64,000 nt of DNA from NCBI GenBank assembly GCA_963773065.1, contig CAVYZN010000009.1, positions 64,001 to 128,000 of the forward strand, written 5' to 3'. The translations under genes were made by a program, and so were the position numbers. Source of the stretch: an uncultured Gammaproteobacteria bacterium (GTDB taxonomy: Bacteria; Pseudomonadota; Gammaproteobacteria; UBA9214). The notes under the pieces were generated by a model. It was not told the origin of the DNA, did no database searches, and saw nothing but the letters and a program-made list of their open reading frames with translations. Positions 1 to 64,000 of this stretch are shown piece by piece. The stretch's first letter is position 1. Each line of letters begins with the position of its first letter.

Positions 1-78
1 TGGGTCATGTTGTAGACCCGGCTCATCATTCCCGCGCATCCCTACGCTTCGAACCCTACCTACGATCCCTGTCGGCAT

Positions 79-103
79 AAAAAACGCCCCGGAATGGGGC
101 GTT
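79..103 (-). terminator. Rho-independent terminator-like hairpin
   Basis: AAAAAACGCCCC-GGAAT-GGGGCGTT: GC stem with an A-tract on its left, giving a U-tract on the minus strand. Confidence 0.55.
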
Positions 104-892
104 AAATGCAGTGGCATTATGTGACTTTCATGTAGCGAAGAATGTTATACGCCACTGATAAGCAGAATATGCTTAAGCACTTGGCTTGTATATTGTCCCT
201 GGGTGCATCGTACTTTGGTCCTATTCTGACAAACGCGAATGACGCTTGTTAGTTATCGTAAAGATCCTGAATATTGGGCACCTCACTCAGCCCAGTGGGC
301 CGTAATCACACGGTGCGTCATGACACATCACTTCATGCTCCCCGACACTGACGGGAACCATGAGATATGATGCGATCTTGTTCAACCTATAACTGGCGAA
401 GAAGAGTGCGATTGCGAACGCCCCGACCGCCCGGGTTTGGGCTGGTAGTAGTGCCCGGCCATACATATGATTTCCGGGCTTTCCTGAATCCACTGGCCGC
501 ACCCAGGCTTGTCGAGGCGTCCTCGGATGGATTTAAAGGCTAGCAATCCAATGACTGCCATTTAGCCTTTTCCACCCTTATTGGAATTATAGTCAATCAC
601 CATGAATCTGTATCATCGCCTTCGGGATGGTTTGGCATTGCCCTGATCCAAATCAACCGCCTTCGGAGAAAAGTCGAGAGGATGTTGTGATGGCGACATG
701 CTATCCGGGCGCCAGCCGCGGTCAGAAAGCCGGATTCCTTGTAGTAATGTTATTTTCCCGTATTGTGATGATCCACTTTAATCACGTATATTCTGCGCAC
801 CGGACATGATCCGCTGGTGCGCCCTGACTGACAGAGCAACACCGCCGGACGAGAACAAGGCAAGTCTCACAAACGGAACCCAGGGATAAACA

Positions 893-2059
893 ATGGAACG
901 AGTACGCCACGCCCGAATTCCAGTACACCTCAATGCTGTCCTGATCGGCGAGAAAACGGTCCCAAAGGGATGCAAGGTGAGAAACGTCAGCAACCAGGGC
1001 ATGCTGCTGCAATGTGATGCGGATGGGCGGATCCTGACATTCAGGGACGGCGACCATGTTGATATCCATCTATTGTTTCAGCGACCCGATGGCACGAAGT
1101 ATCTGACCATATCGGCCATCGTCAGGCACGTGGCTTCAAACGGCATCGGTGTAGAGTTCCGCCAGCCTGATGCGGAAGTTGGTCAATCTGCTCGAGTCCT
1201 GTCGAGTCGACGAGGTAGTAGGGCTGGAAGCGACCATATCGCACCACCAGAAGCAAGCCGTGGATGCAGGTCGTCCTAAAGCCGTTGCGGCGGTTCCCGG
1301 TTCTGATTTTGCATCGGGTGCCGGTCAGGGGCAACTCTCGGTGTCTGTAAAAAATCACCGCTTGTACCAAATGGGGCTGATCTCCGTGGTCGCCGCTCTC
1401 GGCATCATCACCATTGGCTATCTTCGCACCTCTGATATGGGTACACGTGTGACGGCACTGGAAACGACTCACCCGTAGCCATAACAGTGAACTTGCCCTG
1501 ATCCAGTCCCGGCTCTCCGGCGCCGGCGACACGGACAACAACACCGCGTATCGCAACACACTGGGGCAGTCGACCGATGCTGCCACCGTGCCCGAGGCGG
1601 AGCCCGAATACACCGCAGTCACGCCGCAGCAACAGAATCTAGCCTGCCGTCGTCCTCACGACGGGTGAAGCAGAGACTTCCGTTACTGGAGAGGCTGGTG
1701 GTGCTATTGCGCCCGAGATATCCCACGAGGGAAATACCGTCGCTCCAGCCATTGCGAACCCTGCAAGGATGACCAGTCAGGATGATGCCTCATTGCAGGC
1801 AGCTATTCCTGGTGCCGGGAAACGTGGTTCCTGGGTGATCAACCTGCTGTCATCCCCGAACAAGGCCGATGCAGACCGGCTTGCAGTCAGGGCAAGAACA
1901 AACGACATTCCAGTCGAACAGAACAGGGTCAAGGTGAAAGACAGGGATTTCTGGCGTTTGCAGGTAACCGGTTTCGTGACGTCGGATCAAGCCGAGGACT
2001 ATGCTACCTCGGTAAAGGCAAAGCTCGGGGTGAAAGACGTGTGGATTTTTAAACCCTGA
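893..2059 (+). CDS. PilZ-domain / transmembrane / SPOR-domain protein, split by about 3 frameshifts
   Basis: N-terminal ERVRHARIP...NVSNQG...GIGVEF (PilZ-like). TM helix GLISVVAALGIITIGYL in the 1170..1478 frame. C-terminal WVINLLS...FWRLQVTGF..A....K.KLGVKDVWI (SPOR-like) in 1769..2059. The frames join with single-base shifts. Confidence 0.65.
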
Positions 2060-2420
2060 GGGTAACTGCAAAGCTGTGGTTCTTGCGACGGGCTACCCCC
2101 GTATAATCCTCTGACATCTGTCTTTATTGTATTGAAAATATTCATGGTTGAGCACCAAGACACATAAAGAGGGCCATCCAACACCATGGGTCGTTATTGA
2201 CCCGATCACAGCCGTGCATCACACTCCGGTAAAGTCACACTGTCTCCCTGCAGCTTCAGATTACAGCATTCGTTTACGGCCACCGCCGTCCGAGCATGCG
2301 CAGGGGAACCGATCGTGGGATAGTGGGTAAAAACTGGTGTATGCGGGTGGAGGGTGCCGGAAGACGGGCAAGTTCATTTGCAGACCCAGGTTGGCAATAT
2401 ATCGCGGAATGGTGGAGAGT

Positions 2421-2858
2421 ATGGCGACATACAAGAATATTCTCGTGGCGGTGGATCTGTCTCCCGAGGCAAAAGCGGTGGTCGCCCGGGCGTGCGAACT
2501 CAAGGAACATTATGGATCCGCCCTGTATCTGATCCACGTCGTCGAGCCCATTGTCCTGGGCGGGGACTACGACCTGGTTCCGGTAATGCCTGTCGAGATC
2601 GAGGAGACTCTCCTGCAGCGTGCCAAAGGGTATCTAAAGTTACTCGCTGACGAGATGAACATCGCCGATGCGCGGCGGGTAGTTGAAGTGGGGTCCGTGA
2701 AACACGAAATCCTGCGCTTTGCCGACGCACAAGGCTGTGACCTGATTGTGATTGGCGCTCATGGCCGGCATGGTGTAGCCACCTTGCTCGGTTCCACCGC
2801 CAACGCCGTGCTCCATGGAACCAGGTGCGATGTGCTGTGTGTCCGGATAGGCGCATAG
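2421..2858 (+). CDS. uspA: universal stress protein (UspA family)
   Basis: YKNILVAVDLS ... DLIVIGAHGRHG..LLGSTANAVLH..CDVLCV; GGAGAG RBS before ATG 2421. Confidence 0.9.
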   Translation: MATYKNILVAVDLSPEAKAVVARACELKEHYGSALYLIHVVEPIVLGGDYDLVPVMPVEIEETLLQRAKGYLKLLADEMNIADARRVVEVGSVKHEILRFADAQGCDLIVIGAHGRHGVATLLGSTANAVLHGTRCDVLCVRIGA

Positions 2859-3095
2859 CCGGTGCGACCGAGACATGCAACGCAGCTATATAAAAGGCTG
2901 GAGATTCGGTCTTTCATTTGTTAATGTTGCGCTTGCAACCATCCTTCGGATGCCGCCCTTGTCACACCTGCGATGCCTTCAACGGCCAGCTTTTCTGTAC
3001 ATGATATTGGTACGACCTTTGTTCAATAGACGTCAGCGGGTGTTCCTACAACAATACCTACAACGGTTAGGCGTGGTGAAAGAGGCCCGAACGAA

Positions 3096-3290
3096 ATGAA
3101 AGAGCGAAGAAAGCAGAAAGACAGGCGCGGCTATGGCAAGCCGAAGTCAGCGATCTGCGGCCATAGCCGCTTTCCGGATCGGCGGCTTAACAACATTTCG
3201 GTTGAATGGATACCCTTGGGACTGGTGCATTCCCATCCCCTGACACATCGTGTGTTTGAAATAACCCGCCGCGTGTTTACCAAATCCTGA
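3096..3290 (+). CDS. small basic hypothetical protein with ERR/DRR motifs
   Basis: 64-aa ORF MKERRKQKDRR...PDRRLNNISVEWI filling the gap before a convergent gene. Confidence 0.45.
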   Translation: MKERRKQKDRRGYGKPKSAICGHSRFPDRRLNNISVEWIPLGLVHSHPLTHRVFEITRRVFTKS

Positions 3291-3336
3291 GAATCCCTCA
3301 TCGGGTGAGGATAGGACCAAGGACGTCTATGTCCTG

Positions 3337-4047
3337 TTATTGCACAGTGCCTATCCCTGCTTCGCCGAGCGATTCAGATAGGTGTCTTTGCGCGCTCTTC
3401 GCATCCACCAGCACGGCGGTAAACGGATAGGATGCGGTGAGTGCGCTGATCAACTGGGTGGCGGCATTCACGAAAGCGTTCTCATCGGCAAAATCCAGAT
3501 ACTGGATCGACGCAGACACGGCCACGTTTGAACGGACCGCCACGGTGCGCAGCTCAGCGGGGATGGTTATCAGGTGGTCGCCCGGTACCGCATCCAGGGA
3601 CTGCAGCAACCTGGCGATATTGATGACGGCCGGCGTGTCGATTGTTCCGTTCGGCACCAGGTCAAGCGGGGATATTACCGCTTTCCCCTCGACCGCATCC
3701 CCCAGGCCTATGTCGCCGATGAAAAAACGAATAGTCTTGCCTTCCTCGTACTGAAACTCGCCCATGGCGCCGGTAACGCCTGAAACCGACCCCGACTCGT
3801 AGCGTACGCCCTGTACCGGCGCATCGATCAACTGGCCGTCATTGATGACGACGGCCAGGCCGGAGTTGTTGTTTTTCTTTGAATCGCAAGAATTGCTGCT
3901 CGATGAGTCGCAAGAATCGTTGCCCGAGGTGGCGATAAACACACATTGACTGCCCGTCAATGTCAGAATGGCGACCAGGGCGAGTATGAGCAGTGATTGT
4001 TTTGAAATCATGGACGTTGTGGTTATCCCGGCTGTTCTTCGCAGCAT
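3337..4047 (-). CDS. exported (lipo)protein with an adhesin-type N-terminal domain
   Basis: Hydrophobic signal ending LTGSQC, Ser-rich linker, then GQLIDAPVQGVRY...GVTG..GEFQY..G..I.FFIGDI.LG and NIARLLQSLD motifs typical of proteobacterial surface lipoproteins. Confidence 0.65.
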   Translation of the reverse strand: MLRRTAGITTTSMISKQSLLILALVAILTLTGSQCVFIATSGNDSCDSSSSNSCDSKKNNNSGLAVVINDGQLIDAPVQGVRYESGSVSGVTGAMGEFQYEEGKTIRFFIGDIGLGDAVEGKAVISPLDLVPNGTIDTPAVINIARLLQSLDAVPGDHLITIPAELRTVAVRSNVAVSASIQYLDFADENAFVNAATQLISALTASYPFTAVLVDAKSAQRHLSESLGEAGIGTVQ

Positions 4048-4432
4048 AGCGTCACTCTTTCTGGGAAAGAAGGGTGTATACGCAATTTTAATCCATTATT
4101 CGGGTTACCGGGTGGTAGCTTCCGGAACCGCGTGGTCTCTCTATGTGATCTGCCATTATGCCCCCAAGCTCAGACAACCGGGATTTAACCAGTATGACAA
4201 CATATCAGGGTAGCCTGATAACGGGAATGGCACCGATAATGCTCGATATTGGCGGGCCAAATAACCAGGCAATTCCAACCGATGCAGGACGGGTGTTTCC
4301 GTCGGGGTGATACCAGAGTTGAGTCAAGAAAAGATGAGCACTGTTTGAAGTGGCATCAGTACGCGCGATGCGGCACCATGGCTGTTCGCGCATCAATTGA
4401 CACGAACCTTCCGCTCAACACAAGATTGTTGC

Positions 4433-5353
4433 ATGAGGGCAGAAGTCGATGAGGTCATCTCCCAGGTTGCCACCATCATCCTGGGCAAGCAGCACCAACT
4501 GCGCTTGGCGCTGGCCTGCCTGCTGGCCCGTGGTCATCTACTGATCGAGGATTTGCCCGGTGTGGGTAAAACGACCCTGGCGCACGCACTTGCCACGATA
4601 CTCGGCCTGCATTATCAGCGTATCCAGTTCACCAGCGACCTGCTGCCTGCCGACATACTCGGTGTTTCCATCTACAACCGCGACAGCGGCGGCTTCCAGT
4701 TTCATCCCGGCCCGGTTTTTTCACACATCGTGCTGGCCGATGAAATCAACCGCGCCACACCGAAGACCCAGAGCGCGCTGCTTGAGGCCATGGAGGAACA
4801 TCAGGTGACCGTGGAAGGGGAAACCCGCCAACTGCCCCAGCCGTTCTTCGTCATCGCCACGCAGAATCCGCTTTACCAGGTTGGCACCTTTCCGCTACCA
4901 GAATCACAGTTGGACCGCTTCCTGATGCGGATCGAACTCGGCTATCCCGATGCGCAGGCCGAGCGCATCCTGCTGCAGGGCGAGGACCGCCGCAAACTCC
5001 TTAAAGAGGTGACCACGGTGTTGTCCGCGGGCCGGCTGCTGGATCTGCAGTCGCGGGTCGATACGCTCCATGTCTCGGGTGCGCTGCTCGATTACCTGCA
5101 GGCGTTGCTTGGCTACAGCCGCCGTACGCCACATTACCAGAATGGACTGTCGCCACGCGCCGGTCTGGCCCTGTTGCACAGTGCCAGAGCCTGGGCTTTC
5201 CTGGAGGGCAGGGACATGGTTCTTCCTGAAGACTTGCAAGTCGTGCTGCCGGCCGTGATAGGGCATCGCCTGCAGCCCGCAACGGAACAAGCCGAAGCCC
5301 TGTCAGCGGCTGAACGCGTGCGCCTGTTTCTCGAATCGGTCCCTGTTCCATAA
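4433..5353 (+). CDS. moxR: MoxR-family AAA+ ATPase
   Basis: GHLLIEDLPGVGKT, RIQFTSDLLPADI, LADEINRATPKTQSALLEAM, TFPLPESQLDRF. Confidence 0.95.
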   Translation: MRAEVDEVISQVATIILGKQHQLRLALACLLARGHLLIEDLPGVGKTTLAHALATILGLHYQRIQFTSDLLPADILGVSIYNRDSGGFQFHPGPVFSHIVLADEINRATPKTQSALLEAMEEHQVTVEGETRQLPQPFFVIATQNPLYQVGTFPLPESQLDRFLMRIELGYPDAQAERILLQGEDRRKLLKEVTTVLSAGRLLDLQSRVDTLHVSGALLDYLQALLGYSRRTPHYQNGLSPRAGLALLHSARAWAFLEGRDMVLPEDLQVVLPAVIGHRLQPATEQAEALSAAERVRLFLESVPVP

Positions 5354-5454
5354 CAGGAAGCCTGGAAACATACCGCTTGCCGGAGTAACGGCGACAGGAA
5401 ACGACCATACGATAGACACGGCGTGTCGTGCGGACGAATCATCGGTGAGGTTTT

Positions 5455-6408
5455 ATGCAGTCGCTCACATTACGCCAACGCTTCAAGCTGGAGCGCTTTA
5501 CGCGGGGGCTCGGGCCGGAGTCCGGGCCGGTCAGCCTGGATCGTTCCCGTATCTTCATCCTGCCCACCGGCGCCGGGTTGATGTTCGCCTTCATGCTGCT
5601 GGTAATGCTGTTCGGTTCCATCAACTACAACAATAGCCTCGGACACATGTTTACCTTCCTGTTGGGCAGCATGGCGATGGTTTCCATTTTCCATACTTAC
5701 CGCAACCTGTCCATGCTGGGTTTTGCCGTCGGTAAGATCCGGCCGGTATTCGCCGGTGAACGCGCCGGCTATGAAATCCTGGTGAGCAATCCCGGTTTGT
5801 TCACGCGCCTGGCGATCCACCTGGAGTGCGCGCACCAGTCACCCGTCATCATGGATTTGGACAGACAGCAAACAATTCCTGCCACACTGTACCGTTATAC
5901 CGACCGGCGCGGCGTCCTGGCACTGGGTCGTTTCAAGGTATCGTCGTGTTATCCACTGGGCCTATTCAGGGCCTGGTCCCATCTGGAGCTGTACACGGAA
6001 TGCCTGGTCTATCCGCGTCCCGGGCCACGGCGTCTGTTGCCGCAAAGCATGGTCTACAGACCCAACCCATCCGGCGACAAGGGCAGGGGGGTGGATGATT
6101 TCGCGGGTTTTCGGCCCTACCGGCCCGGCGATTCACCGCGCCATATGTTCTGGAAAGCCGCGGCGCGTGATCAGGCCCTCCTCGTCAAGCAATTCGGCGG
6201 CGACCGCGCCGATGAGTTTTGGCTGGATTGGCATGATCTCGACGGCCTTGATACCGAGACCCGCCTGAGTCAGTTGTGCCGGTGGGTGCTCGATGCGGAC
6301 CATCGCCAGCAATGGTATGGATTGCGTCTGCCCGGCGTGGAAATCGCCATCGCTGGCGGCAATGCCCACAAGCAGCGCTGTCTGGAGGCGCTGGCGCGCT
6401 TTGAGTAA
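5455..6408 (+). CDS. DUF58 family protein
   Basis: IFILPT..G..INYNNSLG; DDFAGFRPYRPGDSPRHMFWKAAAR; classic position after moxR. Confidence 0.9.
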   Translation: MQSLTLRQRFKLERFTRGLGPESGPVSLDRSRIFILPTGAGLMFAFMLLVMLFGSINYNNSLGHMFTFLLGSMAMVSIFHTYRNLSMLGFAVGKIRPVFAGERAGYEILVSNPGLFTRLAIHLECAHQSPVIMDLDRQQTIPATLYRYTDRRGVLALGRFKVSSCYPLGLFRAWSHLELYTECLVYPRPGPRRLLPQSMVYRPNPSGDKGRGVDDFAGFRPYRPGDSPRHMFWKAAARDQALLVKQFGGDRADEFWLDWHDLDGLDTETRLSQLCRWVLDADHRQQWYGLRLPGVEIAIAGGNAHKQRCLEALARFE

Positions 6409-8485
6409 TCCAATACGCAAATTGGAAGCGCCTTTGACTGACCGCGCGCAACGGTGGATGCTCGCCTCCCTGGGGCTGGTGATCCTGCCGCATGCCGGAC
6501 GCCTGCCGTGGTGGATCCCCATGTTCGTGTTCGGCATGGGTGTCGCGCATCTTCTGCTGCTGCGCCACCCCGGATGGAAGGTGCCGCGCCTGCTGATCCA
6601 CTCCGCCGCGCTCGTGGGCGCCGCCGGCGTGTTCCTGCAGTACGGCACTCTGCTGGGAAAGAATGCCGGCGTGGCGCTGCTCATCGTCATGCTGGCGCTG
6701 AAGCTGCTCGATCTGCGCCGGTTGCGGGATGTGGTGCTGGTGATCTTCCTGAGCTACTTTCTGGTCATTACCAATTTCCTGTTTACCCAGACGCCCTTCA
6801 TCGCCCTTTACATGTTTGTGACCACGGTGGCTATCACGACAGCCCTTGCGGTTGCCACGCAGGCCCATGCAGTACAACCGGCAGTCAGCGAGCTGCGATT
6901 CGCCGCTGTGCTGCTGGCGCAGGCCTTGCCGGTCATGCTGGTGCTGTTCGTCTTTTTCCCCCGCATCACCGGGCCAATCTGGGGTTTGCCGAAAGATGCG
7001 TATTCCGGGGTGACCGGGTTGAGTGACAGCATGAGCCCCGGCGCCATCAGCCACCTGGCGCAGTCGGAAGCCCCGGCGTTCCGGGTGGAGTTTTCCGGTC
7101 CCGCGCCGTCGCCGCAGCAGCGTTACTGGCGCGGGCCGGTGCTGTGGCATACCGATGGCCGAATCTGGTCGGCGGGCGGTTCTGCCGCACTGCTGCGGCC
7201 TGCGGAGACGGTCATGCAGCCTGAAGGGCATGCCGTGCACCAGTCGATCACACTGGAGGGGCAGAATACACGCTGGCTGGTCGGCCTGGATATGCCGGTG
7301 CACGTATCGGTGCCGGCGATCAACACGGCGGGCTCGCAGTGGCTTTCGAAGAGGACACTGCGCGAACGCACCCGCTATGAGGTGATCTCGTATCCCCGCT
7401 ACCGGACCGGATCCCTGGACACGCAACTGAGAGAAGCCGCCCTGCAGTTGCCCCCTAAGGTCAGTAGGCGGCTACAGTCGCTGGCGCGAAGCTGGCGCGA
7501 CAACGCAGCCACCGACCGTGAGGTGGTAGATCAGGCCCTCGACTATTTCCACACCGAGCCGTTTGTCTATACCCTGACACCGCCGTTGCTGGGAGGGGAC
7601 GCGGTGGATGAGTTCCTGTTTTCGTCGCGCCGGGGATTCTGCGAGCATTATGCTGCGGCTTTTGTCGTGCTGATGCGCAGCGCCGGTATACCCGCCCGCG
7701 TCGTCACCGGATACCAGGGTGGTGAGTATAACCCGGTGGGCGATTACTGGCTGATCCGTCAATCGGATGCCCATGCCTGGGCGGAAGTATGGTTGCCCGG
7801 CGCGGGCTGGGAGCGTGTCGATCCTACCGCGGCCGTGGCGCCTGAGCGCATCGAGTATGCTCCGGATCTGGGCACGCAGCCCGCGGGTGCGCCGGTGCGC
7901 TTTCAGATGGGTGAAGACAGCCTGCTGGCTCGCGGCTGGCGCCGGCTGCGCTACTCACTGGATACCGTCAATCACGGTTGGGACCAGTGGGTCCTGTCGT
8001 ACGGGCCGGAGCTGCAGCGGGGAGTGCTGACCGCACTTGGATTCAGCCGCCCCTCCTGGAAAAACATGACAATGGCGTTAGTGCTGTTGATCGGCGTTCT
8101 GCTGCTCGGCATCGCTGGTTGGATGCTGGTGAAAAGGCCCGCGCCGTCCGATCCGGTGCTGCGTGCCTACCGAAAATTCTGCGCGCGCGTCGCCCGCATC
8201 GGCATACAGCGTGAGCCCAGTGAAGGGCCTTGGGATTTCTCCCGCCGGATCATCGCGTCCCACCCGGAACTTGCCCGCGAGGTGAACCGAATTACAGAGT
8301 TGTTCATTCTGCTGCGTTATGGATGCCCGACTGACACCGTACACCGCATTGTCCTGCTGCAAAGACTGGTGCAACGCTTCCCGCAACGAAGATTGATTGT
8401 CCTTGTTAGGGTGGAAACAGGCTGTCCAAAGGATGGGGACCACTTCAGTCAAACCAGCATGCGGGGATCGGGACACTGCGAGTAA
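6401..8485 (+). CDS. tgpA: transglutaminase TgpA-like protein (DUF3488 + transglutaminase + DUF4129)
   Basis: Multi-TM N-terminus; GFCEHYAAAFVVLMR..GIPARVVTGYQGG; DAHAWAEVW..GWERVDPT. TTG start overlaps the DUF58 stop. Confidence 0.9.
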   Translation: MSNPIRKLEAPLTDRAQRWMLASLGLVILPHAGRLPWWIPMFVFGMGVAHLLLLRHPGWKVPRLLIHSAALVGAAGVFLQYGTLLGKNAGVALLIVMLALKLLDLRRLRDVVLVIFLSYFLVITNFLFTQTPFIALYMFVTTVAITTALAVATQAHAVQPAVSELRFAAVLLAQALPVMLVLFVFFPRITGPIWGLPKDAYSGVTGLSDSMSPGAISHLAQSEAPAFRVEFSGPAPSPQQRYWRGPVLWHTDGRIWSAGGSAALLRPAETVMQPEGHAVHQSITLEGQNTRWLVGLDMPVHVSVPAINTAGSQWLSKRTLRERTRYEVISYPRYRTGSLDTQLREAALQLPPKVSRRLQSLARSWRDNAATDREVVDQALDYFHTEPFVYTLTPPLLGGDAVDEFLFSSRRGFCEHYAAAFVVLMRSAGIPARVVTGYQGGEYNPVGDYWLIRQSDAHAWAEVWLPGAGWERVDPTAAVAPERIEYAPDLGTQPAGAPVRFQMGEDSLLARGWRRLRYSLDTVNHGWDQWVLSYGPELQRGVLTALGFSRPSWKNMTMALVLLIGVLLLGIAGWMLVKRPAPSDPVLRAYRKFCARVARIGIQREPSEGPWDFSRRIIASHPELAREVNRITELFILLRYGCPTDTVHRIVLLQRLVQRFPQRRLIVLVRVETGCPKDGDHFSQTSMRGSGHCE

Positions 8486-9046
8486 CCCATAAGGATTGAG
8501 ATGACCTGCAAGGTCGTTCAATCCATTGTTCAAGAAGCCCGGTGTTGCGCACAGTTCGGAGATACTGCGTTTGTCTTTCCAGAATCGAAGGTTGGATGTA
8601 CAATTATGGTCAATAATTTGACTAAACATGCGGTAGGGAATGGATACAGCCCAAATCTGGCAAAATTAAAGCACTGCTATGTTGTATTGAAACAACGAAA
8701 TGAAAATAAACACCTGCAGGCCAGTTAAATTCTAGGGCCAAGCTTAAATTCTGATCTATACTCGATTTTAAATGCCAACTCATCACTAAAACAGTCGGAT
8801 TTTTTTACATATAATACTGAGTTACTTTCAATATAATGTTTGATAATCTTACACGAACACATCATATTACTGAATATGAGTATTCAATAATCTTAATTTA
8901 TATATATATATTAATTATTGTATAATTATTCGACATGAAAAGTATTAATGTGGCGTAATAATGTGGTAGGCCAACAACCCAAATGAGGACATCAACGTGA
9001 CACATTCTGCAACTGACAGGAATACAAGGCAAAAGGAGTCAAGGAC

Positions 9047-9792
9047 GTGAAAAAAATAATATTGTTAATGACTCCAATCGTTGGACTATTGCTGGTATCG
9101 CTCGATGGATGCGCCACAAATAGCAAACAGGTACAACATGAGTCGCAAGACACATCAACGTCTGCCTTGGCCACGGGTGTAACTGGCACAGCCGAACACA
9201 TAGCTCCAACCGATTATCTCATTCAACCAGGCGATGGATTGTCAATCAAATTCTTCTACAACCCTGAGCTCAACGACGACGTTGTCGTACGTCCTGACGG
9301 CAAAATCTCATTACAACTGATAGATGAAGTCCAGGCCAGTGGCAAGACTCCATCGCAACTTGACCAGGAACTTACCCAACTCTATTCAGCCGAACTGAAA
9401 AAGCCGGCTATCACGGTGATCATGCGATCCTTTGGTGGCCAGCAGATATTCGTGGGAGGTGAAGTTGGAAAACCACAGGCGAGTCACGTTGACGCCTCAG
9501 ATGACGCCGTTACAGGCTGTGATGAATGCCGGTGGATTCCTGGATACAGCGGATCAGAATAATGTGATGGTAATCCGTGCCGGAGCAGATAACCAGGCTC
9601 AAACATATTCCATGAATCTCGAGCAGATAGCTGACGGTAATTCTACCCGACTTGAAATTCCAGTTGCATCCTGGCGATGTAGTATTTATCCCCAAGACCG
9701 GAATTGCCAAGGCAGATGTGTGGATGGACCAGCATATCCGCCGGTTTCTGTTGTTCAACGGGTTTAGCGCTGGCTATAACCTTAGACGATGA
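9047..9792 (+). CDS. wza: polysaccharide export outer-membrane lipoprotein (Wza/OPX), frameshifted
   Basis: Lipobox LDGC; YLIQPGD.LSIKFFYNPELN..VVVRPDGKISL; continues via shifts to LHPGDVVFIPKT..IAKADVWMDQHIRR. Confidence 0.85.
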
Positions 9793-9854
9793 GGATGCCT
9801 TCAGACTGTTAACGATTCATCTGTTCAAAAACAGATCCCTTTAAGGTTAAAGCG

Positions 9855-10697
9855 ATGGATAGCACTACAAACAACTATATGCGCTTGTCAACTCTTGCCC
9901 TGATTACGTCGCTTGCATTTTTTTACAATGTCGATTTTTTTCTTCCAGACATACCAGGGAGAACTAATTACCCTGTTATGTATTTGTTCGGTACTATTGC
10001 AGCAGCTTCTGCAGTGATATTCACGATATTCAGCAACTTTCCTATATATATTGCTTTTCCGTTCTGGGGTTTGACATATGTACTGACAATACCGCATTTC
10101 GCTGGCGGATATACGTTACATATTATGTTGTCTGCTACTACCCTGATTCATGCTGCAATGGTCGCAGGCTTGGCGACGTTGGCAAACTGGTATGTGCGGA
10201 AATTAGGTAGTTATCTACAGCAAGAGCATCAATCGGTTGATTATACAATTGCACCCCCTCTGCTCGAAGATGAGCTTAAGCACATCAAATATGAAATCAC
10301 ACGGGCGCGCAGATATAACCATCCGATGAGTGTAATTATGATACAGTCATTTTCCAAGTCTTACGGATCTATGGAGAAAGGATTGTTATCGCATACTCTC
10401 TCCAAAACGTTTCGTCGGACCGAACGTCTTTATGACATGGGCAAACAAGGACGGTTTCTGATCTTCTGCCCGGAGACCACGAACAGCAGTGCCGAGATGC
10501 TCGTCAACAGAATACGGATAATTGCGCATAGAGAACAAGAAATACACTTCAACTACGGTATAGCTACTTTCCCTGATCAGGAACTGACTTTTGAAGGACT
10601 CGTATTAAGGGCCAAGGAAAATCTGGGAACAGGAACCAGTAATAAATCTGCTGCGATCAAAACAATAAAAGACGGCAAACTCATGGCAAACAGATAG
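9855..10697 (+). CDS. membrane protein with a degenerate GGDEF-like domain
   Basis: About 4 TM segments, then EITRARRYNHPMSVIMI ... MGKQGRFLIFCPET ... YGIATFP...FEGLVLRA; GGDEF motif absent. Confidence 0.7.
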   Translation: MDSTTNNYMRLSTLALITSLAFFYNVDFFLPDIPGRTNYPVMYLFGTIAAASAVIFTIFSNFPIYIAFPFWGLTYVLTIPHFAGGYTLHIMLSATTLIHAAMVAGLATLANWYVRKLGSYLQQEHQSVDYTIAPPLLEDELKHIKYEITRARRYNHPMSVIMIQSFSKSYGSMEKGLLSHTLSKTFRRTERLYDMGKQGRFLIFCPETTNSSAEMLVNRIRIIAHREQEIHFNYGIATFPDQELTFEGLVLRAKENLGTGTSNKSAAIKTIKDGKLMANR

Positions 10698-10734
10698 CCG
10701 TCGCGGTTGGAAGCGAGCCGCATGGACAATTAGA

Positions 10735-11461
10735 ATGATCAATCAATACACAAACGACAAAATACAACGCACCGAAAACGTTGACACACGACTTATTGCC
10801 TCAAGGTCTTGCGAAGCCGAAAACTGGAAAGAATATGTAGTCAATAAGCGCTGTTTCCTACACGGGCGTACCTATCTAATCGCAAAGAGAATCATAGACG
10901 TATCTATTATTCTGATGGTTGCGCCAATCTGGCTACCCATCTTTCTTCTCTGCGCGCTGTTAATCAAACTTGATTCCCCCAAGGACCCGGTGTTTTTCAA
11001 GCAATATCGCACCGGAAAAAACGGTCGGCGATTTGCCATGCTTAAATACCGGACTATGGTTACTAACGCTGAAGAATTGAAGGCAAGCCTCGCACATCAG
11101 AACCTACTTCAGTGGCCGGATTTCAAAGTCGTCAATGATCCCCGCATCACGACGGATCGGGAAATATTTGCGGAAAAGCAGTCTCGATGAATTACCACAG
11201 CTATTAAACGTATTGCGTGGAGATATGTCGCTTGTAGGTCCACGGCCAACATCTTTCGCAGCAGGTACCTATGAACTCTGGCAAAGCGAACGGCTCGATG
11301 TAACTCCCGGAATAACCGGATTGTGGCAAATCCTTGGGCGCGGGAGGATGGAGTTTACCGACCGCGTGCGCCTCGATATCCTCTACATCGAGAATCGCTG
11401 CTTATGGCTTGATATGAAGCTTTTATTCAGAACGTTCTTATCCCTGAACAAGGGATTCTGA
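10735..11461 (+). CDS. priming sugar transferase (Bac_transf family), frameshift near 11155
   Basis: [34 protein letters not shown] / [38 protein letters not shown]. Confidence 0.9.
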
Positions 11462-11497
11462 ATCAATCACCCTGCATTTTCGCCGGGACTAGGTGAT

Positions 11498-13024
11498 ATG
11501 ACGAGTATCAGCGGCGATCACAATACATTCCCCTCACTCTTACTTTGGGTAATGGTAGTGCTGGGAATCGGGGTCTCACTCGGTGTACTGGTTGGCGGCA
11601 TGACCAACCCTCTCCTGCTAATCGTTGTCATCGCAGGCATCGTGGCCGTCATCCTTATGTTTCAGAATATCGAACTGGCCCTTCTGGCGCTTGTATTCAT
11701 CACCTACACCATGCTCTCCGATGTGTTGGTTAACACTCACGGATTACCATCTATTACTAAGCCCATAATAGCGCTGCTTTTGCTGCTCCTGCTGGCACGC
11801 TGGTTTCTGCGCGGAGAGCCTCCTGCGGGAGGAGGGATCGCACTGGTACTTATGCTCGGCTACGGATTGCTCATTTCACTGTCGTTACTGTATGCGGTTG
11901 ATACCGACAGGACGGTAGAAAATATCTCAGAATTCGTCAAGAATGCGGCCATTGCTATTATCATTACCCTGATCCTCAAGCGCGGTGACACGCTACGTCA
12001 TGTATCCTACTCGATACTCGCAGGCGGAATTTTTCTCGGCACGATCAGCACCTATCAATACCTGACGGGAACGTTCGACAATGAATACTGGGGCTTTGGC
12101 CTGGCCAGGATCCAGGACATCGTTGGCGAACTGCAATCCTACCGGATTGGCGGTCCGATCGGTGATCCGAATTTCTACGGTCAAATGCTTTTGTTTGTGG
12201 TGCCATTGGCTGTTGATCGCCTGCGCAATGACAAAGAGAACCTCTGGCGTCTAATCGCTGCATGCGCGCTAGTTGTTACTCTCCTTTCAATTGCATTCAC
12301 CTTTTCCCGGGGTACATTCCTAGGCGCCGGCATCGTTCTGTTGCTGATGCTGGTGAAGGATCCGCCGCGTCCGGCGGTTACCGGAGCGATCCTCGCTCTG
12401 GCGGTTATTGCGCTTGTTGTGCTGATGCCACAGTATCTCGGGCGCATGTACACGCTCATCAGTACAATATTCCACATCAGCAACGACAGCAGCAGTTTAC
12501 AGGATACGGCAATCGAGGGACGTCTGGGTGAAATGCGCGTCGCCCTGGAGATTTTCCTTGACCATCCGCTGCTGGGTGTTGGTCTCGGCAACTATGAGCA
12601 TTATTACCAGCAATACAGCCTTCAGTTTGGTATTCCACAACGTGGCGTGGACCGCGCCGCACACAGCCTCTACCTGGAGCTTGCCGCTGAGCGGGGCTTG
12701 TTTGGATTAGGTGTGTACCTTGCCCTGATATGGTATATCTTTAGAACCATTTTGAGATCCGCAAGACAGTTGCGTGCAGCCGGTTTAACCACCTATGAAA
12801 ATATGTTCTACGCCTATGGTTATTCGCTGCTCGGTTATCTCGTTACTTCCGTGTTTCTGCATGAGCGGGCACGATTCACATGGGTCATATTGGGAATTTG
12901 CCTGTCATTTCCGGCAATTGCAGCATATGAGACATGGCGTGCTTCCAGTTCAACACGCAATGAAGGGGAGAATAAACGAAGAATTTCGCCCCGGGCTTTT
13001 TTCAGTGGAACCGATTGCGGGTAA
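11498..13024 (+). CDS. O-antigen ligase/polymerase (Wzy_C) family protein
   Basis: About 12 TM segments; R.GGPIGDPNFYG, TFSRG, DHPLLGVG.GNY, AHSLYLELAAERG. Confidence 0.85.
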   Translation: MTSISGDHNTFPSLLLWVMVVLGIGVSLGVLVGGMTNPLLLIVVIAGIVAVILMFQNIELALLALVFITYTMLSDVLVNTHGLPSITKPIIALLLLLLLARWFLRGEPPAGGGIALVLMLGYGLLISLSLLYAVDTDRTVENISEFVKNAAIAIIITLILKRGDTLRHVSYSILAGGIFLGTISTYQYLTGTFDNEYWGFGLARIQDIVGELQSYRIGGPIGDPNFYGQMLLFVVPLAVDRLRNDKENLWRLIAACALVVTLLSIAFTFSRGTFLGAGIVLLLMLVKDPPRPAVTGAILALAVIALVVLMPQYLGRMYTLISTIFHISNDSSSLQDTAIEGRLGEMRVALEIFLDHPLLGVGLGNYEHYYQQYSLQFGIPQRGVDRAAHSLYLELAAERGLFGLGVYLALIWYIFRTILRSARQLRAAGLTTYENMFYAYGYSLLGYLVTSVFLHERARFTWVILGICLSFPAIAAYETWRASSSTRNEGENKRRISPRAFFSGTDCG

Positions 13025-13104
13025 CGATCCCTAATCCCGGAAGCAAGTGAAAATGTCGTATTGATTCCAGTCCAGACGCAAAATATTCACAGGATAATCA
13101 TTAC

Positions 13105-14562
13105 ATGCTGACAACAATGCCATCAGTACCCAGCAGAAAGCTGACAACCATCCAACTGCTCGACATTCTGTTCAAGCATAAAACCATGATATCGGCCATG
13201 GTTATTGTCACCTCTGTTGTCACGATACTGGCCGCATATGTTTTACCCCGTGATTATGAGGCAGATGCGACCTTGATGATAAATGCCGGCAGGGAATACG
13301 TTTATCGTCCGGAAGTCGGGGAAGATAAGGCATATGCAGATAACCGCTACAAACTGGTTGAATTGGTCAACGCCGAAATACAGATCCTGAATAGCAGGGA
13401 TCTGAAACAGCAAGTCATAACCACTATTGGTATAGCCAACATATATCCCACGTTGGTTGATGAGGATAACCCTCTCGATAAGGCGATAGAGACATTTGGA
13501 AAGGCGCTGGATATCAAGTCAATTGTCGATTCCAGCATTATCCAATTATCGTTCACGCATCCAGATCCCGTTATCGCCGCCAAGGCGTTGAACCTTCTTG
13601 TTGATGTGAACAACCAGAAGCACCTCGATGTCTATCGAAATTCCGCAACGCCTTTCCTGGAAGAGCAGATGCACACTTCCGAGGAACAACTCAAATCTGC
13701 CGAGGAGAGGCTGGAAGAATTCCGGCAGCGCTATGGTGTTTATGATATAGAAAAACAAACCGAACTCTTGCTCAGTCAACGCAGTGATCTAGAAAGAACT
13801 CTCAACAGTGTTGAAAACGAAATCAAGGAACTCGAACAAAAGGACATCGCTTTACAAGAGCAAATGAAGGGGATGCCAAAAAATGTCCCTATGTATTCAG
13901 AAACCCAAACTAACGATGTCAATTCAGAATCGAAAGCGAGACTGCTGGAACTCCAGATGGAAGAGCAGCAGTTACTGGGCAAATACACCGAGAACAGCCG
14001 ACTGGTGCAGAATATTAGGGATGAAATCAACAGCGCAAAGAATTTAATAGCAGCACAGAGTAACGCCAACACCGGTGTGGTCCGAACGGGAAAGAATCCG
14101 GTACTTGAGAACATCGAACTCGAGAGCATCCGTACGAAGGCCACACTGCAATCCCTGTTTGCCAAGAGGGATGCAATCAAGCAACAGCTAGAGCAACTCA
14201 ATTTGCAGTTAAAGGACATTGACACCCGACAGAATGAAGTCAGGGCACTCGAACGCGATGTAAGCGCCCGAGAGAAGAACTACAATGACTACCAGCAAAA
14301 GCTGGTAGAAGCCCAATCGGATACTGCACTTGACCGCATGAAAAGCACAAGTATACGCATTGTCCAGTCTGCGGATGTGCCCATTAAACCACTTGGTCTG
14401 CCCAACAAGATCAAGCTGGCGCTGGGGATGATGTTTGGATTGTTCGCGGGTATCTGCCTTGCATTCATAGCAGAAATCAAGCAACGCCGGCTTTCCAATG
14501 CCTACGCTGTGGAACATCGCCTGCAGTTGCCGGTTCTTACTGTATTACCCGAAAGGGAATAG
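13105..14562 (+). CDS. polysaccharide chain-length determinant (GumC / Wzc periplasmic part)
   Basis: N- and C-terminal TM helices flanking a long coiled coil; YEADATLMI, VNAEIQILNSRDL, LQLPVLTVLP. Confidence 0.85.
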   Translation: MLTTMPSVPSRKLTTIQLLDILFKHKTMISAMVIVTSVVTILAAYVLPRDYEADATLMINAGREYVYRPEVGEDKAYADNRYKLVELVNAEIQILNSRDLKQQVITTIGIANIYPTLVDEDNPLDKAIETFGKALDIKSIVDSSIIQLSFTHPDPVIAAKALNLLVDVNNQKHLDVYRNSATPFLEEQMHTSEEQLKSAEERLEEFRQRYGVYDIEKQTELLLSQRSDLERTLNSVENEIKELEQKDIALQEQMKGMPKNVPMYSETQTNDVNSESKARLLELQMEEQQLLGKYTENSRLVQNIRDEINSAKNLIAAQSNANTGVVRTGKNPVLENIELESIRTKATLQSLFAKRDAIKQQLEQLNLQLKDIDTRQNEVRALERDVSAREKNYNDYQQKLVEAQSDTALDRMKSTSIRIVQSADVPIKPLGLPNKIKLALGMMFGLFAGICLAFIAEIKQRRLSNAYAVEHRLQLPVLTVLPERE

Positions 14563-14614
14563 ATAGCTGCTCATACTAATGTGCTTATATTGATCGGTCT
14601 GCCTAGTAAGCGTT

Positions 14615-15535
14615 ATGTATGCAAACTTCTACAAGTTGCGCAAGGAACCGTTCAATGTAACACCGGATCCAACTTTTCTTTATTTAAGCTCAAGTCATAA
14701 GGAAGCAATAGCCGCTCTGCTCTACGGCATCAAGTCACGCAAGGGTTTCATCGCAATTCTGGGCGAAGTTGGTACCGGCAAGACCACCATAGTAAGGACT
14801 TACCTTAATTCGATCAACAGAGGCCAAATAAAACTGATCTATCTGTTCAATCCCAACTTGACTTTCAATGCCTTATTGAGAGACCTGCTTGCGGAGTTCG
14901 ACGTCAAACCCGTAAACGATGAAAGTAACAAGATGATTGCGCAACTGCATCGGTGTCTCATTGATCAGTACAGGAAAGGACGTAATGTTACACTGATCAT
15001 TGACGAGGCTCAGAACATGCCATTGCCGACACTAGAGTCGCTGCGCATGTTATCCAACCTGGAAACCACCAGGGAGAAACTCCTGCAGATAGTCCTGGTT
15101 GGTCAACCAGAACTGGAAGACATGCTCATACGCCATGAACTGCGTCAACTGCGGAATCGGATTGCGATCCTTGCGAAGATTCATCCACTGAGCGAAAAGG
15201 AAAGCTACGAATACATTCAGAGCCGGGTGGACAAGGTATCCCTGAAAAAGAACAACAGGCTATTCACCAACGATGCCCTGCGTCTAATCGTCAAACGCGC
15301 CCAGGGTATACCGCGCACGATCAATATACTATGCGACAATGCCTTGATCACCGGCTATGGCTATCAGTCCAGCGTAATCACCGCCGGCATAGTCAAGGAG
15401 ATTATCGCCGATCGAGAAGGCCGTCGGTTGCCGAGGAGGAACGCCTTGGTTAACGCCATCGGCATATTAGGACTCCTCGCCGGCCTTTATTGGGTAATCA
15501 CCATTCTTGCCCGTCAGTTGGAGAAACTGATATAG
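14615..15535 (+). CDS. ExeA/GspA-like AAA ATPase
   Basis: MYANFYKLRKEPFNVTPDP, GEVGTGKT, IIDEAQN, LQIVLVGQPEL, GIPRTINILCDNAL; C-terminal TM helix. Confidence 0.9.
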   Translation: MYANFYKLRKEPFNVTPDPTFLYLSSSHKEAIAALLYGIKSRKGFIAILGEVGTGKTTIVRTYLNSINRGQIKLIYLFNPNLTFNALLRDLLAEFDVKPVNDESNKMIAQLHRCLIDQYRKGRNVTLIIDEAQNMPLPTLESLRMLSNLETTREKLLQIVLVGQPELEDMLIRHELRQLRNRIAILAKIHPLSEKESYEYIQSRVDKVSLKKNNRLFTNDALRLIVKRAQGIPRTINILCDNALITGYGYQSSVITAGIVKEIIADREGRRLPRRNALVNAIGILGLLAGLYWVITILARQLEKLI

Positions 15536-15735
15536 GCGATTCTGCGGTGATACCATGCTGTTGATGCACAACGTCGTCTAAAGGTAAATGCTACCATGTC
15601 GAAATCAACACAAGACACGGCCATTCAACGAGCACCTGATTTCAATTTAGTCAACCTCTTGCTACTTGTGTTGGACCAAACTCCGCGGGCAGCCGGGACG
15701 CAATGCTCGTATACGCCAGATCAGGGATCGCCTAG

Positions 15736-16632
15736 ATGAGCAAAATATTCGAAGCACTTGAACACGCCAGGCGTGAAGGGGCCACGTACGATGTGCCCGT
15801 GGATGATGAATTCATCAATGAAGCTCGTCCGGAATTTGTACAGCCTGAAGTGATCGTGGAACCCGATCGTGTGGACCGGGATGTCATCCTTGAACCGCAT
15901 CGTGAACCTATCCAACCTGAAATGGATGAGGCGGATGTCTTCGCGGAGGAGGAGGTAGCTCGTGAAACCCATCCTCCCCTGGATTACCGCTTTGAGGTCG
16001 AAGATGCGATCTTTGCTCTTTATCAGCGCATCGATGCAATACTTCCGTTGAATACCCGACGCATAATACAGTTCATCGGTCCCCAGGGTGAGGAAGATGT
16101 CTCCTCAGTGGCACGCGGCTTTGCCTACGTTGCAGTCAAATCCGGAAAGTCCGTACTTCTGATTGAAGGTGATCAAAAGAATCACCATCAGAGGCGTTTT
16201 TTTAATATAAAAAACGCCGTCTCATGGATGGAAGTCGCGAATAACAGCGAAGCATTTCCAGATGCAATCAACCAGATTGGTGACATACCCTTATATGTGA
16301 GCACCAATGGAGACACGCACACCAAATCGCCACAAACCGCATTGCCCAAGGCGTTTGAAGCATTCGCCCGAGGCGTAGGTGAAGCCTATGATCTGTTGGT
16401 GGTCGACTCCAGCCCGATCCAGAGCACGAATGACGGCTTGCTGTTATCCCCCATGATGGATGGAGTCGTGCTCATCGTCGAAGCGAACAGGACAATGGGT
16501 GATGCTGCAGAAGAAATCAAGAACAGAATCATGAGAAGTGGAGGCAATCTGCTCGGGGTTGTGGTGAGCCGAGAGCGGCACTATCTGCCTGGTTTACTTG
16601 CCAAACATGTATTGCCAAAGCAGCGGAAATGA
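15736..16632 (+). CDS. CpsD/CapB (BY-kinase)-like protein with a degenerate Walker A
   Basis: MSKIFEALE N-terminus; VLLIEGD, YDLLVVDSSP, DGVVLIVEA.RT, LLGVV; Walker A position reads GPQGEEDVSS. Confidence 0.75.
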   Translation: MSKIFEALEHARREGATYDVPVDDEFINEARPEFVQPEVIVEPDRVDRDVILEPHREPIQPEMDEADVFAEEEVARETHPPLDYRFEVEDAIFALYQRIDAILPLNTRRIIQFIGPQGEEDVSSVARGFAYVAVKSGKSVLLIEGDQKNHHQRRFFNIKNAVSWMEVANNSEAFPDAINQIGDIPLYVSTNGDTHTKSPQTALPKAFEAFARGVGEAYDLLVVDSSPIQSTNDGLLLSPMMDGVVLIVEANRTMGDAAEEIKNRIMRSGGNLLGVVVSRERHYLPGLLAKHVLPKQRK

Positions 16633-16859
16633 AAGCGTGGAACAATATTAATCATGAATGGTGAAATTCCTGAATTTTACCCTTCGATTTGATTTTTATA
16701 ATCCAGTTACAATCCGAGTCAAATCAAGTTCCTTAGCAGAATCAATCTGCAGATTCCACTAATGAGCATCCATTGATTTGGTTTTTAATATGTCTCACTT
16801 GTTTCGACAGGGAATAGGCTAAATTTAAAAATGGGTTTGGCGAGTCGAAGGACAATGGT

Positions 16860-17690
16860 GTGCGCGAAGATCAGAAACGGACACGTTACATCATTATAGG
16901 TCCGAACCGGTCGGGGACTACGGTCGTTCACTTGGCGGTGGAAGGCCACCCCAATGCCACCGCACTGAGTGACGAGATGCGCGTGTCCACATTTTTCACT
17001 AGGGGGATCCGAGCGTTTACATACGGCAGCGAGTTGCCGGAGGAAAGACAACGCGGCTTTTCCGCGCTGTTCGATGCAATCACCTTACTGCGGGGGAGTC
17101 CGGATACAATGGCGTATGGGGCCAAGGTCGCGACCAATTCACCCCGCTTGGCACGCGTCATCGTGGAGACATTGCAAGACAGCCTTCCGGACATGAAGGT
17201 TATCATCATGGCTAGGAGAGATCTCGTTGCCCAGTATGGATCTCTATTACATATGCGGAGATCGGGCATCCTGCACTCCTGGTATGAGGGCTTCAAGACT
17301 CTCAAGGTTCGCAAGATGCGAATCAGCAAATGGCGATTCCTGACTTACTGTATCGGTATCGAGGGAATGTACCGGACGCTTCTAGACCTGAAGGCGACGC
17401 ACGACGTCCTCGACGTTGAGTTTGAAGACCTGTTAAGCAACCCGAGTGTCATGTACGCCAGGCTTTTCCAATTTCTGGGCCTACCGGCAGTGGAGCCGAA
17501 CTGGGTCGACTCCAAGAAAGTGTTGCCACCGCCGGATCGCTACATCAAGAACTACGCGCAGCTTAGGGTGCTATTGGAGAAGTTCAGGCAGGGTAACTTG
17601 CCTGCATCAAGTTTGTGGGTGCCTGAATTCCTGGCCAATTCATATGAACGGTTGCGGTACCTGAAACAAAGGTATCTCCTTCGTATCTAG
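16860..17690 (+). CDS. sulfotransferase family protein
   Basis: 5'-PSB loop IIIGPNRSGTT; KVIIMARRDLVAQYGS; VEFEDLL...LFQFLGL. Confidence 0.75.
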   Translation: MREDQKRTRYIIIGPNRSGTTVVHLAVEGHPNATALSDEMRVSTFFTRGIRAFTYGSELPEERQRGFSALFDAITLLRGSPDTMAYGAKVATNSPRLARVIVETLQDSLPDMKVIIMARRDLVAQYGSLLHMRRSGILHSWYEGFKTLKVRKMRISKWRFLTYCIGIEGMYRTLLDLKATHDVLDVEFEDLLSNPSVMYARLFQFLGLPAVEPNWVDSKKVLPPPDRYIKNYAQLRVLLEKFRQGNLPASSLWVPEFLANSYERLRYLKQRYLLRI

Positions 17691-17811
17691 CGGTTCGAAT
17701 GGCATCTGTTATGATGTCCGTGTCGCGTTGTTACTCGGTTCTTATCTTCGCCAGAGTATGCGGCAGCTCCTCACGCCTGCAAAGCCCAAAGCGCGATGCA
17801 GTTGTCATAGT

Positions 17812-19206
17812 TCAGCGATTCGCCAACGGCGTTTCCTCGATTAATCCCCCCTGCAGCCCGATGATAAGCCTCTCGTGTATACCTCCGAACCCGCCGTTGC
17901 TCATCACCAGGATATGGTCCCCCGCTCGGGCTTCGCGGACGATTTCATCGACGATGGCCTCCACGCTGCCGCTGACACTCGCCGGCACACCGGCCGCTTG
18001 CGCCACATCCGACAGCGACCAGGCAAGATCGCCGGGTTCATGCATCCAGATGCGGTCCGCCCCCTGCATCGAGGCCGCCAGAGTACCGCTGTGCACCCCC
18101 ATACGCATGGTATTGGAACGCGGTTCCAGCACCAGCAGGATACGCGCCTGACCGACCCGCTGGCGCAGGCCCTGCAGGGTGGTGGCAATGGCCGTCGGAT
18201 GATGGGCGAAATCATCATAGACCGTCACCCCGTTGACGCAGCCGCGTATCTCCATGCGGCGTTTGACCCCCTGGAATTCCGCCAGGGCCGCGATGGCCAC
18301 CGGCACCCGCACACCCGCGTGACGGGCGGCGGCGATAGCGGCCAGCGCGTTGTGCATATTGTGCTCCCCGAGCTGATCCCAGTTGACCGTGCCGGCCAGG
18401 CGGCCCTCCAACAGGACATCGAAGCGGCTGCCATCAGCGGACTGCCGGCGCACCTGCCACAGGGCCGCACGGCCACCAGTGGCTACTATCTCCCGCGGTG
18501 TCCAGCAGCCCATGGCCAGCACCTCGGCCAGGTTGGCATCGTCCCCGTTCTCGATAATCAAGCCGTTGCCGGGGATGGTGCGTACCAGGTGATGGAACTG
18601 GCGTTTTATCGCCGCTAGGTCGGGAAAGATATCGGCATGGTCAAATTCGAGATTGTTCAACACCAGCGTGCGCGGCCGGTAGTGCACGAACTTGGAGCGC
18701 TTGTCGAAGAAGGCCGTGTCGTACTCGTCCGCCTCGACGACAAAGTAAGGGCCTTTGCCAAGGCGCGCCGAGACGCCGAAATTGGCGGGGATGCCGCCGA
18801 TCAGAAAGCCAGGGGACAAACCGGCATATTCCAGGATCCACGTCAGCAGGCTCGCCGTGGAGGTCTTGCCGTGCGTGCCGGCCACCGCGAGCACCCAGCG
18901 ATCCGCAAGCACGTGTTCCGCCAGCCATTGCGGTCCCGAAGTATAGGCCAACCCTGCATTCAACACGTGTTCGACAGCGGGGTTGCCGCGTGAGAGCGCG
19001 TTACCGATGACCACCTGATCGGGCGCCGGATTCAAGTGGGATGGCTCATAACCTTCATGCAGGCCGATGCCCTGTTCCGTCAATTGAGTGCTCATGGGCG
19101 GGTAGACATTGGCATCCGAGCCGCTGACCCGAACACCCTGTGCGCGGGCCAGCAGCGCAATGCCGCCCATGAACGTACCGCAGATTCCGAGGATATGGAT
19201 ATGCAT
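17812..19206 (-). CDS. mpl: murein peptide ligase
   Basis: MHIHILGICGTFMGG, VAGTHGKTST, EADEYDTAFFDKRSKF, DDFAHHPTAI, EPRSNTM. Confidence 0.97.
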   Translation of the reverse strand: MHIHILGICGTFMGGIALLARAQGVRVSGSDANVYPPMSTQLTEQGIGLHEGYEPSHLNPAPDQVVIGNALSRGNPAVEHVLNAGLAYTSGPQWLAEHVLADRWVLAVAGTHGKTSTASLLTWILEYAGLSPGFLIGGIPANFGVSARLGKGPYFVVEADEYDTAFFDKRSKFVHYRPRTLVLNNLEFDHADIFPDLAAIKRQFHHLVRTIPGNGLIIENGDDANLAEVLAMGCWTPREIVATGGRAALWQVRRQSADGSRFDVLLEGRLAGTVNWDQLGEHNMHNALAAIAAARHAGVRVPVAIAALAEFQGVKRRMEIRGCVNGVTVYDDFAHHPTAIATTLQGLRQRVGQARILLVLEPRSNTMRMGVHSGTLAASMQGADRIWMHEPGDLAWSLSDVAQAAGVPASVSGSVEAIVDEIVREARAGDHILVMSNGGFGGIHERLIIGLQGGLIEETPLANR

Positions 19207-19725
19207 TCAGGCCACACTCAGGGGAAATAACGCATTGATGATCTGCATGGCCACCAGTGTATACAGCATGGCCACGCCTATCGCCACTGGGAGGTTAATC
19301 GACAGGGCATGGCGCATGATATGCGCCACCACGATGAGACTCCAGCCGAACAGCAACAGCCAGAACAGGCTGGCCAGCAAAGGTTGTTGCTTGGTTTCCT
19401 GATCCGGCAACAGTAACGGCATCACTGGCAGGGCAAGCAGCCCGAGCAGCGTTCCGGTGCCGGCCAGTGCCGTGAGTGTCTGGTTCAACCGCGCCATCTT
19501 GCCGAGAAAATAGAGCAATGCGATGGTAAACATGATCAGCAGGACAGCATCCACCAGCGCCATCTGTACGGCGGTAACAAGCGGATAACCGGGTAGTGAC
19601 AGCAGAAAAGACACAAGGGTGTAGCTCGCAAGAGCCAGCCCCAGCAACTCTCGTGAGGCCGGCAGATCCTGCGGTCCGGCGCGCAACAGGCAGATATCAA
19701 ACCAGATAGTGAGCAGTCGCGACAT
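19207..19725 (-). CDS. hypothetical membrane protein
   Basis: 5 TM segments; ICLLRAGPQDLP motif; lies between adk and mpl. Confidence 0.75.
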   Translation of the reverse strand: MSRLLTIWFDICLLRAGPQDLPASRELLGLALASYTLVSFLLSLPGYPLVTAVQMALVDAVLLIMFTIALLYFLGKMARLNQTLTALAGTGTLLGLLALPVMPLLLPDQETKQQPLLASLFWLLLFGWSLIVVAHIMRHALSINLPVAIGVAMLYTLVAMQIINALFPLSVA

Positions 19726-19814
19726 CTAACTCAGTGATTTCTCGCAAATTCACTATGGAGTCGCGATGGTAAAGCAGGCAATCCTATTGCAAGGAATGAA
19801 TCCGATGACTGATT

Positions 19815-20846
19815 TTATTTGGCGGCTGTTTTCCTGGCCGCCACCGTCTTCTTTTGCGCGCTCTTCTTCAGTACGACCTTGCTGGGAACCATTTTCTTGG
19901 GGGCCGGTTTCCTGGAATTTGACGTCCCGGTCGGTGACTTCGCTGTGGACGACTTCCTGGGGGTTGCCTTTGTTGGCAGCGCTTTCCCGGTTGCTGCCTG
20001 CTTGGTTGTTGCCTTCTTGCCCGTTGCCTTTTTGGAAACCGCCTTTTTTGGCGTTGCTTTACGAAAGTCCGTCTTTCCTGGCGTCGATCTCCGCGGAGCG
20101 GCCGCTTCCGGCTTGCTTGTCGCCTCCTCCGATGCGACCTGTTGCCTGGCGATGGCGCGCCGGATCACGTCCGCGCGCGACTCGCTCCTGGCACGCGCCC
20201 TTACGTCTTCCACTATCTTGCGCACCGCCCTGAAAATATCGGAGATTTCGCCGACGCCCTGCACGGTACGCAATTTGTCCTGCCCCCTGTAGTACTCGAT
20301 AACTGACAAGGTGTGCATCTCATAGATGCGCAGACGGTTACCGATGGTTTCCTCGTTATCGTCCGCCCGGTGGCGCAGCCTGCCCCCGCACGCGTCGCAA
20401 CGCCCATCAATGCGGGGGGGAAAATAATAGACGTTATACACCTGACCGCAGGACAGACAGGTCCGTCGCCCGACCAGTCGCTGCAGCAGGGCATCGACAT
20501 CCACGGCCAGCAACAAAGCCAGATCCAGGGGACGCCCCAGTCCGCCGAGCAGCTGATCGAGTACTTCCGCCTGCGCCAGGTTGCGGGGAAAACCGTCCAG
20601 AATGAAACCGTTGCGTGCATCGGGGCGAATTATCCGTTCCTGGACGATGCCCAGAACGATGTCATCGCCCACCAGTTGCCCGGCGTCCATGGCCAGTTTC
20701 GCCTGGCGTCCAAGTGCGGAACCGGAGGCCACCGCCTCACGCAGCAGATCACCGGTGGCTATTTGCGGAGTCTTGTAACGCTCGGCGAGGAGTTCGGCCT
20801 GGGTGCCCTTGCCAGACCCGGGCGCACCGAGCAGTACGATTCTCAT
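19815..20846 (-). CDS. adk: adenylate kinase with a zinc-lid and a long Lys/Ala-rich C-terminal tail
   Basis: GAPGSGKGTQA, TGDLLR, GFILDGFPR, CxxC...CxxC lid, RADDNEET; roughly 120 aa of extra basic tail. Confidence 0.95.
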   Translation of the reverse strand: MRIVLLGAPGSGKGTQAELLAERYKTPQIATGDLLREAVASGSALGRQAKLAMDAGQLVGDDIVLGIVQERIIRPDARNGFILDGFPRNLAQAEVLDQLLGGLGRPLDLALLLAVDVDALLQRLVGRRTCLSCGQVYNVYYFPPRIDGRCDACGGRLRHRADDNEETIGNRLRIYEMHTLSVIEYYRGQDKLRTVQGVGEISDIFRAVRKIVEDVRARARSESRADVIRRAIARQQVASEEATSKPEAAAPRRSTPGKTDFRKATPKKAVSKKATGKKATTKQAATGKALPTKATPRKSSTAKSPTGTSNSRKPAPKKMVPSKVVLKKSAQKKTVAARKTAAK

Positions 20847-21082
20847 GTTGCCATTCCCCCCGCTATCATGTTGATTTTCCTAAGCTGGTGTAACAATGAA
20901 GTTTTTTTGAATAGGAACATATAATAATTTGCATGGCCGAAATGCAAAACAGCGTTTAAGCTACCCCCAGCTACGGGTAGAAGTCAACGAAGTTCATGAA
21001 ATAAATAAAGTTTTGAGCTAGAATCTGGCACCCTTGAAAAGCGCTAACCTGCCTGCCCGCCAACCGAGCCCAACTACCCAGC

Positions 21083-21425
21083 ATGAGCCAGATTGCCGAT
21101 TTCACGGAAAGTGAAATGTGGATCATTAAAACCACGCTCGCGGAGCGCTACCACGAAGCCGTGGAGCCGCAGCTCGCGGACAGCGAGCTGCGGCTCGATC
21201 CCTATTCCAGTGAGCTTACCCCAGTGTCCGGTGGCTTACTGGGAAAAAGATGGCTGCCACTTCGTTGTGTTCAAGACCGGAGCCCACAACTACCGCTGCC
21301 AGTTCTATTACCGGGTTCATCAAATGTTCGGCACCGGGATCGAGGAATTCGACGACCTCTCCGAATGCATGGTGACCCTGTTGCAGGTTCAAGCCGACCA
21401 TGCGGCCAAACTTGCGGGACATTAA
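21083..21425 (+). CDS. conserved hypothetical protein, frameshift near 21225
   Basis: MSQIADFTESEMW..TLAERY..ADSELRL joins CPVAYWEKDGCHFVVFKTG..YRCQFYYR...LLQVQADH. Confidence 0.65.
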
Positions 21426-21486
21426 CCGCCAACTATGCGAATTGCATATCATGCCAGCAATACCAAATTCAAAGGGAGAACAGTAG

Positions 21487-22761
21487 ATGGTTAAATCGGG
21501 AAAGAAAAATGCATTTTACGCCCAGTCCGGGGGCGTGACCGCCGTTATCAATGCCTCCGCCTGCGGGGTAATCGAAACGGCGCGCAAGCACAAGGACAGG
21601 ATCGGCAAGGTCTACGCCGGTCGTAACGGCATCATCGGCGCCCTTGAGGAAGACCTCATCGATACCAGCAAGGAATCGGCCCGCGCGATTGCCGCCCTGC
21701 GCCATACACCGTCCGGCGCGTTCGGTTCCTGCCGCTACAAGCTGAAGAGCCTGGAGGCGAACAAGCGTGAATACGAGCGTCTGATCGAAGTCTTCGAGGC
21801 ACACAACATCGGCTATTTCTTCTACAATGGCGGCGGTGACTCCGCCGACACCTGTCTGAAGGTCTCCCAGTTGTCCAAGAGCATGGGTTACCCGCTCCAG
21901 GCTATCCATGTTCCAAAGACCGTGGACAACGACCTGCCGATTACCGACAACTGCCCGGGCTTCGGCTCGGTGGCCAAGTACATCGCCATCTCCACGCGCG
22001 AGGCCAGTTTCGATGTCGCGTCGATGGCCAAGACCTCGACCAAGATTTTCGTCCTCGAGGTCATGGGCCGCCATGCCGGCTGGATTGCCGCCGCCGGCGG
22101 TTTGGCCGCCTCCGAGGACTGCGATCTGCCCATCGTCATCCTGTTCCCGGAAATTACCTTCGACCAGGAAGCTTTCCTGGGCAAGGTCAGGGAGAAGGTC
22201 AACCGCTACGGTTACTGCTCCATCGTCGTCTCCGAGGGGGTGCGTGACAAGGACGGCAAGTTCCTCGCCGACCAGGGACTCAAGGATGCCTTTGGCCATG
22301 CCCAGCTCGGCGGCGTGGCGCCGGTCATCGCCAATCTGCTCCGGGAAAAGCTGGGATATAAATTCCACTGGGCGGTGGCGGATTACCTGCAGCGCGCCGC
22401 ACGCCATATCGCCTCGAAATCCGATGTCGAGCAGGCCTATGCCATGGGCAAGGCCGCCGTCGAACTGGCGCTGGCCGGAAGGAATTCCGTCATGCCGACC
22501 ATCGAACGCCTCTCCAACACGCCGTATCGCTGGAAGGTTGGCGAGGCGGATTTGTCCCGCGTGGCCAACGTCGAAAAGATGATGCCGAAGAATTTCATCA
22601 CCCGGGATGGTTTCGGCATCACCCAAAAATGCCGTGACTACCTGGAGCCACTGATCCAGGGTGAAGACTACCCGCCCTACAAGACCGGCATGCCGCAATA
22701 CGTTCAGCTCAAGAATGTGCCGGTCGCCAAGCGGCTGGACAAGGATTTCGAAGTCAAGTAA
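21487..22761 (+). CDS. pfp: 6-phosphofructokinase, probably PPi-dependent
   Basis: AQSGGVTAVINAS, GGGDS, PKTVDNDL, EVMGRHAGW; adjacent to hppA. Confidence 0.9.
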   Translation: MVKSGKKNAFYAQSGGVTAVINASACGVIETARKHKDRIGKVYAGRNGIIGALEEDLIDTSKESARAIAALRHTPSGAFGSCRYKLKSLEANKREYERLIEVFEAHNIGYFFYNGGGDSADTCLKVSQLSKSMGYPLQAIHVPKTVDNDLPITDNCPGFGSVAKYIAISTREASFDVASMAKTSTKIFVLEVMGRHAGWIAAAGGLAASEDCDLPIVILFPEITFDQEAFLGKVREKVNRYGYCSIVVSEGVRDKDGKFLADQGLKDAFGHAQLGGVAPVIANLLREKLGYKFHWAVADYLQRAARHIASKSDVEQAYAMGKAAVELALAGRNSVMPTIERLSNTPYRWKVGEADLSRVANVEKMMPKNFITRDGFGITQKCRDYLEPLIQGEDYPPYKTGMPQYVQLKNVPVAKRLDKDFEVK

Positions 22762-22789
22762 CCAGCGTTTCCGCGGTGGATGACGTGTC

Positions 22790-22987
22790 ATGACTCTTGA
22801 GAAAGCGCGCGAATTACTGGCGGTCCAGGCGGATATGGGCGGCGGCTATAACCGTAACGCCGCCCGGCTGATCCTGGCAGAGGTGCGGCGTGAGCATGGC
22901 CAGGACGCCGTCGACGCCTTTATTCGGGAATTTGATCTGGAACAACTGTTCGGATTCAAGGCCGGTACACAATTCACGGCGCCCTGA
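22790..22987 (+). CDS. small hypothetical protein
   Basis: 65-aa ORF ([16 protein letters not shown]) filling the pfp-hppA gap. Confidence 0.65.
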
Positions 22988-23033
22988 TTCCAGGCGGGCG
23001 CGAAAACAAACATTCAATCTAAGGAGAAAACCA

Positions 23034-25058
23034 ATGTCGATCGAACTCATCTTCGCCCTTGCCTGCGCCTTTGTCGCATTGGGCTATGGCGCGGTATCCG
23101 TCAAGTGGATTCTCGCCAAGCCGGCGGGCACTCCCCGCATGCAGGAAATCGCCAGCGCAATTCAGGAAGGCGCCCAGGCCTACCTCAACCGGCAGTACAC
23201 CACCATCGGCATGGCGGGTGTCGTGCTGCTGGTCATTATCGGCATTTTCATCAACTGGACTACCGCCATCGGTTTCGCCATCGGTGCGGTCTTATCGGGC
23301 TTGACCGGTTACATCGGCATGAACATCTCGGTGCGTTCCAATGTGCGCACCGCGCAGGCGGCCAACGGTGGGTTGAATGCCGCCCTGCAGATCGCCTTTC
23401 GCGGCGGCGCCATCACCGGAATGCTGGTGGTCGGTCTGGGCCTGCTCGGCGTCGCGGGCTTCTATGCGACCATGCTGGCCATGGGCGTCGAGGATCCGCT
23501 GCATCCGCTGATCGGCCTTGCCTTCGGCGGCTCGCTCATCTCCATCTTCGCCCGTCTCGGCGGCGGCATCTTCACCAAGGGCGCCGATGTCGGCGCGGAT
23601 ATTGTCGGCAAGGTCGAGGCCGGCATCCCTGAGGACGATCCGCGCAACCCGGCGGTTATCGCGGACAACGTCGGCGACAACGTCGGCGACTGCGCCGGCA
23701 TGGCCGCCGACCTGTTCGAGACCTACGCCGTGACCGTGGTGGCCACCATGCTGCTGGGCGGCCTGCTGCTGGGCACCACGCAGGCGGCTCTGTATCCGCT
23801 GGTGCTGGGCGGCGTTTCCATCATCGCCTCGATCATCGGCACCTTCTTCGTCAAGGCCAGGGAGGGCGGCAAGATCATGAATGCCCTGTACCGCGGCCTG
23901 ATTGTCGCCGGCGTACTGGCGGCGATCGCCTTCTACCCGGTTACCACCTGGATCATGGGCGACAGCATCCTGCTCGATGGCGCAGAAATCAGTACCCGCT
24001 TTCTCTATTACTGCGGCTTGATCGGCCTGGCGTTGACCGCGGCCATGGTGGTGATCACGGAATACTACACCGCCACGCAATTCGGCCCGGTGCGCCACAT
24101 CGCCGAGGCATCCACCACCGGCGACGGGACCAATGTCATCGCCGGCTTGGGCGTCTCCATGAAGGCCACCGCTATGCCCGTGCTGGCCATCTGCGCCAGC
24201 ATCTGGGGCGCCCATGAACTGGCCGGCCTGTACGGCATCGCCGTCGCGGCCACCGCCATGTTGTCCATGACCGGTATCATCGTTGCGCTGGATGCCTACG
24301 GCCCGATCACCGACAACGCCGGCGGCATCGCCGAGATGGCCCACCTGGACCAGAAGATCCGCAACATCACCGACCCGCTGGATGCGGTGGGCAACACCAC
24401 CAAGGCGGTGACCAAGGGCTACGCCATCGGCTCGGCCGGCCTGGCCGCGCTGGTGCTGTTCGCCGACTACACCCACGCCCTCCAGAAACACTCGGATACG
24501 CCGCTCAACTTCTCGCTCGACAACCACATGGTGCTGATCGGCCTGTTCATCGGCGGTCTGGTGCCCTACCTGTTCGGCTCCATGGCCATGGAGGCGGTCG
24601 GCCGGGCCGCCGGCGGCATCGTCAACGAGGTGCGCCGCCAGTTCCGGGAAATGCCGGGCATCATGAACCACACCCAGAAGCCGGACTACTCCAGGGCCGT
24701 CGACATGCTGACCAAGGCCGCCATCAAGGAGATGGTCATCCCCTCGCTGCTGCCGGTGCTGGTCCCGGTGATCGTCGGTCTGGTGCTGGGCAAGGAGGCG
24801 CTCGGCGGGCTGCTGATCGGCACCATCGTGACCGGCCTGTTCGTGGCCATCTCCATGACCACGGGCGGCGGCGCCTGGGACAATGCCAAGAAGTACATCG
24901 AGGATGGCCACCACGGCGGCAAGGGTTCGGATGCCCACAAGGCGGCGGTCACCGGTGATACCGTCGGCGATCCCTACAAGGACACAGCGGGACCGGCGAT
25001 CAACCCCTTGATCAAGATCATCAACATCGTGGCGCTTCTGATCGTGCCGTTGTTGTAG
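23034..25058 (+). CDS. hppA: membrane H+-translocating pyrophosphatase, K+-independent type
   Basis: [46 protein letters not shown] (Lys variant), [14 protein letters not shown]; AGGAG RBS. Confidence 0.95.
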
Positions 25059-25073
25059 AGGTTCCGAAGCCGA

Positions 25074-25101
25074 CGGACCCGATGCGCCGGCATCGGGTCC
25101 G
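25074..25101 (+). terminator. hairpin after hppA
   Basis: CGGACCCGATGC-GCCG-GCATCGGGTCCG: 12-bp perfect stem, no strong U-tract. Confidence 0.5.
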
Positions 25102-25124
25102 CCCGCGATTACCCTGGTAAAGCC

Positions 25125-25216
25125 AGTGAGATGTGAAAAGTGAGAAGTGAGAGGTGAGAAGTGAGAAAATTACCGGAGAGCAGTCATGTTCCCATCACTT
25201 TTCACTTTTCACTTCT
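25125..25216. repeat. heptamer tandem repeats with an inverted counterpart
   Basis: About 6 GTGAGAA-like units followed by about 3 TCACTTT units. Confidence 0.7.
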
Positions 25217-25257
25217 GTAATTTCTTTCCTTGCAGCGCCTGAACAGCCGTATTTCCT

Positions 25258-25797
25258 ATGAAAATCTGCATCGTCTCCGACAGTCATGACAACCGCCACC
25301 TGCTGGAAACGGCAGTCCGCGAGGGGCAGGCGGCCGGCGCACAGGCGGTTCTGCACTGCGGCGACGTGGTCGCACCCGGAACGCTGGAAGTACTGAGACC
25401 CTTCGATCTGCCGGTCCATGTCATACACGGCAACAACACCGGCGATCTCTACATGATGGCGCGCATTGCCTCCGGTCCCGCCAGCCGCGTGCATTACCAT
25501 GGCCAGGATGCCGGCATCGATCTGGCCGGCCGGCGCATCTTCCTGGTCCACTACCCGCATTACGCCGCGGCCATGGCAACCACGGGCGACTGGGATCTCG
25601 TATGCTGCGGACACGACCACAAGGCGGATATCCGGCTCATCAACAACATGGCCGGCGGACAGACCATTCTGGTCAACCCAGGCACGGTGGGCGGCATCAA
25701 AGCGCCGGCCACCTACGTCCTGGGCAATCTCGAGACGATGGAGTTTTCCATCCGCGAAATCGCATTAACATACCGGCGCGAAGGCACCGCCGGCTGA
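25258..25797 (+). CDS. metallophosphoesterase (YfcE-like)
   Basis: IVSDSHDN, HCGD, GNN, CCGHDH, VNPG. Confidence 0.85.
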   Translation: MKICIVSDSHDNRHLLETAVREGQAAGAQAVLHCGDVVAPGTLEVLRPFDLPVHVIHGNNTGDLYMMARIASGPASRVHYHGQDAGIDLAGRRIFLVHYPHYAAAMATTGDWDLVCCGHDHKADIRLINNMAGGQTILVNPGTVGGIKAPATYVLGNLETMEFSIREIALTYRREGTAG

Positions 25798-25818
25798 CTG
25801 GAACAAGGCAGATATCCC

Positions 25819-26529
25819 GTGAAGAAGACCAGCCCCGATCAAATGGTCATCGGCGACAAGAGTGGCATTGATCTGGCCGAATCGAGACCCTCGCTGCAGG
25901 CGTTGCTCAAGGAGCATGAGCGACGCCTGCAGGCCCTGCCCGTCGACTGCGACCCGGTTGAACGCGCACGCGTCCAGCTTGATATCGCGGAAACCCTGTT
26001 GGCGCTGCAGAAACGCAAGGAAAGCTGGGACATTGCGCGCGCGGCCTTCGATGTGTTCGCCTCGGCGGAGGCCTGGCAGGATGCCATCGAGGCCTGTGAT
26101 GTCCTGTTCCAGTGTGACCAGGAACACTCCCTGGCCGCGCTCGGCAACGGCGTCTGGCTGGCGGTGACCTTTCCGGTACCCGCCCACCTCACCGTGGCCA
26201 TGCTGCAGCATATCGTCGACGAGACCCCGGATGTATCGGACGGCGCCGCCGTGGCCGCGATGGCGGCGCATTACATCGCCGATCTGCGCACCGAAGGTGA
26301 GGAACATGACAGCCTGACCTTCTTCACCAATCAGCTGGTGGCCGGGGTCGCGAAACGCCACCGCGGCATCGAGTATGACCCCGGGATGATAAAGATGTGG
26401 ATCGAGATTCTGGGGCTGAATGACGTCAAGGAACTGCTGTCGCGTCTTGCGCTCATGCTGGATGCGATCACCGGTGGCGACTGGTGGGTCGACCGGGATG
26501 CATTGCGTGCGCGGCTGCCGGTTAACTAG
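25819..26529 (+). CDS. hypothetical helical protein
   Basis: 236-aa ORF co-oriented with the operon and with core codon usage. Confidence 0.7.
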   Translation: MKKTSPDQMVIGDKSGIDLAESRPSLQALLKEHERRLQALPVDCDPVERARVQLDIAETLLALQKRKESWDIARAAFDVFASAEAWQDAIEACDVLFQCDQEHSLAALGNGVWLAVTFPVPAHLTVAMLQHIVDETPDVSDGAAVAAMAAHYIADLRTEGEEHDSLTFFTNQLVAGVAKRHRGIEYDPGMIKMWIEILGLNDVKELLSRLALMLDAITGGDWWVDRDALRARLPVN

Positions 26530-26749
26530 CAATGGTGGGGTTGTGTTAATCGGCTACTGGCGATGACCAGCCGATGCCTGTCAATGGTTGTGTGATTTTC
26601 TCAAAATACCCTCTGGGGTGGTACGGATCGAAGAATTCGTGTCGCGCTGGTGCGCGGGTGGGACGTCCTACCATGGCGTTCAAGCGCGTGAAATTCCACC
26701 TGTGCTGCTGCCGTAACCTAGTCTCATAAGGCTGCTGTTCCTCGTTGGC

Positions 26750-27982
26750 CTAGCCGATTGTTCGCACAACCGTTTTGCCAAGGTATGCAGCCTTTTTATC
26801 TGAGTCCGATGAGCAATGCGGGTTAGATGCGTCAGGCAGGAAATTACTGCCTTCCATGATACGTCGGGCCGTGCGCAGTACACTGGCGCGCTCAATCACC
26901 ACCGCGTCTGCCTTGCGGGACCACTTGACGGTGCATTCAATGATGCCCGTGGGATGACCGATCCGCAATCGACCGACAGCAGGATCGAATTTATCTCCGA
27001 CCAGCTGGTTTACGATCGAGCCAGGCACTACTGCAGCCGAGGTCGTAGCTATCGCGCCAGTGACCGCGTATGCCTTGTGGAAACTCTGGCTGGAAATAAT
27101 TCTACTTAGCAGATCGATGTCACTGGCGGCGACCGGCAGGTTTTTGCCTTCGGTGAGGTAATCCATCGGTGGACCGACAAAGGCCAGCTTGGGTACAGCC
27201 GGCGTCTCGTCTTTCGCATTGTCCGGACTGGACGCCAAGCCGGTCAGAACGGCAGCCTGGCCTCGCAGGGACTCAAACGTGGCCATGAGATTTGCATCAC
27301 CTGCCACCTCCTTACTCGTGGCGGTAGCCTGGAGACCCATCTCGGTCGCAGACACAAAAACGTACTGAGCGCCCGAATCGATAATTGTTGCCCGAATGCT
27401 TCGCCCGTCGGGCATCTCAAGGTGGTCAATGACGTTCCCGGTGGGTAGCAGGCCGTTGCCAGCCGTTCCCGCAGGATCGAGGAACGCCAGTTTCACAAGA
27501 TCGCCCGTCGCAGGCATTCCGCTGATCTGGGCGAAGCGGGTATCGCCACTGATATCGCGCGGGTCTAGGCGGGCTTCCACGGTGGTGCCCGAATCAGGGT
27601 TGTAGATTCGCACCATATCTGGCGAGCCACCCAGCAGACCCTCCTGCCAGGCGAAAAGGGCCACCGCCGAAATCAGATTGCCACAATTGGCTCCGTATTT
27701 AATCGTCCTGCTGCCCGGAGTGATGCTGCCAAAACTGCATTCCACGTCAGCATCCGGTCGCTCCGAGGGCCAGACTATGCTGACCTTGCTGAGCAATAGA
27801 TCGGCGCCACCAATACCATCCACCTGCCGCGGGTCGGGCCCACCCACGACGGCCATCAAAATGCGGTCGCGCTTCTCCGGATCGGCCGGCAGATCATCGG
27901 CGTTAAAGAACACACCACGTGTCGTTCCACCGCGCATCACTACGCACCTGATTCTCTTCAACCCATCCGTGTTTCGACTCAT
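26750..27982 (-). CDS. PrpF / methylitaconate-isomerase family protein (DAP-epimerase fold)
   Basis: MRGGTTRGVFF, QVDGIGG, NCGNLISAV, HKAYAVTG, IGHPTG, RTARRIMEG. Confidence 0.88.
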   Translation of the reverse strand: MSRNTDGLKRIRCVVMRGGTTRGVFFNADDLPADPEKRDRILMAVVGGPDPRQVDGIGGADLLLSKVSIVWPSERPDADVECSFGSITPGSRTIKYGANCGNLISAVALFAWQEGLLGGSPDMVRIYNPDSGTTVEARLDPRDISGDTRFAQISGMPATGDLVKLAFLDPAGTAGNGLLPTGNVIDHLEMPDGRSIRATIIDSGAQYVFVSATEMGLQATATSKEVAGDANLMATFESLRGQAAVLTGLASSPDNAKDETPAVPKLAFVGPPMDYLTEGKNLPVAASDIDLLSRIISSQSFHKAYAVTGAIATTSAAVVPGSIVNQLVGDKFDPAVGRLRIGHPTGIIECTVKWSRKADAVVIERASVLRTARRIMEGSNFLPDASNPHCSSDSDKKAAYLGKTVVRTIG

Positions 27983-29265
27983 GTTTCTTCACCCTTAGGC
28001 TGAATGCGATGCATAATCCTGTGCCGGGCATGACGATAAGGCCAACTGAACAGCCTGCGGACCAATGGCAACAGCGCCAGTACGCCGGGGCGAAGGTCAT
28101 CCCAGGCCCATTCGGCCACGACAATCCGGCCGTGAAATATACGCAACCATTCCCGCAAGCCCAGTTGGCCTTCCCTGATGAGATCCAAGGCGGCCTGGGT
28201 TTCATCTCGAAGATGGATCCACCGCATTGGGACTATATAATCAAAGACCGGTGCCGGGCGGTTCGGGGAAGTCATGTCTTGATAGGCAATCCAGGGCAAG
28301 TCGACTCCGGCAGCGATAGCCACGCCCGTTGTCCGAACGGCCCGGGCATTGATCTCGATAAGCTTGGGTTGTCCATCGCGGGGGTCGCGTTTGAATTCCA
28401 CGCAGCCGATTCCCCGGTAGTTCAATACTTTTAACAGCCGGATGGATAACTCCATGATCTCAGGATCGATTACGGTTTCAGTCAGGCAGCAATAGCCAAA
28501 CCCTGGAGGATATTGTCGCAGTTTTTTGCGGACGCATCCTGCCAAGGGCGTTCCGTCCTGACTGAAATAACCCAGGAAGGTTAATAATCGTTCGTCGCCG
28601 CCAGGAATAATTTCCTGGATCATCATGTCTGGCGCAAGCGGTGCAACCTTGCGGTATAGTTCCGCCAGTTCATCTGGCCCCGTCACAGTGACTGCTTTAG
28701 CCGGTCCGATAGCGGCGATGACTTCTGGACGTTTCCAGTGTTGGGAAGTCAACGGCTTAACAACAGCCGGGTAAGTCAGGGAACGCGCGATGCGGTCTGT
28801 CTCCGCTTGAGATGTAGGAAAGTAGGTTTCGGGTATGGGGATATCTGCTTGACGAGCGCACTCGAGTAGCCGCTGTTTGTTTTGAATTTCTCTGACACAT
28901 GACCACGGTGGACAAGTCAGTGCGAAATATGGACGTAGTTGCCCTTCATTGCGGGCGATAAACTGAGTGGCGCCATCCGAAGCGGGGAACAGTACCGGTT
29001 TGACCTGTTTCGAATTGGAAAATGCGATCAAGGCATCGATCAGGCCGGATTCATCATCGTATAGGTTCGGACAGGTAACATGGATGCAATATCGAGAGTC
29101 AAGATCCACAAGAGACCGATCTGGATGAAAGCGGTAAACTTGCACGCCATTGCGACCGAGGCTCCGGGTCAGAGCCAGAGCGATCTCGTTCATCGACTTG
29201 GTCTTGTTAGTCCCTAAGTTTCCGCTTAATACCACTGCGGATGGGTGATCAACCTGTGAATTCAT
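27979..29265 (-). CDS. ATP-grasp carboxylate-amine ligase (D-aspartate-ligase-like)
   Basis: VLFPASD, IPIPETY, YPAVVKP, MIQEIIPG, KLRQYP..FG, VEFKRDPRDG..KLIEINAR. Confidence 0.85.
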   Translation of the reverse strand: MNSQVDHPSAVVLSGNLGTNKTKSMNEIALALTRSLGRNGVQVYRFHPDRSLVDLDSRYCIHVTCPNLYDDESGLIDALIAFSNSKQVKPVLFPASDGATQFIARNEGQLRPYFALTCPPWSCVREIQNKQRLLECARQADIPIPETYFPTSQAETDRIARSLTYPAVVKPLTSQHWKRPEVIAAIGPAKAVTVTGPDELAELYRKVAPLAPDMMIQEIIPGGDERLLTFLGYFSQDGTPLAGCVRKKLRQYPPGFGYCCLTETVIDPEIMELSIRLLKVLNYRGIGCVEFKRDPRDGQPKLIEINARAVRTTGVAIAAGVDLPWIAYQDMTSPNRPAPVFDYIVPMRWIHLRDETQAALDLIREGQLGLREWLRIFHGRIVVAEWAWDDLRPGVLALLPLVRRLFSWPYRHARHRIMHRIQPKGEET

Positions 29266-29724
29266 CTGGTTTATCTGCAGTTATACGGATTCACATGGAA
29301 GGGGAATCAACACACCGGCATTAGAGCGGCTGCGAGGATCAGTCATTAGTTTAATACTCCGTGCATTAAAACACTATTAACGCACTTATGGTAATCTTAA
29401 CTCAAGCGTAATGCGCTTCGCAAAAAATTTATTTATAAACGTATCGAGGTAAGGTTCATGCTGCATGAGTACCGTATAACTAAGGCTCATGTAGACAAAC
29501 AGTGGTCTGAGGGTGATCTATGCGATCTTGTACCTTATTACGTTGAAACCACTCGGTGATCGACTAAGAAAAAAGGTAAGGAGTATTTCCAATTGGCTAT
29601 GGATGGGTTGATACTCCGGTGGGAGAGGGGATACCTGGAGTCAGCGTTTCTGTAAACCCTGTGCATCGTTATCGATCCTGACTTATGTGATTTCACCAGC
29701 AATCTGCATCGTCGTTGAATTCTA

Positions 29725-30876
29725 ATGTACGAGGACTACACATTTCCACGAACACTTATTGTTGATCTTTCGATGCAATATGGTGGATCAAGTTCCCGTG
29801 TATTGTCTTTGCTGAAGCACATTCCTTCTTCTCATATCGCACTGGCGGGACTTGATCAAGGTGCAATTACCCAATGTGCGCGGTCTCTTGGTTATAAAGT
29901 CCATATTGTAGGCGCAAGAAGGTTTGATCCAAGTATCATTCTTAGTCTCGTTCGCCTGGTTCGCGATGAGGGCTACCAGGTTTTAGATACCCAGAATATT
30001 CAGTCAAAGATGTGGGGTAGCCTTGCTGCAGGACTGACGGGAACCGCCTTGGTATCGACAATTCATAGTTGGTATGTAGCCGAGCATGGAGAAAGTTGGA
30101 AGGGACGCATTTATCAGCTTGTTGAAACTACCTCTAATCGTAACCTCGATCTCTACATTACCGTGTCATCAGATAGTCGTACGTGGCTGCTGGATTCCGG
30201 TATCTCAGAAGAAATGGTTTGTCAGATACTGAATACAATAGATATTAATCCTGCGGCGATTAATGGGGATGCTGGGTGGTTGAGACGAACGCATGACCTG
30301 CCTGATGATGCTACTGTCTGTTGCGCAGTTGGGCGTTTGGTATGGGCAAAAGGTTATGTAGAACTAATTGATGCTTTCTCCCTGATTGCGACAAAGTATT
30401 CCAATCTTTATTGCCTGATTGTTGGTGAAGGTCAGCTACGCCAGGAGTTAGAAAAGCGGATTGCTAAAAAAGGCCTGCAAGACAGGATTCGATTATTGGG
30501 TTTTCGTAAGCATGATGATGTGCTGTCTATTGTAAAAGCCAGTGATTTCTTTGTAATGCCGTCACGATCAGAGGGGACACCGATAGCGTTATTGGAGGCA
30601 GCGGCTCTTGCTCGGCCATTACTGGCTTCCCGAGTTGGCGGCATACCGGAGTTGGTTGCCGATGGTGAACAGGCGATACTGGTATCACCGGGTGACCCGA
30701 TTGCCCTAGCCGCTGGGCTATCACGTCTTTGCGATGAATCGGAATTTGCGATGGAACTTGGCAGGCAGGCACAACATAGGATACAGCAGGAATTTGGTGT
30801 CAAGTCTCTAATTGAAGCGACTGCCAGGGCCTATCAAAAGGCCTGGGCACATAATCGTGAGAGATTATTGCGCTAG
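29725..30876 (+). CDS. glycosyltransferase family 4
   Basis: VGRLVWAKG, DFFVMPSRSEGTPIALLEA, SRVGGIPE. Confidence 0.9.
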   Translation: MYEDYTFPRTLIVDLSMQYGGSSSRVLSLLKHIPSSHIALAGLDQGAITQCARSLGYKVHIVGARRFDPSIILSLVRLVRDEGYQVLDTQNIQSKMWGSLAAGLTGTALVSTIHSWYVAEHGESWKGRIYQLVETTSNRNLDLYITVSSDSRTWLLDSGISEEMVCQILNTIDINPAAINGDAGWLRRTHDLPDDATVCCAVGRLVWAKGYVELIDAFSLIATKYSNLYCLIVGEGQLRQELEKRIAKKGLQDRIRLLGFRKHDDVLSIVKASDFFVMPSRSEGTPIALLEAAALARPLLASRVGGIPELVADGEQAILVSPGDPIALAAGLSRLCDESEFAMELGRQAQHRIQQEFGVKSLIEATARAYQKAWAHNRERLLR

Positions 30877-31042
30877 TATGTGAATGATGATTTGCATGGC
30901 TTGATGCATTGGGGAAGGGCATCCAATGAGTTTTGCGTTGTTGTAATGTACCACTTAATTTCCGCAAGTACCGTTCTCCGCTATGCGGAATAGATTAGCG
31001 TGCAATTGCACTCTGTTCCATTTGACTGGAATCCTGATCTGA

Positions 31043-32186
31043 TTATCCGCGTGCGTGTAACAGCTCTCGATAAACATCGCCAAGGTGCCGCGCTTGTTTT
31101 TGTATGTCAAATCTTGATGCAGCAATAGTTTGTCCCTCCATCCCCATCTTTTGCGCCTCCTTTTTATTTTTTAGCAATCGTATGCATGCTGTTGCCAATT
31201 TCTCGGGGTTTTTGGGTGGTATGAGAATCCCGTTAGTTTGATCCTGTACCATTTCTGGAATTCCGCCTACTGTGCTTGCAATGATGGGCAAGCCGGTAGT
31301 CATTGCTTCCGCAAGAACTGTGGGAAGGGCTTCAGTTAATGAGGGTAATACAAATACATCACTTATAGACAACAAATCTGGTATGGCTTCCCGATAACCC
31401 GCGAAGACTACCCGGTTAGATATATTTAAATTGGCTGTTAATTGCTCGAGTGCGCCTCGGTAGTTGCCATCCCCTACGATCAGGTAATACGCTTCAGGAA
31501 CTTCTTTTAAGATAGTCGGCATAGCCTCAAGCATAAATTGTATGCCTTTGGGCTCCCGCAGCACCGCCACTGTGAGTAAAAGTGGCGCATTCAGGGGAAT
31601 CCCCAGATCCTTGCGTAACAAATCGTTTTTCTCTATGCCAGGATTCCTGAAGTGACTCTGATCGATCCCATTGTACAGTGTGATTACTTTTTCTGGCGCA
31701 ACTTTGCTGATAGCCAGGTGATGTTTACGTAATTCCTCGGAAACGGTAATAACCCGATCGCAGAAATATCGGAGAGACCATAACATCACTTTCATCCTGC
31801 GATAGGACTTAGAGCCTTTGACAGGATCATCTATGGTGTGTAGCGTGCATAAGCTGGGCAGGCATAATAGCTTGGCGGCAATATTCCCAAGCGTGTTGGA
31901 GAAATCAAGTTGGGTATGAACCAAAGCTGTTTTATGCGAGCGGAGGTAATGCACCAAACGTGGAATTGCCGTCAAGTCACGTAAATTCCTTACGGGTACC
32001 AGATCCACGGGGATATCCATCCGTGCGAGGACTTTGGCGAAGTGGTTTCCGTGCCGTTCCTGTAATACGCAGACACGGGGTTGAAAGCAATCGTTAGCGA
32101 GGCTCTGAATGTAAGGGACTGTCAATCTCTCCGCGCCTCCCATGCCTAACCCATCTATCATCCAGACATATCTTTTTCTTATGCAT
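31043..32186 (-). CDS. glycosyltransferase family 4; likely start ATG 32186 with a 1-bp shift near 32170
   Basis: WMIDGLGMGGAE, DVFVLPSLTEALPTVLAEAM, STVGGIPE. Confidence 0.88.
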
Positions 32187-32354
32187 TGGTATCCGCGCCT
32201 GTAAATGCCATAGCCTTGTTTGCAATGATGATGTATCACAGTGATGAACCAAACTGCCAAATTTTCCCGATACACCATACCTTATCAGAGGCCATAGGAT
32301 GAGGTTTGTTGTTTTGCATCGGGAAATTAGTTCTTGTCTTGAATATGGCGACAT

Positions 32355-32436
32355 TGTCTTGAGTTGGAGACAGTATAAGCTACTGACGTACAGCATTAAA
32401 CGACATTTTCAGCAATCACGTCGTCAAAAAGTGACG
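32355..32436. promoter_or_regulatory. GlrR-type enhancer boxes
   Basis: TGTC-TTGAGTTGGA-GACA (32355-32372, perfect N10) and CGTC-GTCAAAAAGT-GACG (32419-32436); an N11 variant at 32335-32353. Confidence 0.6.
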
Positions 32437-32511
32437 ATTACCTACGGTCATCTATCATTGCCACATGCGCGTTTCTAATTTAACCTGTTGTGTTTAACGG
32501 TAAAGATATAA

Positions 32512-32528
32512 TGGCACATTAATTTGCT
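32512..32528 (+). promoter_or_regulatory. sigma54-like promoter with spacing one base too long
   Basis: TGGCACATTAATTTGCT = GG-N11-GC; removing one base from the TTT run gives the consensus; the region is indel-rich. Confidence 0.45.
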
Positions 32529-32859
32529 CTCTAGTGTATCGCAAGACTTGCATCGAGACTTGGATCCATCGAGTAAAGTTTGTACTGTCGTGTCCGATCA
32601 GACGAGCCGCAGTAAGCATGAAATCATGATCACATCGGTCATGCATCATTTACGGTTGTACGCATACACGCAACCGCCATGCAAGAATTGTGATCCAGTT
32701 CTTGAAGTTGATGGTTATGATGACGATACTTGTCAACACTCAATGCGTGAAATATTATCGAGTCATCCTGATGATGAGGTGTAGGAATGTCTAACACACA
32801 ATTCCCGGTACACTACCGAGTCAGTACATCTACTAATCCTTGCATCATCCTCTTGGCGA

Positions 32860-33895
32860 TTGCGTGATATCTTACTAAGGATGTCACTGGCAATATTCGC
32901 ATTGTTGTTTTTCTCTACTGTTGCGGATGCCAGGCCCGCTCAATATGTACGCCCATATGGTCCCGATGCGCCCTGGAACGTCCTGGTCAAGAACCTGCCG
33001 AGGCACCCACAATCGGCAACTTATGCATCACGCCTATGGTCTGGTGTCGGTGGACAATTTCGATCAGCCGTTCAATGATTACACCTATCCCGTCTATTAC
33101 GCTGATGCGACAGGTAACTACACGGTGAATGGTGGTAATGGCACCATCAATGGTAAGCAGATGCCATGGAATCCGAACATGGTCGGCGGCTGGTGGTTCC
33201 GATGCACAAGTCATCGTGCTGGATCCGGCTACCGGGCGGGAGTGGAACTTGTGGCAGGTCAGTGTTTCGCGGAGCACGATCAATGTTCACAAATGGCAGC
33301 CTTGTTGGCCAGCGGAGACACCGTCCAGTAACAGGCACCGGAAACTACCGCACGAAAGAAAATGGCTGGGCGGGATGCTCGCGGGGTCGGCATTCAGTAT
33401 CTAGCCATGCTGGTGCGACCCGAGGAAATCACGCAGGGTGAAATCCAACATGCCCTGTCGATGCCGATCAGCAATCCAAGCAAGGAGCACTTACGTCGCC
33501 CCGGCCACCAAGCTGGAGCATCTGGCACGGATTCAGGCAATGAAGTCCCGGAAGGCATGCGGTTCGCCATGGATATGACCGATGCTCAAATAAATCCTGG
33601 GTTGCTACCAAACCTGCGGCCTACCAGAAAACTGGCGCGTACCGTCGGCCGTGCACTGCGCGATTACGGTTGGTTTATTACAGATACTTCGGGAGCGGAT
33701 AGTTTCAGTTTGAATCTCAGGCATCGGCCGATGCATTGTGGAAGGCGCAGGGGATCGACCCGGCATCGTCTACAGCGCGAACTGCTGGATGGCCTGATAA
33801 CCCAGAGTCGCATTTATACCATCGTGCCAAGCGATCAGTATCCGAACCAGTCGCTCGCGCCACCCAATCCCCCAACTGGACTTATCGTTAATTAA
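32860..33895 (+). CDS. secreted protein of unknown function, several frameshifts, C-terminal APPNPPTGLIVN tag
   Basis: Signal peptide ...FSTVADA; pieces RPYGPDAPWN, YTYPVYY, SDAQVIVLDPATGREWNLWQ, LVRPEEITQGEIQHAL, ALRDYGWFITD in shifting frames. Confidence 0.6.
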
Positions 33896-34240
33896 AGGCG
33901 ATTGACAATTCTATTTGTAAGTGCTGCCGTGGTTGGTCGGCCAGAGGGCGCAGTAGGTGGCGCCCCCGCGCCGAAGAGAGACGGGATGGGATCTGAGCAC
34001 CTGTAGAGGCAGGCTGCGGCTGTGCCGCGGGATGAACTCGTCACCGGATTGTCAGCATCCCGAGTCTATTCCATCCCAAGTATTGCTGGTCCAAGTGCTG
34101 GATCAGGCCAGTCTGCAAACCTGCATTGCACTAATGCGCGTCAGAACAGAGGCGTGTTGGCCTGCGACATCCCGTAGAAAGGCATTCGCGTTAATAGCCG
34201 TTTACGTTCCAAACAGAATGCAACACTACAGTAGTGTTAG

Positions 34241-35373
34241 TTAGTTGTCGTCGAGATAGGCCGATATCATTATCTTTACGGCCTCTTGTGTGCTGAATCG
34301 TGCATGGACAAACGCCTGCGCCTGCTGTCCCATGTTAGCTGCCTCGACGGGATCGGCGATTAGACGGCGACAAGCACGCAGCAACTGTTCCAAATCGCCG
34401 GGTGGGTAGAGAATCGAGATATCCTCGCAGAATTTCCTGAAATCACTAACGATGTCTGTGGACACCACCGGTATTCCGGAGGCCAGCCCCTCAAGCACGG
34501 ACAAACCGAACCCTTCACTGACCCCTCTAGAGGTGAATAGAAATATGTCTGCTGCCATTAGTAGTAGGCGGACATCTTCGCAAATTCCCAGCATCCTGAA
34601 GCTGCCTTCTCCTAAATTGAGTTCCTTGGCCCGTGCTAGCATCCGCTCTTTCAAGGGCCCGTCACCCGCAACCAGCACCATAACGTTTCCTGGATTCTCG
34701 TTCAACGCAGCCGACAGATCGGGAAGTATCTCCGTTCCTTTGAATTTCCGTAAATGAGATGTACTCACCAATACACGTTTGGACGGAGGAATCCCGAGTC
34801 TCTCCCGCGCTTCCCGCCGTTGTCCTTCACTAAACCGATACCTCTCCGGCTCAACGCCCCTTTCATGTGTGCATATTTTACTCTCACCATGCGAACTCGA
34901 TATCAAACGGTTCTCAATCATATCAAACTGAGAACAATTTTCCGAGTCAAACGCTGCTAACGGTACTGCCAAGTGCGCAGCCAATACCTCGCATCGACGG
35001 AGTGTTATGTCGTGTCGGGAATCTCGCTTGACCTGCGATAACCTCGCGGCCACGAGCCCAGTATTGAGCGTCCGTGCATGGTGCACATGGAGATGGGTTG
35101 CCCCGACTTCTTTAAGAAGCGTTGTAACGCGGCGGACGAAGCCGGCGTCAAATGCATGTCGTACTGGTGAAGCACAACATGAAACTGGGCAGAAGAGTCT
35201 CGAATAAATTCAGTTGAAAGTGACTGATTCTGGAAAATGAAATGGCTGTCGGCGCCACGATCGCTCAAAGCGTGTGACAGTTGAACAAGATAGCGTTCGA
35301 AGCTGCCATATTGCCGGTTGGGCCATCCCATGAGTTGAACAATCGAAGGTTGTTTCTTAAGGTCTTCGTTCAT
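34241..35373 (-). CDS. glycosyltransferase family 4, frameshifted
   Basis: N-terminal YGSFERYLVQLS (35005..35409 frame); C-terminal ADIFLFTSRGVSEGFGLSVLEGLASGIPVV. Confidence 0.8.
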
Positions 35374-35492
35374 ACCGCCTCTCCTGTAACTGGTGAAAGC
35401 ACTTAGCAATTGAATTCTCGCAGGGGCTTAAGTAAATGTTCACCTTTGCTCAAGCTGCATGCAGGTAACCGGTAACCCACCGGCGTTCTTGT

Positions 35493-37089
35493 CTACGCCG
35501 CGGGTGTGCAAGGGCGAGCGCAGCGGATTGGTGGCGAAGAGCTGCTTCCAGAGTCGCGGCGTGAGTTCGTGAACACGGTTGGCCGGATGCTGACCGACGC
35601 GCTGCAAAACGTCGACGAGGTAGTCGTAAGGATCGATCTGGTGCAGCCGGCAGGTCACGATCAGGCTCTGCATGATGCCGACGTGTTTGGCCCCGAGTTC
35701 GGTCCAGCAGAACAGCCAGTTTTTGCGCCCATGGGGATCGCCCGCAGCGCGCGTTCCAGATGGTTGGTATCGATCGGCACATCCGGATCGTTCAGGTAAA
35801 CCTCCAGCCCCAATCGTCGCTCGCGGGCATAGGCCAAGGCTTTGGTCAGCGGATTGCTCGGCAGCAGGCCCTGCGCCTCGAACTGCTGGTTGACCCAGGC
35901 GAAGAACTGCTCGACGATCGGCTTGGCGTGCAGCAAGCGATAGTCGAGCTTCCTGGCGGCCGCCGAGCTTTGAGCTGCGGATGCGCTCTTCCACCGCATA
36001 GAGGCCCGCCGATCAGCTCCAGCCCCCTTGCCGCCGCCTGCGGTTCGGCGCCTTGCGCCTCGAAGAGCATCCGCCGCGTATGCGCCCAGCATTGGGCGTG
36101 GGTGAGCCCGGTCTTCTGCGCGTATTGGGCGTAGGCGCTGTAGCCGTCCGAGAGCAGGACGGCGCCCTCGGCGTGCGTCAGGCCGAGGGCCTGCTCGACG
36201 TGTTCGGCCCGCCGACTATGCGAAGAACGGGAAGCACACTTCGTCGAGTTCGCCATAGACCGGCCAGAAGTAGGCCGCCTTCAGTTTGCCCGGCTCGCCG
36301 CGCCCGGCCTTGATCGGCGTCTCGTCCATCGCCTTGACGCGGGAGGCCCGGATCGAGTCGAACTGTGCCTCGTAGATCGGCTCGAGCAGCGCGATCCCCT
36401 GCTGCCCAATCTGGGTCAGCCACGGCCGGCTGACCGTGATGCCGCTATCGCCGAGGCGCTGGTGCTGGCGATAGAACGGCAGGTGATAGGCGAACTTGTC
36501 AATCAAGCAGCCCGGCGATGAAACTCACGTCGGCGCGGCTGCCGTCGATCACCCCGGCCGGCGCGCTCGGGCAGACGATGATCTGCGTCGCCTTGAGCTT
36601 GATCACCGGCCGCCGGTAATTGAGCACGACGTAGCTGCCCGGACGCTGGGCGAGCCGGTAGCTCTCCTTGTGGCCGATGACCTCGAAGTCTTCCGGCGCG
36701 AGCCCCTCGGCTTCCGGCGCGGCCAGATCGATGACTTCGACCGGCACCCGCGCTCTCGTCGAAGAAGGGCACGCTGTCATCGCCCGTGTCGGGCTGCTTC
36801 GCCGCCAGCTCGCCGCGTATGCGCGGCGACGGGACGCTCACCCGGGGCCGGCGCTGTGGCGCTCTGCTCCCGATGGATTGCTTCACCCAGGCTCAGCTGG
36901 CCATCGGCACCGTCGATGATCCGCCGCTCGCTCTTCTGGCCGAAGAGCTGGCGCTTGAACCAGTCGAGTTGATGCTTGAGGGTCTCGACTTCCTGGCTCA
37001 GCGAGGACATCAGATCGACGACCTGCTGCGGGCTCAAGGCGGCCGCTTCATCGAGGCTGAGACACGCGCGTCGCGGTCGTCGAATTCAT
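35493..37089 (-). pseudogene. tnpC: IS66 transposase TnpC, multiple frameshifts; 3' end approximate
   Basis: LFGQKSER, KFAYHLPFYRQ, MDETP, SDGYSAY, CWAHTRR, IDTNHLERALR, GRKNWLF. Confidence 0.85.
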
Positions 37090-37099
37090 GCAGCGATTA

Positions 37100-37461
37100 T
37101 ACCGAAGGCATCGCTGCCACGGGGGTGTCTGTAGCGCTTTCTGACGCACTTTCGCTTCGATGCCTTCGAGCAGCAGCTTCAGCCCCGTCCAGTCCATCTC
37201 CCGCGTCGTAACCTCACGCCAGTCGGACAGGAATCTTCCCTGCTTCGAGCCGCTTGCGCCCACAGGCAAAAACCGGTGCGGTCCCAGTAGAGCACCTTCA
37301 TCTGCGTCGCGCGGCGGTTGATGAACACGAACAGTCGGCCACTCGAGCGGATCCTGCCCCAGTTCCTGGCGCGTCAGGGCGTACAGCCCATCGTACGATT
37401 TCCGCATGTCGACGGGCCGACCATACACATGCACCCGCACCTGGCCTTCGGGGAAGAACAT
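37100..37461 (-). pseudogene. tnpB: IS66 accessory protein TnpB, frameshifted; 3' end approximate
   Basis: MFFPEGQVRVHVYGRPVDMRKSYDGL...LKLLLEGI. Confidence 0.85.
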
Positions 37462-37773
37462 CAGCTGCGCACCAGATGCAGAATCAGACCGTCGCCGAGA
37501 TCGAGCTTGAGATCGAGCCATGGCCTGGGTGACGATGCGGAATTCAGCGTGCCAAGATCGACGAACGCGGGCGTCGCTTGGTGGGGGATCGCCTCCATCT
37601 ACAGAGCGCCCGTCGCTCAGCAGGCTACGCCAGCGGTAGAAGCTCGCCGCACTGATCGCTTCGCGCCGGCAAAAGGCTTCGACGCCCATGCCGCTGCAGC
37701 TAAATCGCGCCAAGAGTGATCGCCACTCGCTCTGGCTGCGCCGTGACCACTTACCCTTCTTCCGCCCTGCCAT
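37461..37773 (-). pseudogene. tnpA: IS66 TnpA, frameshifted
   Basis: SGMGVEAFCRREAISAASFYRWR; TGATG junction with tnpB. Confidence 0.8.
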
Positions 37774-38087
37774 CGCTTCCGCTCCCGTAGGTGATTCGTC
37801 TCGGAAGCCATTCTCGTCATCGCGTGCGCGAAGGGAAGAACGCCATGGGGTTACCGGTTACGCTACAACAACAGCTACCCCTTTCGCTCCAGAACGGCAC
37901 CCCGGCACGCGAGCCCTATGCCAACATCCGAGATCCAGGTAAGAAATGCGGGCGAGCGCAGGGTGGCGGATCATTGGATATCGCGCGAGGGCATGCGCTC
38001 TTCTTGCGACACGTTTGCCCGTCATGCAGTACGCATCCAGACAACGAGGAGGTTAGCTGTTAGCCAAACTCTCTCAAGTTGCTTCCT

Positions 38088-38900
38088 TTAATGATTCACA
38101 ACTGAATGCGTGGCACGAAGTTTCTTCATCCAGATTACCGCGTAGTTGGCGTACGGTCGCAGGAAAGTGAATTTGTCGAGCAGTACGCGATCGGCTTGAT
38201 GTAATCGCGGGAATTGCCAGCGCCAACCGAGTATCCTTTCCAGCATGCCCAAGAGGTGCATCTCCTGCCAGTGGCACTCATCGAACAACAGACACCAAGC
38301 CTGAATGTCGTCGTAGGTTAATGGGTGATCAGTGCCCCGTGGGGACTTCCTAGAGTATGGCACGTGGTCACGTATGAAGCGTATCAGCGGATTGTTGGCC
38401 AATGGCTCGCTGAACACGGCGACACCACCGATCTTGAGGACCCGGTGCAATTCCATCGATGCCAGCTCTACGTCTAGATGATGGAGTATCGCGAGCCCGA
38501 AACCGATATCGAAAGTTTCATCTTCAAAGGGCAAATTCTCTGCGACTGCCACATGGAAATCGATATCATCTGCAACATTGTTGAGTTCTGCGCGTCTCCT
38601 GGCTATGTTTATGGTCCCCGGTGAAATATCGAAAGCCGAGACTGCTGCCCCACTCTTCGCAAGCAGTACCGATAACTCGCCAGTGCCGCAGCCCATCTCG
38701 ATTACTTTTTTTCCTTCTAGATTACCTAGGAGTTCACCGATTCCCAATAGGTAACTTTCCGTTTTGGTGTGCTCGATAAAATTGGCGTGAGGTGGAAGCA
38801 CAGCCGTATCATCAAGATGAATTTGGCTGGATTTAGCATCAAATTTAGTGCGTTCGATCTGGAACCGATCCTCAAGTTCCAATAGCTTTGGGTTTTTCAT
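38088..38900 (-). CDS. class I SAM-dependent methyltransferase
   Basis: KVIEMGCGTG, FDIS, AENLPFEDETFD, ILHHL, RVLKIGG. Confidence 0.9.
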   Translation of the reverse strand: MKNPKLLELEDRFQIERTKFDAKSSQIHLDDTAVLPPHANFIEHTKTESYLLGIGELLGNLEGKKVIEMGCGTGELSVLLAKSGAAVSAFDISPGTINIARRRAELNNVADDIDFHVAVAENLPFEDETFDIGFGLAILHHLDVELASMELHRVLKIGGVAVFSEPLANNPLIRFIRDHVPYSRKSPRGTDHPLTYDDIQAWCLLFDECHWQEMHLLGMLERILGWRWQFPRLHQADRVLLDKFTFLRPYANYAVIWMKKLRATHSVVNH

Positions 38901-39450
38901 GGTAGTCGACCCATTAAGTTGACGAGAAGGAATTTTACCTGAGGCTCCCATATCATAATGTTATGAGGACTAATTTGTACCACAATTTTGCTGTTTAGTC
39001 ACTTACGTCCTAATGGCAGGATAAAAATCGCCCTTCGCCGCCAGGCCGGGCGCCGGGACGGCGATACCGTCGACTTCCACAACGGCTCCCTAGCTCTGGC
39101 AGAGCTCGCCGAACTTATCTCAAGCTGCAACTCCTGACGCGTCGCTCTGCCTGAACTCTGCGCCCCACCGTCAATCGCACTATCCGGCGCAATACTCAAC
39201 GTCTGTGCGTCGTAAGAAATGGACCCCGATTTTTGGACAGCCGTTTAAGTGTATTCTGCCCACACATCATGCGGCCTGATCATGCTGCAGCAGGCCATAC
39301 TGAACAGTCTTCGTACACCTGATCCGGCGTGTGCTTATCTAGGCTCTGATGTCTGCATTCACGGTTGTAGAACCGGAAATAGTTTCCAATATCCGGACGT
39401 GCCTCAGCAACCGAGTCGTATGCCTTCACATACACCTCTTCATATTTTCA

Positions 39451-40476
39451 TTATGGCAGCAGATGATGTACCCGCAGTATAAACGGCAGGATGGCTAGAC
39501 CCGCACCGATGCCATAGCGACACAGTTCCAGTGGCGGAGTTGACATGGTGCTCGGTCCATCACGAGTAGTAACGGCTGCCTCTATGCCAGAGCTTTCCAG
39601 GAACCTTATGACTGCTTCGTTATAGTCACCGGGCTGTCCGTTCGGGTAAGCGAACAGCCTGCATGGCTTGCCGGTAAGCCGTTTTGTGTCTTCTATGCTT
39701 GATGCAATCTCCTGGCTGGCGCGAGCCTCATCAACACGTGAAAGTATGGTATGAGTGGCCGTATGCGCTCCGAATTCGATCAGGTTGGATGCGGACATCT
39801 CCGCAATGGACTGATTGCCAAGCATACGGAAGTGCGAATCCCTGTCCACCTCTGTAGGAGTGTGTATATCCAATTCCTCACGGATTTCAGCCAGTTTTTC
39901 CAAAAGTTCCTGATGCGGAAGATGCTTCAGGAGGGACTGTAGTCTGGCACTGGCCCTTGCCTTCGAGACGGTATTTGACAGGTCATAAACCTGTCCGCTC
40001 CACGAAAGCTTCTGGTGGATCGTTTCGGAGATTGCCTGGTTCAGCGTGCAAAACCAGACGGTATTTGCCGTGTTTATAAAGGCGGTGTTTAGGAAAACAG
40101 TGGCGGGCAGGCCAAAACGGGACAGGATTGGATAGGCCACATCGTAAACATTCTGGTAGCCATCATCAAAGGTTATGACGGCTGTCGGTTCATTAATACG
40201 ATTCTCCCGCAGGTCCTTCGCAGCCTGGGTAAGCGAAACGACCTTGAGATTTCGGTGCAGATATTCCATCTGACGGGAAAAGTTTTGTTCCGAGATAAAG
40301 CACCAATCGGGTACCGCAAGGGGTATTCTCACCACGCCATGGTACATCAGTATGGCGAGTTTCTTCCTGAAGAAGGTACGATGGAGAAGTCGCGGCTGAT
40401 TTAATATCGCAGGACTGATAAGTATCAGTTCCTCGATTGCGCGCCTGATCTGGTTCGGCAAGTCATGCACCAGCAA
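39451..40476 (-). CDS. polysaccharide deacetylase (NodB family)
   Basis: ILMYHGV, ITFDDGY, FGAHTATHTIL, FAYPNG. Confidence 0.92.
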   Translation of the reverse strand: MLVHDLPNQIRRAIEELILISPAILNQPRLLHRTFFRKKLAILMYHGVVRIPLAVPDWCFISEQNFSRQMEYLHRNLKVVSLTQAAKDLRENRINEPTAVITFDDGYQNVYDVAYPILSRFGLPATVFLNTAFINTANTVWFCTLNQAISETIHQKLSWSGQVYDLSNTVSKARASARLQSLLKHLPHQELLEKLAEIREELDIHTPTEVDRDSHFRMLGNQSIAEMSASNLIEFGAHTATHTILSRVDEARASQEIASSIEDTKRLTGKPCRLFAYPNGQPGDYNEAVIRFLESSGIEAAVTTRDGPSTMSTPPLELCRYGIGAGLAILPFILRVHHLLP

Positions 40477-40496
40477 TTAGGGTAATTCAGTCGTAG

Positions 40497-41660
40497 TTAC
40501 GCCGGATTGCCGCGATCCACCTTTTCCCATAGTGTCGTTTGCGTTCGCCTGATAAAACCCCAGAATCCCTCCATAGGGGTCAGGCTGGCGCGTACCACAT
40601 AATAGGCTAATGCAGGTATTTTCCATCGTTGCTGATAGCGCTCGCCGAGCCAGCCGATCATGGCTAGTGTATAAAAAAATGCCTGGCAGAATAGGACCCA
40701 TTTTAACAGCCCGGGCTCCTGAGCCAGAATTACATAACCTATGTTACCCATTAGCGCACCGAACATGAGAGCGGGAAGAAGGAGGCGTAAATACTTGTGG
40801 GAAATGAGTGAAAACATCGCAAATGGCTGGTTCCATGGCCACAGGCTGATTCGAAAAAACAACTGGAAACGCCCGGCATTGATTCGCCGCCGGCGTACCA
40901 CCTCATCACGCATGGATTGGGCGGAAGTTTCCCAGCAGACTGCCTCGGGCTCATAGATGACTCTGTAGCCATTGCGTAAGGCATGGAGGGCCAAGTAAGC
41001 GTCATCGTTGATGATTCCGGATGGTATCGGTGAAAAAACCTTTCTTCGAAACGCAATCATCTCTCCGACCACTGCCGTAGTTGTGCCCAGGCGCGATTCG
41101 CATGTTTTGATGAAGGATTCGTATTTCCAGTATTTATTCTCAGACTCTGTAACAGTTGCTGCAGTGGGCAGTATCGTTTTCTTACCGCTCACACACCCGA
41201 TGGATTGATCAGAAAAATTCCTGAGGAGTTTGCGTAGGACATTATTCCTGTAGAAGGCATTGGCATCGGAAAATATCAGTATCTCACCGGTTGCTTTGTC
41301 AGCCGCACGGTTAATGGCGGCGCTTTTGCCGCCTCTCTCGGGCTTGTGCAGGAGAATGACCCCCTGGTTCTGATAGCCGGCTACGATTTCTGCGGTCGCA
41401 TCACTTGATCCATCAGTAACAACAATGATTTCCAGCAAGTCTCGCGGATAGTCCAATGCCATGGTGTTATCGATCTTCTGGCTGATGACTGCCTCCTCAT
41501 TGTAGGCAGATACAATGAGACTGACCCGGGGCTGGATAGGCTCCCGATGATTTACATGCGGAATCAGCCGGCTCATTACGTAAACGATAAGTGGGTAACC
41601 AACGTAATGGTATGCCAGACCAATAATGCATATCCATGTCATGGAGGAAAAGAAGTCCAT
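40497..41660 (-). CDS. glycosyltransferase family 2 (membrane-bound)
   Basis: VSLIVSAYNEE, DGSSDAT, GGKSAAIN, FSDAN, INDD, RRRRINAG. Confidence 0.92.
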   Translation of the reverse strand: MDFFSSMTWICIIGLAYHYVGYPLIVYVMSRLIPHVNHREPIQPRVSLIVSAYNEEAVISQKIDNTMALDYPRDLLEIIVVTDGSSDATAEIVAGYQNQGVILLHKPERGGKSAAINRAADKATGEILIFSDANAFYRNNVLRKLLRNFSDQSIGCVSGKKTILPTAATVTESENKYWKYESFIKTCESRLGTTTAVVGEMIAFRRKVFSPIPSGIINDDAYLALHALRNGYRVIYEPEAVCWETSAQSMRDEVVRRRRINAGRFQLFFRISLWPWNQPFAMFSLISHKYLRLLLPALMFGALMGNIGYVILAQEPGLLKWVLFCQAFFYTLAMIGWLGERYQQRWKIPALAYYVVRASLTPMEGFWGFIRRTQTTLWEKVDRGNPA

Positions 41661-42278
41661 AAATCATTCCATCTCAATTTCGTAATGCGCCATTACGGCA
41701 GACCAAGTGTTATTGCAGTTTAATAATCACAGATAATCGTTTATGCAAATTGTAAATGCAACACTACTAACCGATATGAATGACAAGTTGCTGCAATTCC
41801 TGGCCTTCTGCTGCGGAGTGCAGGGGAAGCGGGAATATAAGTTTCATACACTGCTTATCCAATAACAGCGTTATCTCGATCGTCCTGACGAAAGCAGACG
41901 GTTGCACCTGGTTTCTGTAATCCAATCCCGTCGTGATCAGTTCCAACCTGGAAAGTGGTATTCAGGCGTACTGATCTCAAAATTGTCCGCCTATTCTTCG
42001 CGGGAGAATATTTGGACGCCATGCACAGGCAACATACATGATGTGTTTCCAGTGACGACCTGAATCTCAATATCAAGATTATGACTGGGTAAGCCGATAC
42101 CCGATTACCCGGGCTATTCAAGATCCATCGTTCTGTCTGAAAGCAGTATCTTCCGTGCCGGCTCTTAGCCTGTTGTTTGTGACGCATCACTCACTCCTAG
42201 TGTGACCCTTGTTATTCAGCCACTGCCGATCAGGCCGATGAATCTACACATTCAAATGCAGAGTTTTGGGTCACTAGT

Positions 42279-45157
42279 GTGTTGGAGAACAGATTTATGA
42301 TGATTCGTCACTTAATTCAGTCCGGTTTTTCAAAAGTACTGTTATGCGTCATCTTTGCGGTTCAGTTGGTTGCCTGTGGCGGTGGCGGTGGGGGGGGCGG
42401 CAGTACCGGTAGTGGTGCTGCCGACATCGCCAGTGCCGTGGAGGTCAGCGGCAGCGTCGGCGATGGCCCGGTAACCGGCGCCACGATTGTGGTCTATGCA
42501 GACAATGGTGACGAACTTGGCACCATGAGCAGCGACAACACCGCTTCCTTTCAAACCACCGTTAGGGCAAAAGGGCGTGATTACCCGCTGCTCATCAAGG
42601 CCAGCGGCGGCTTTGACCTGGTAACGGGCGATGAACCGGCCTTCGAGATGTTATCGGTGATGATGGGTCCGTTCGGAGCAAGCAGGAGAATATCAATCCA
42701 TTCACGACCCTGATTGTGAAGACGGCGCAATCCCTGCCGGGTGGACTGAATGCGGATAACGTCAGGGCTGCCAAAGACATTGTCATCGACAAGCTGGGAT
42801 TTGGGCTGGACCCGAATCTGGTTCCTGATCCGATTACCACCGCTATCAACGAGTCGAAGGCGGCCAATATCATCAAGGCGAGCGAGGCGCTGGCGGAGAT
42901 GGTGCGTCGCACCCGCGATACGGTTTCCGCCGTTGGGGCGCGGCTTTCGGGTGATGATGTGATGGCGGCGATTGCTGCGGATATGACGGACGGTTTCCTG
43001 GACGGGAAGGGCGCGCGCGGCGCCGATGCGCGTGTGGCCGCCGTGGCCACAGTGGTGTCGTCTCAGGTGCTGGTGGAAGCGCTGGGCAATGCCCTGGAGG
43101 TGGGCGGGGTGGTTGCGACCGGCATGCTGGATGAGGCTATCACCACTACCCAGCCCGGTATTGGCTCATCCCAGCTGACGGACAGTGTGCGCATCAGCGC
43201 GGGCATGCTTGGGCAGACGAAGATTGCGTTGGCGGCCGTGCAAGTGCTGGATTCCAGTTCCCAGGTTGCCGACATCGCGACGAGCGTCAGCGGCATTGCG
43301 CCCAACAGCCTGCCGGCGGACATTGCCGGTGTGTTACCGGCCGATGCCTCGACCTACCTGGACAATGCGGTGGTGCTGTCCCCAACAGCGACGACCGAGC
43401 AAATTGCCGGCATCGGGCAGGCGGTACATGGCACAGGCGGTGGTATCACTCCAGCGCCGGGGAATAACAGTGCACCGGTGATCAGCGGCTCACCGGGTAC
43501 CGCGGTGGTGGCGGGTACGGCCTATGCTTTCCAGCCCAGTGCCAGTGATGCCGACGGGGATACGCTGAGCTTCAGCATCAGCAACAAGCCCGCCTGGGCG
43601 AGCTTCAGCGCCACGACCGGCCGTCTGAGCGGCACGCCCGGGACGGGCAGTGTCGGGAGTTACGGCAACATCGTGATTGCGGTGTCTGACGGGACGGCGA
43701 GCGCGAGCCTGCCGGCGTTCAGCATCCGGGTCGATGCGGCTACTCCTGCCAACAGTGCACCGGTGATCAGCGGCACACCGGGTACCGCGGTGGTGGCGGG
43801 TACGGCCTATGCTTTCCAGCCCAGCGCCAGTGATGCCGACGGGAATACGCTGAGCTTCAGCATCAGCAACAAGCCCGCCTGGGCGAGCTTCAGCGCCACG
43901 ACTGGCCGTCTGAGCGGCACGCCCGGGACGGGCAGCGTCGGGAGTTACGGCAACATCGTGATTGCGGTGTCTGACGGGACGGCGAGCGCGAGCCTGCCGG
44001 CGTTCAGCATCCGGGTCGATGCGGCTACTCCTGCCAACAGTGCACCGGTGATCAGCGGCACACCGGGTACCGCGGTGGTGGCGGGTACGGCCTATGCTTT
44101 CCAGCCCAGCGCCAGTGATGCCGACGGGAATACGTTGAGCTTCAGCATCAGCAACAAGCCCGCCTGGGCGAGCTTCAGCGCCACGACCGGCCGTCTGAGC
44201 GGCACGCCCGGGACGGGCAGTGTCGGGAGTTACGGCAACATCGTGATTGCGGTGTCTGACGGGACGGCGAGCGCGAGCCTGCCGGCGTTCAGCATCCGGG
44301 TCGATGCGGCTACTCCTGCCAACAGTGCACCGGTGATCAGCGGCACACCGGGTACCGCGGTGGTGGCGGGTACGGCCTATGCTTTCCAGCCCAGCGCCAG
44401 TGATGCCGACGGGAATACGCTGAGCTTCAGTATCAGCAACAAGCCCGCCTGGGCGAGCTTCAGCGCCACGACCGGCCGTCTGAGCGGCACGCCCGGGACG
44501 GGCAGTGTCGGGAGTTACGGCAACATCGTGATTGCGGTGTCTGACGGGACGGCGAGCGCGAGCCTGCCGGCGTTCAGCATCCGGGTCGATGCGGCTACTC
44601 CTGCCAACAGTGCACCGGTGATCAGCGGCACACCGGGTACCGCGGTGGTGGCGGGTACGGCCTATGCTTTCCAGCCCAGCGCCAGTGATGCCGACGGGAA
44701 TACGCTGAGCTTCAGCATCAGCAACAAGCCCGCCTGGGCGAGCTTCAGCGCCACGACCGGCCGTCTGAGCGGCACGCCCGGGACGGGCAGTGTCGGGAGT
44801 TACGGCAACATCGTGATTGCGGTGTCTGACGGGACGGCGAGCGCGAGCCTGCCGGCGTTCAGCATCCGGGTCGATGCGGCTCCAGTTCAGACCAGCAGTT
44901 TAACGTTACAATGGACTGCGCCCGTGGCCCGCAGCGATGGAACACCGCTGACCCTGGCGGATATCGACGGCTTCCGCATCCATTACGGGAATTCAGCCGG
45001 TAGCTATACCAATCATGTCACCGTGGCTGATGGTACCGCACAGAAAGTGACCCTGACCGATATCCCCGTAGGTACTTATTACCTGGTCATGACCACCTAC
45101 GATGTGGATGGTCGAGAAAGCAGTTACTCGTCGGTGGTGACCAAGACCATTCAATAG
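42279..45157 (+). CDS. surface lipoprotein A: N-terminal domain + 5 He_PIG/cadherin-like Ig repeats + FN3-like C-terminal domain; frameshift near 42670-42715
   Basis: Lipobox QLVAC-GGGG; GSVGDGPV; 5x NSAPVISG...DADG..LSFSI.NKPAWASF..TTGRLSGTP; LTLQWTAP...GFRIHYG...TYYLVMTTYD..GRES. Confidence 0.85.
43466..44881 (+). repeat. 5 near-identical 285-bp in-frame tandem repeats
   Basis: AACAGTGCACCGGTGATCAGCGGC recurs at 43466, 43751, 44036, 44321, 44606. Confidence 0.97.
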
Positions 45158-45165
45158 TCCTTGCT

Positions 45166-45192
45166 TCCGGGCAGCCGCATAGGCTGCCCGGA
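45166..45192 (+). terminator. hairpin after surface protein A
   Basis: TCCGGGCAGCC-GCATA-GGCTGCCCGGA: 11-bp stem 9 bp after the stop. Confidence 0.6.
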
Positions 45193-45836
45193 CAATAATT
45201 TAAACATCATGTTCTGCCCTCCCTCGAAATAGGATAAGACGGAAGCTATTTTTCATATACATATTGGCATTCTCGTTCGGAACCATACCTGAATCCTGGC
45301 TTTCTCCCGAATTAATGTGCTTAGAAAACTGTCTCCAGCACCATCTGGACAGCTTCAACCGGGATCAAGGATAAACGAATCAAAGCGTTGTACATGGTTG
45401 AAGTAGCATGTTCTATCGGGATTTACCCCGGAACCTTTCATGCACGACTCGTCAAGCTTAGTAACCCATCAAGGTTTTGTTATTCGTGGGTGCATCGCTG
45501 TTTTTTGTAGAGCATCACACTGACTGGAAATTTCCGGGGTCACCACTCCTGAATACGCAATTGCAAAATAAAACCGGGGATAAGAAACGATTTACTCCAG
45601 CGGTGTTTGGTGGTGATGTTCATTAATGACCAGGCATACATATTAAGACAAATCAGTATCCAGCACTTGCCTGTAAATATACGTATCAATTGTTCAGCAA
45701 TGACATCATAACCTTTTCTGTTAGACTGTTACGCGCCCAAGGCCGAATAATTTATACCCGCAATAACGCTTCACGTTAGCTGATCAGTGCTCAGCACGCC
45801 AGCATCAGTCCAGTTTAGCTGTATGCACCCCATGCA

Positions 45837-47282
45837 ATGATGCAAATGAATTTCTACCGTCCCAGGTCTATATTGCGATTGATCCTGACCGGATTCTCGC
45901 TGGTGGCCTTGCCGCTGGTAGCCGGATTGGTTATTGCTACTGTCTCGGTCGACCGTTTGGTCGGGCAGAGCCAGAATGCCCTGCTGCAGAGTGTGCTGGT
46001 AACCCAGGGCAGTCAAGTGCTGGTCGAGGCAATTACCGCCATGGAGCGCAATGCCCGTCAGTATCAGGTTCTCGGCGACAAGGTGTTGTTTAATGTCTAT
46101 GAGGAAAAGCACGCGAAATTTATAGATACCGCCCGCTCGCTCGTTGAGCTGGAGCTGGTAGAGGCCCAGCGCAAGCTTCTTGAGGAACTGCGTGCCAAGG
46201 AAGATGAAGTGCATACCGTTCTTAGTAATAATCCTCATGATGCCCGTGCAACCAAAGCCGCTTTAGCCAGGTTCACCGAACTTGCGCAAACGGCGCAACA
46301 GATCCTGGCTGATAATCAAGGACTGATAAACCGTGGAGTTGAACAAATACAGGGCAAAGCAGAGGAGGTTCAGCGAACGCTGGTATTACAGGCAATCGCC
46401 CTGGTCCCGGCTGCACTACTTCTGGGTATATTCTTTACAGTTCTGATCACTCGGCCTATCAACCAGGTCGATCAAGCGATCCGCCGGCTGGGTGATGGGA
46501 AATTCAATGATCCTGCTATCGTTACCGGACCGCGTGACCTTGAACAACTGGGCGAACGCCTTAACTGGCTACGCCAACGACTGCTTGACTTGGAGCAGGA
46601 AAAGGCTAAGTTTCTCCAGCACATATCGCACGAATTGAAAACGCCACTGACAGCAATCAGGGAAGGAGCGGAATTGATGAATGAACAGGTGGTGGGCGAT
46701 CTGAACACCCAGCAACGCGAAATAGCGGGGATCCTGCGAGACAATAGTCTGCAACTGCAGAAATTGATCGAAGATTTACTGAATTTCAGCATTATGCGTA
46801 CCCGCCCATCGAGTCTTTTCCGCAAGCGGCTGGAGCTGGGGAAAATTATTGTAAACGTGCTCGATGACCACAAGGTCGCCCTACTTTCGCGCAAACTGGA
46901 TCTGCGGACATCCCTGCAGTCAGTCAGGCTGCGAGGTGACAAGGAGAAATTACGTATAATGGTAGATAATCTTGTTTCCAATGCCATCAAGTATTCCCCT
47001 GATGGCAGCCCCTTGTGGGTTTTGTTATTCAAGCGTGATACCCATGCGGTCATCGAAGTGGCTGACGCCGGCCCAGGTATTCCTGTTGCAGATCGTGAAC
47101 GTGTCTTTGAAGCTTTTTATCAAGGAGTACCGGCCGACAAGGGACATGTCAGGGGCACCGGGCTTGGATTGTCTATTGCCAAGGAATACGCTCAAGCGCA
47201 TGGGGGGGATATTACTGTGTTGAGTACCGGGAAGATGGGTGCACGACTTCAGGTTGTTTTGCCGTTGGAACAAAGTTCCTGA
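45837..47282 (+). CDS. glrK: sensor histidine kinase GlrK/QseE
   Basis: RPRSILRLILTGFSLVALPL, MERNARQYQVL, HAMP GPRDL, HISHELKTPL..IREG, HATPase boxes; glrK-qseG-glrR synteny. Confidence 0.88.
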   Translation: MMQMNFYRPRSILRLILTGFSLVALPLVAGLVIATVSVDRLVGQSQNALLQSVLVTQGSQVLVEAITAMERNARQYQVLGDKVLFNVYEEKHAKFIDTARSLVELELVEAQRKLLEELRAKEDEVHTVLSNNPHDARATKAALARFTELAQTAQQILADNQGLINRGVEQIQGKAEEVQRTLVLQAIALVPAALLLGIFFTVLITRPINQVDQAIRRLGDGKFNDPAIVTGPRDLEQLGERLNWLRQRLLDLEQEKAKFLQHISHELKTPLTAIREGAELMNEQVVGDLNTQQREIAGILRDNSLQLQKLIEDLLNFSIMRTRPSSLFRKRLELGKIIVNVLDDHKVALLSRKLDLRTSLQSVRLRGDKEKLRIMVDNLVSNAIKYSPDGSPLWVLLFKRDTHAVIEVADAGPGIPVADRERVFEAFYQGVPADKGHVRGTGLGLSIAKEYAQAHGGDITVLSTGKMGARLQVVLPLEQSS

Positions 47283-47284
47283 TT

Positions 47285-47821
47285 ATGAAGAGATTTATAA
47301 TTCTTCTTGTGATACTTGCAGCTATGTCGACTGCTTGCAGCGAATTGCAATCCTATCGATTTCCCAGGCCCGAGACCGTTATCACAGGCGTGCATGATGT
47401 TGACTATCTATTGATGGAATTGCATGGCACACGCGCCATGAATAAGAGTCAACTGCAACAGACGCTGGAAGCCTGGGAACAGGAATTTCAAGCTGACTCC
47501 AGCCCTGATAATCGGTTGAAATTAGCGCTGCTGTATGCAGCCGGCAAAGAGCCGGTCAGGGACCCTGGACGTGCCCAGGAATTGCTGAATGAGGACGCCA
47601 AAACGCCATCCAATCCCGCGGCACGAGAGTTAGCGGCGTTAGTGCGGGAGTTTCTTGAGGAACAGGTTGAGGTTAACAGGAAGGTCAATGATCTGAACAA
47701 GCAGATAGCCGAGCAGGGCAGGCGCATAGCCGAGCTGGAAGAGCAGCAGCGGGCGTTGATGAGCATTGAGCAGAAGATGCAGCAGCGTGAAGCCCCGGTA
47801 GTGATTGAAAATGACAAATGA
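47285..47821 (+). CDS. qseG: QseG/YfhG-like lipoprotein
   Basis: Lipobox STAC; RLKLALL; C-terminal coiled coil ...QRALMSIEQKM; lies between the kinase and the regulator. Confidence 0.75.
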   Translation: MKRFIILLVILAAMSTACSELQSYRFPRPETVITGVHDVDYLLMELHGTRAMNKSQLQQTLEAWEQEFQADSSPDNRLKLALLYAAGKEPVRDPGRAQELLNEDAKTPSNPAARELAALVREFLEEQVEVNRKVNDLNKQIAEQGRRIAELEEQQRALMSIEQKMQQREAPVVIENDK

Positions 47822-49228
47822 CAAGTATCGAGTGCTACTGGTGGATGATGATCCTGGCCTGTTGCGGCTGTTGTCGATGCGTCTTGCGGCGGCCGGTTAT
47901 GCGGTGACGGCGGTGGAGAGCGGGGAGCGGGCGCTGGCCCAGATACCGCTGCTGCAACCGCACCTTATCATTACTGACCTGCAGATGAACGGCATGGATG
48001 GGATGACGCTGTTCAACCAGGTACACAGCCGCAACCCGTCGCTGCCGGTGCTGATTCTGACCGCGCACGGGACCATACCGGATGCGGTTGCGGCGACGAG
48101 TCGCGGGGTATTCGGGTATCTGACCAAGCCCTTTGACAGCAAGGTGCTGCTGGGGCATGTGGCGCGGGCGCTGAAACTTAGCGGGGAGCTACCGGCGCGC
48201 CAGTCCGATGCCACGCTGGCGGAGTGGCGCAAGGAGCTGGTGACGCGCAGCCCGCTGATGGAGAATCTGCTGACGCAGGCGCGGCTGATTGCCGAGAGTG
48301 ACGCCAGTGTGCTGATACAGGGTCAGAGTGGTACCGGCAAGGAGCTGCTGGCGCGCGCGATCCACCGGGCGAGCGAGCGCGCGGCGGGTGCCTTTGTGGC
48401 GCTGAACTGCAGCGCCATACCGGAGTCGCTATTTGAATCGGAATTGTTTGGCCATGTGAAGGGGGCGTTCACCGGTGCGATGCGCGATCACCCGGGTCTG
48501 TTCCGTGCGGCGGCGGGGGGCACGCTGTTTCTGGACGAGATTGGGGACATGCCGCTGGGTTTTCAGGTGAAGCTGCTGCGGGCGCTGCAGGAGCGCAGCA
48601 TACGCCCGGTGGGATCGACCGAATCCGTGGCGATTGATGTGCGCATTATCTCGGCCACGCATCAGGATCTGGAGCTGGGGCTGCAGGAGAACCGCTTTCG
48701 GGAGGATCTGTACTACCGTTTGAATGTGGTGACGCTGGAGCTGCCCTCTCTGGTTGAGCGGCGCGAGGACATTCCGTTGCTGGCCAATCACTTTCTGCAG
48801 CATTTTCCGGATGCCGAGAAGAAGGGGGTGAAGGGGTTTTCGGCCGAGGCGATGGAGGCGATGCTGTCGGCGCCGTGGCCGGGGAATGTCCGGCAACTCT
48901 ACAATGTGGTGGAGCAGTCGGTGGCGCTGTCGACCACCTCGCTGATACCGGTGAGCCTGGTGCAGCGTGCCTTGCGGGGGGAATCGAGTGAAATACCGGC
49001 GTTTGCCGAGGCGCGCAGCGAATTCGAGCGGGATTACCTGACGCGGTTGCTGCAGATCACCCATGGCAACGTGACCCGGGCCGCCGGCATTGCCAAGCGT
49101 AACCGTACCGAATTCTACAAGCTGCTGCAGAAGCATCATCTGAATCCCGCGCAGTTCAAGTCGGCACCCTCCTGAGGGGGGCCGCGATAGCCAGCCGGTG
49201 TGCACTGAACTGCGGTAATACGCTGAGT
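47616..49228 (+). repeat. 1613-bp duplicated segment, copy 1
   Basis: Matches 51216..52828 at an offset of exactly 3600; 4 substitutions noticed by eye. Confidence 0.97.
47811..49175 (+). CDS. glrR: sigma54-dependent response regulator GlrR/QseF, copy 1
   Basis: [62 protein letters not shown]. Confidence 0.92.
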
Positions 49229-49261
49229 GACATTGGGGTGATTGTGTCTCGCGGCGTAAAG

Positions 49262-49480
49262 TGTCGCTGATTGCTGACAGTATTTGTCGGTTCGGCACTA
49301 ACTGGCTGACTTGGGGCGGCTTTAAGTGTTTCCATATAGAGACAGAGGCGATGAGGAACCGACGCCTTGTACAATTCAGCCCATCGTCAAGTCCGTTTTC
49401 CGCGCGTCCTGGAATTTACAGATATAGAAAAAACAAATAGATAGATTGTCTCCAGGGCGATCTGTCGGGCAATGATAACA
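49262..49480. promoter_or_regulatory. GlrR-type enhancer boxes upstream of surface protein B
   Basis: TGTC-GCTGATTGCT-GACA (49262-79, perfect); TGTT-N10-GACA (49327-44); TGTC-GGGCAATGAT-AACA (49463-80). Confidence 0.7.
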
Positions 49481-49706
49481 GCGCCGAAACCCACGCCCAC
49501 GTGCTTTGGGCGTCCACTAGCTGACGGCGGGCAGATGGCTGCTTCAGCCTCCTGGTAAGAATGCCGGTCCCCTCGACAAATAACCTTTCTAATACACTCC
49601 TAACACACTGTAACAATAGGATAAATCTATTATCTGCGCAGTCCTGGCAGATCTCCAGATCGCCTCGATAGCCCTGCTACGCCAATTTTCATGTGACCAA
49701 AGCAAA

Positions 49707-49722
49707 TGGCACAGTAATTGCT
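49707..49722 (+). promoter_or_regulatory. sigma54 (-24/-12) promoter
   Basis: TGGCACAGTAATTGCT = TGGCAC-N5-TTGC consensus. Confidence 0.85.
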
Positions 49723-49951
49723 AATTTGCTAATACAACTTTTCAGCTTGAAAGCCTGCGAACGCCCCATCCGGGAAGTCCGTTTTCTTCCTTCTGAATGT
49801 GGTTGTTGAACTTTAACTGCAGGCCACGTGCCCAGAGCATCGAGATTGTTGCCACATGCAGTTACCTAGCCGGTGTGATTCACCAGCACTTGTAACGCGC
49901 CCTGACTGCACTTGGTTGCCAAACGAAATGGATCTACCGAGGAACTTATTT

Positions 49952-51200
49952 ATGAATGACACCTTAGTCAATTGCAGGATGACCGCTCAGAATTTGCAAA
50001 CTGGACTTGTCAAAGTGCTACTTATGGTCATTCTTGCGATAGCAAGCCTGCCGGCGTTTAGCGCCTCCAACCGCGCGCCGGTGATCAGTGGTACGCCGGC
50101 AGTCTCGGTGGCAGCAGGGAGTGTCTATACCTTCCAGCCCAAAGCGACTGACGCCGACGGGGATACGCTGAGCTTCAGCATCAGCAACAAGCCCGGCTGG
50201 GCGAGCTTCAACCCTGCGACCGGTCGTATGAGCGGCACGCCCGGGACTGGGAGTGTCGGGAGCTACGGTAACATCGTGATTGCGGTCAGCGACCGCAGGA
50301 CGACGGCGCGCCTGCCGGCATTCAGCATTCGGGTCTTGGCCGCCAACCGCGCCCCGGTGATCAGCGGCACGCCGGCCACTTCGGTGGTGGTCGGCAAAGG
50401 CTATAGCTTCCAGCCGAGCGCCAGTGACGCCGACGGGAATACGCTGAGTTTCAGCATCGTCAACAAGCCCGGCTGGGCGAGCTTCAACCCCGCGACCGGG
50501 CGCTTGAGCGGGACGCCCGGGACAGGCAGCGTCGGGAGTTATGGCTACATCATGATTGGGGTGAATGACGGGAAGGTGGCCGTGTTTCTACCGGTGTTCA
50601 GCATCCGTGTCAATGCCGCCACAACTTCCGCCAATCGCCCGCCGGTGATCAGCGGTACGCCGGGCACCGCGGTGGTGGCGGGGAGTGCTTACAGTTTCCA
50701 ACCCAGCGCGACGGACGCCGACGGGAACACACTGAGTTTTAGCATCAGCAACAAGCCCGCCTGGGCGAGCTTCAGCACCACGACCGGCCGTCTGAGCGGC
50801 ACGCCCGGGACGGGGAATGTCGGTACCTATGGCAACATCGTGATTGCGGTGTCTGACGGAAAGGCGAGCGCGAGCCTGCCGGCGTTCAGCATCCGGGTCA
50901 ATACCGCCATAACTTCGGCCACGACTCGGTTCGGACCGGCAGTTTACTTTGAGCTGGACGGCACCCGTTAAGCGCTCTAACGGCACACCGCTGTCGCTGG
51001 CGGATATCGACGGCTTCCGCATCCACTACGGGAAATCGGCCGGTAGCTATACCAATCATATCAACGTGGCTGATGGTACCGCACAGAAAGTGACCCTGAC
51101 CGATATCCCCGTGGGTACTTATTACCTGGTCATGACCACCTACGATGTGGCTGGCCGTGAAAGCGGTAATTCGTCGATGGTTAGCAAGAACGTTCAATAA
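49952..51200 (+). CDS. surface/secreted protein B: signal peptide + 3 Ig repeats + FN3-like C-terminal domain; frameshift near 50930
   Basis: VKVLLMVILAIASLPAFSA, 3x NR.PVISGTP...GR.SGTP, then SWTAP...DIDGFRIHYG...TYYLVMTTYD. Confidence 0.85.
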
Positions 51201-51215
51201 ACATTCCGGACTGCG

Positions 51216-51421
51216 CCGCGGCACGAGAGTTAGCGGCGTTAGTGCGGGAGTTTCTTGAGGAACAGGTTGAGGTTAACAGGGAGGTCAATGATCTGAACAA
51301 GCAGATAGCCGAGCAGGGCAGGCGCATAGCCGAGCTGGAAGAGCAGCAGCGGGCGTTGATGAGCATTGAGCAGAAGATGCAGCAGCGTGAAGCCCCGGTA
51401 GTGATTGAAAATGACAAATGA
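51216..51421 (+). pseudogene. qseG: 5'-truncated qseG remnant
   Basis: Only the last ~68 codons of the lipoprotein are present; no signal peptide. Confidence 0.85.
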
Positions 51422-52775
51422 CAAGTATCGAGTGCTACTGGTGGATGATGATCCTGGCCTGTTGCGGCTGTTGTCGATGCGTCTTGCGGCGGCCGGTTAT
51501 GCGGTGACGGCGGTGGAGAGCGGGGAGCGGGCGCTGGCCCAGATACCGCTGCTGCAACCGCACCTTATCATTACTGACCTGCAGATGAACGGCATGGATG
51601 GGATGACGCTGTTCAACCAGGTACACAGCCGCAACCCGTCGCTGCCGGTGCTGATTCTGACCGCGCACGGGACCATACCGGATGCGGTTGCGGCGACGAG
51701 TCGCGGGGTATTCGGGTATCTGACCAAGCCCTTTGACAGCAAGGTGCTGCTGGGGCATGTGGCGCGGGCGCTGAAACTTAGCGGGGAGCTACCGGCGCGC
51801 CAGTCCGATGCCACGCTGGCGGAGTGGCGCAAGGAGCTGGTGACGCGCAGCCCGCTGATGGAGAATCTGCTGACGCAGGCGCGGCTGATTGCCGAGAGTG
51901 ACGCCAGTGTGCTGATACAGGGTCAGAGTGGTACCGGCAAGGAGCTGCTGGCGCGCGCGATCCACCGGGCGAGCGAGCGCGCGGCGGGTGCCTTTGTGGC
52001 GCTGAACTGCAGCGCCATACCGGAGTCGCTATTTGAATCGGAATTGTTTGGCCATGTGAAGGGGGCGTTCACCGGTGCGATGCGCGATCACCCGGGTCTG
52101 TTCCGTGCGGCGGCGGGGGGCACGCTGTTTCTGGACGAGATTGGGGACATGCCGCTGGGTTTTCAGGTGAAGCTGCTGCGGGCGCTGCAGGAGCGCAGCA
52201 TACGCCCGGTGGGATCGACCGAATCCGTGGCGATTGATGTGCGCATTATCTCGGCCACGCATCAGGATCTGGAGCTGGGGCTGCAGGAGAACCGCTTTCG
52301 GGAGGATCTGTACTACCGTTTGAATGTGGTGACGCTGGAGCTGCCCTCTCTGGTGGAGCGGCGCGAGGACATTCCGTTGCTGGCCAATCACTTTCTGCAG
52401 CATTTTCCGGATGCCGAGAAGAAGGGGGTGAAGGGGTTTTCGGCCGAGGCGATGGAGGCGATGCTGTCGGCGCCGTGGCCGGGGAATGTCCGGCAACTCT
52501 ACAATGTGGTGGAGCAGTCGGTGGCGCTGTCGACCACCTCGCTGATACCGGTGAGCCTGGTGCAGCGTGCCTTGCGGGGGGAATCGAGTGAAATACCGGC
52601 GTTTGCCGAGGCGCGCAGCGAGTTCGAGCGGGATTACCTGACGCGGTTGCTGCAGATCACCCATGGCAACGTGACCCGGGCCGCCGGCATTGCCAAGCGT
52701 AACCGTACCGAATTCTACAAGCTGCTGCAGAAGCATCATCTGAATCCCGCGCAGTTCAAGTCGGCACCCTCCTGA
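51411..52775 (+). CDS. glrR: GlrR/QseF, copy 2; protein identical to copy 1
   Basis: The ORF track gives identical translations for both copies. Confidence 0.92.
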
Positions 52776-53020
52776 GGGGGGCCGCGATGGCCAGCCGGTG
52801 TGCACTGAACTGCGGTAATACGCTGAGTAGCCTCCCGTTATCGCGAATAATGTCATTCTGAGCGGCATGTATTTGGTCACCGCAGGGATTGCTTAAAGAT
52901 TGATCAGATAGAGATTCCTCTCAAGGCTCGGCGTGCAGCCCGGGATAGGTCGTATTGATAATATTCTCAGTGGGTTCAACAATCCGTCGTTTGACTCTGC
53001 CTTGCGAATGAATTAAGAAA

Positions 53021-53238
53021 CGTCTCCGAATGGAGACGTATTTGCTTAATATATTACTAACTGGATGATGATAATGATTTGTAGTTGTATCAATATGACG
53101 ACAGCTGCTATGAACAAACGCCTTATCCCTCCGCATAGCTTCTCATCTACGCGCAGTACAGCCGTCCTCTCTGAAGATAAATACCATTGAATTTCTGCAA
53201 TAAATTTTCCTCTTTGTAAGTGTCGGGCAGTGGTGACA
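53021..53238. promoter_or_regulatory. GlrR-type enhancer boxes upstream of surface protein C
   Basis: CGTC-TCCGAATGGA-GACG (53021-38); TGTA-N10-GACA (53086-103); TGTC-GGGCAGTGGT-GACA (53221-38, perfect). Confidence 0.7.
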
Positions 53239-53448
53239 GGTTCCAGCGACACCCTGCCGTTCGTTCTGCAAATATTGCCGATTCTGATTGATTTAATAGT
53301 TTTACCAGCTACCTGCAGGGATGGTTCCTTGCTTGAAGCGTTTATAACAAACTGTTATTACGGGAAAAATAGCCATTTATACAGATCTGGCATGTTCTCG
53401 GGTAGCTTCGGCAAGCGCTTACACGCCTTCATCAACAGCTAAATCACA

Positions 53449-53464
53449 TGGCACAGTATGTGCT
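53449..53464 (+). promoter_or_regulatory. sigma54 (-24/-12) promoter
   Basis: TGGCACAGTATGTGCT: GG-N10-GC, nearly identical to the 49707 site. Confidence 0.8.
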
Positions 53465-53686
53465 GATTTATTTATACAGCGTTTCTGTTCGAATTCCGCA
53501 AGCCACACGTTATGAAGATTCGACTTCTTAATTTGCGATGTGGCTATTGAGCGTAACCGCAGGGCGGATTTCTTGGGCCTAGGTTTTTCAGACGCTGCCA
53601 GAGTGTTCTGTATCAGCAGGACTTCTAAAGCATCCTGCTTATATAGATCCCCAATTAAAGCCGTCTTACCAGAGGTGTAGATTCTC

Positions 53687-54419
53687 ATGAGAAGCATTTT
53701 ACTCGACGAAAAATTGCTGCCCCGGTTTATTCGCACCGGTATTGTCAAAGCCTTGGTTACCGTCGCTCTTGCAGTCCAGTTAGTCGCCTGTGGCGGTGGT
53801 GGTGGCAGCGACACCGCATCTGGCGCCAGCACCCCCAATGTAACCTCGAACGGCTCTACTCCTGCAACCAGCAACGGCACCCCCAGCACCCCCAAGTAAC
53901 TTCGAACGGGTCTACTCCTGCAACCAGCAACGGCACCCCCAGCACCCCCAGCACCAGCCAGCACCCCCAGCACCCCCAGCACCCCCAGCACCCCCAGCAC
54001 CGCCAGCACCCCCAGCACCCCCAGCACCGCCAGCACCCCCAGCACCCACAGCACCCCCAGCACCCCCAGCACCCCCAGCACCCCCAGCACCCCAGCACCC
54101 CAGCACCCCCAGCACCCCCAACAGCAACAGCAGTGCATCATCCGCAACCGGCACTGGCAGCCTGAGTTTGAATTGGGTTGCTCCCACTACCCGTGCCGAT
54201 GGAGCCCCGCTGTCCCTGGCGGATATCGATGGTTTTCGTATCCATTACGGGATATCAAGTGGTAACTATACCAATCACGTCAATGTGGCTGACAGTACCG
54301 CACAGAAAGTGATCCTGAATAATCTTGCCGTGGGTACCTACTACATCGTCATGACGACATACGATATCAATGGGCTGGAAAGCAGCTACTCGGTGGTCGT
54401 TAAAAAGACGGTCTCCTGA
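53687..54419 (+). CDS. surface lipoprotein C: lipobox + Pro/Ser/Thr stalk + FN3-like C-terminal domain; frameshifts within repeats
   Basis: AVQLVAC-GGGGG; (CCC AGC ACC)n; SLSLNWVAP..DG.PLSLADIDGFRIHYG...TYYIVMTTYD. Confidence 0.8.
53827..54120 (+). repeat. two ~57-bp repeats followed by a 9-bp microsatellite (about 20 units of CCCAGCACC)
   Basis: Visible directly; variant units GCC/CAC and some 8- or 10-bp units. Confidence 0.95.
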
Positions 54420-54593
54420 AGGCTCATGCCGGTGATGGCGGTGTGCATTCCCCCGGGGCGTTGCTGACTGATGTGATCGGTAAACCCGGAGAATTCAGCA
54501 ATGAGCTTCCCCTGTAGGGTGCGGCTGAGGTTTGTCTGGTATTACCTTGCGCCTTTGCGGTAAGTAGTGAGTTATCACGTTTGAATCAGACTC

Positions 54594-54718
54594 ATGCTAT
54601 CAGCAAATGCCATTTCTCTTGCCATGACCGGCGCTTCCGGGGCGACGTACGGCATGCGTCTGCTGCAGTGCCTTCTGGAGGCGGGCCGTACGGTTTATCT
54701 CATGATCTCCGCACCCGC
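54594..54718 (+). pseudogene. ubiX: N-terminal fragment of flavin prenyltransferase UbiX
   Basis: [21 protein letters not shown]...VYLMIS; similarity stops after about 41 codons where it meets the convergent gene. Confidence 0.75.
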
Positions 54719-56729
54719 GCCGGCCTCCCAGCCAAGCAACACTTCGCCATGCCATTCCAGTCCGACCGGTGCAACGACATCTCGTTTGACCATTTTCACA
54801 GGCGTACTTTCCTCGAGTGCATCGAGCATGGCTGCCAGCGGCGAGTCAAAATCCGGCGCGGTTCTGAGATAGGAAATCATCGGCAGGGACTGATCGACAT
54901 ACAGGTAGGAGACGGTGCCTATCCAGATGCTGGTCGCATGGTCGGTGGTTTCCACGTTGGCGGGCCAGAGCCTCAGCACCGTCATCCGGTCCGTGCCGTC
55001 GCCTTTCCTGACCAGCAGCAGTTTCTGATACTGGCCGTCATGCACCTGGTAGAGGATGGGAAGACTCGCGCTATCCGGATGCGGGGCAAGCCAGTTCATG
55101 GCACGTAGCACCCCGAATTCCGGCGCCGGTTGCCATCCCTGCTTGCCGAGTATTTCCTGCAGGTAGGCCAGTGAGCCGGCCCACTGGAAATTGAGCGGCT
55201 GTCTGTTCACGCCCTCGATGTCGATCCGGTAGACCGGCAACTCCCGCCAATAGCCATCCCGCCAGTCCGTCAGGGTGACGGTTTCCATTTCCATGTGTGG
55301 TGCATAGTGCGCGAGATCCTGCTCGTACCGGAATTGCATCTGCCAGGCGCCCGCCGACAACAGGACGGCGAATACAACCGCCAGCAGCCGTTTCAAGGGT
55401 AACGCGGGCGCCGGATGCCGGTCGTAGGCAATGCCGAACAGGGTGACCCAGAACAGTCCCACGCTGGCGCCGCCCAGGACGTCGGAAAGCCAGTGCACGC
55501 CCAGATAGATGCGGGAAAAGGCCATGGCGACGACCAGGATGCCAGCCATGGTGTAGGGCAGCCAGCGGCGTCTGAACGGGAGTTCACGGGCAATCAGCAG
55601 CGCCAGGAATCCAAAGACGGCAAGGCTCATGCTGACGTGCGCACTGGGGAAGGAAAAGCCGCTCTGGAAATCCACCGGGCGTTCCATCCTGGTCGAGTAT
55701 TTAAGCGTATAGGTCATGATGCCGGTGCAGACATACGCCGCCAGCCAGTGGAGGGCGGCCTTGCGATAGCCTTTCCAGAGCAGCCACAGGCTCCCCGTCA
55801 CCAGCATGATCGCCAGCAGCGTTTGCTTCCCGAAAAGGCTGACAAAGGTCATTACCTGGTCGACCCCCGGCGTGCGCAGATTCTGCAGGAAGTGGAAGAG
55901 GTAATTATCCAGATCCCCCATGAATCGCCCCTGTAGGGTCTGGCGGGTGACGAGGAGCAGTACCCAGAAGGCCAGGAACAACAGGCCGAGGAGTATGGCG
56001 AGGCCGCGTGCCTCAGGGTGATCAGGATCAAGCAATGAGCCCGCCAGAGGGCGTATACGCGGGTGTTTGCGGCTCCAGGTCAATGCGCTCTCCACGGCGG
56101 CCGAGGCGTGTGGCTGCAGCAGGCGCCAGATGCCGCGTATCAACGAGATGCTCAGCCAGATGATCACCACCAGCATGACCAGCAATACGACCAGGCGACC
56201 TGCCACCTCGGCTGCCAGTCCCAGCGAGGCGCCGAATGCTACGCCGGGCAGGATACAAACCGGCGCCCAGAGCAGGGAGGCGATGACATCCACCAGCAGG
56301 AAGCGGCCGATGCCCATGTCCATCATGCCGGCAATGGCCGGAACGATGGGCCGCACCGGGCCGATAAAGCGCGCCATGAATACGCTTTTCCCGCCGTGGA
56401 GGCAGAAAAACTCTACACCCCGATTCACCAGTGCGGGGTAGCGCTTCAATGGCCAGACGTCACGCAGTCGTTGATGAAAATGGCTGCCGATCAGAAAACT
56501 GATAGTATCGCCGGTGACGGCGCCGATGGCCGTCCATATAATGGTAGGTATCAGTTGCAGCGCCCCGGTAGTGATCACGCGCGCCCATACCGAACAGCAG
56601 TATCGAGCCGGGGATCAGCAGGCCGACGACAAGCAACGATTCCAGCAGGGCAACCACAAAGACCAGCGCAGAGGAAAGATACGGGTGCAACGCTATCCAG
56701 GCGAGCAGATCCTGCAGTAGGTTATCCAT
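54695..56729 (-). CDS. bifunctional DedA / PAP2 phosphatase / LssY-C protein; frameshift near 56580
   Basis: [56 protein letters not shown]. Confidence 0.9.
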
Positions 56730-56776
56730 ATCAACCGGCTTCCTTTCGGTAAGCTGCGCGTGCGATGATTCTGGTC

Positions 56777-58061
56777 TTATCGCAGAGTTCTGAATACCTG
56801 TGTCGCGGCACTCCAGCGTCGCATCGATTACGCTGTCGGTATGGCTTGACGAGACAAAACCGGCTTCATAGGCCGACGGCGCCAGATACACACCGGCCTG
56901 CAACATGCCGTGATAGAAGCGCTGGAAAGTCGCCAGGTCGCAGCGGGTGACCTGGTCAAAGCGGGTAATGGGTCTTTCGATGGTGAAGAAATATCCGAAC
57001 ATTCCGCCGACCTGGTTGGTGCTGAATCCTATGCCGGCGGCATCGGCCTGCGCCTGCAGCCCCTCGACCAGCCGTTTTGCCGCGGCATTCAGTCGCGCAT
57101 GAAACCCCTCGGCCATGGACAGTTCCAGCGTGGCCAGTCCGGCCGCCAGGGCCACGGGATTGCCGGAGAGTGTCCCGGCCTGATACACCGGTCCGAGAGG
57201 CGCGATCCGTTCCATGATGTCCCGGCGTCCGCCAAAAGCTCCGACCGGCAGGCCGCCCCCGATGATTTTGCCCAGCGTGGTGAGATCGGGTCTTATGCCG
57301 TAATACGCCTGCGCGCCGCCGGCCGCGACCCGGAAACCGGTCATGACCTCATCGAAGATCAGCACGCTGCCATGCCGGTCACACAGCTCGCGCAGGCCTT
57401 CGAGAAAGCCTGGCACCGGCGGGATGCAGTTCATGTTGCCCGCCACCGGTTCCACAATCACCGCGGCGATTTTTTTTCCGGCCAGTTCGAATGCCTGTCG
57501 AACGCCGTCGATGTCGTTATAGGTCAGCGTCATGGTGTGTTCCGCGACTGAGGCGGGTACCCCCGGCGAAGTCGGCACGCCGAGCGTCAGCGTGCCGGAG
57601 CCCGCCTTGACCAGCAGCGCATCGGAATGGCCGTGATAGCAGCCTTCAAACTTGACGATCTTGTCACGCCCGGTAAAGCCGCGGGCCAGACGGATCGCGC
57701 TCATGGTCGCTTCGGTTCCCGAGCTGACCAGGCGCACCATGTCCATCGAAGGCACCAGGGCGCACAGCCTATTCGCCATGCGCGTCTCGATCTCCGTGGG
57801 CGCACCATAGCCCAGACCCCGCGCGGCGGCCTCCTGTACGGCACGGATGACGGCCGGATGGGCATGACCGGCGATCATCGGCCCCCAGGAGGCGACGTAG
57901 TCGATGTAGCGTTTGCCATCGACATCGACCAGGTAGGGTCCCGCGCCGCTGGCAAAAAACACCGGTTCGCCACCGACGCCGCGGAAGGCGCGTACCGGCG
58001 AGTTCACGCCGCCCGGAATGCGCTCACAGGCCGCCTGGAAATCGTCATGAGATCGGGTCAT
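56777..58061 (-). CDS. hemL: glutamate-1-semialdehyde 2,1-aminomutase; frameshift near 56810
   Basis: [61 protein letters not shown]. Confidence 0.96.
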
Positions 58062-58147
58062 GTGTGGGGTCCTTCTTTCTTGTTTATCACCGGGCCAAGC
58101 TTACCTGCCGTCGCGGGCCGGGCAAACAGCAATTTTATCAGCAGGGT

Positions 58148-58787
58148 TCAATGCTGAAAGGTGAAGAGTGCGGCATACGCCTGCGCCGCCGCCTTGATAT
58201 CGGGCTGGCCAAACACGCCGTGGATGACGGCCAGCAGGTCGGCGCCGGCATTGATGAGTTCGGCGCCGTTTTCCGGAGTGATGCCGCCGATGGCGGCGAT
58301 GGGCAGATCGATCTCCTTGCGCGACTGCGTGAGCAGCGCCGGCTGCGCCGCGTACGGTTTCCGGTTTGGTACGGGAGGGGAAGAACCGCCCGAAAGCCAC
58401 GTAGCTGGCGCCCATGCTGGCGGCCGCTCGGGCGCGCTCCAGTTGGTTGTAGCAGGAAACACCGATAATCGCTTGTGGTCCCAGCCGCCGCCGCGCCTGA
58501 CCGACAGGAGCGTCATTCTGCCCGAGATGCACCCCGGCGGCGGCGCTTGCCGCGGCCAGTTCGATATCATCGTTGATGATCAAGGGTATTCCCCTCTCGC
58601 GACACAGCATTACCAGTGTCTGCGCTTCACGGCCGCGCTCCTCCCGGGAGAGGAATTTCTCGCGGTACTGTATCAGCACGGCGCCCCCGTCGATGGCCTG
58701 TGCAACCCGTGCGATCAGGTTCCCGCGGGGGATCCGTTCACTGTCGGTAATGGCATACAGCCCGCGGGGCAGCGCCGATCCGCTCAT
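58148..58787 (-). CDS. thiE: thiamine-phosphate synthase; frameshift near 58350
   Basis: GLYAITD, QYREK, IINDD, GVHLGQND, FFPSRTKP / PIAAIGGIT. Confidence 0.92.
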
Positions 58788-59594
58788 TCAGTCCTCGTCG
58801 TTGCCGGCCCAGAAGAAGCGATGGGGGAGGTGCTGGCCCAGTCCCGGACGGTAACCGTGGCGCAACGCATTCCAGGTATAGTCCTGGGCCTCGTGTATGG
58901 CGGAAAACGGTTCCAAGCCCTGCGCCAGCAGGCCGGCGATGCTCGCCGCCAGGGTACAGCCGGACCCGTGGTAGCTGTGCGGCAGGCGTTCCCAGGTAAA
59001 GGTCTCCAGGAGCCGCTTGCCGCCGTACAGGCGGTTGATGACGTGGGGTGTGTTTTCGTGGCTGCCGGTCACCAGCACGTAGTCGACGCCGTGGTCCAGC
59101 AAGGCCAGACCGCAGGCTTCCAGGGTATCCGCCTCGGGGGCCAGGGCGCGCGCCTCCGGACCATTAGGGGTGAGGATGGTGGTGACCGGAAGCAGCAGCG
59201 CCTGCAATGCCTCGATCAACTCCTGACCGCCCAGATCCGTTCCATGCCCCGAAGCCAGCACCGGGTCGAAAACGACCGGTATTTCCGGGTAATCCATCAG
59301 GATGCTATGGACCGCTTCGGTATTTTCGATGCTGCCCAGCATGCCGATTTTGAATACGGCAACCGGCATGTCTTCCAGTATCGCACGCGCCTGGGCGATG
59401 ACCTGTGTGGCATCCACGGCCGTGAATCCGGACACGTCCTGGGTGTCCTGGACCGTCAGCGCCGTGACCACCGTGGCCGCATGACTGCCCTGGCTGGCGA
59501 CGGACTCGATGTCGGCCTGCAGGCCGGCCCCGCCGCTCGGATCATGACCGGCGAATACCAGTACGACGGGGATAGGTCTCGTGGTGGATGTCAT
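58788..59594 (-). CDS. thiD: hydroxymethylpyrimidine/phosphomethylpyrimidine kinase
   Basis: AGHDPSGGAGLQAD, TALTVQDT, KIGMLG, DPVL, TPN..EA, HGSGCTLAS. Confidence 0.92.
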   Translation of the reverse strand: MTSTTRPIPVVLVFAGHDPSGGAGLQADIESVASQGSHAATVVTALTVQDTQDVSGFTAVDATQVIAQARAILEDMPVAVFKIGMLGSIENTEAVHSILMDYPEIPVVFDPVLASGHGTDLGGQELIEALQALLLPVTTILTPNGPEARALAPEADTLEACGLALLDHGVDYVLVTGSHENTPHVINRLYGGKRLLETFTWERLPHSYHGSGCTLAASIAGLLAQGLEPFSAIHEAQDYTWNALRHGYRPGLGQHLPHRFFWAGNDED

Positions 59595-59709
59595 GTTCTG
59601 AACGTCAGACGCAAAGCGTGAACCGTGGAACGCCATGCCTTACAAATAGCCATGGCATGCGCTGAATAATACAGTATCCGCATCGAGTCAAATCCGGGCA
59701 TTGCACTGA

Positions 59710-59886
59710 GAGCCTGTGAAAATATCGCCAGCCTGCTGCGGACGCCGCTTTGCGGCTGCGGCGGCGTTGCGCCACGCGAAAACTTCGGTCATTTGGCTCG
59801 CCAAACTCCCTTGTTTTCGCGCAGCGCGCCTTGCCTCGCACGCCAATCGACGCCCTCGCGACGGCCGTCGATATTTTCACAGGCTC
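59710..59886. mobile_element. MITE-like element, 177 bp
   Basis: Perfect terminal IRs GAGCCTGTGAAAATATCG / CGATATTTTCACAGGCTC, flanked by TGA on both sides; no transposase. Confidence 0.8.
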
Positions 59887-60035
59887 TGAGCCGTATACAC
59901 CCGCGTCCCATGCCGATTGTATGAGGCTGTTCCTAATTCTAGCACCGCGGGTGTGTTGTTTTTCCGGTTCCATAGGAGGTATACAATGCCCGGCAAGGCG
60001 GTATCCTGCCATGAATCCAGATGAGGTTATGTGTA

Positions 60036-60209
60036 ATGAGTTTGCCCAAGGAATACGTGTGTGTCGTATGCGGATACGTCTACAGTGAAGCCGACGGTCT
60101 GCCCGATGAGAGTTTCCCGCCGGGGACCCGTTGGGAGGATATCCCGCCGAACTGGGTGTGTCCGGAATGCGGCGCCGCCAAGGAAGATTTTGAAATGGTC
60201 GAAGTCTGA
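60036..60209 (+). CDS. rubredoxin
   Basis: [10 protein letters not shown]...[22 protein letters not shown]. Confidence 0.95.
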
Positions 60210-60319
60210 GATCTGGCAGGCAGCGATTTTTTTACTAGAATCATTGGTACTCACTCCCTATGAATAGGTATTGGCGGCAGATTGACTGCAATGACCGGAG
60301 TCCTCGCGGATATGACCTG

Positions 60320-60832
60320 ATGTTGACCATTTCTGAAAAACTGACTGAAATGGCGGGAGCCGCGGAAGCGTACTGCGGTTTGATCGAAAACCACCAATAT
60401 ACCGATGGGCGCTGGCTGGTCGATTTATGCAGGATCCTACCCCGGCTGCATTCTGCGGTCATGGCGTTGAATGCCAATGATCACGATGAGGTACTGGGTC
60501 CCGAGGTCGATCTGGATGAACGTTTCGAGCTTTACACCCGTTTGCGCCAGACTTTGGGCGAACGCGACAGATATTGGCTCGAGTTTGATGAATCTCCTGA
60601 CCGGTTGCACATGTCCGGCAGTCTGGCGGATGATCTGACCGATATCTTTTTCGATCTGCAGTACGGGCTTGACTTGCTTGAGGAGGCATGGCCGCAACGT
60701 GCCGCCCAGGTCTGGCAATCGACCTACCGCCGGCATTGGGGCCAGCACCTCGTCGACGCCGAACGTCATCTTTATGCGCTCAAGGTTCGTAATCAGTTGA
60801 CCCCGGCTGATTACCCCCTGGAAATGGGATAA
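60320..60832 (+). CDS. DUF5063-like protein
   Basis: A..YC.LIE, LGERDRYW.EFD, GSLADDLTDI..DL, W...Y..HWGQH. Confidence 0.7.
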   Translation: MLTISEKLTEMAGAAEAYCGLIENHQYTDGRWLVDLCRILPRLHSAVMALNANDHDEVLGPEVDLDERFELYTRLRQTLGERDRYWLEFDESPDRLHMSGSLADDLTDIFFDLQYGLDLLEEAWPQRAAQVWQSTYRRHWGQHLVDAERHLYALKVRNQLTPADYPLEMG

Positions 60833-61123
60833 ACGCCTGTCAGGATATCCCGTCAGGATATGATTGATCCTGGCAAGAAGCGTTGGCGTCGGGTCGTATG
60901 CTTGTACCGCAGAGTAACAGAGACTTCCCCACGCCTCCGCGTCGCCCGGACGGAAACTGGACGTGTGAAATAAGAGGGTTTCCGCACTGTCAGGATCTCG
61001 TCATTCCCCGCGCACTGCATGATGTTGCTGACCGGACCTGAAAATAGACCCGGAAATAGCGTATATTCTACCCATCGCGAGTGCGTGACGCAGAACATAG
61101 GCGAAGGCAAGGTGAAGAAGCAT

Positions 61124-61546
61124 ATGATGAGAAAATTACCCAATGAACAGGGTTTTACATTGATCGAGGTAATGGTGGTCGTGGTCATCCTCGGGATACT
61201 GGCCGCGATTCTGGTGCCGAAGGTGATGGATCGCCCGGAGCAGGCGCGCATGACCAAGGCGCGCCAGGATATCCGGGCGTTGGAGGCCGCGCTCAATCTC
61301 TACAAGCTGGATAACTATGTTTATCCAACTACCGACCAGGGACTGGAAGCCCTGGTAGAGAAGCCGTCCTCACCCGAACCGCCGAACTGGAAGGAAGGCG
61401 GCTACGTGGACCGTCTGCCGGTCGATCCCTGGAAGCAGCCTTACCAATACCTCAGTCCGGGTGGGCACGGGTCGATCGACATCTATTCACTCGGGCCTGA
61501 CCAGACGCCCAGTGAGGATGACGTCGGTAACTGGGAACTGCAATAG
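61124..61546 (+). CDS. gspG: type II secretion major pseudopilin
   Basis: QGFTLIEVMVV, YKLDN..YPTTDQGLEALV, LPVDPW..PYQYLSPG. Confidence 0.97.
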   Translation: MMRKLPNEQGFTLIEVMVVVVILGILAAILVPKVMDRPEQARMTKARQDIRALEAALNLYKLDNYVYPTTDQGLEALVEKPSSPEPPNWKEGGYVDRLPVDPWKQPYQYLSPGGHGSIDIYSLGPDQTPSEDDVGNWELQ

Positions 61547-61696
61547 AGACTCGTAGTCAATCCAGGTGCCGTCCGGGTCAAGTGCTTGAAGCATGCAAAC
61601 GAGCCCGTTCCCTTTGGGGGAAGCTGGCCGTGAGTGAGGGGATAAGATCACTCAAACGACCCTTAAACGCACCATGGGTGTTCCTGGGGTAGAGGG

Positions 61697-62311
61697 ATGC
61701 CAGCCATGCTGAAACAGATAGCCACATCCCATGCGCCACGATCGTTTCCGTCCACTCGCCGCCTGCAGATCCTGGTAAAGGGTGGGACCGGGTTTTCCGG
61801 TTCAGTCGCGGGTTTACCCTGCTGGAAATCATGGTGGTTCTGGTTCTTATCGGGATCATTTTCAGCTTTGCCGTCCTGTCCCTTGGCAGGAATGATCTAG
61901 CCGAGGCGATGGAGCGTGAAACCCGCCGGCTCGTGACGCTGATCAACTTGGCCAATGATGAGGCCGTGATACGCGGCGAGGAACTGGCCATCCATTTTAC
62001 CGAGAAAGGTTATACCTTCCTGGTCTTGCAGGCCGAAGGCTGGCGGGAGCTCGAGGACGATCGCTTGCTGAAGTCCCACAAGCTGCCCGCGGGAATCAGC
62101 GTTAAGATCGAGGTTGAAGGGGATCCTCCGGCTATGGGTCAACCGAAGAAGAAAAGCTGAGGAGAGTGAGACCCCGCAAGTCTATATCCTTTCGAGCGGC
62201 GAGATGACCCCGTTCTCGGCCACCATCGCGGCGGAGCAGAGCCAGCGGCGTTACCACCTTACGGCATCGATGCTGGGCGTGCTGGACTGGGAAGCGGAGA
62301 AGACCTTTTGA
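61697..62311 (+). CDS. gspH: type II secretion minor pseudopilin H, frameshifted; start uncertain
   Basis: RGFTLLEIMVVLV..., E.RRL...LANDEAV, PQVYILSSGEMTPF across frames. Confidence 0.85.
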
Positions 62312-62688
62312 GGCGGCGGCGAATCAGGGGGTTTACCCTGCTTGAGGTCATGGTCGCCCTGGCCGTTCTGGCACTGACCATGGGGGCCGTGATCAAGGCC
62401 GTCGGGGGCTACACCGGCAATCAGGCGTATCTGCGTGACCGGACGCTGGCCACCTGGGTTGCCCGCAATGTTCTGGTCGATCAGCAACTGAAAGATGCCT
62501 GGCCCAGCGTGGGTGAACTCAAGGGTACCACCGAGATGGGTGACCGGGAATGGCGCTGGCTTGCGACCGTTTCCCAGACCGATGAGGAGGATCTGCGCCG
62601 GCTGGATGTCGAGGTGCGGCCGATCGATGCGCAGGACGCCGGGCCGATCGCCGTGCTGGGCGGTTTTCTCCGGCGGCCCGAACAATGA
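62308..62688 (+). CDS. gspI: type II secretion minor pseudopilin I
   Basis: RGFTLLEVMVALAV, LRDRTLATWVARN, MGDREWRW, LRRLDVEV. Confidence 0.93.
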   Translation: MRRRRIRGFTLLEVMVALAVLALTMGAVIKAVGGYTGNQAYLRDRTLATWVARNVLVDQQLKDAWPSVGELKGTTEMGDREWRWLATVSQTDEEDLRRLDVEVRPIDAQDAGPIAVLGGFLRRPEQ

Positions 62689-63302
62689 CACAAGTCATCC
62701 GGAATAAAACCCCCGCGGGGTTTACGCTGCTGGAACTGCTGGTGGCGCTGGCCATCTTCAGCCTTATCGCGGTGATGGCTTACGGTGGCCTGGAAACGGT
62801 GTTGAAGCAGAAAACCTTGACCGAGGAAAACGCGAACAGCCTGGCGACGCTGCAGAAAACCTACCTCCTCATGCAGCGGGATATCGAACAGGCCGTGCCG
62901 CGCACGATCCGGGATGAATTCGGCGACCAGCAGAGCCCCTTGATCGGTACGACCCAGTTTCAGTTCACCCGGGGCGGCTGGAACAATCCCGCCAACCATA
63001 CGCGCAGCACCCTGCAGCGTGTCGGTTACGCGCTGCAAGACCAGCAGGTGAACCGGTATGCCTGGCAGATGCTGGATCGTGCGCAGGACAGCGAGCCAAC
63101 GCGCCAGGCCCTGACCGGCGACATCGAGAGCATGCAGGTGCGCTATCTCAATGAAGCGGGCGCCTGGCAGGAGCAATGGCCCCCCACCATCACCGAAAAC
63201 AATCCCGACGCCAATCCGATGGATTTCCCCCGGGCCATTGAAATCACGCTTAAGCATCGGCGATTCGGCACCCTCATCTGGTTATTCCAATTGCCGCGAT
63301 GA
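62685..63302 (+). CDS. gspJ: type II secretion minor pseudopilin J
   Basis: GFTLLELLVALAIF, RDIEQAVPR.IRDEFG, FTRGGW.NP, RSTLQRVGY. Confidence 0.95.
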   Translation: MTQVIRNKTPAGFTLLELLVALAIFSLIAVMAYGGLETVLKQKTLTEENANSLATLQKTYLLMQRDIEQAVPRTIRDEFGDQQSPLIGTTQFQFTRGGWNNPANHTRSTLQRVGYALQDQQVNRYAWQMLDRAQDSEPTRQALTGDIESMQVRYLNEAGAWQEQWPPTITENNPDANPMDFPRAIEITLKHRRFGTLIWLFQLPR

Positions 63303-64000
63303 GCCGCCTATGCCAGATCGCGGCTGACCGGCCGTGCGGATCGCGACAACACGGTGTCGCCCTGGTCACGGCCCTGCTGGTGGTGAGCCTGGTCACGGTG
63401 CTTGCGGTGGCCATGGCCACCCACCAGCAAGTCGACGTTCGGCTGACCGGCAACCTTGTGCACGGGGAGCAGGCCTATGCCTACGCCCTGGCCGCGGAAA
63501 GCTGGGCGCGGGTCATCCTGCGCCGTGATGAGAGCGAAAGTGATCATGATTCGCTGGATGAGGACTGGGCCACGGCCTTGCCGCCCATCGCCGTGGAGGG
63601 TGGGCAGGTGAGCGGCAAGATCGAGGACCTGCAAGGGCGTTTCAACATCAACAATCTGGTGATGCCGGACGGCACAGTCAGCGAGGCGGACCTGGCGTAT
63701 TTTCAGCGTCTGCTGGAAATCCTGAATCTGGAACCGACGCTGGCGGATGCCCTGATCGACTGGATCGACGCTGATATCAATGTCAGGTTCCCCGATGGCG
63801 CCGAGGATGAGAATTACCTGAACGGGGCGGTTCCGTACCGCACGGCCAACCGCCCCCTGGTCAGTAGCAGCGAGTTGCGCCTGGTGAAGGGATTCGATCA
63901 AACTGCCGTGCAGTTACTCGCGCCCTACGTGACGGCGCTGGCGCAGCGGACGCACCTAAACGTGAATACGGCGCCGCCGCTCGTGTTACTGGCATTGCAT
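63299..64000 (+). CDS. gspK: type II secretion minor pseudopilin K, runs off the window end
   Basis: ATGA overlap with gspJ; QHGVALVTALLVV, DSLDEDWA, IEDLQGRFNINNL, LIDWIDAD, SELRLVKG. Confidence 0.93.
   Translation, partial: MSRLCQIAADRPCGSRQHGVALVTALLVVSLVTVLAVAMATHQQVDVRLTGNLVHGEQAYAYALAAESWARVILRRDESESDHDSLDEDWATALPPIAVEGGQVSGKIEDLQGRFNINNLVMPDGTVSEADLAYFQRLLEILNLEPTLADALIDWIDADINVRFPDGAEDENYLNGAVPYRTANRPLVSSSELRLVKGFDQTAVQLLAPYVTALAQRTHLNVNTAPPLVLLALH

Follow-up and report, generated by a model that had tools for sequence, protein, structure and literature searches.

Analysis of a 64,000-nucleotide stretch of DNA from an uncultured gammaproteobacterium (the window) suggests that an FN3 fold is encoded there in two parts, by separate genes whose products plausibly form a natural docking pair, a reading to which we give a little less than even credence. 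One half would be the C-terminal tail of a secreted, enzyme-like protein (the cargo) and the other a strand-A-less FN3-like domain that ends three further proteins (A, B and C). In the proposed mechanism, the tail would dock after export alongside strand B of the end domain, in antiparallel orientation, with its PPNPP residues packed on strands F and G, on the B-C loop and on the conserved Trp, and beta-strand complementation in trans would complete the sandwich, by which the enzyme would be tethered to stalk proteins of differing length in what would be an exopolysaccharide locus under sigma-54 two-component control.

The cargo gene (32881..33895, forward strand, as are all window features given below) encodes a secreted protein of ~340 amino acids from an uncharacterised family; it carries ~10 frame changes in the assembly, and its ungapped in-frame pieces are 70-100% identical to homologue P0002 (71-100% over the true-frame parts). 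IS66 remnants lie 1.5 kb downstream. The 292 homologues correspond to no Pfam family. A Pfam match is absent from the tail-bearing homologue P0005 (E up to 0.1) and from the two longest pieces of the window gene that stay in frame (E up to 0.01), and no known fold or name was found for the cargo. The reading frame stops at 33895, preceded by ...SDQYPNQSLAPPNPPTGLIVN, and the tail itself, APPNPPTGLIVN (33857..33892), is identified as an orphan FN3 strand-A peptide by its conserved position at the C-terminus, by a match in cis in another protein and by the models. The same tail is found at the C-terminus of 12 of the 120 listed homologues (of 292), these being the 12 best matches, all of them intact, metagenome-derived cluster representatives. 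Ten of them read APP[NM]PP[ST]G[LI]x[VA]N-stop and two (P0002 and P0008) are shorter variants; all 12 end in Asn, within 0-3 residues of one point. Within their alignment five positions are invariant and five more at least 90% conserved, i.e. 10 of the last 14, while the proteins are 56-66% identical overall. The canonical relative P0126 (fn3 profile positions 2-82, 245 bits) carries in cis the segment 'PPNPPTGLSV-TATGDGS-VDLSW', the first part of which is matched by the tail and the remainder by the N-terminus of domain C ('SATGTGS-LSLNW'). The sequence-only reading had held that the cargo ends in an FN3 A-strand segment, and this is borne out: judged by its sequence, a clade of these proteins naturally terminates in a genuine, conserved strand-A peptide, the same one as strand A of P0126. 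The frame changes and the nearby IS66 element might raise the suspicion that the tail is an artefact of truncation or of assembly errors; intact homologues of other origin carry the same peptide and stop at the same residue, P0005 being identical to the window cargo across the last 17 residues, which contradicts the truncation reading and makes an artefact hardly credible.

A tblastn search with the end of protein A as query recovered four copies of the end domain in the 3.84-Mb genome, namely those of A (44891..45154, match from 44861; fn3 22.6 bits over profile positions 6-79), B (50943..51197) and C (54153..54416, match to 54413; the modelled copy) and one on contig C17, in an intact 415-aa ORF (L001:2376-3623). 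Three of the four lie within 9-20 kb of the cargo gene, and each forms the extreme C-terminal end of its protein, as does the end domain in all 26 of 26 ORFs of relatives. The copies have in common a start motif [SF][LT]xLxW[TV]AP, followed by GFRIHYG, TYYLVMTTYD and ES..S. The earlier claim that A, B and C end in a common domain beginning at strand B therefore stands, with the addition of the fourth copy and with a deviating start in B (FTLSW, not SL.L.W). None of the four proteins has a P.PP..L.V segment before the domain: in A it is preceded by 'SIRVDAAPVQTS', itself after He_PIG repeats, with a similar junction in B and in the C17 copy, and in C by a low-complexity Ser/Thr/Pro stalk. The Pfam cut-off for PF00041 (25 bits) is not reached by A, by C (21.7) or by the C17 copy (21.0), the matches of which begin at profile position 5-6, and an 83-aa piece of B has no PF00041 match at E up to 0.01.

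The absence of the A strand, likewise noted from the sequence, proved to extend well beyond the window. The domain family comprises 7748 cluster representatives, and a strict A-strand motif precedes the domain in 1 of 115 instances with a long B-C loop versus 8 of 50 with a short loop (5 of 115 versus 20 of 50 for a loose motif), so that 114 of the 115 are without the strict motif. The long loop carries a conserved motif of its own, R-x-D-G-x-P-L-x-L-x-x-I-x-G. We conclude that the domain represents an FN3 subfamily of its own, marked by strand-A loss together with a conserved B-C loop insertion, a conclusion that holds even without docking.

The proteins that end in this domain differ in their anchoring and in their stalks. 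Protein A (42279..45157) consists of a lipobox signal, an N-terminal region of ~390 aa (with no family match, and made up of the 144-aa ORF of the lipobox and the initial 250 residues of the main ORF), five He_PIG repeats and the end domain, and has one frameshift near 42690-42716. Protein B (49952..51200, start inferred from the intact C17 paralogue) has a Sec signal, three He_PIG repeats and the end domain, with one frameshift near 50930-50950. Protein C (53687..54419) combines a lipobox signal and a Ser/Thr/Pro repeat stalk with the end domain; it shows at least two frame changes, one of them a 56-nt tandem duplication (53833-53944), and irregular repeat units. All four window genes, i.e. 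those of the cargo, A, B and C, are thus out of frame as assembled. The description of the stalks as lipid-anchored applies to A and C, where a lipobox (LVAC) was recognised by eye, and not to B and the C17 copy, which have a plain signal peptide.

Modelling of the domain, alone and with the peptide, had been proposed as a check in the sequence-only reading. Alone and without a donor strand, domain C yields an AlphaFold2 model with a pLDDT of 86.7 (core above 90) and six strands, B, C, C', E, F and G (the last at residues 101-105); strand A is indeed missing, and the model is not the seven-stranded A-B-E / C'-C-F-G sandwich. Its best PDB matches are FN3 domains (Foldseek probability 1.00), with TM scores of 0.48-0.64 when normalised by the query and up to 0.68 when normalised by the target. 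The tail has a pLDDT below 50 in the monomer model of the cargo and is predicted to be free. Modelled together, cargo and domain C reach an ipSAE of 0.75 in three of three runs against 0.00 for the best of three controls, a pass that may stem from likeness to solved FN3 domains; the mark is reached by 58 of 80 solved complexes versus 2 of 110 mismatched pairs, and in the case of split genes a pass is possible through likeness to solved folds. The runs have at least 79% of their contacts in common, with a partner pLDDT of at least 78. On the cargo side the modelled interface is formed by residues 357-369 only, that is, by the tail, and on the domain side by residues 22-29 (strand B, antiparallel), 31-46, 81-89 and 93-103. 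The tail alone of the cargo is thus placed as the missing strand, antiparallel to strand B in the strand-A position; the binding is that of a model, and because the modelled complex completes a very familiar fold, the score may come from resemblance to solved FN3 domains and not from binding.

These models leave considerable room, at somewhat less than the credence given to docking, for a different account, namely that the end domain needs no partner, being a six-stranded FN3 variant in which the long B-C loop compensates for the missing strand, that it serves as a matrix- or polysaccharide-binding module or as a spacer, that the tail is unrelated to it (a conserved remnant of an FN3 module since lost, or a handle by which another partner takes hold), and that the complex is a familiar fold completed by the modelling. 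The confidence of the monomer model without a donor strand is in line with this account, as are the size of the family, which for the most part occurs without any tagged protein, and a complex score that may pass through fold likeness. A truncation would moreover be a ready origin of the tail, since relatives of the cargo such as L096 have whole Ig-like modules after the core. A disordered vestige would be expected to drift, yet the tail shows the conservation described above and ends at nearly the same point in all 12 homologues. The account also has to accept as coincidence that an orphan strand A is encoded near four domains that lack precisely that strand, within one locus, and it has to be set against the controls of the complex model, which score 0.00.

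The distribution of the two halves speaks against a broader system. The tail motif occurs once in the genome when all six frames are searched, i.e. there is one tagged ORF versus four domains, and the suggestion of several tagged cargos on a multi-cargo, cellulosome-like scaffold is not supported. Nor do tag and domain travel together in relatives, the co-occurrence that had been put forward as a further check: within the order the domain is present in 28 of 54 genomes and the tagged protein in one, which leaves 27 versus none for the other 53 genomes, and a search with an intact query found the cargo in none of four genomes of the same genus, three of which have the domain. In a sample of 401 genomes of the class the tail coding pattern turned up in 3, in the real frame only in the source genome; the occurrence of the tail motif is more than chance. 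Among 160 cargo-family loci from metagenomes and genomes none has the domain in its flanks and none shows the tail, the sole locus of the tail clade (L003) being cut off by a contig end short of the tail. Of 1729 ORFs in 20 domain-gene neighbourhoods, taken from nine related genomes, 3 match a loose tag pattern, none convincingly.

Other members of the cargo family carry different modules at the position of the tail. SLH and CBM96 matches there are above cut-off; a T9SS sorting domain in P0075 and a dockerin in P0083 (19.4 bits versus a cut-off of 22.9) are below it, and a PEP-CTERM-like end was read by eye in P0016, while in L096 'ALPAPTGIGLQV...' continues into a full Ig-like domain after the core. 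The family is an uncharacterised, secreted and enzyme-like one, the C-terminus of which is a swap site for anchoring modules, and this holds even without docking. Since relatives have CBM96, SLH and similar modules at this position, the core is probably a polysaccharide-active enzyme. The sorting signals of P0016 and P0075, together with the invariable Asn at the end, could also be read as an indication that the tail serves in sorting or processing, as a signal for some export or attachment machine (cf. PEP-CTERM, LPXTG and the T9SS C-terminal domain) and not as a docking strand. In known C-terminal sorting signals a motif precedes a hydrophobic helix and a basic end; others are folded domains of ~80 aa. 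The tail, unlike these, has 12-17 residues, ends in ...TGLIVN and is followed by neither a hydrophobic helix nor a basic end, and a cognate machine was not found, which makes such a role improbable.

If the tail docks as strand A, the system of the window would extend the known donor-strand principle to a strand A donated by a C-terminal tail within an FN3 fold, an extension that, resting as it does on models, we consider nearly as likely to be right as wrong. In chaperone-usher pili the last strand (G) is missing and is donated by the N-terminal extension of the next subunit or by a PapD chaperone, which yields a polymer; in the end domain the first strand (A) is missing and G is present, an enzyme-like protein would act as donor through its C-terminal tail, and the proposed product is a 1:1 tether. 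For type V pili, donor-strand polymerisation after cleavage of N-terminal strands has been proposed, and incomplete Ig-like folds are the hallmark of strand-exchange fibres, according to PMC4789730. The type V pilins of Bacteroidota (FimA/Mfa) resemble the present proteins in that they are lipoprotein precursors and that the absence of an N-terminal strand leaves a groove; they differ in that this strand is encoded and then removed by a protease, whereas strand A of the end domain is never encoded, and in having a two-domain fold and a fibre as product, whereas model and Foldseek point to a single FN3-like module here. Both the incomplete fold and the presence of two lipoproteins could suggest that the strand-less domains polymerise by mutual strand exchange as subunits of a pilus or fibre, with the cargo tail incidental or a fibre cap. 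This is very improbable: neither A, B and C nor 114 of the 115 family instances showed a donor-strand-like segment or an N-terminal donor motif, the domain is the single end module of long multidomain proteins, and neither an usher (PF00577) nor a PapD-like chaperone (PF00345) has a match in the genome (91% complete), the E. coli controls being positive.

The proposed pair also resembles cohesin and dockerin, in that an enzyme with a small C-terminal docking part would be paired with a repeated module of an anchored scaffold protein. Dockerins are folded, calcium-binding modules of ~60 aa, each binding a face of a complete cohesin, whereas here a 12-residue peptide would join the fold of its partner, with one cargo and not many; no cohesin was found in the genome. 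Engineered split Ig-like domains and tag-catcher pairs, in which a one-strand peptide rebuilds a fold with the remainder, are likewise similar to what is proposed, and Dutta et al. 2005 reportedly obtained FN3 fragment complementation in vitro; such pairs are man-made, whereas the present one would be natural and encoded by separate genes. Compared with canonical FN3 domains (PF00041), the end domain has the same strand order from B to G, the Trp of strand B, the Tyr of strand F and FN3 domains as best structural matches; it differs in having no strand A, a B-C loop that is ~9 residues longer, scores below the Pfam cut-off and a C-terminal position.

Docking of the tail as strand A would constitute a new means by which bacteria hang an enzyme on an envelope scaffold, with a receptor fold finished by 12 residues of the cargo, and would carry donor-strand complementation beyond fibre assembly to enzyme tethering. 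It would further provide a function for a very large, unnamed FN3 subfamily of exopolysaccharide loci and a small natural tag/receptor pair usable in protein engineering. A generalisation, namely that strand-A-less FN3 domains with a long B-C loop are general 'catchers' of bacterial envelopes, that proteins ending in an FN3 strand A are their 'tags', that enzymes are so tethered to stalks of set length and that the window pair is the first recognisable example, is speculative and in our view unlikely. The domain has thousands of cluster representatives and occurs at the C-terminus of lipoproteins and of Ig-repeat stalks.

The regulatory surroundings were compared with the earlier suggestion that the secreted cargo protein is co-regulated. 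Sigma-54 promoter-like elements precede the cargo gene (TGGCAC-N6-TTGCT, 32512..32528), B (the exact element TGGCACAGTAATTGCT, 49707..49722, one of six exact N5 sites in the genome) and C (TGGCACAGTATGTGCT, 53449..53464, one mismatch), which lends the suggestion some support. It does not extend to A, which has no such element within two mismatches, and the cargo element, one of five N6 sites genome-wide on both strands, has a spacer one base over the consensus in an indel-rich region. Between A and B lie genes for a sensor kinase (45837-47282), a small lipoprotein (47285-47821) and a sigma-54-dependent response regulator (47805-49175), the profile matches of which are below cut-off (GlrR-like, 627 bits versus 763; PEP-CTERM-box regulator, 375 bits versus 502.6). 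A second copy of the response regulator gene (51405..52775) is part of a 1613-nt direct duplication, in which positions 47616-49228 and 51216-52828 match at 99.75%.

The end domain is present in four copies (tblastn with the end of A as query) in the genome, a metagenome-assembled one of 33 contigs that is 91% complete and 6% contaminated, in which the window is part of contig C9. Three copies form the ends of the secreted proteins A, B and C, whose genes (42.3-54.4 kb) are interleaved with those for a sensor kinase, a small lipoprotein and a sigma-54-dependent response regulator, and the fourth is the end of an intact 415-aa protein on contig C17. Protein A consists of a lipobox signal, an N-terminal region of ~390 aa without a family match, five He_PIG repeats of 285 nt and the end domain; B and the C17 protein carry a plain signal peptide and three He_PIG repeats in front of it, and C a lipobox and a Ser/Thr/Pro repeat stalk. 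All four copies start with [SF][LT]xLxW.AP, right behind a short junction ('AAPVQTS', 'SAQTGT', 'SATGTG'), and in 26 of 26 ORFs from nine related genomes the domain ends at most three residues from the stop codon. Pfam fn3 matches the A, C and C17 copies at 21.0-22.6 bits, i.e. under the cut-off of 25, from profile position 5-6 onward, and the Pfam search gave no fn3 match for an 83-aa piece of B. The observation made in the sequence-only reading, namely that the end domains of A, B and C are devoid of strand A and that the tail of the secreted cargo protein is a strand-A peptide, is upheld.

The AlphaFold2 model of domain C (61-row alignment, 20 upstream residues included) has a mean pLDDT of 86.7 and six strands, which were assigned B, C, C', E, F and G; the upstream residues take no strand position, and the predicted absence of strand A is consistent with what had been read from the sequence. 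Foldseek ranks FN3 domains first among PDB structures (E ~2e-3, TM 0.48-0.64 normalised to the query), and the domain profile gave only weak FN3 and PKD matches among PDB sequences (best 7e-5). A search of 1.84 billion representatives recovered 7748 at E <=1e-3 and 1078 at E <=1e-10. In the 150 best of these, a motif scan located 165 domain instances in 116 representatives, which were divided by the presence of a long B-C loop (W.AP..R.DG.PL.L..I.GY.I.YG) and searched for a strand-A motif in the 28 upstream residues. Such a motif precedes 1 of the 115 long-loop instances by the strict and 5 by the loose definition, and 8 (strict) or 20 (loose) of the 50 short-loop instances, most of which have, by eye, a P..P segment upstream. 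Many long-loop members are small lipoproteins with the domain ~10 residues past the lipobox (e.g. the representative P0150). Together with the motif counts this implies that the loss of strand A accompanies a conserved insertion in the B-C loop, and on these counts the strand-A-less long-loop FN3 is a real and very common subfamily, the members of which are annotated as 'hypothetical protein' in the sources.

The cargo gene (32881-33895, forward strand) encodes a signal peptide and shows about ten frame changes as assembled. Where its pieces align in frame and without gaps, they share 70-100% identity with the metagenome protein P0002 (71-100% over the true-frame parts), and the frame changes look more like assembly indel errors than decay. 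The core ends in ...RIYAIVPSDQYP, and behind it P0001-P0012, the 12 best of 120 listed metagenome matches, continue with [NDI][QVK][ST][LM]APPNPP[ST]G[LI]x[VA]N-stop or a near variant. An origin of the tail in truncation of the cargo gene was ruled out, as the same peptide ends intact homologues; one of these, P0005, is identical to the window cargo over the last 17 residues. In an alignment of the 12 tail-bearing homologues (56-66% identical to P0005) the positions A358, P359, P360, P362 and P363 are invariant, and S356, L357, N361, G365 and N369 are at least 90% conserved. The tail is therefore the natural C-terminus, and purifying selection appears to act on it. Residues 359-369 fall below a pLDDT of 50 in the AlphaFold2 model of P0005, which scores 78.9 overall.

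A canonical FN3 relative, P0126, contains both parts in cis. It matches fn3 at 245 bits, with profile positions 2-82 as the best stretch, and reads '...TPPNPPTGLSV-TATGDGS-VDLSW...', of which the first part corresponds to the cargo tail and the remainder to the N-terminus of domain C ('SATGTGS-LSLNW'). By this correspondence the cargo tail is an FN3 strand A, and tail and domain together look like a single FN3 fold that has been split at the A-B turn.

For the complex, residues 49-369 of P0005 (22-row alignment) were folded together with domain C (61 rows). The ipSAE was 0.75 in all three runs and 0.00 for the best of three controls. Among solved complexes 58 of 80 attain the mark applied, as do 2 of 110 mismatched pairs; own alignments having been used, these counts are a rough guide only. 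At least 79% of the contacts are common to the runs, and the partner pLDDT is at least 78. The modelled interface takes in only residues 357-369 of the cargo, and in the domain it comprises residues 22-29 (strand B), 31-46 (B-C loop), 81-89 (strand F) and 93-103 (F-G loop and strand G). The pairs with the lowest error (367 with 25 and 24, 366 with 26, 365 with 27, 363 with 27-29) run antiparallel, like strands A and B, and PPNPP lies against Trp26, Pro29, the B-C loop and strands F and G. The predicted geometry is thereby the strand complementation that had been proposed. The score expresses the confidence of a model and is no measurement, and for a fold as familiar as this one, supplied in two pieces, a pass may stem from likeness to solved FN3 domains. 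The last residue is Asn in every tail-bearing protein, P0001-P0012, including the shortened ends ..GLN and ..IMDN, as well as in the distant P0051 (..LRLMN), and the model brings this terminus close enough for contact with the Lys-rich end of strand G (VKK, domain residues 101-103); a carboxylate/Lys contact, or more than that, e.g. a covalent link, would be pure speculation.

In relatives, the expectation that tag and domain occur together was not borne out, which speaks against a general system. There is a single tag-ending ORF in the genome. The domain occurs in 28 of the 54 genomes of the order (27 of the 53 others), mostly in several copies each, and the cargo in this genome alone; with intact P0005 as query it was found in none of four same-genus genomes (88-100% complete). 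Of 401 sampled genomes of the class, 3 contain a match to the back-translated tag pattern, and two of these matches are spurious, in non-coding frames. The domain was nearby in none of the 80 cargo-family loci scanned in metagenomes, where the contig of the sole tail-clade locus (L003) ends before the tail, and in none of the 80 scanned in species genomes, where the tail was absent as well; five viral loci had neither tail nor domain. No convincing tag was present in 20 domain-gene neighbourhoods of relatives, in which a regular expression for tag-like C-termini gave 3 weak matches among 1729 ORFs. Since the domain is widespread without the cargo, it is independent of this cargo and, going by the order-wide counts, is not in need of it. 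This distribution would suit an end domain that is autonomous and a tail that is unrelated to it, against which stands the modelled strand pairing; we grant that explanation a substantial minority chance. To true docking in trans, in which the cargo tail completes the end domain, we assign slightly less than an even chance, and what probability remains falls to a sorting signal, fibre formation or an artefact. The interpretation in the sequence-only reading is partly supported: the part in which the tail supplies the missing strand is retained as a model, and a cellulosome-like scaffold for several cargos is not supported, with one tagged ORF against four domains in this genome.

The working principle would be that of donor-strand complementation in chaperone-usher pili, which PMC4789730 proposes for type V pili as well. 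Nevertheless, the tag/domain pair belongs to neither: it is strand A that is missing and not G, the donor would be the C-terminus of a probable enzyme, and pili polymerise whereas there is no sign of a polymer here. Neither an usher nor PapD was found in the genome (91% complete). Cohesin-dockerin tethering is alike in function, but neither module is present. By the title of their 2005 paper, Dutta et al. are said to have rebuilt FN3 from fragments in vitro; in the titles and abstracts of an open-access literature search with limited terms no natural FN3 split docking pair was described.

The cargo family has 292 matches among longer proteins and is found on viral contigs too (five loci, L196-L200, and one atlas cluster). 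Pfam and NCBIfam searches returned no family for the cargo, no PDB fold matched at E <1, and the atlas clusters matched were all unnamed. Behind the core, family members carry SLH (P0045 and P0104; 22.8 and 22.9 bits, cut-off 20.8), CBM96 (P0017; 283 bits), weakly scoring dockerin (P0083; 19.4 bits, cut-off 22.9) and T9SS sorting (P0075; 25 bits, cut-off 27) domains, RTX repeats, PKD and Big_9 modules (from precomputed Pfam assignments) and, by eye, a PEP-CTERM-like end (P0016) and Cys-rich ends. The different modules behind one core mark the C-terminus of the family as a swap site for anchoring or targeting modules, which would fit a docking role of the tail. Polysaccharide is the substrate that the carbohydrate-binding modules suggest for the core, and the family is probably a nameless one of polysaccharide-active enzymes. 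Short basic 'LRARP' ends also occur among P0013-P0120.

With respect to regulation, an exact TGGCAC-N5-TTGCT, one of six in the genome, lies at 49707, 230 nt upstream of B, and a sigma-54 promoter-like element with one mismatch at 53449, 223 nt upstream of C. The cargo gene is preceded at 32512 by TGGCAC-N6-TTGCT (one of five such sites in the genome), which is an element like that of B plus one extra base, in an indel-rich region. For A there is no such element at up to two mismatches. Given the elements upstream of each, the cargo gene, B and C may plausibly be co-regulated. Another of the exact N5 sites lies ahead of a porin-like ORF, after which come PII-like and Amt-like ORFs (names taken from their translations), a neighbourhood that would fit the classic sigma-54 operon pattern. 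Two further exact sites, identical to each other (TGGCACAGTGGTTGCT; C29:2678 and C30:13206), are located ~0.9-1.0 kb upstream of near-identical ORFs with a signal-peptide-like start, which by eye we took for MipA/OmpV-like outer-membrane proteins; the pair may stem from duplication of the region or from redundant strains in the assembly.

The response regulator gene is present twice because a 1613-nt segment is directly duplicated (47616-49228 and 51216-52828, 99.75% identity). The segment holds the 3' end of the small lipoprotein gene and the entire regulator gene, with gene B between the copies, and could be genuine or an artefact of assembly. The five tandem He_PIG repeats of A (43466-44905) share 93-99% of their DNA sequence, a sign of either recent expansion or an assembly prone to collapse; the three copies of B are 76-82% identical to them. 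In gene C (53833-54163) a 56-nt tandem duplication (53833-53944) occurs along with a run of 9-nt repeats that reads (Ser-Thr-Pro)n in the signal-peptide frame. The start-to-start spacings are 9 nt, except for one of 10 nt and one of 16 nt, and consequently signal peptide and end domain are in different frames.

Exopolysaccharide-type genes occupy 29.7-41.7 kb (three GT4 glycosyltransferases, one of them split, a GT2 synthase, a polysaccharide deacetylase and a methyltransferase) and are interrupted by IS66 remnants (35.4-37.8 kb). The split GT4 gene consists of ORFs 34241-35086 and 35005-35409, and the IS66 element (35440-37773) extends over several frames with TnpB_IS66, DDE_Tnp_IS66 and IS66 C-terminal pieces. 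Many frame breaks cluster at 32800-37800 beside intact genes, the result of either a local assembly error or decay. Immediately downstream of gene C, on the opposite strand (54695-56578), an intact membrane protein of 627 aa is encoded in which VTT/DedA, a PAP2 phosphatase and LssY_C are fused.
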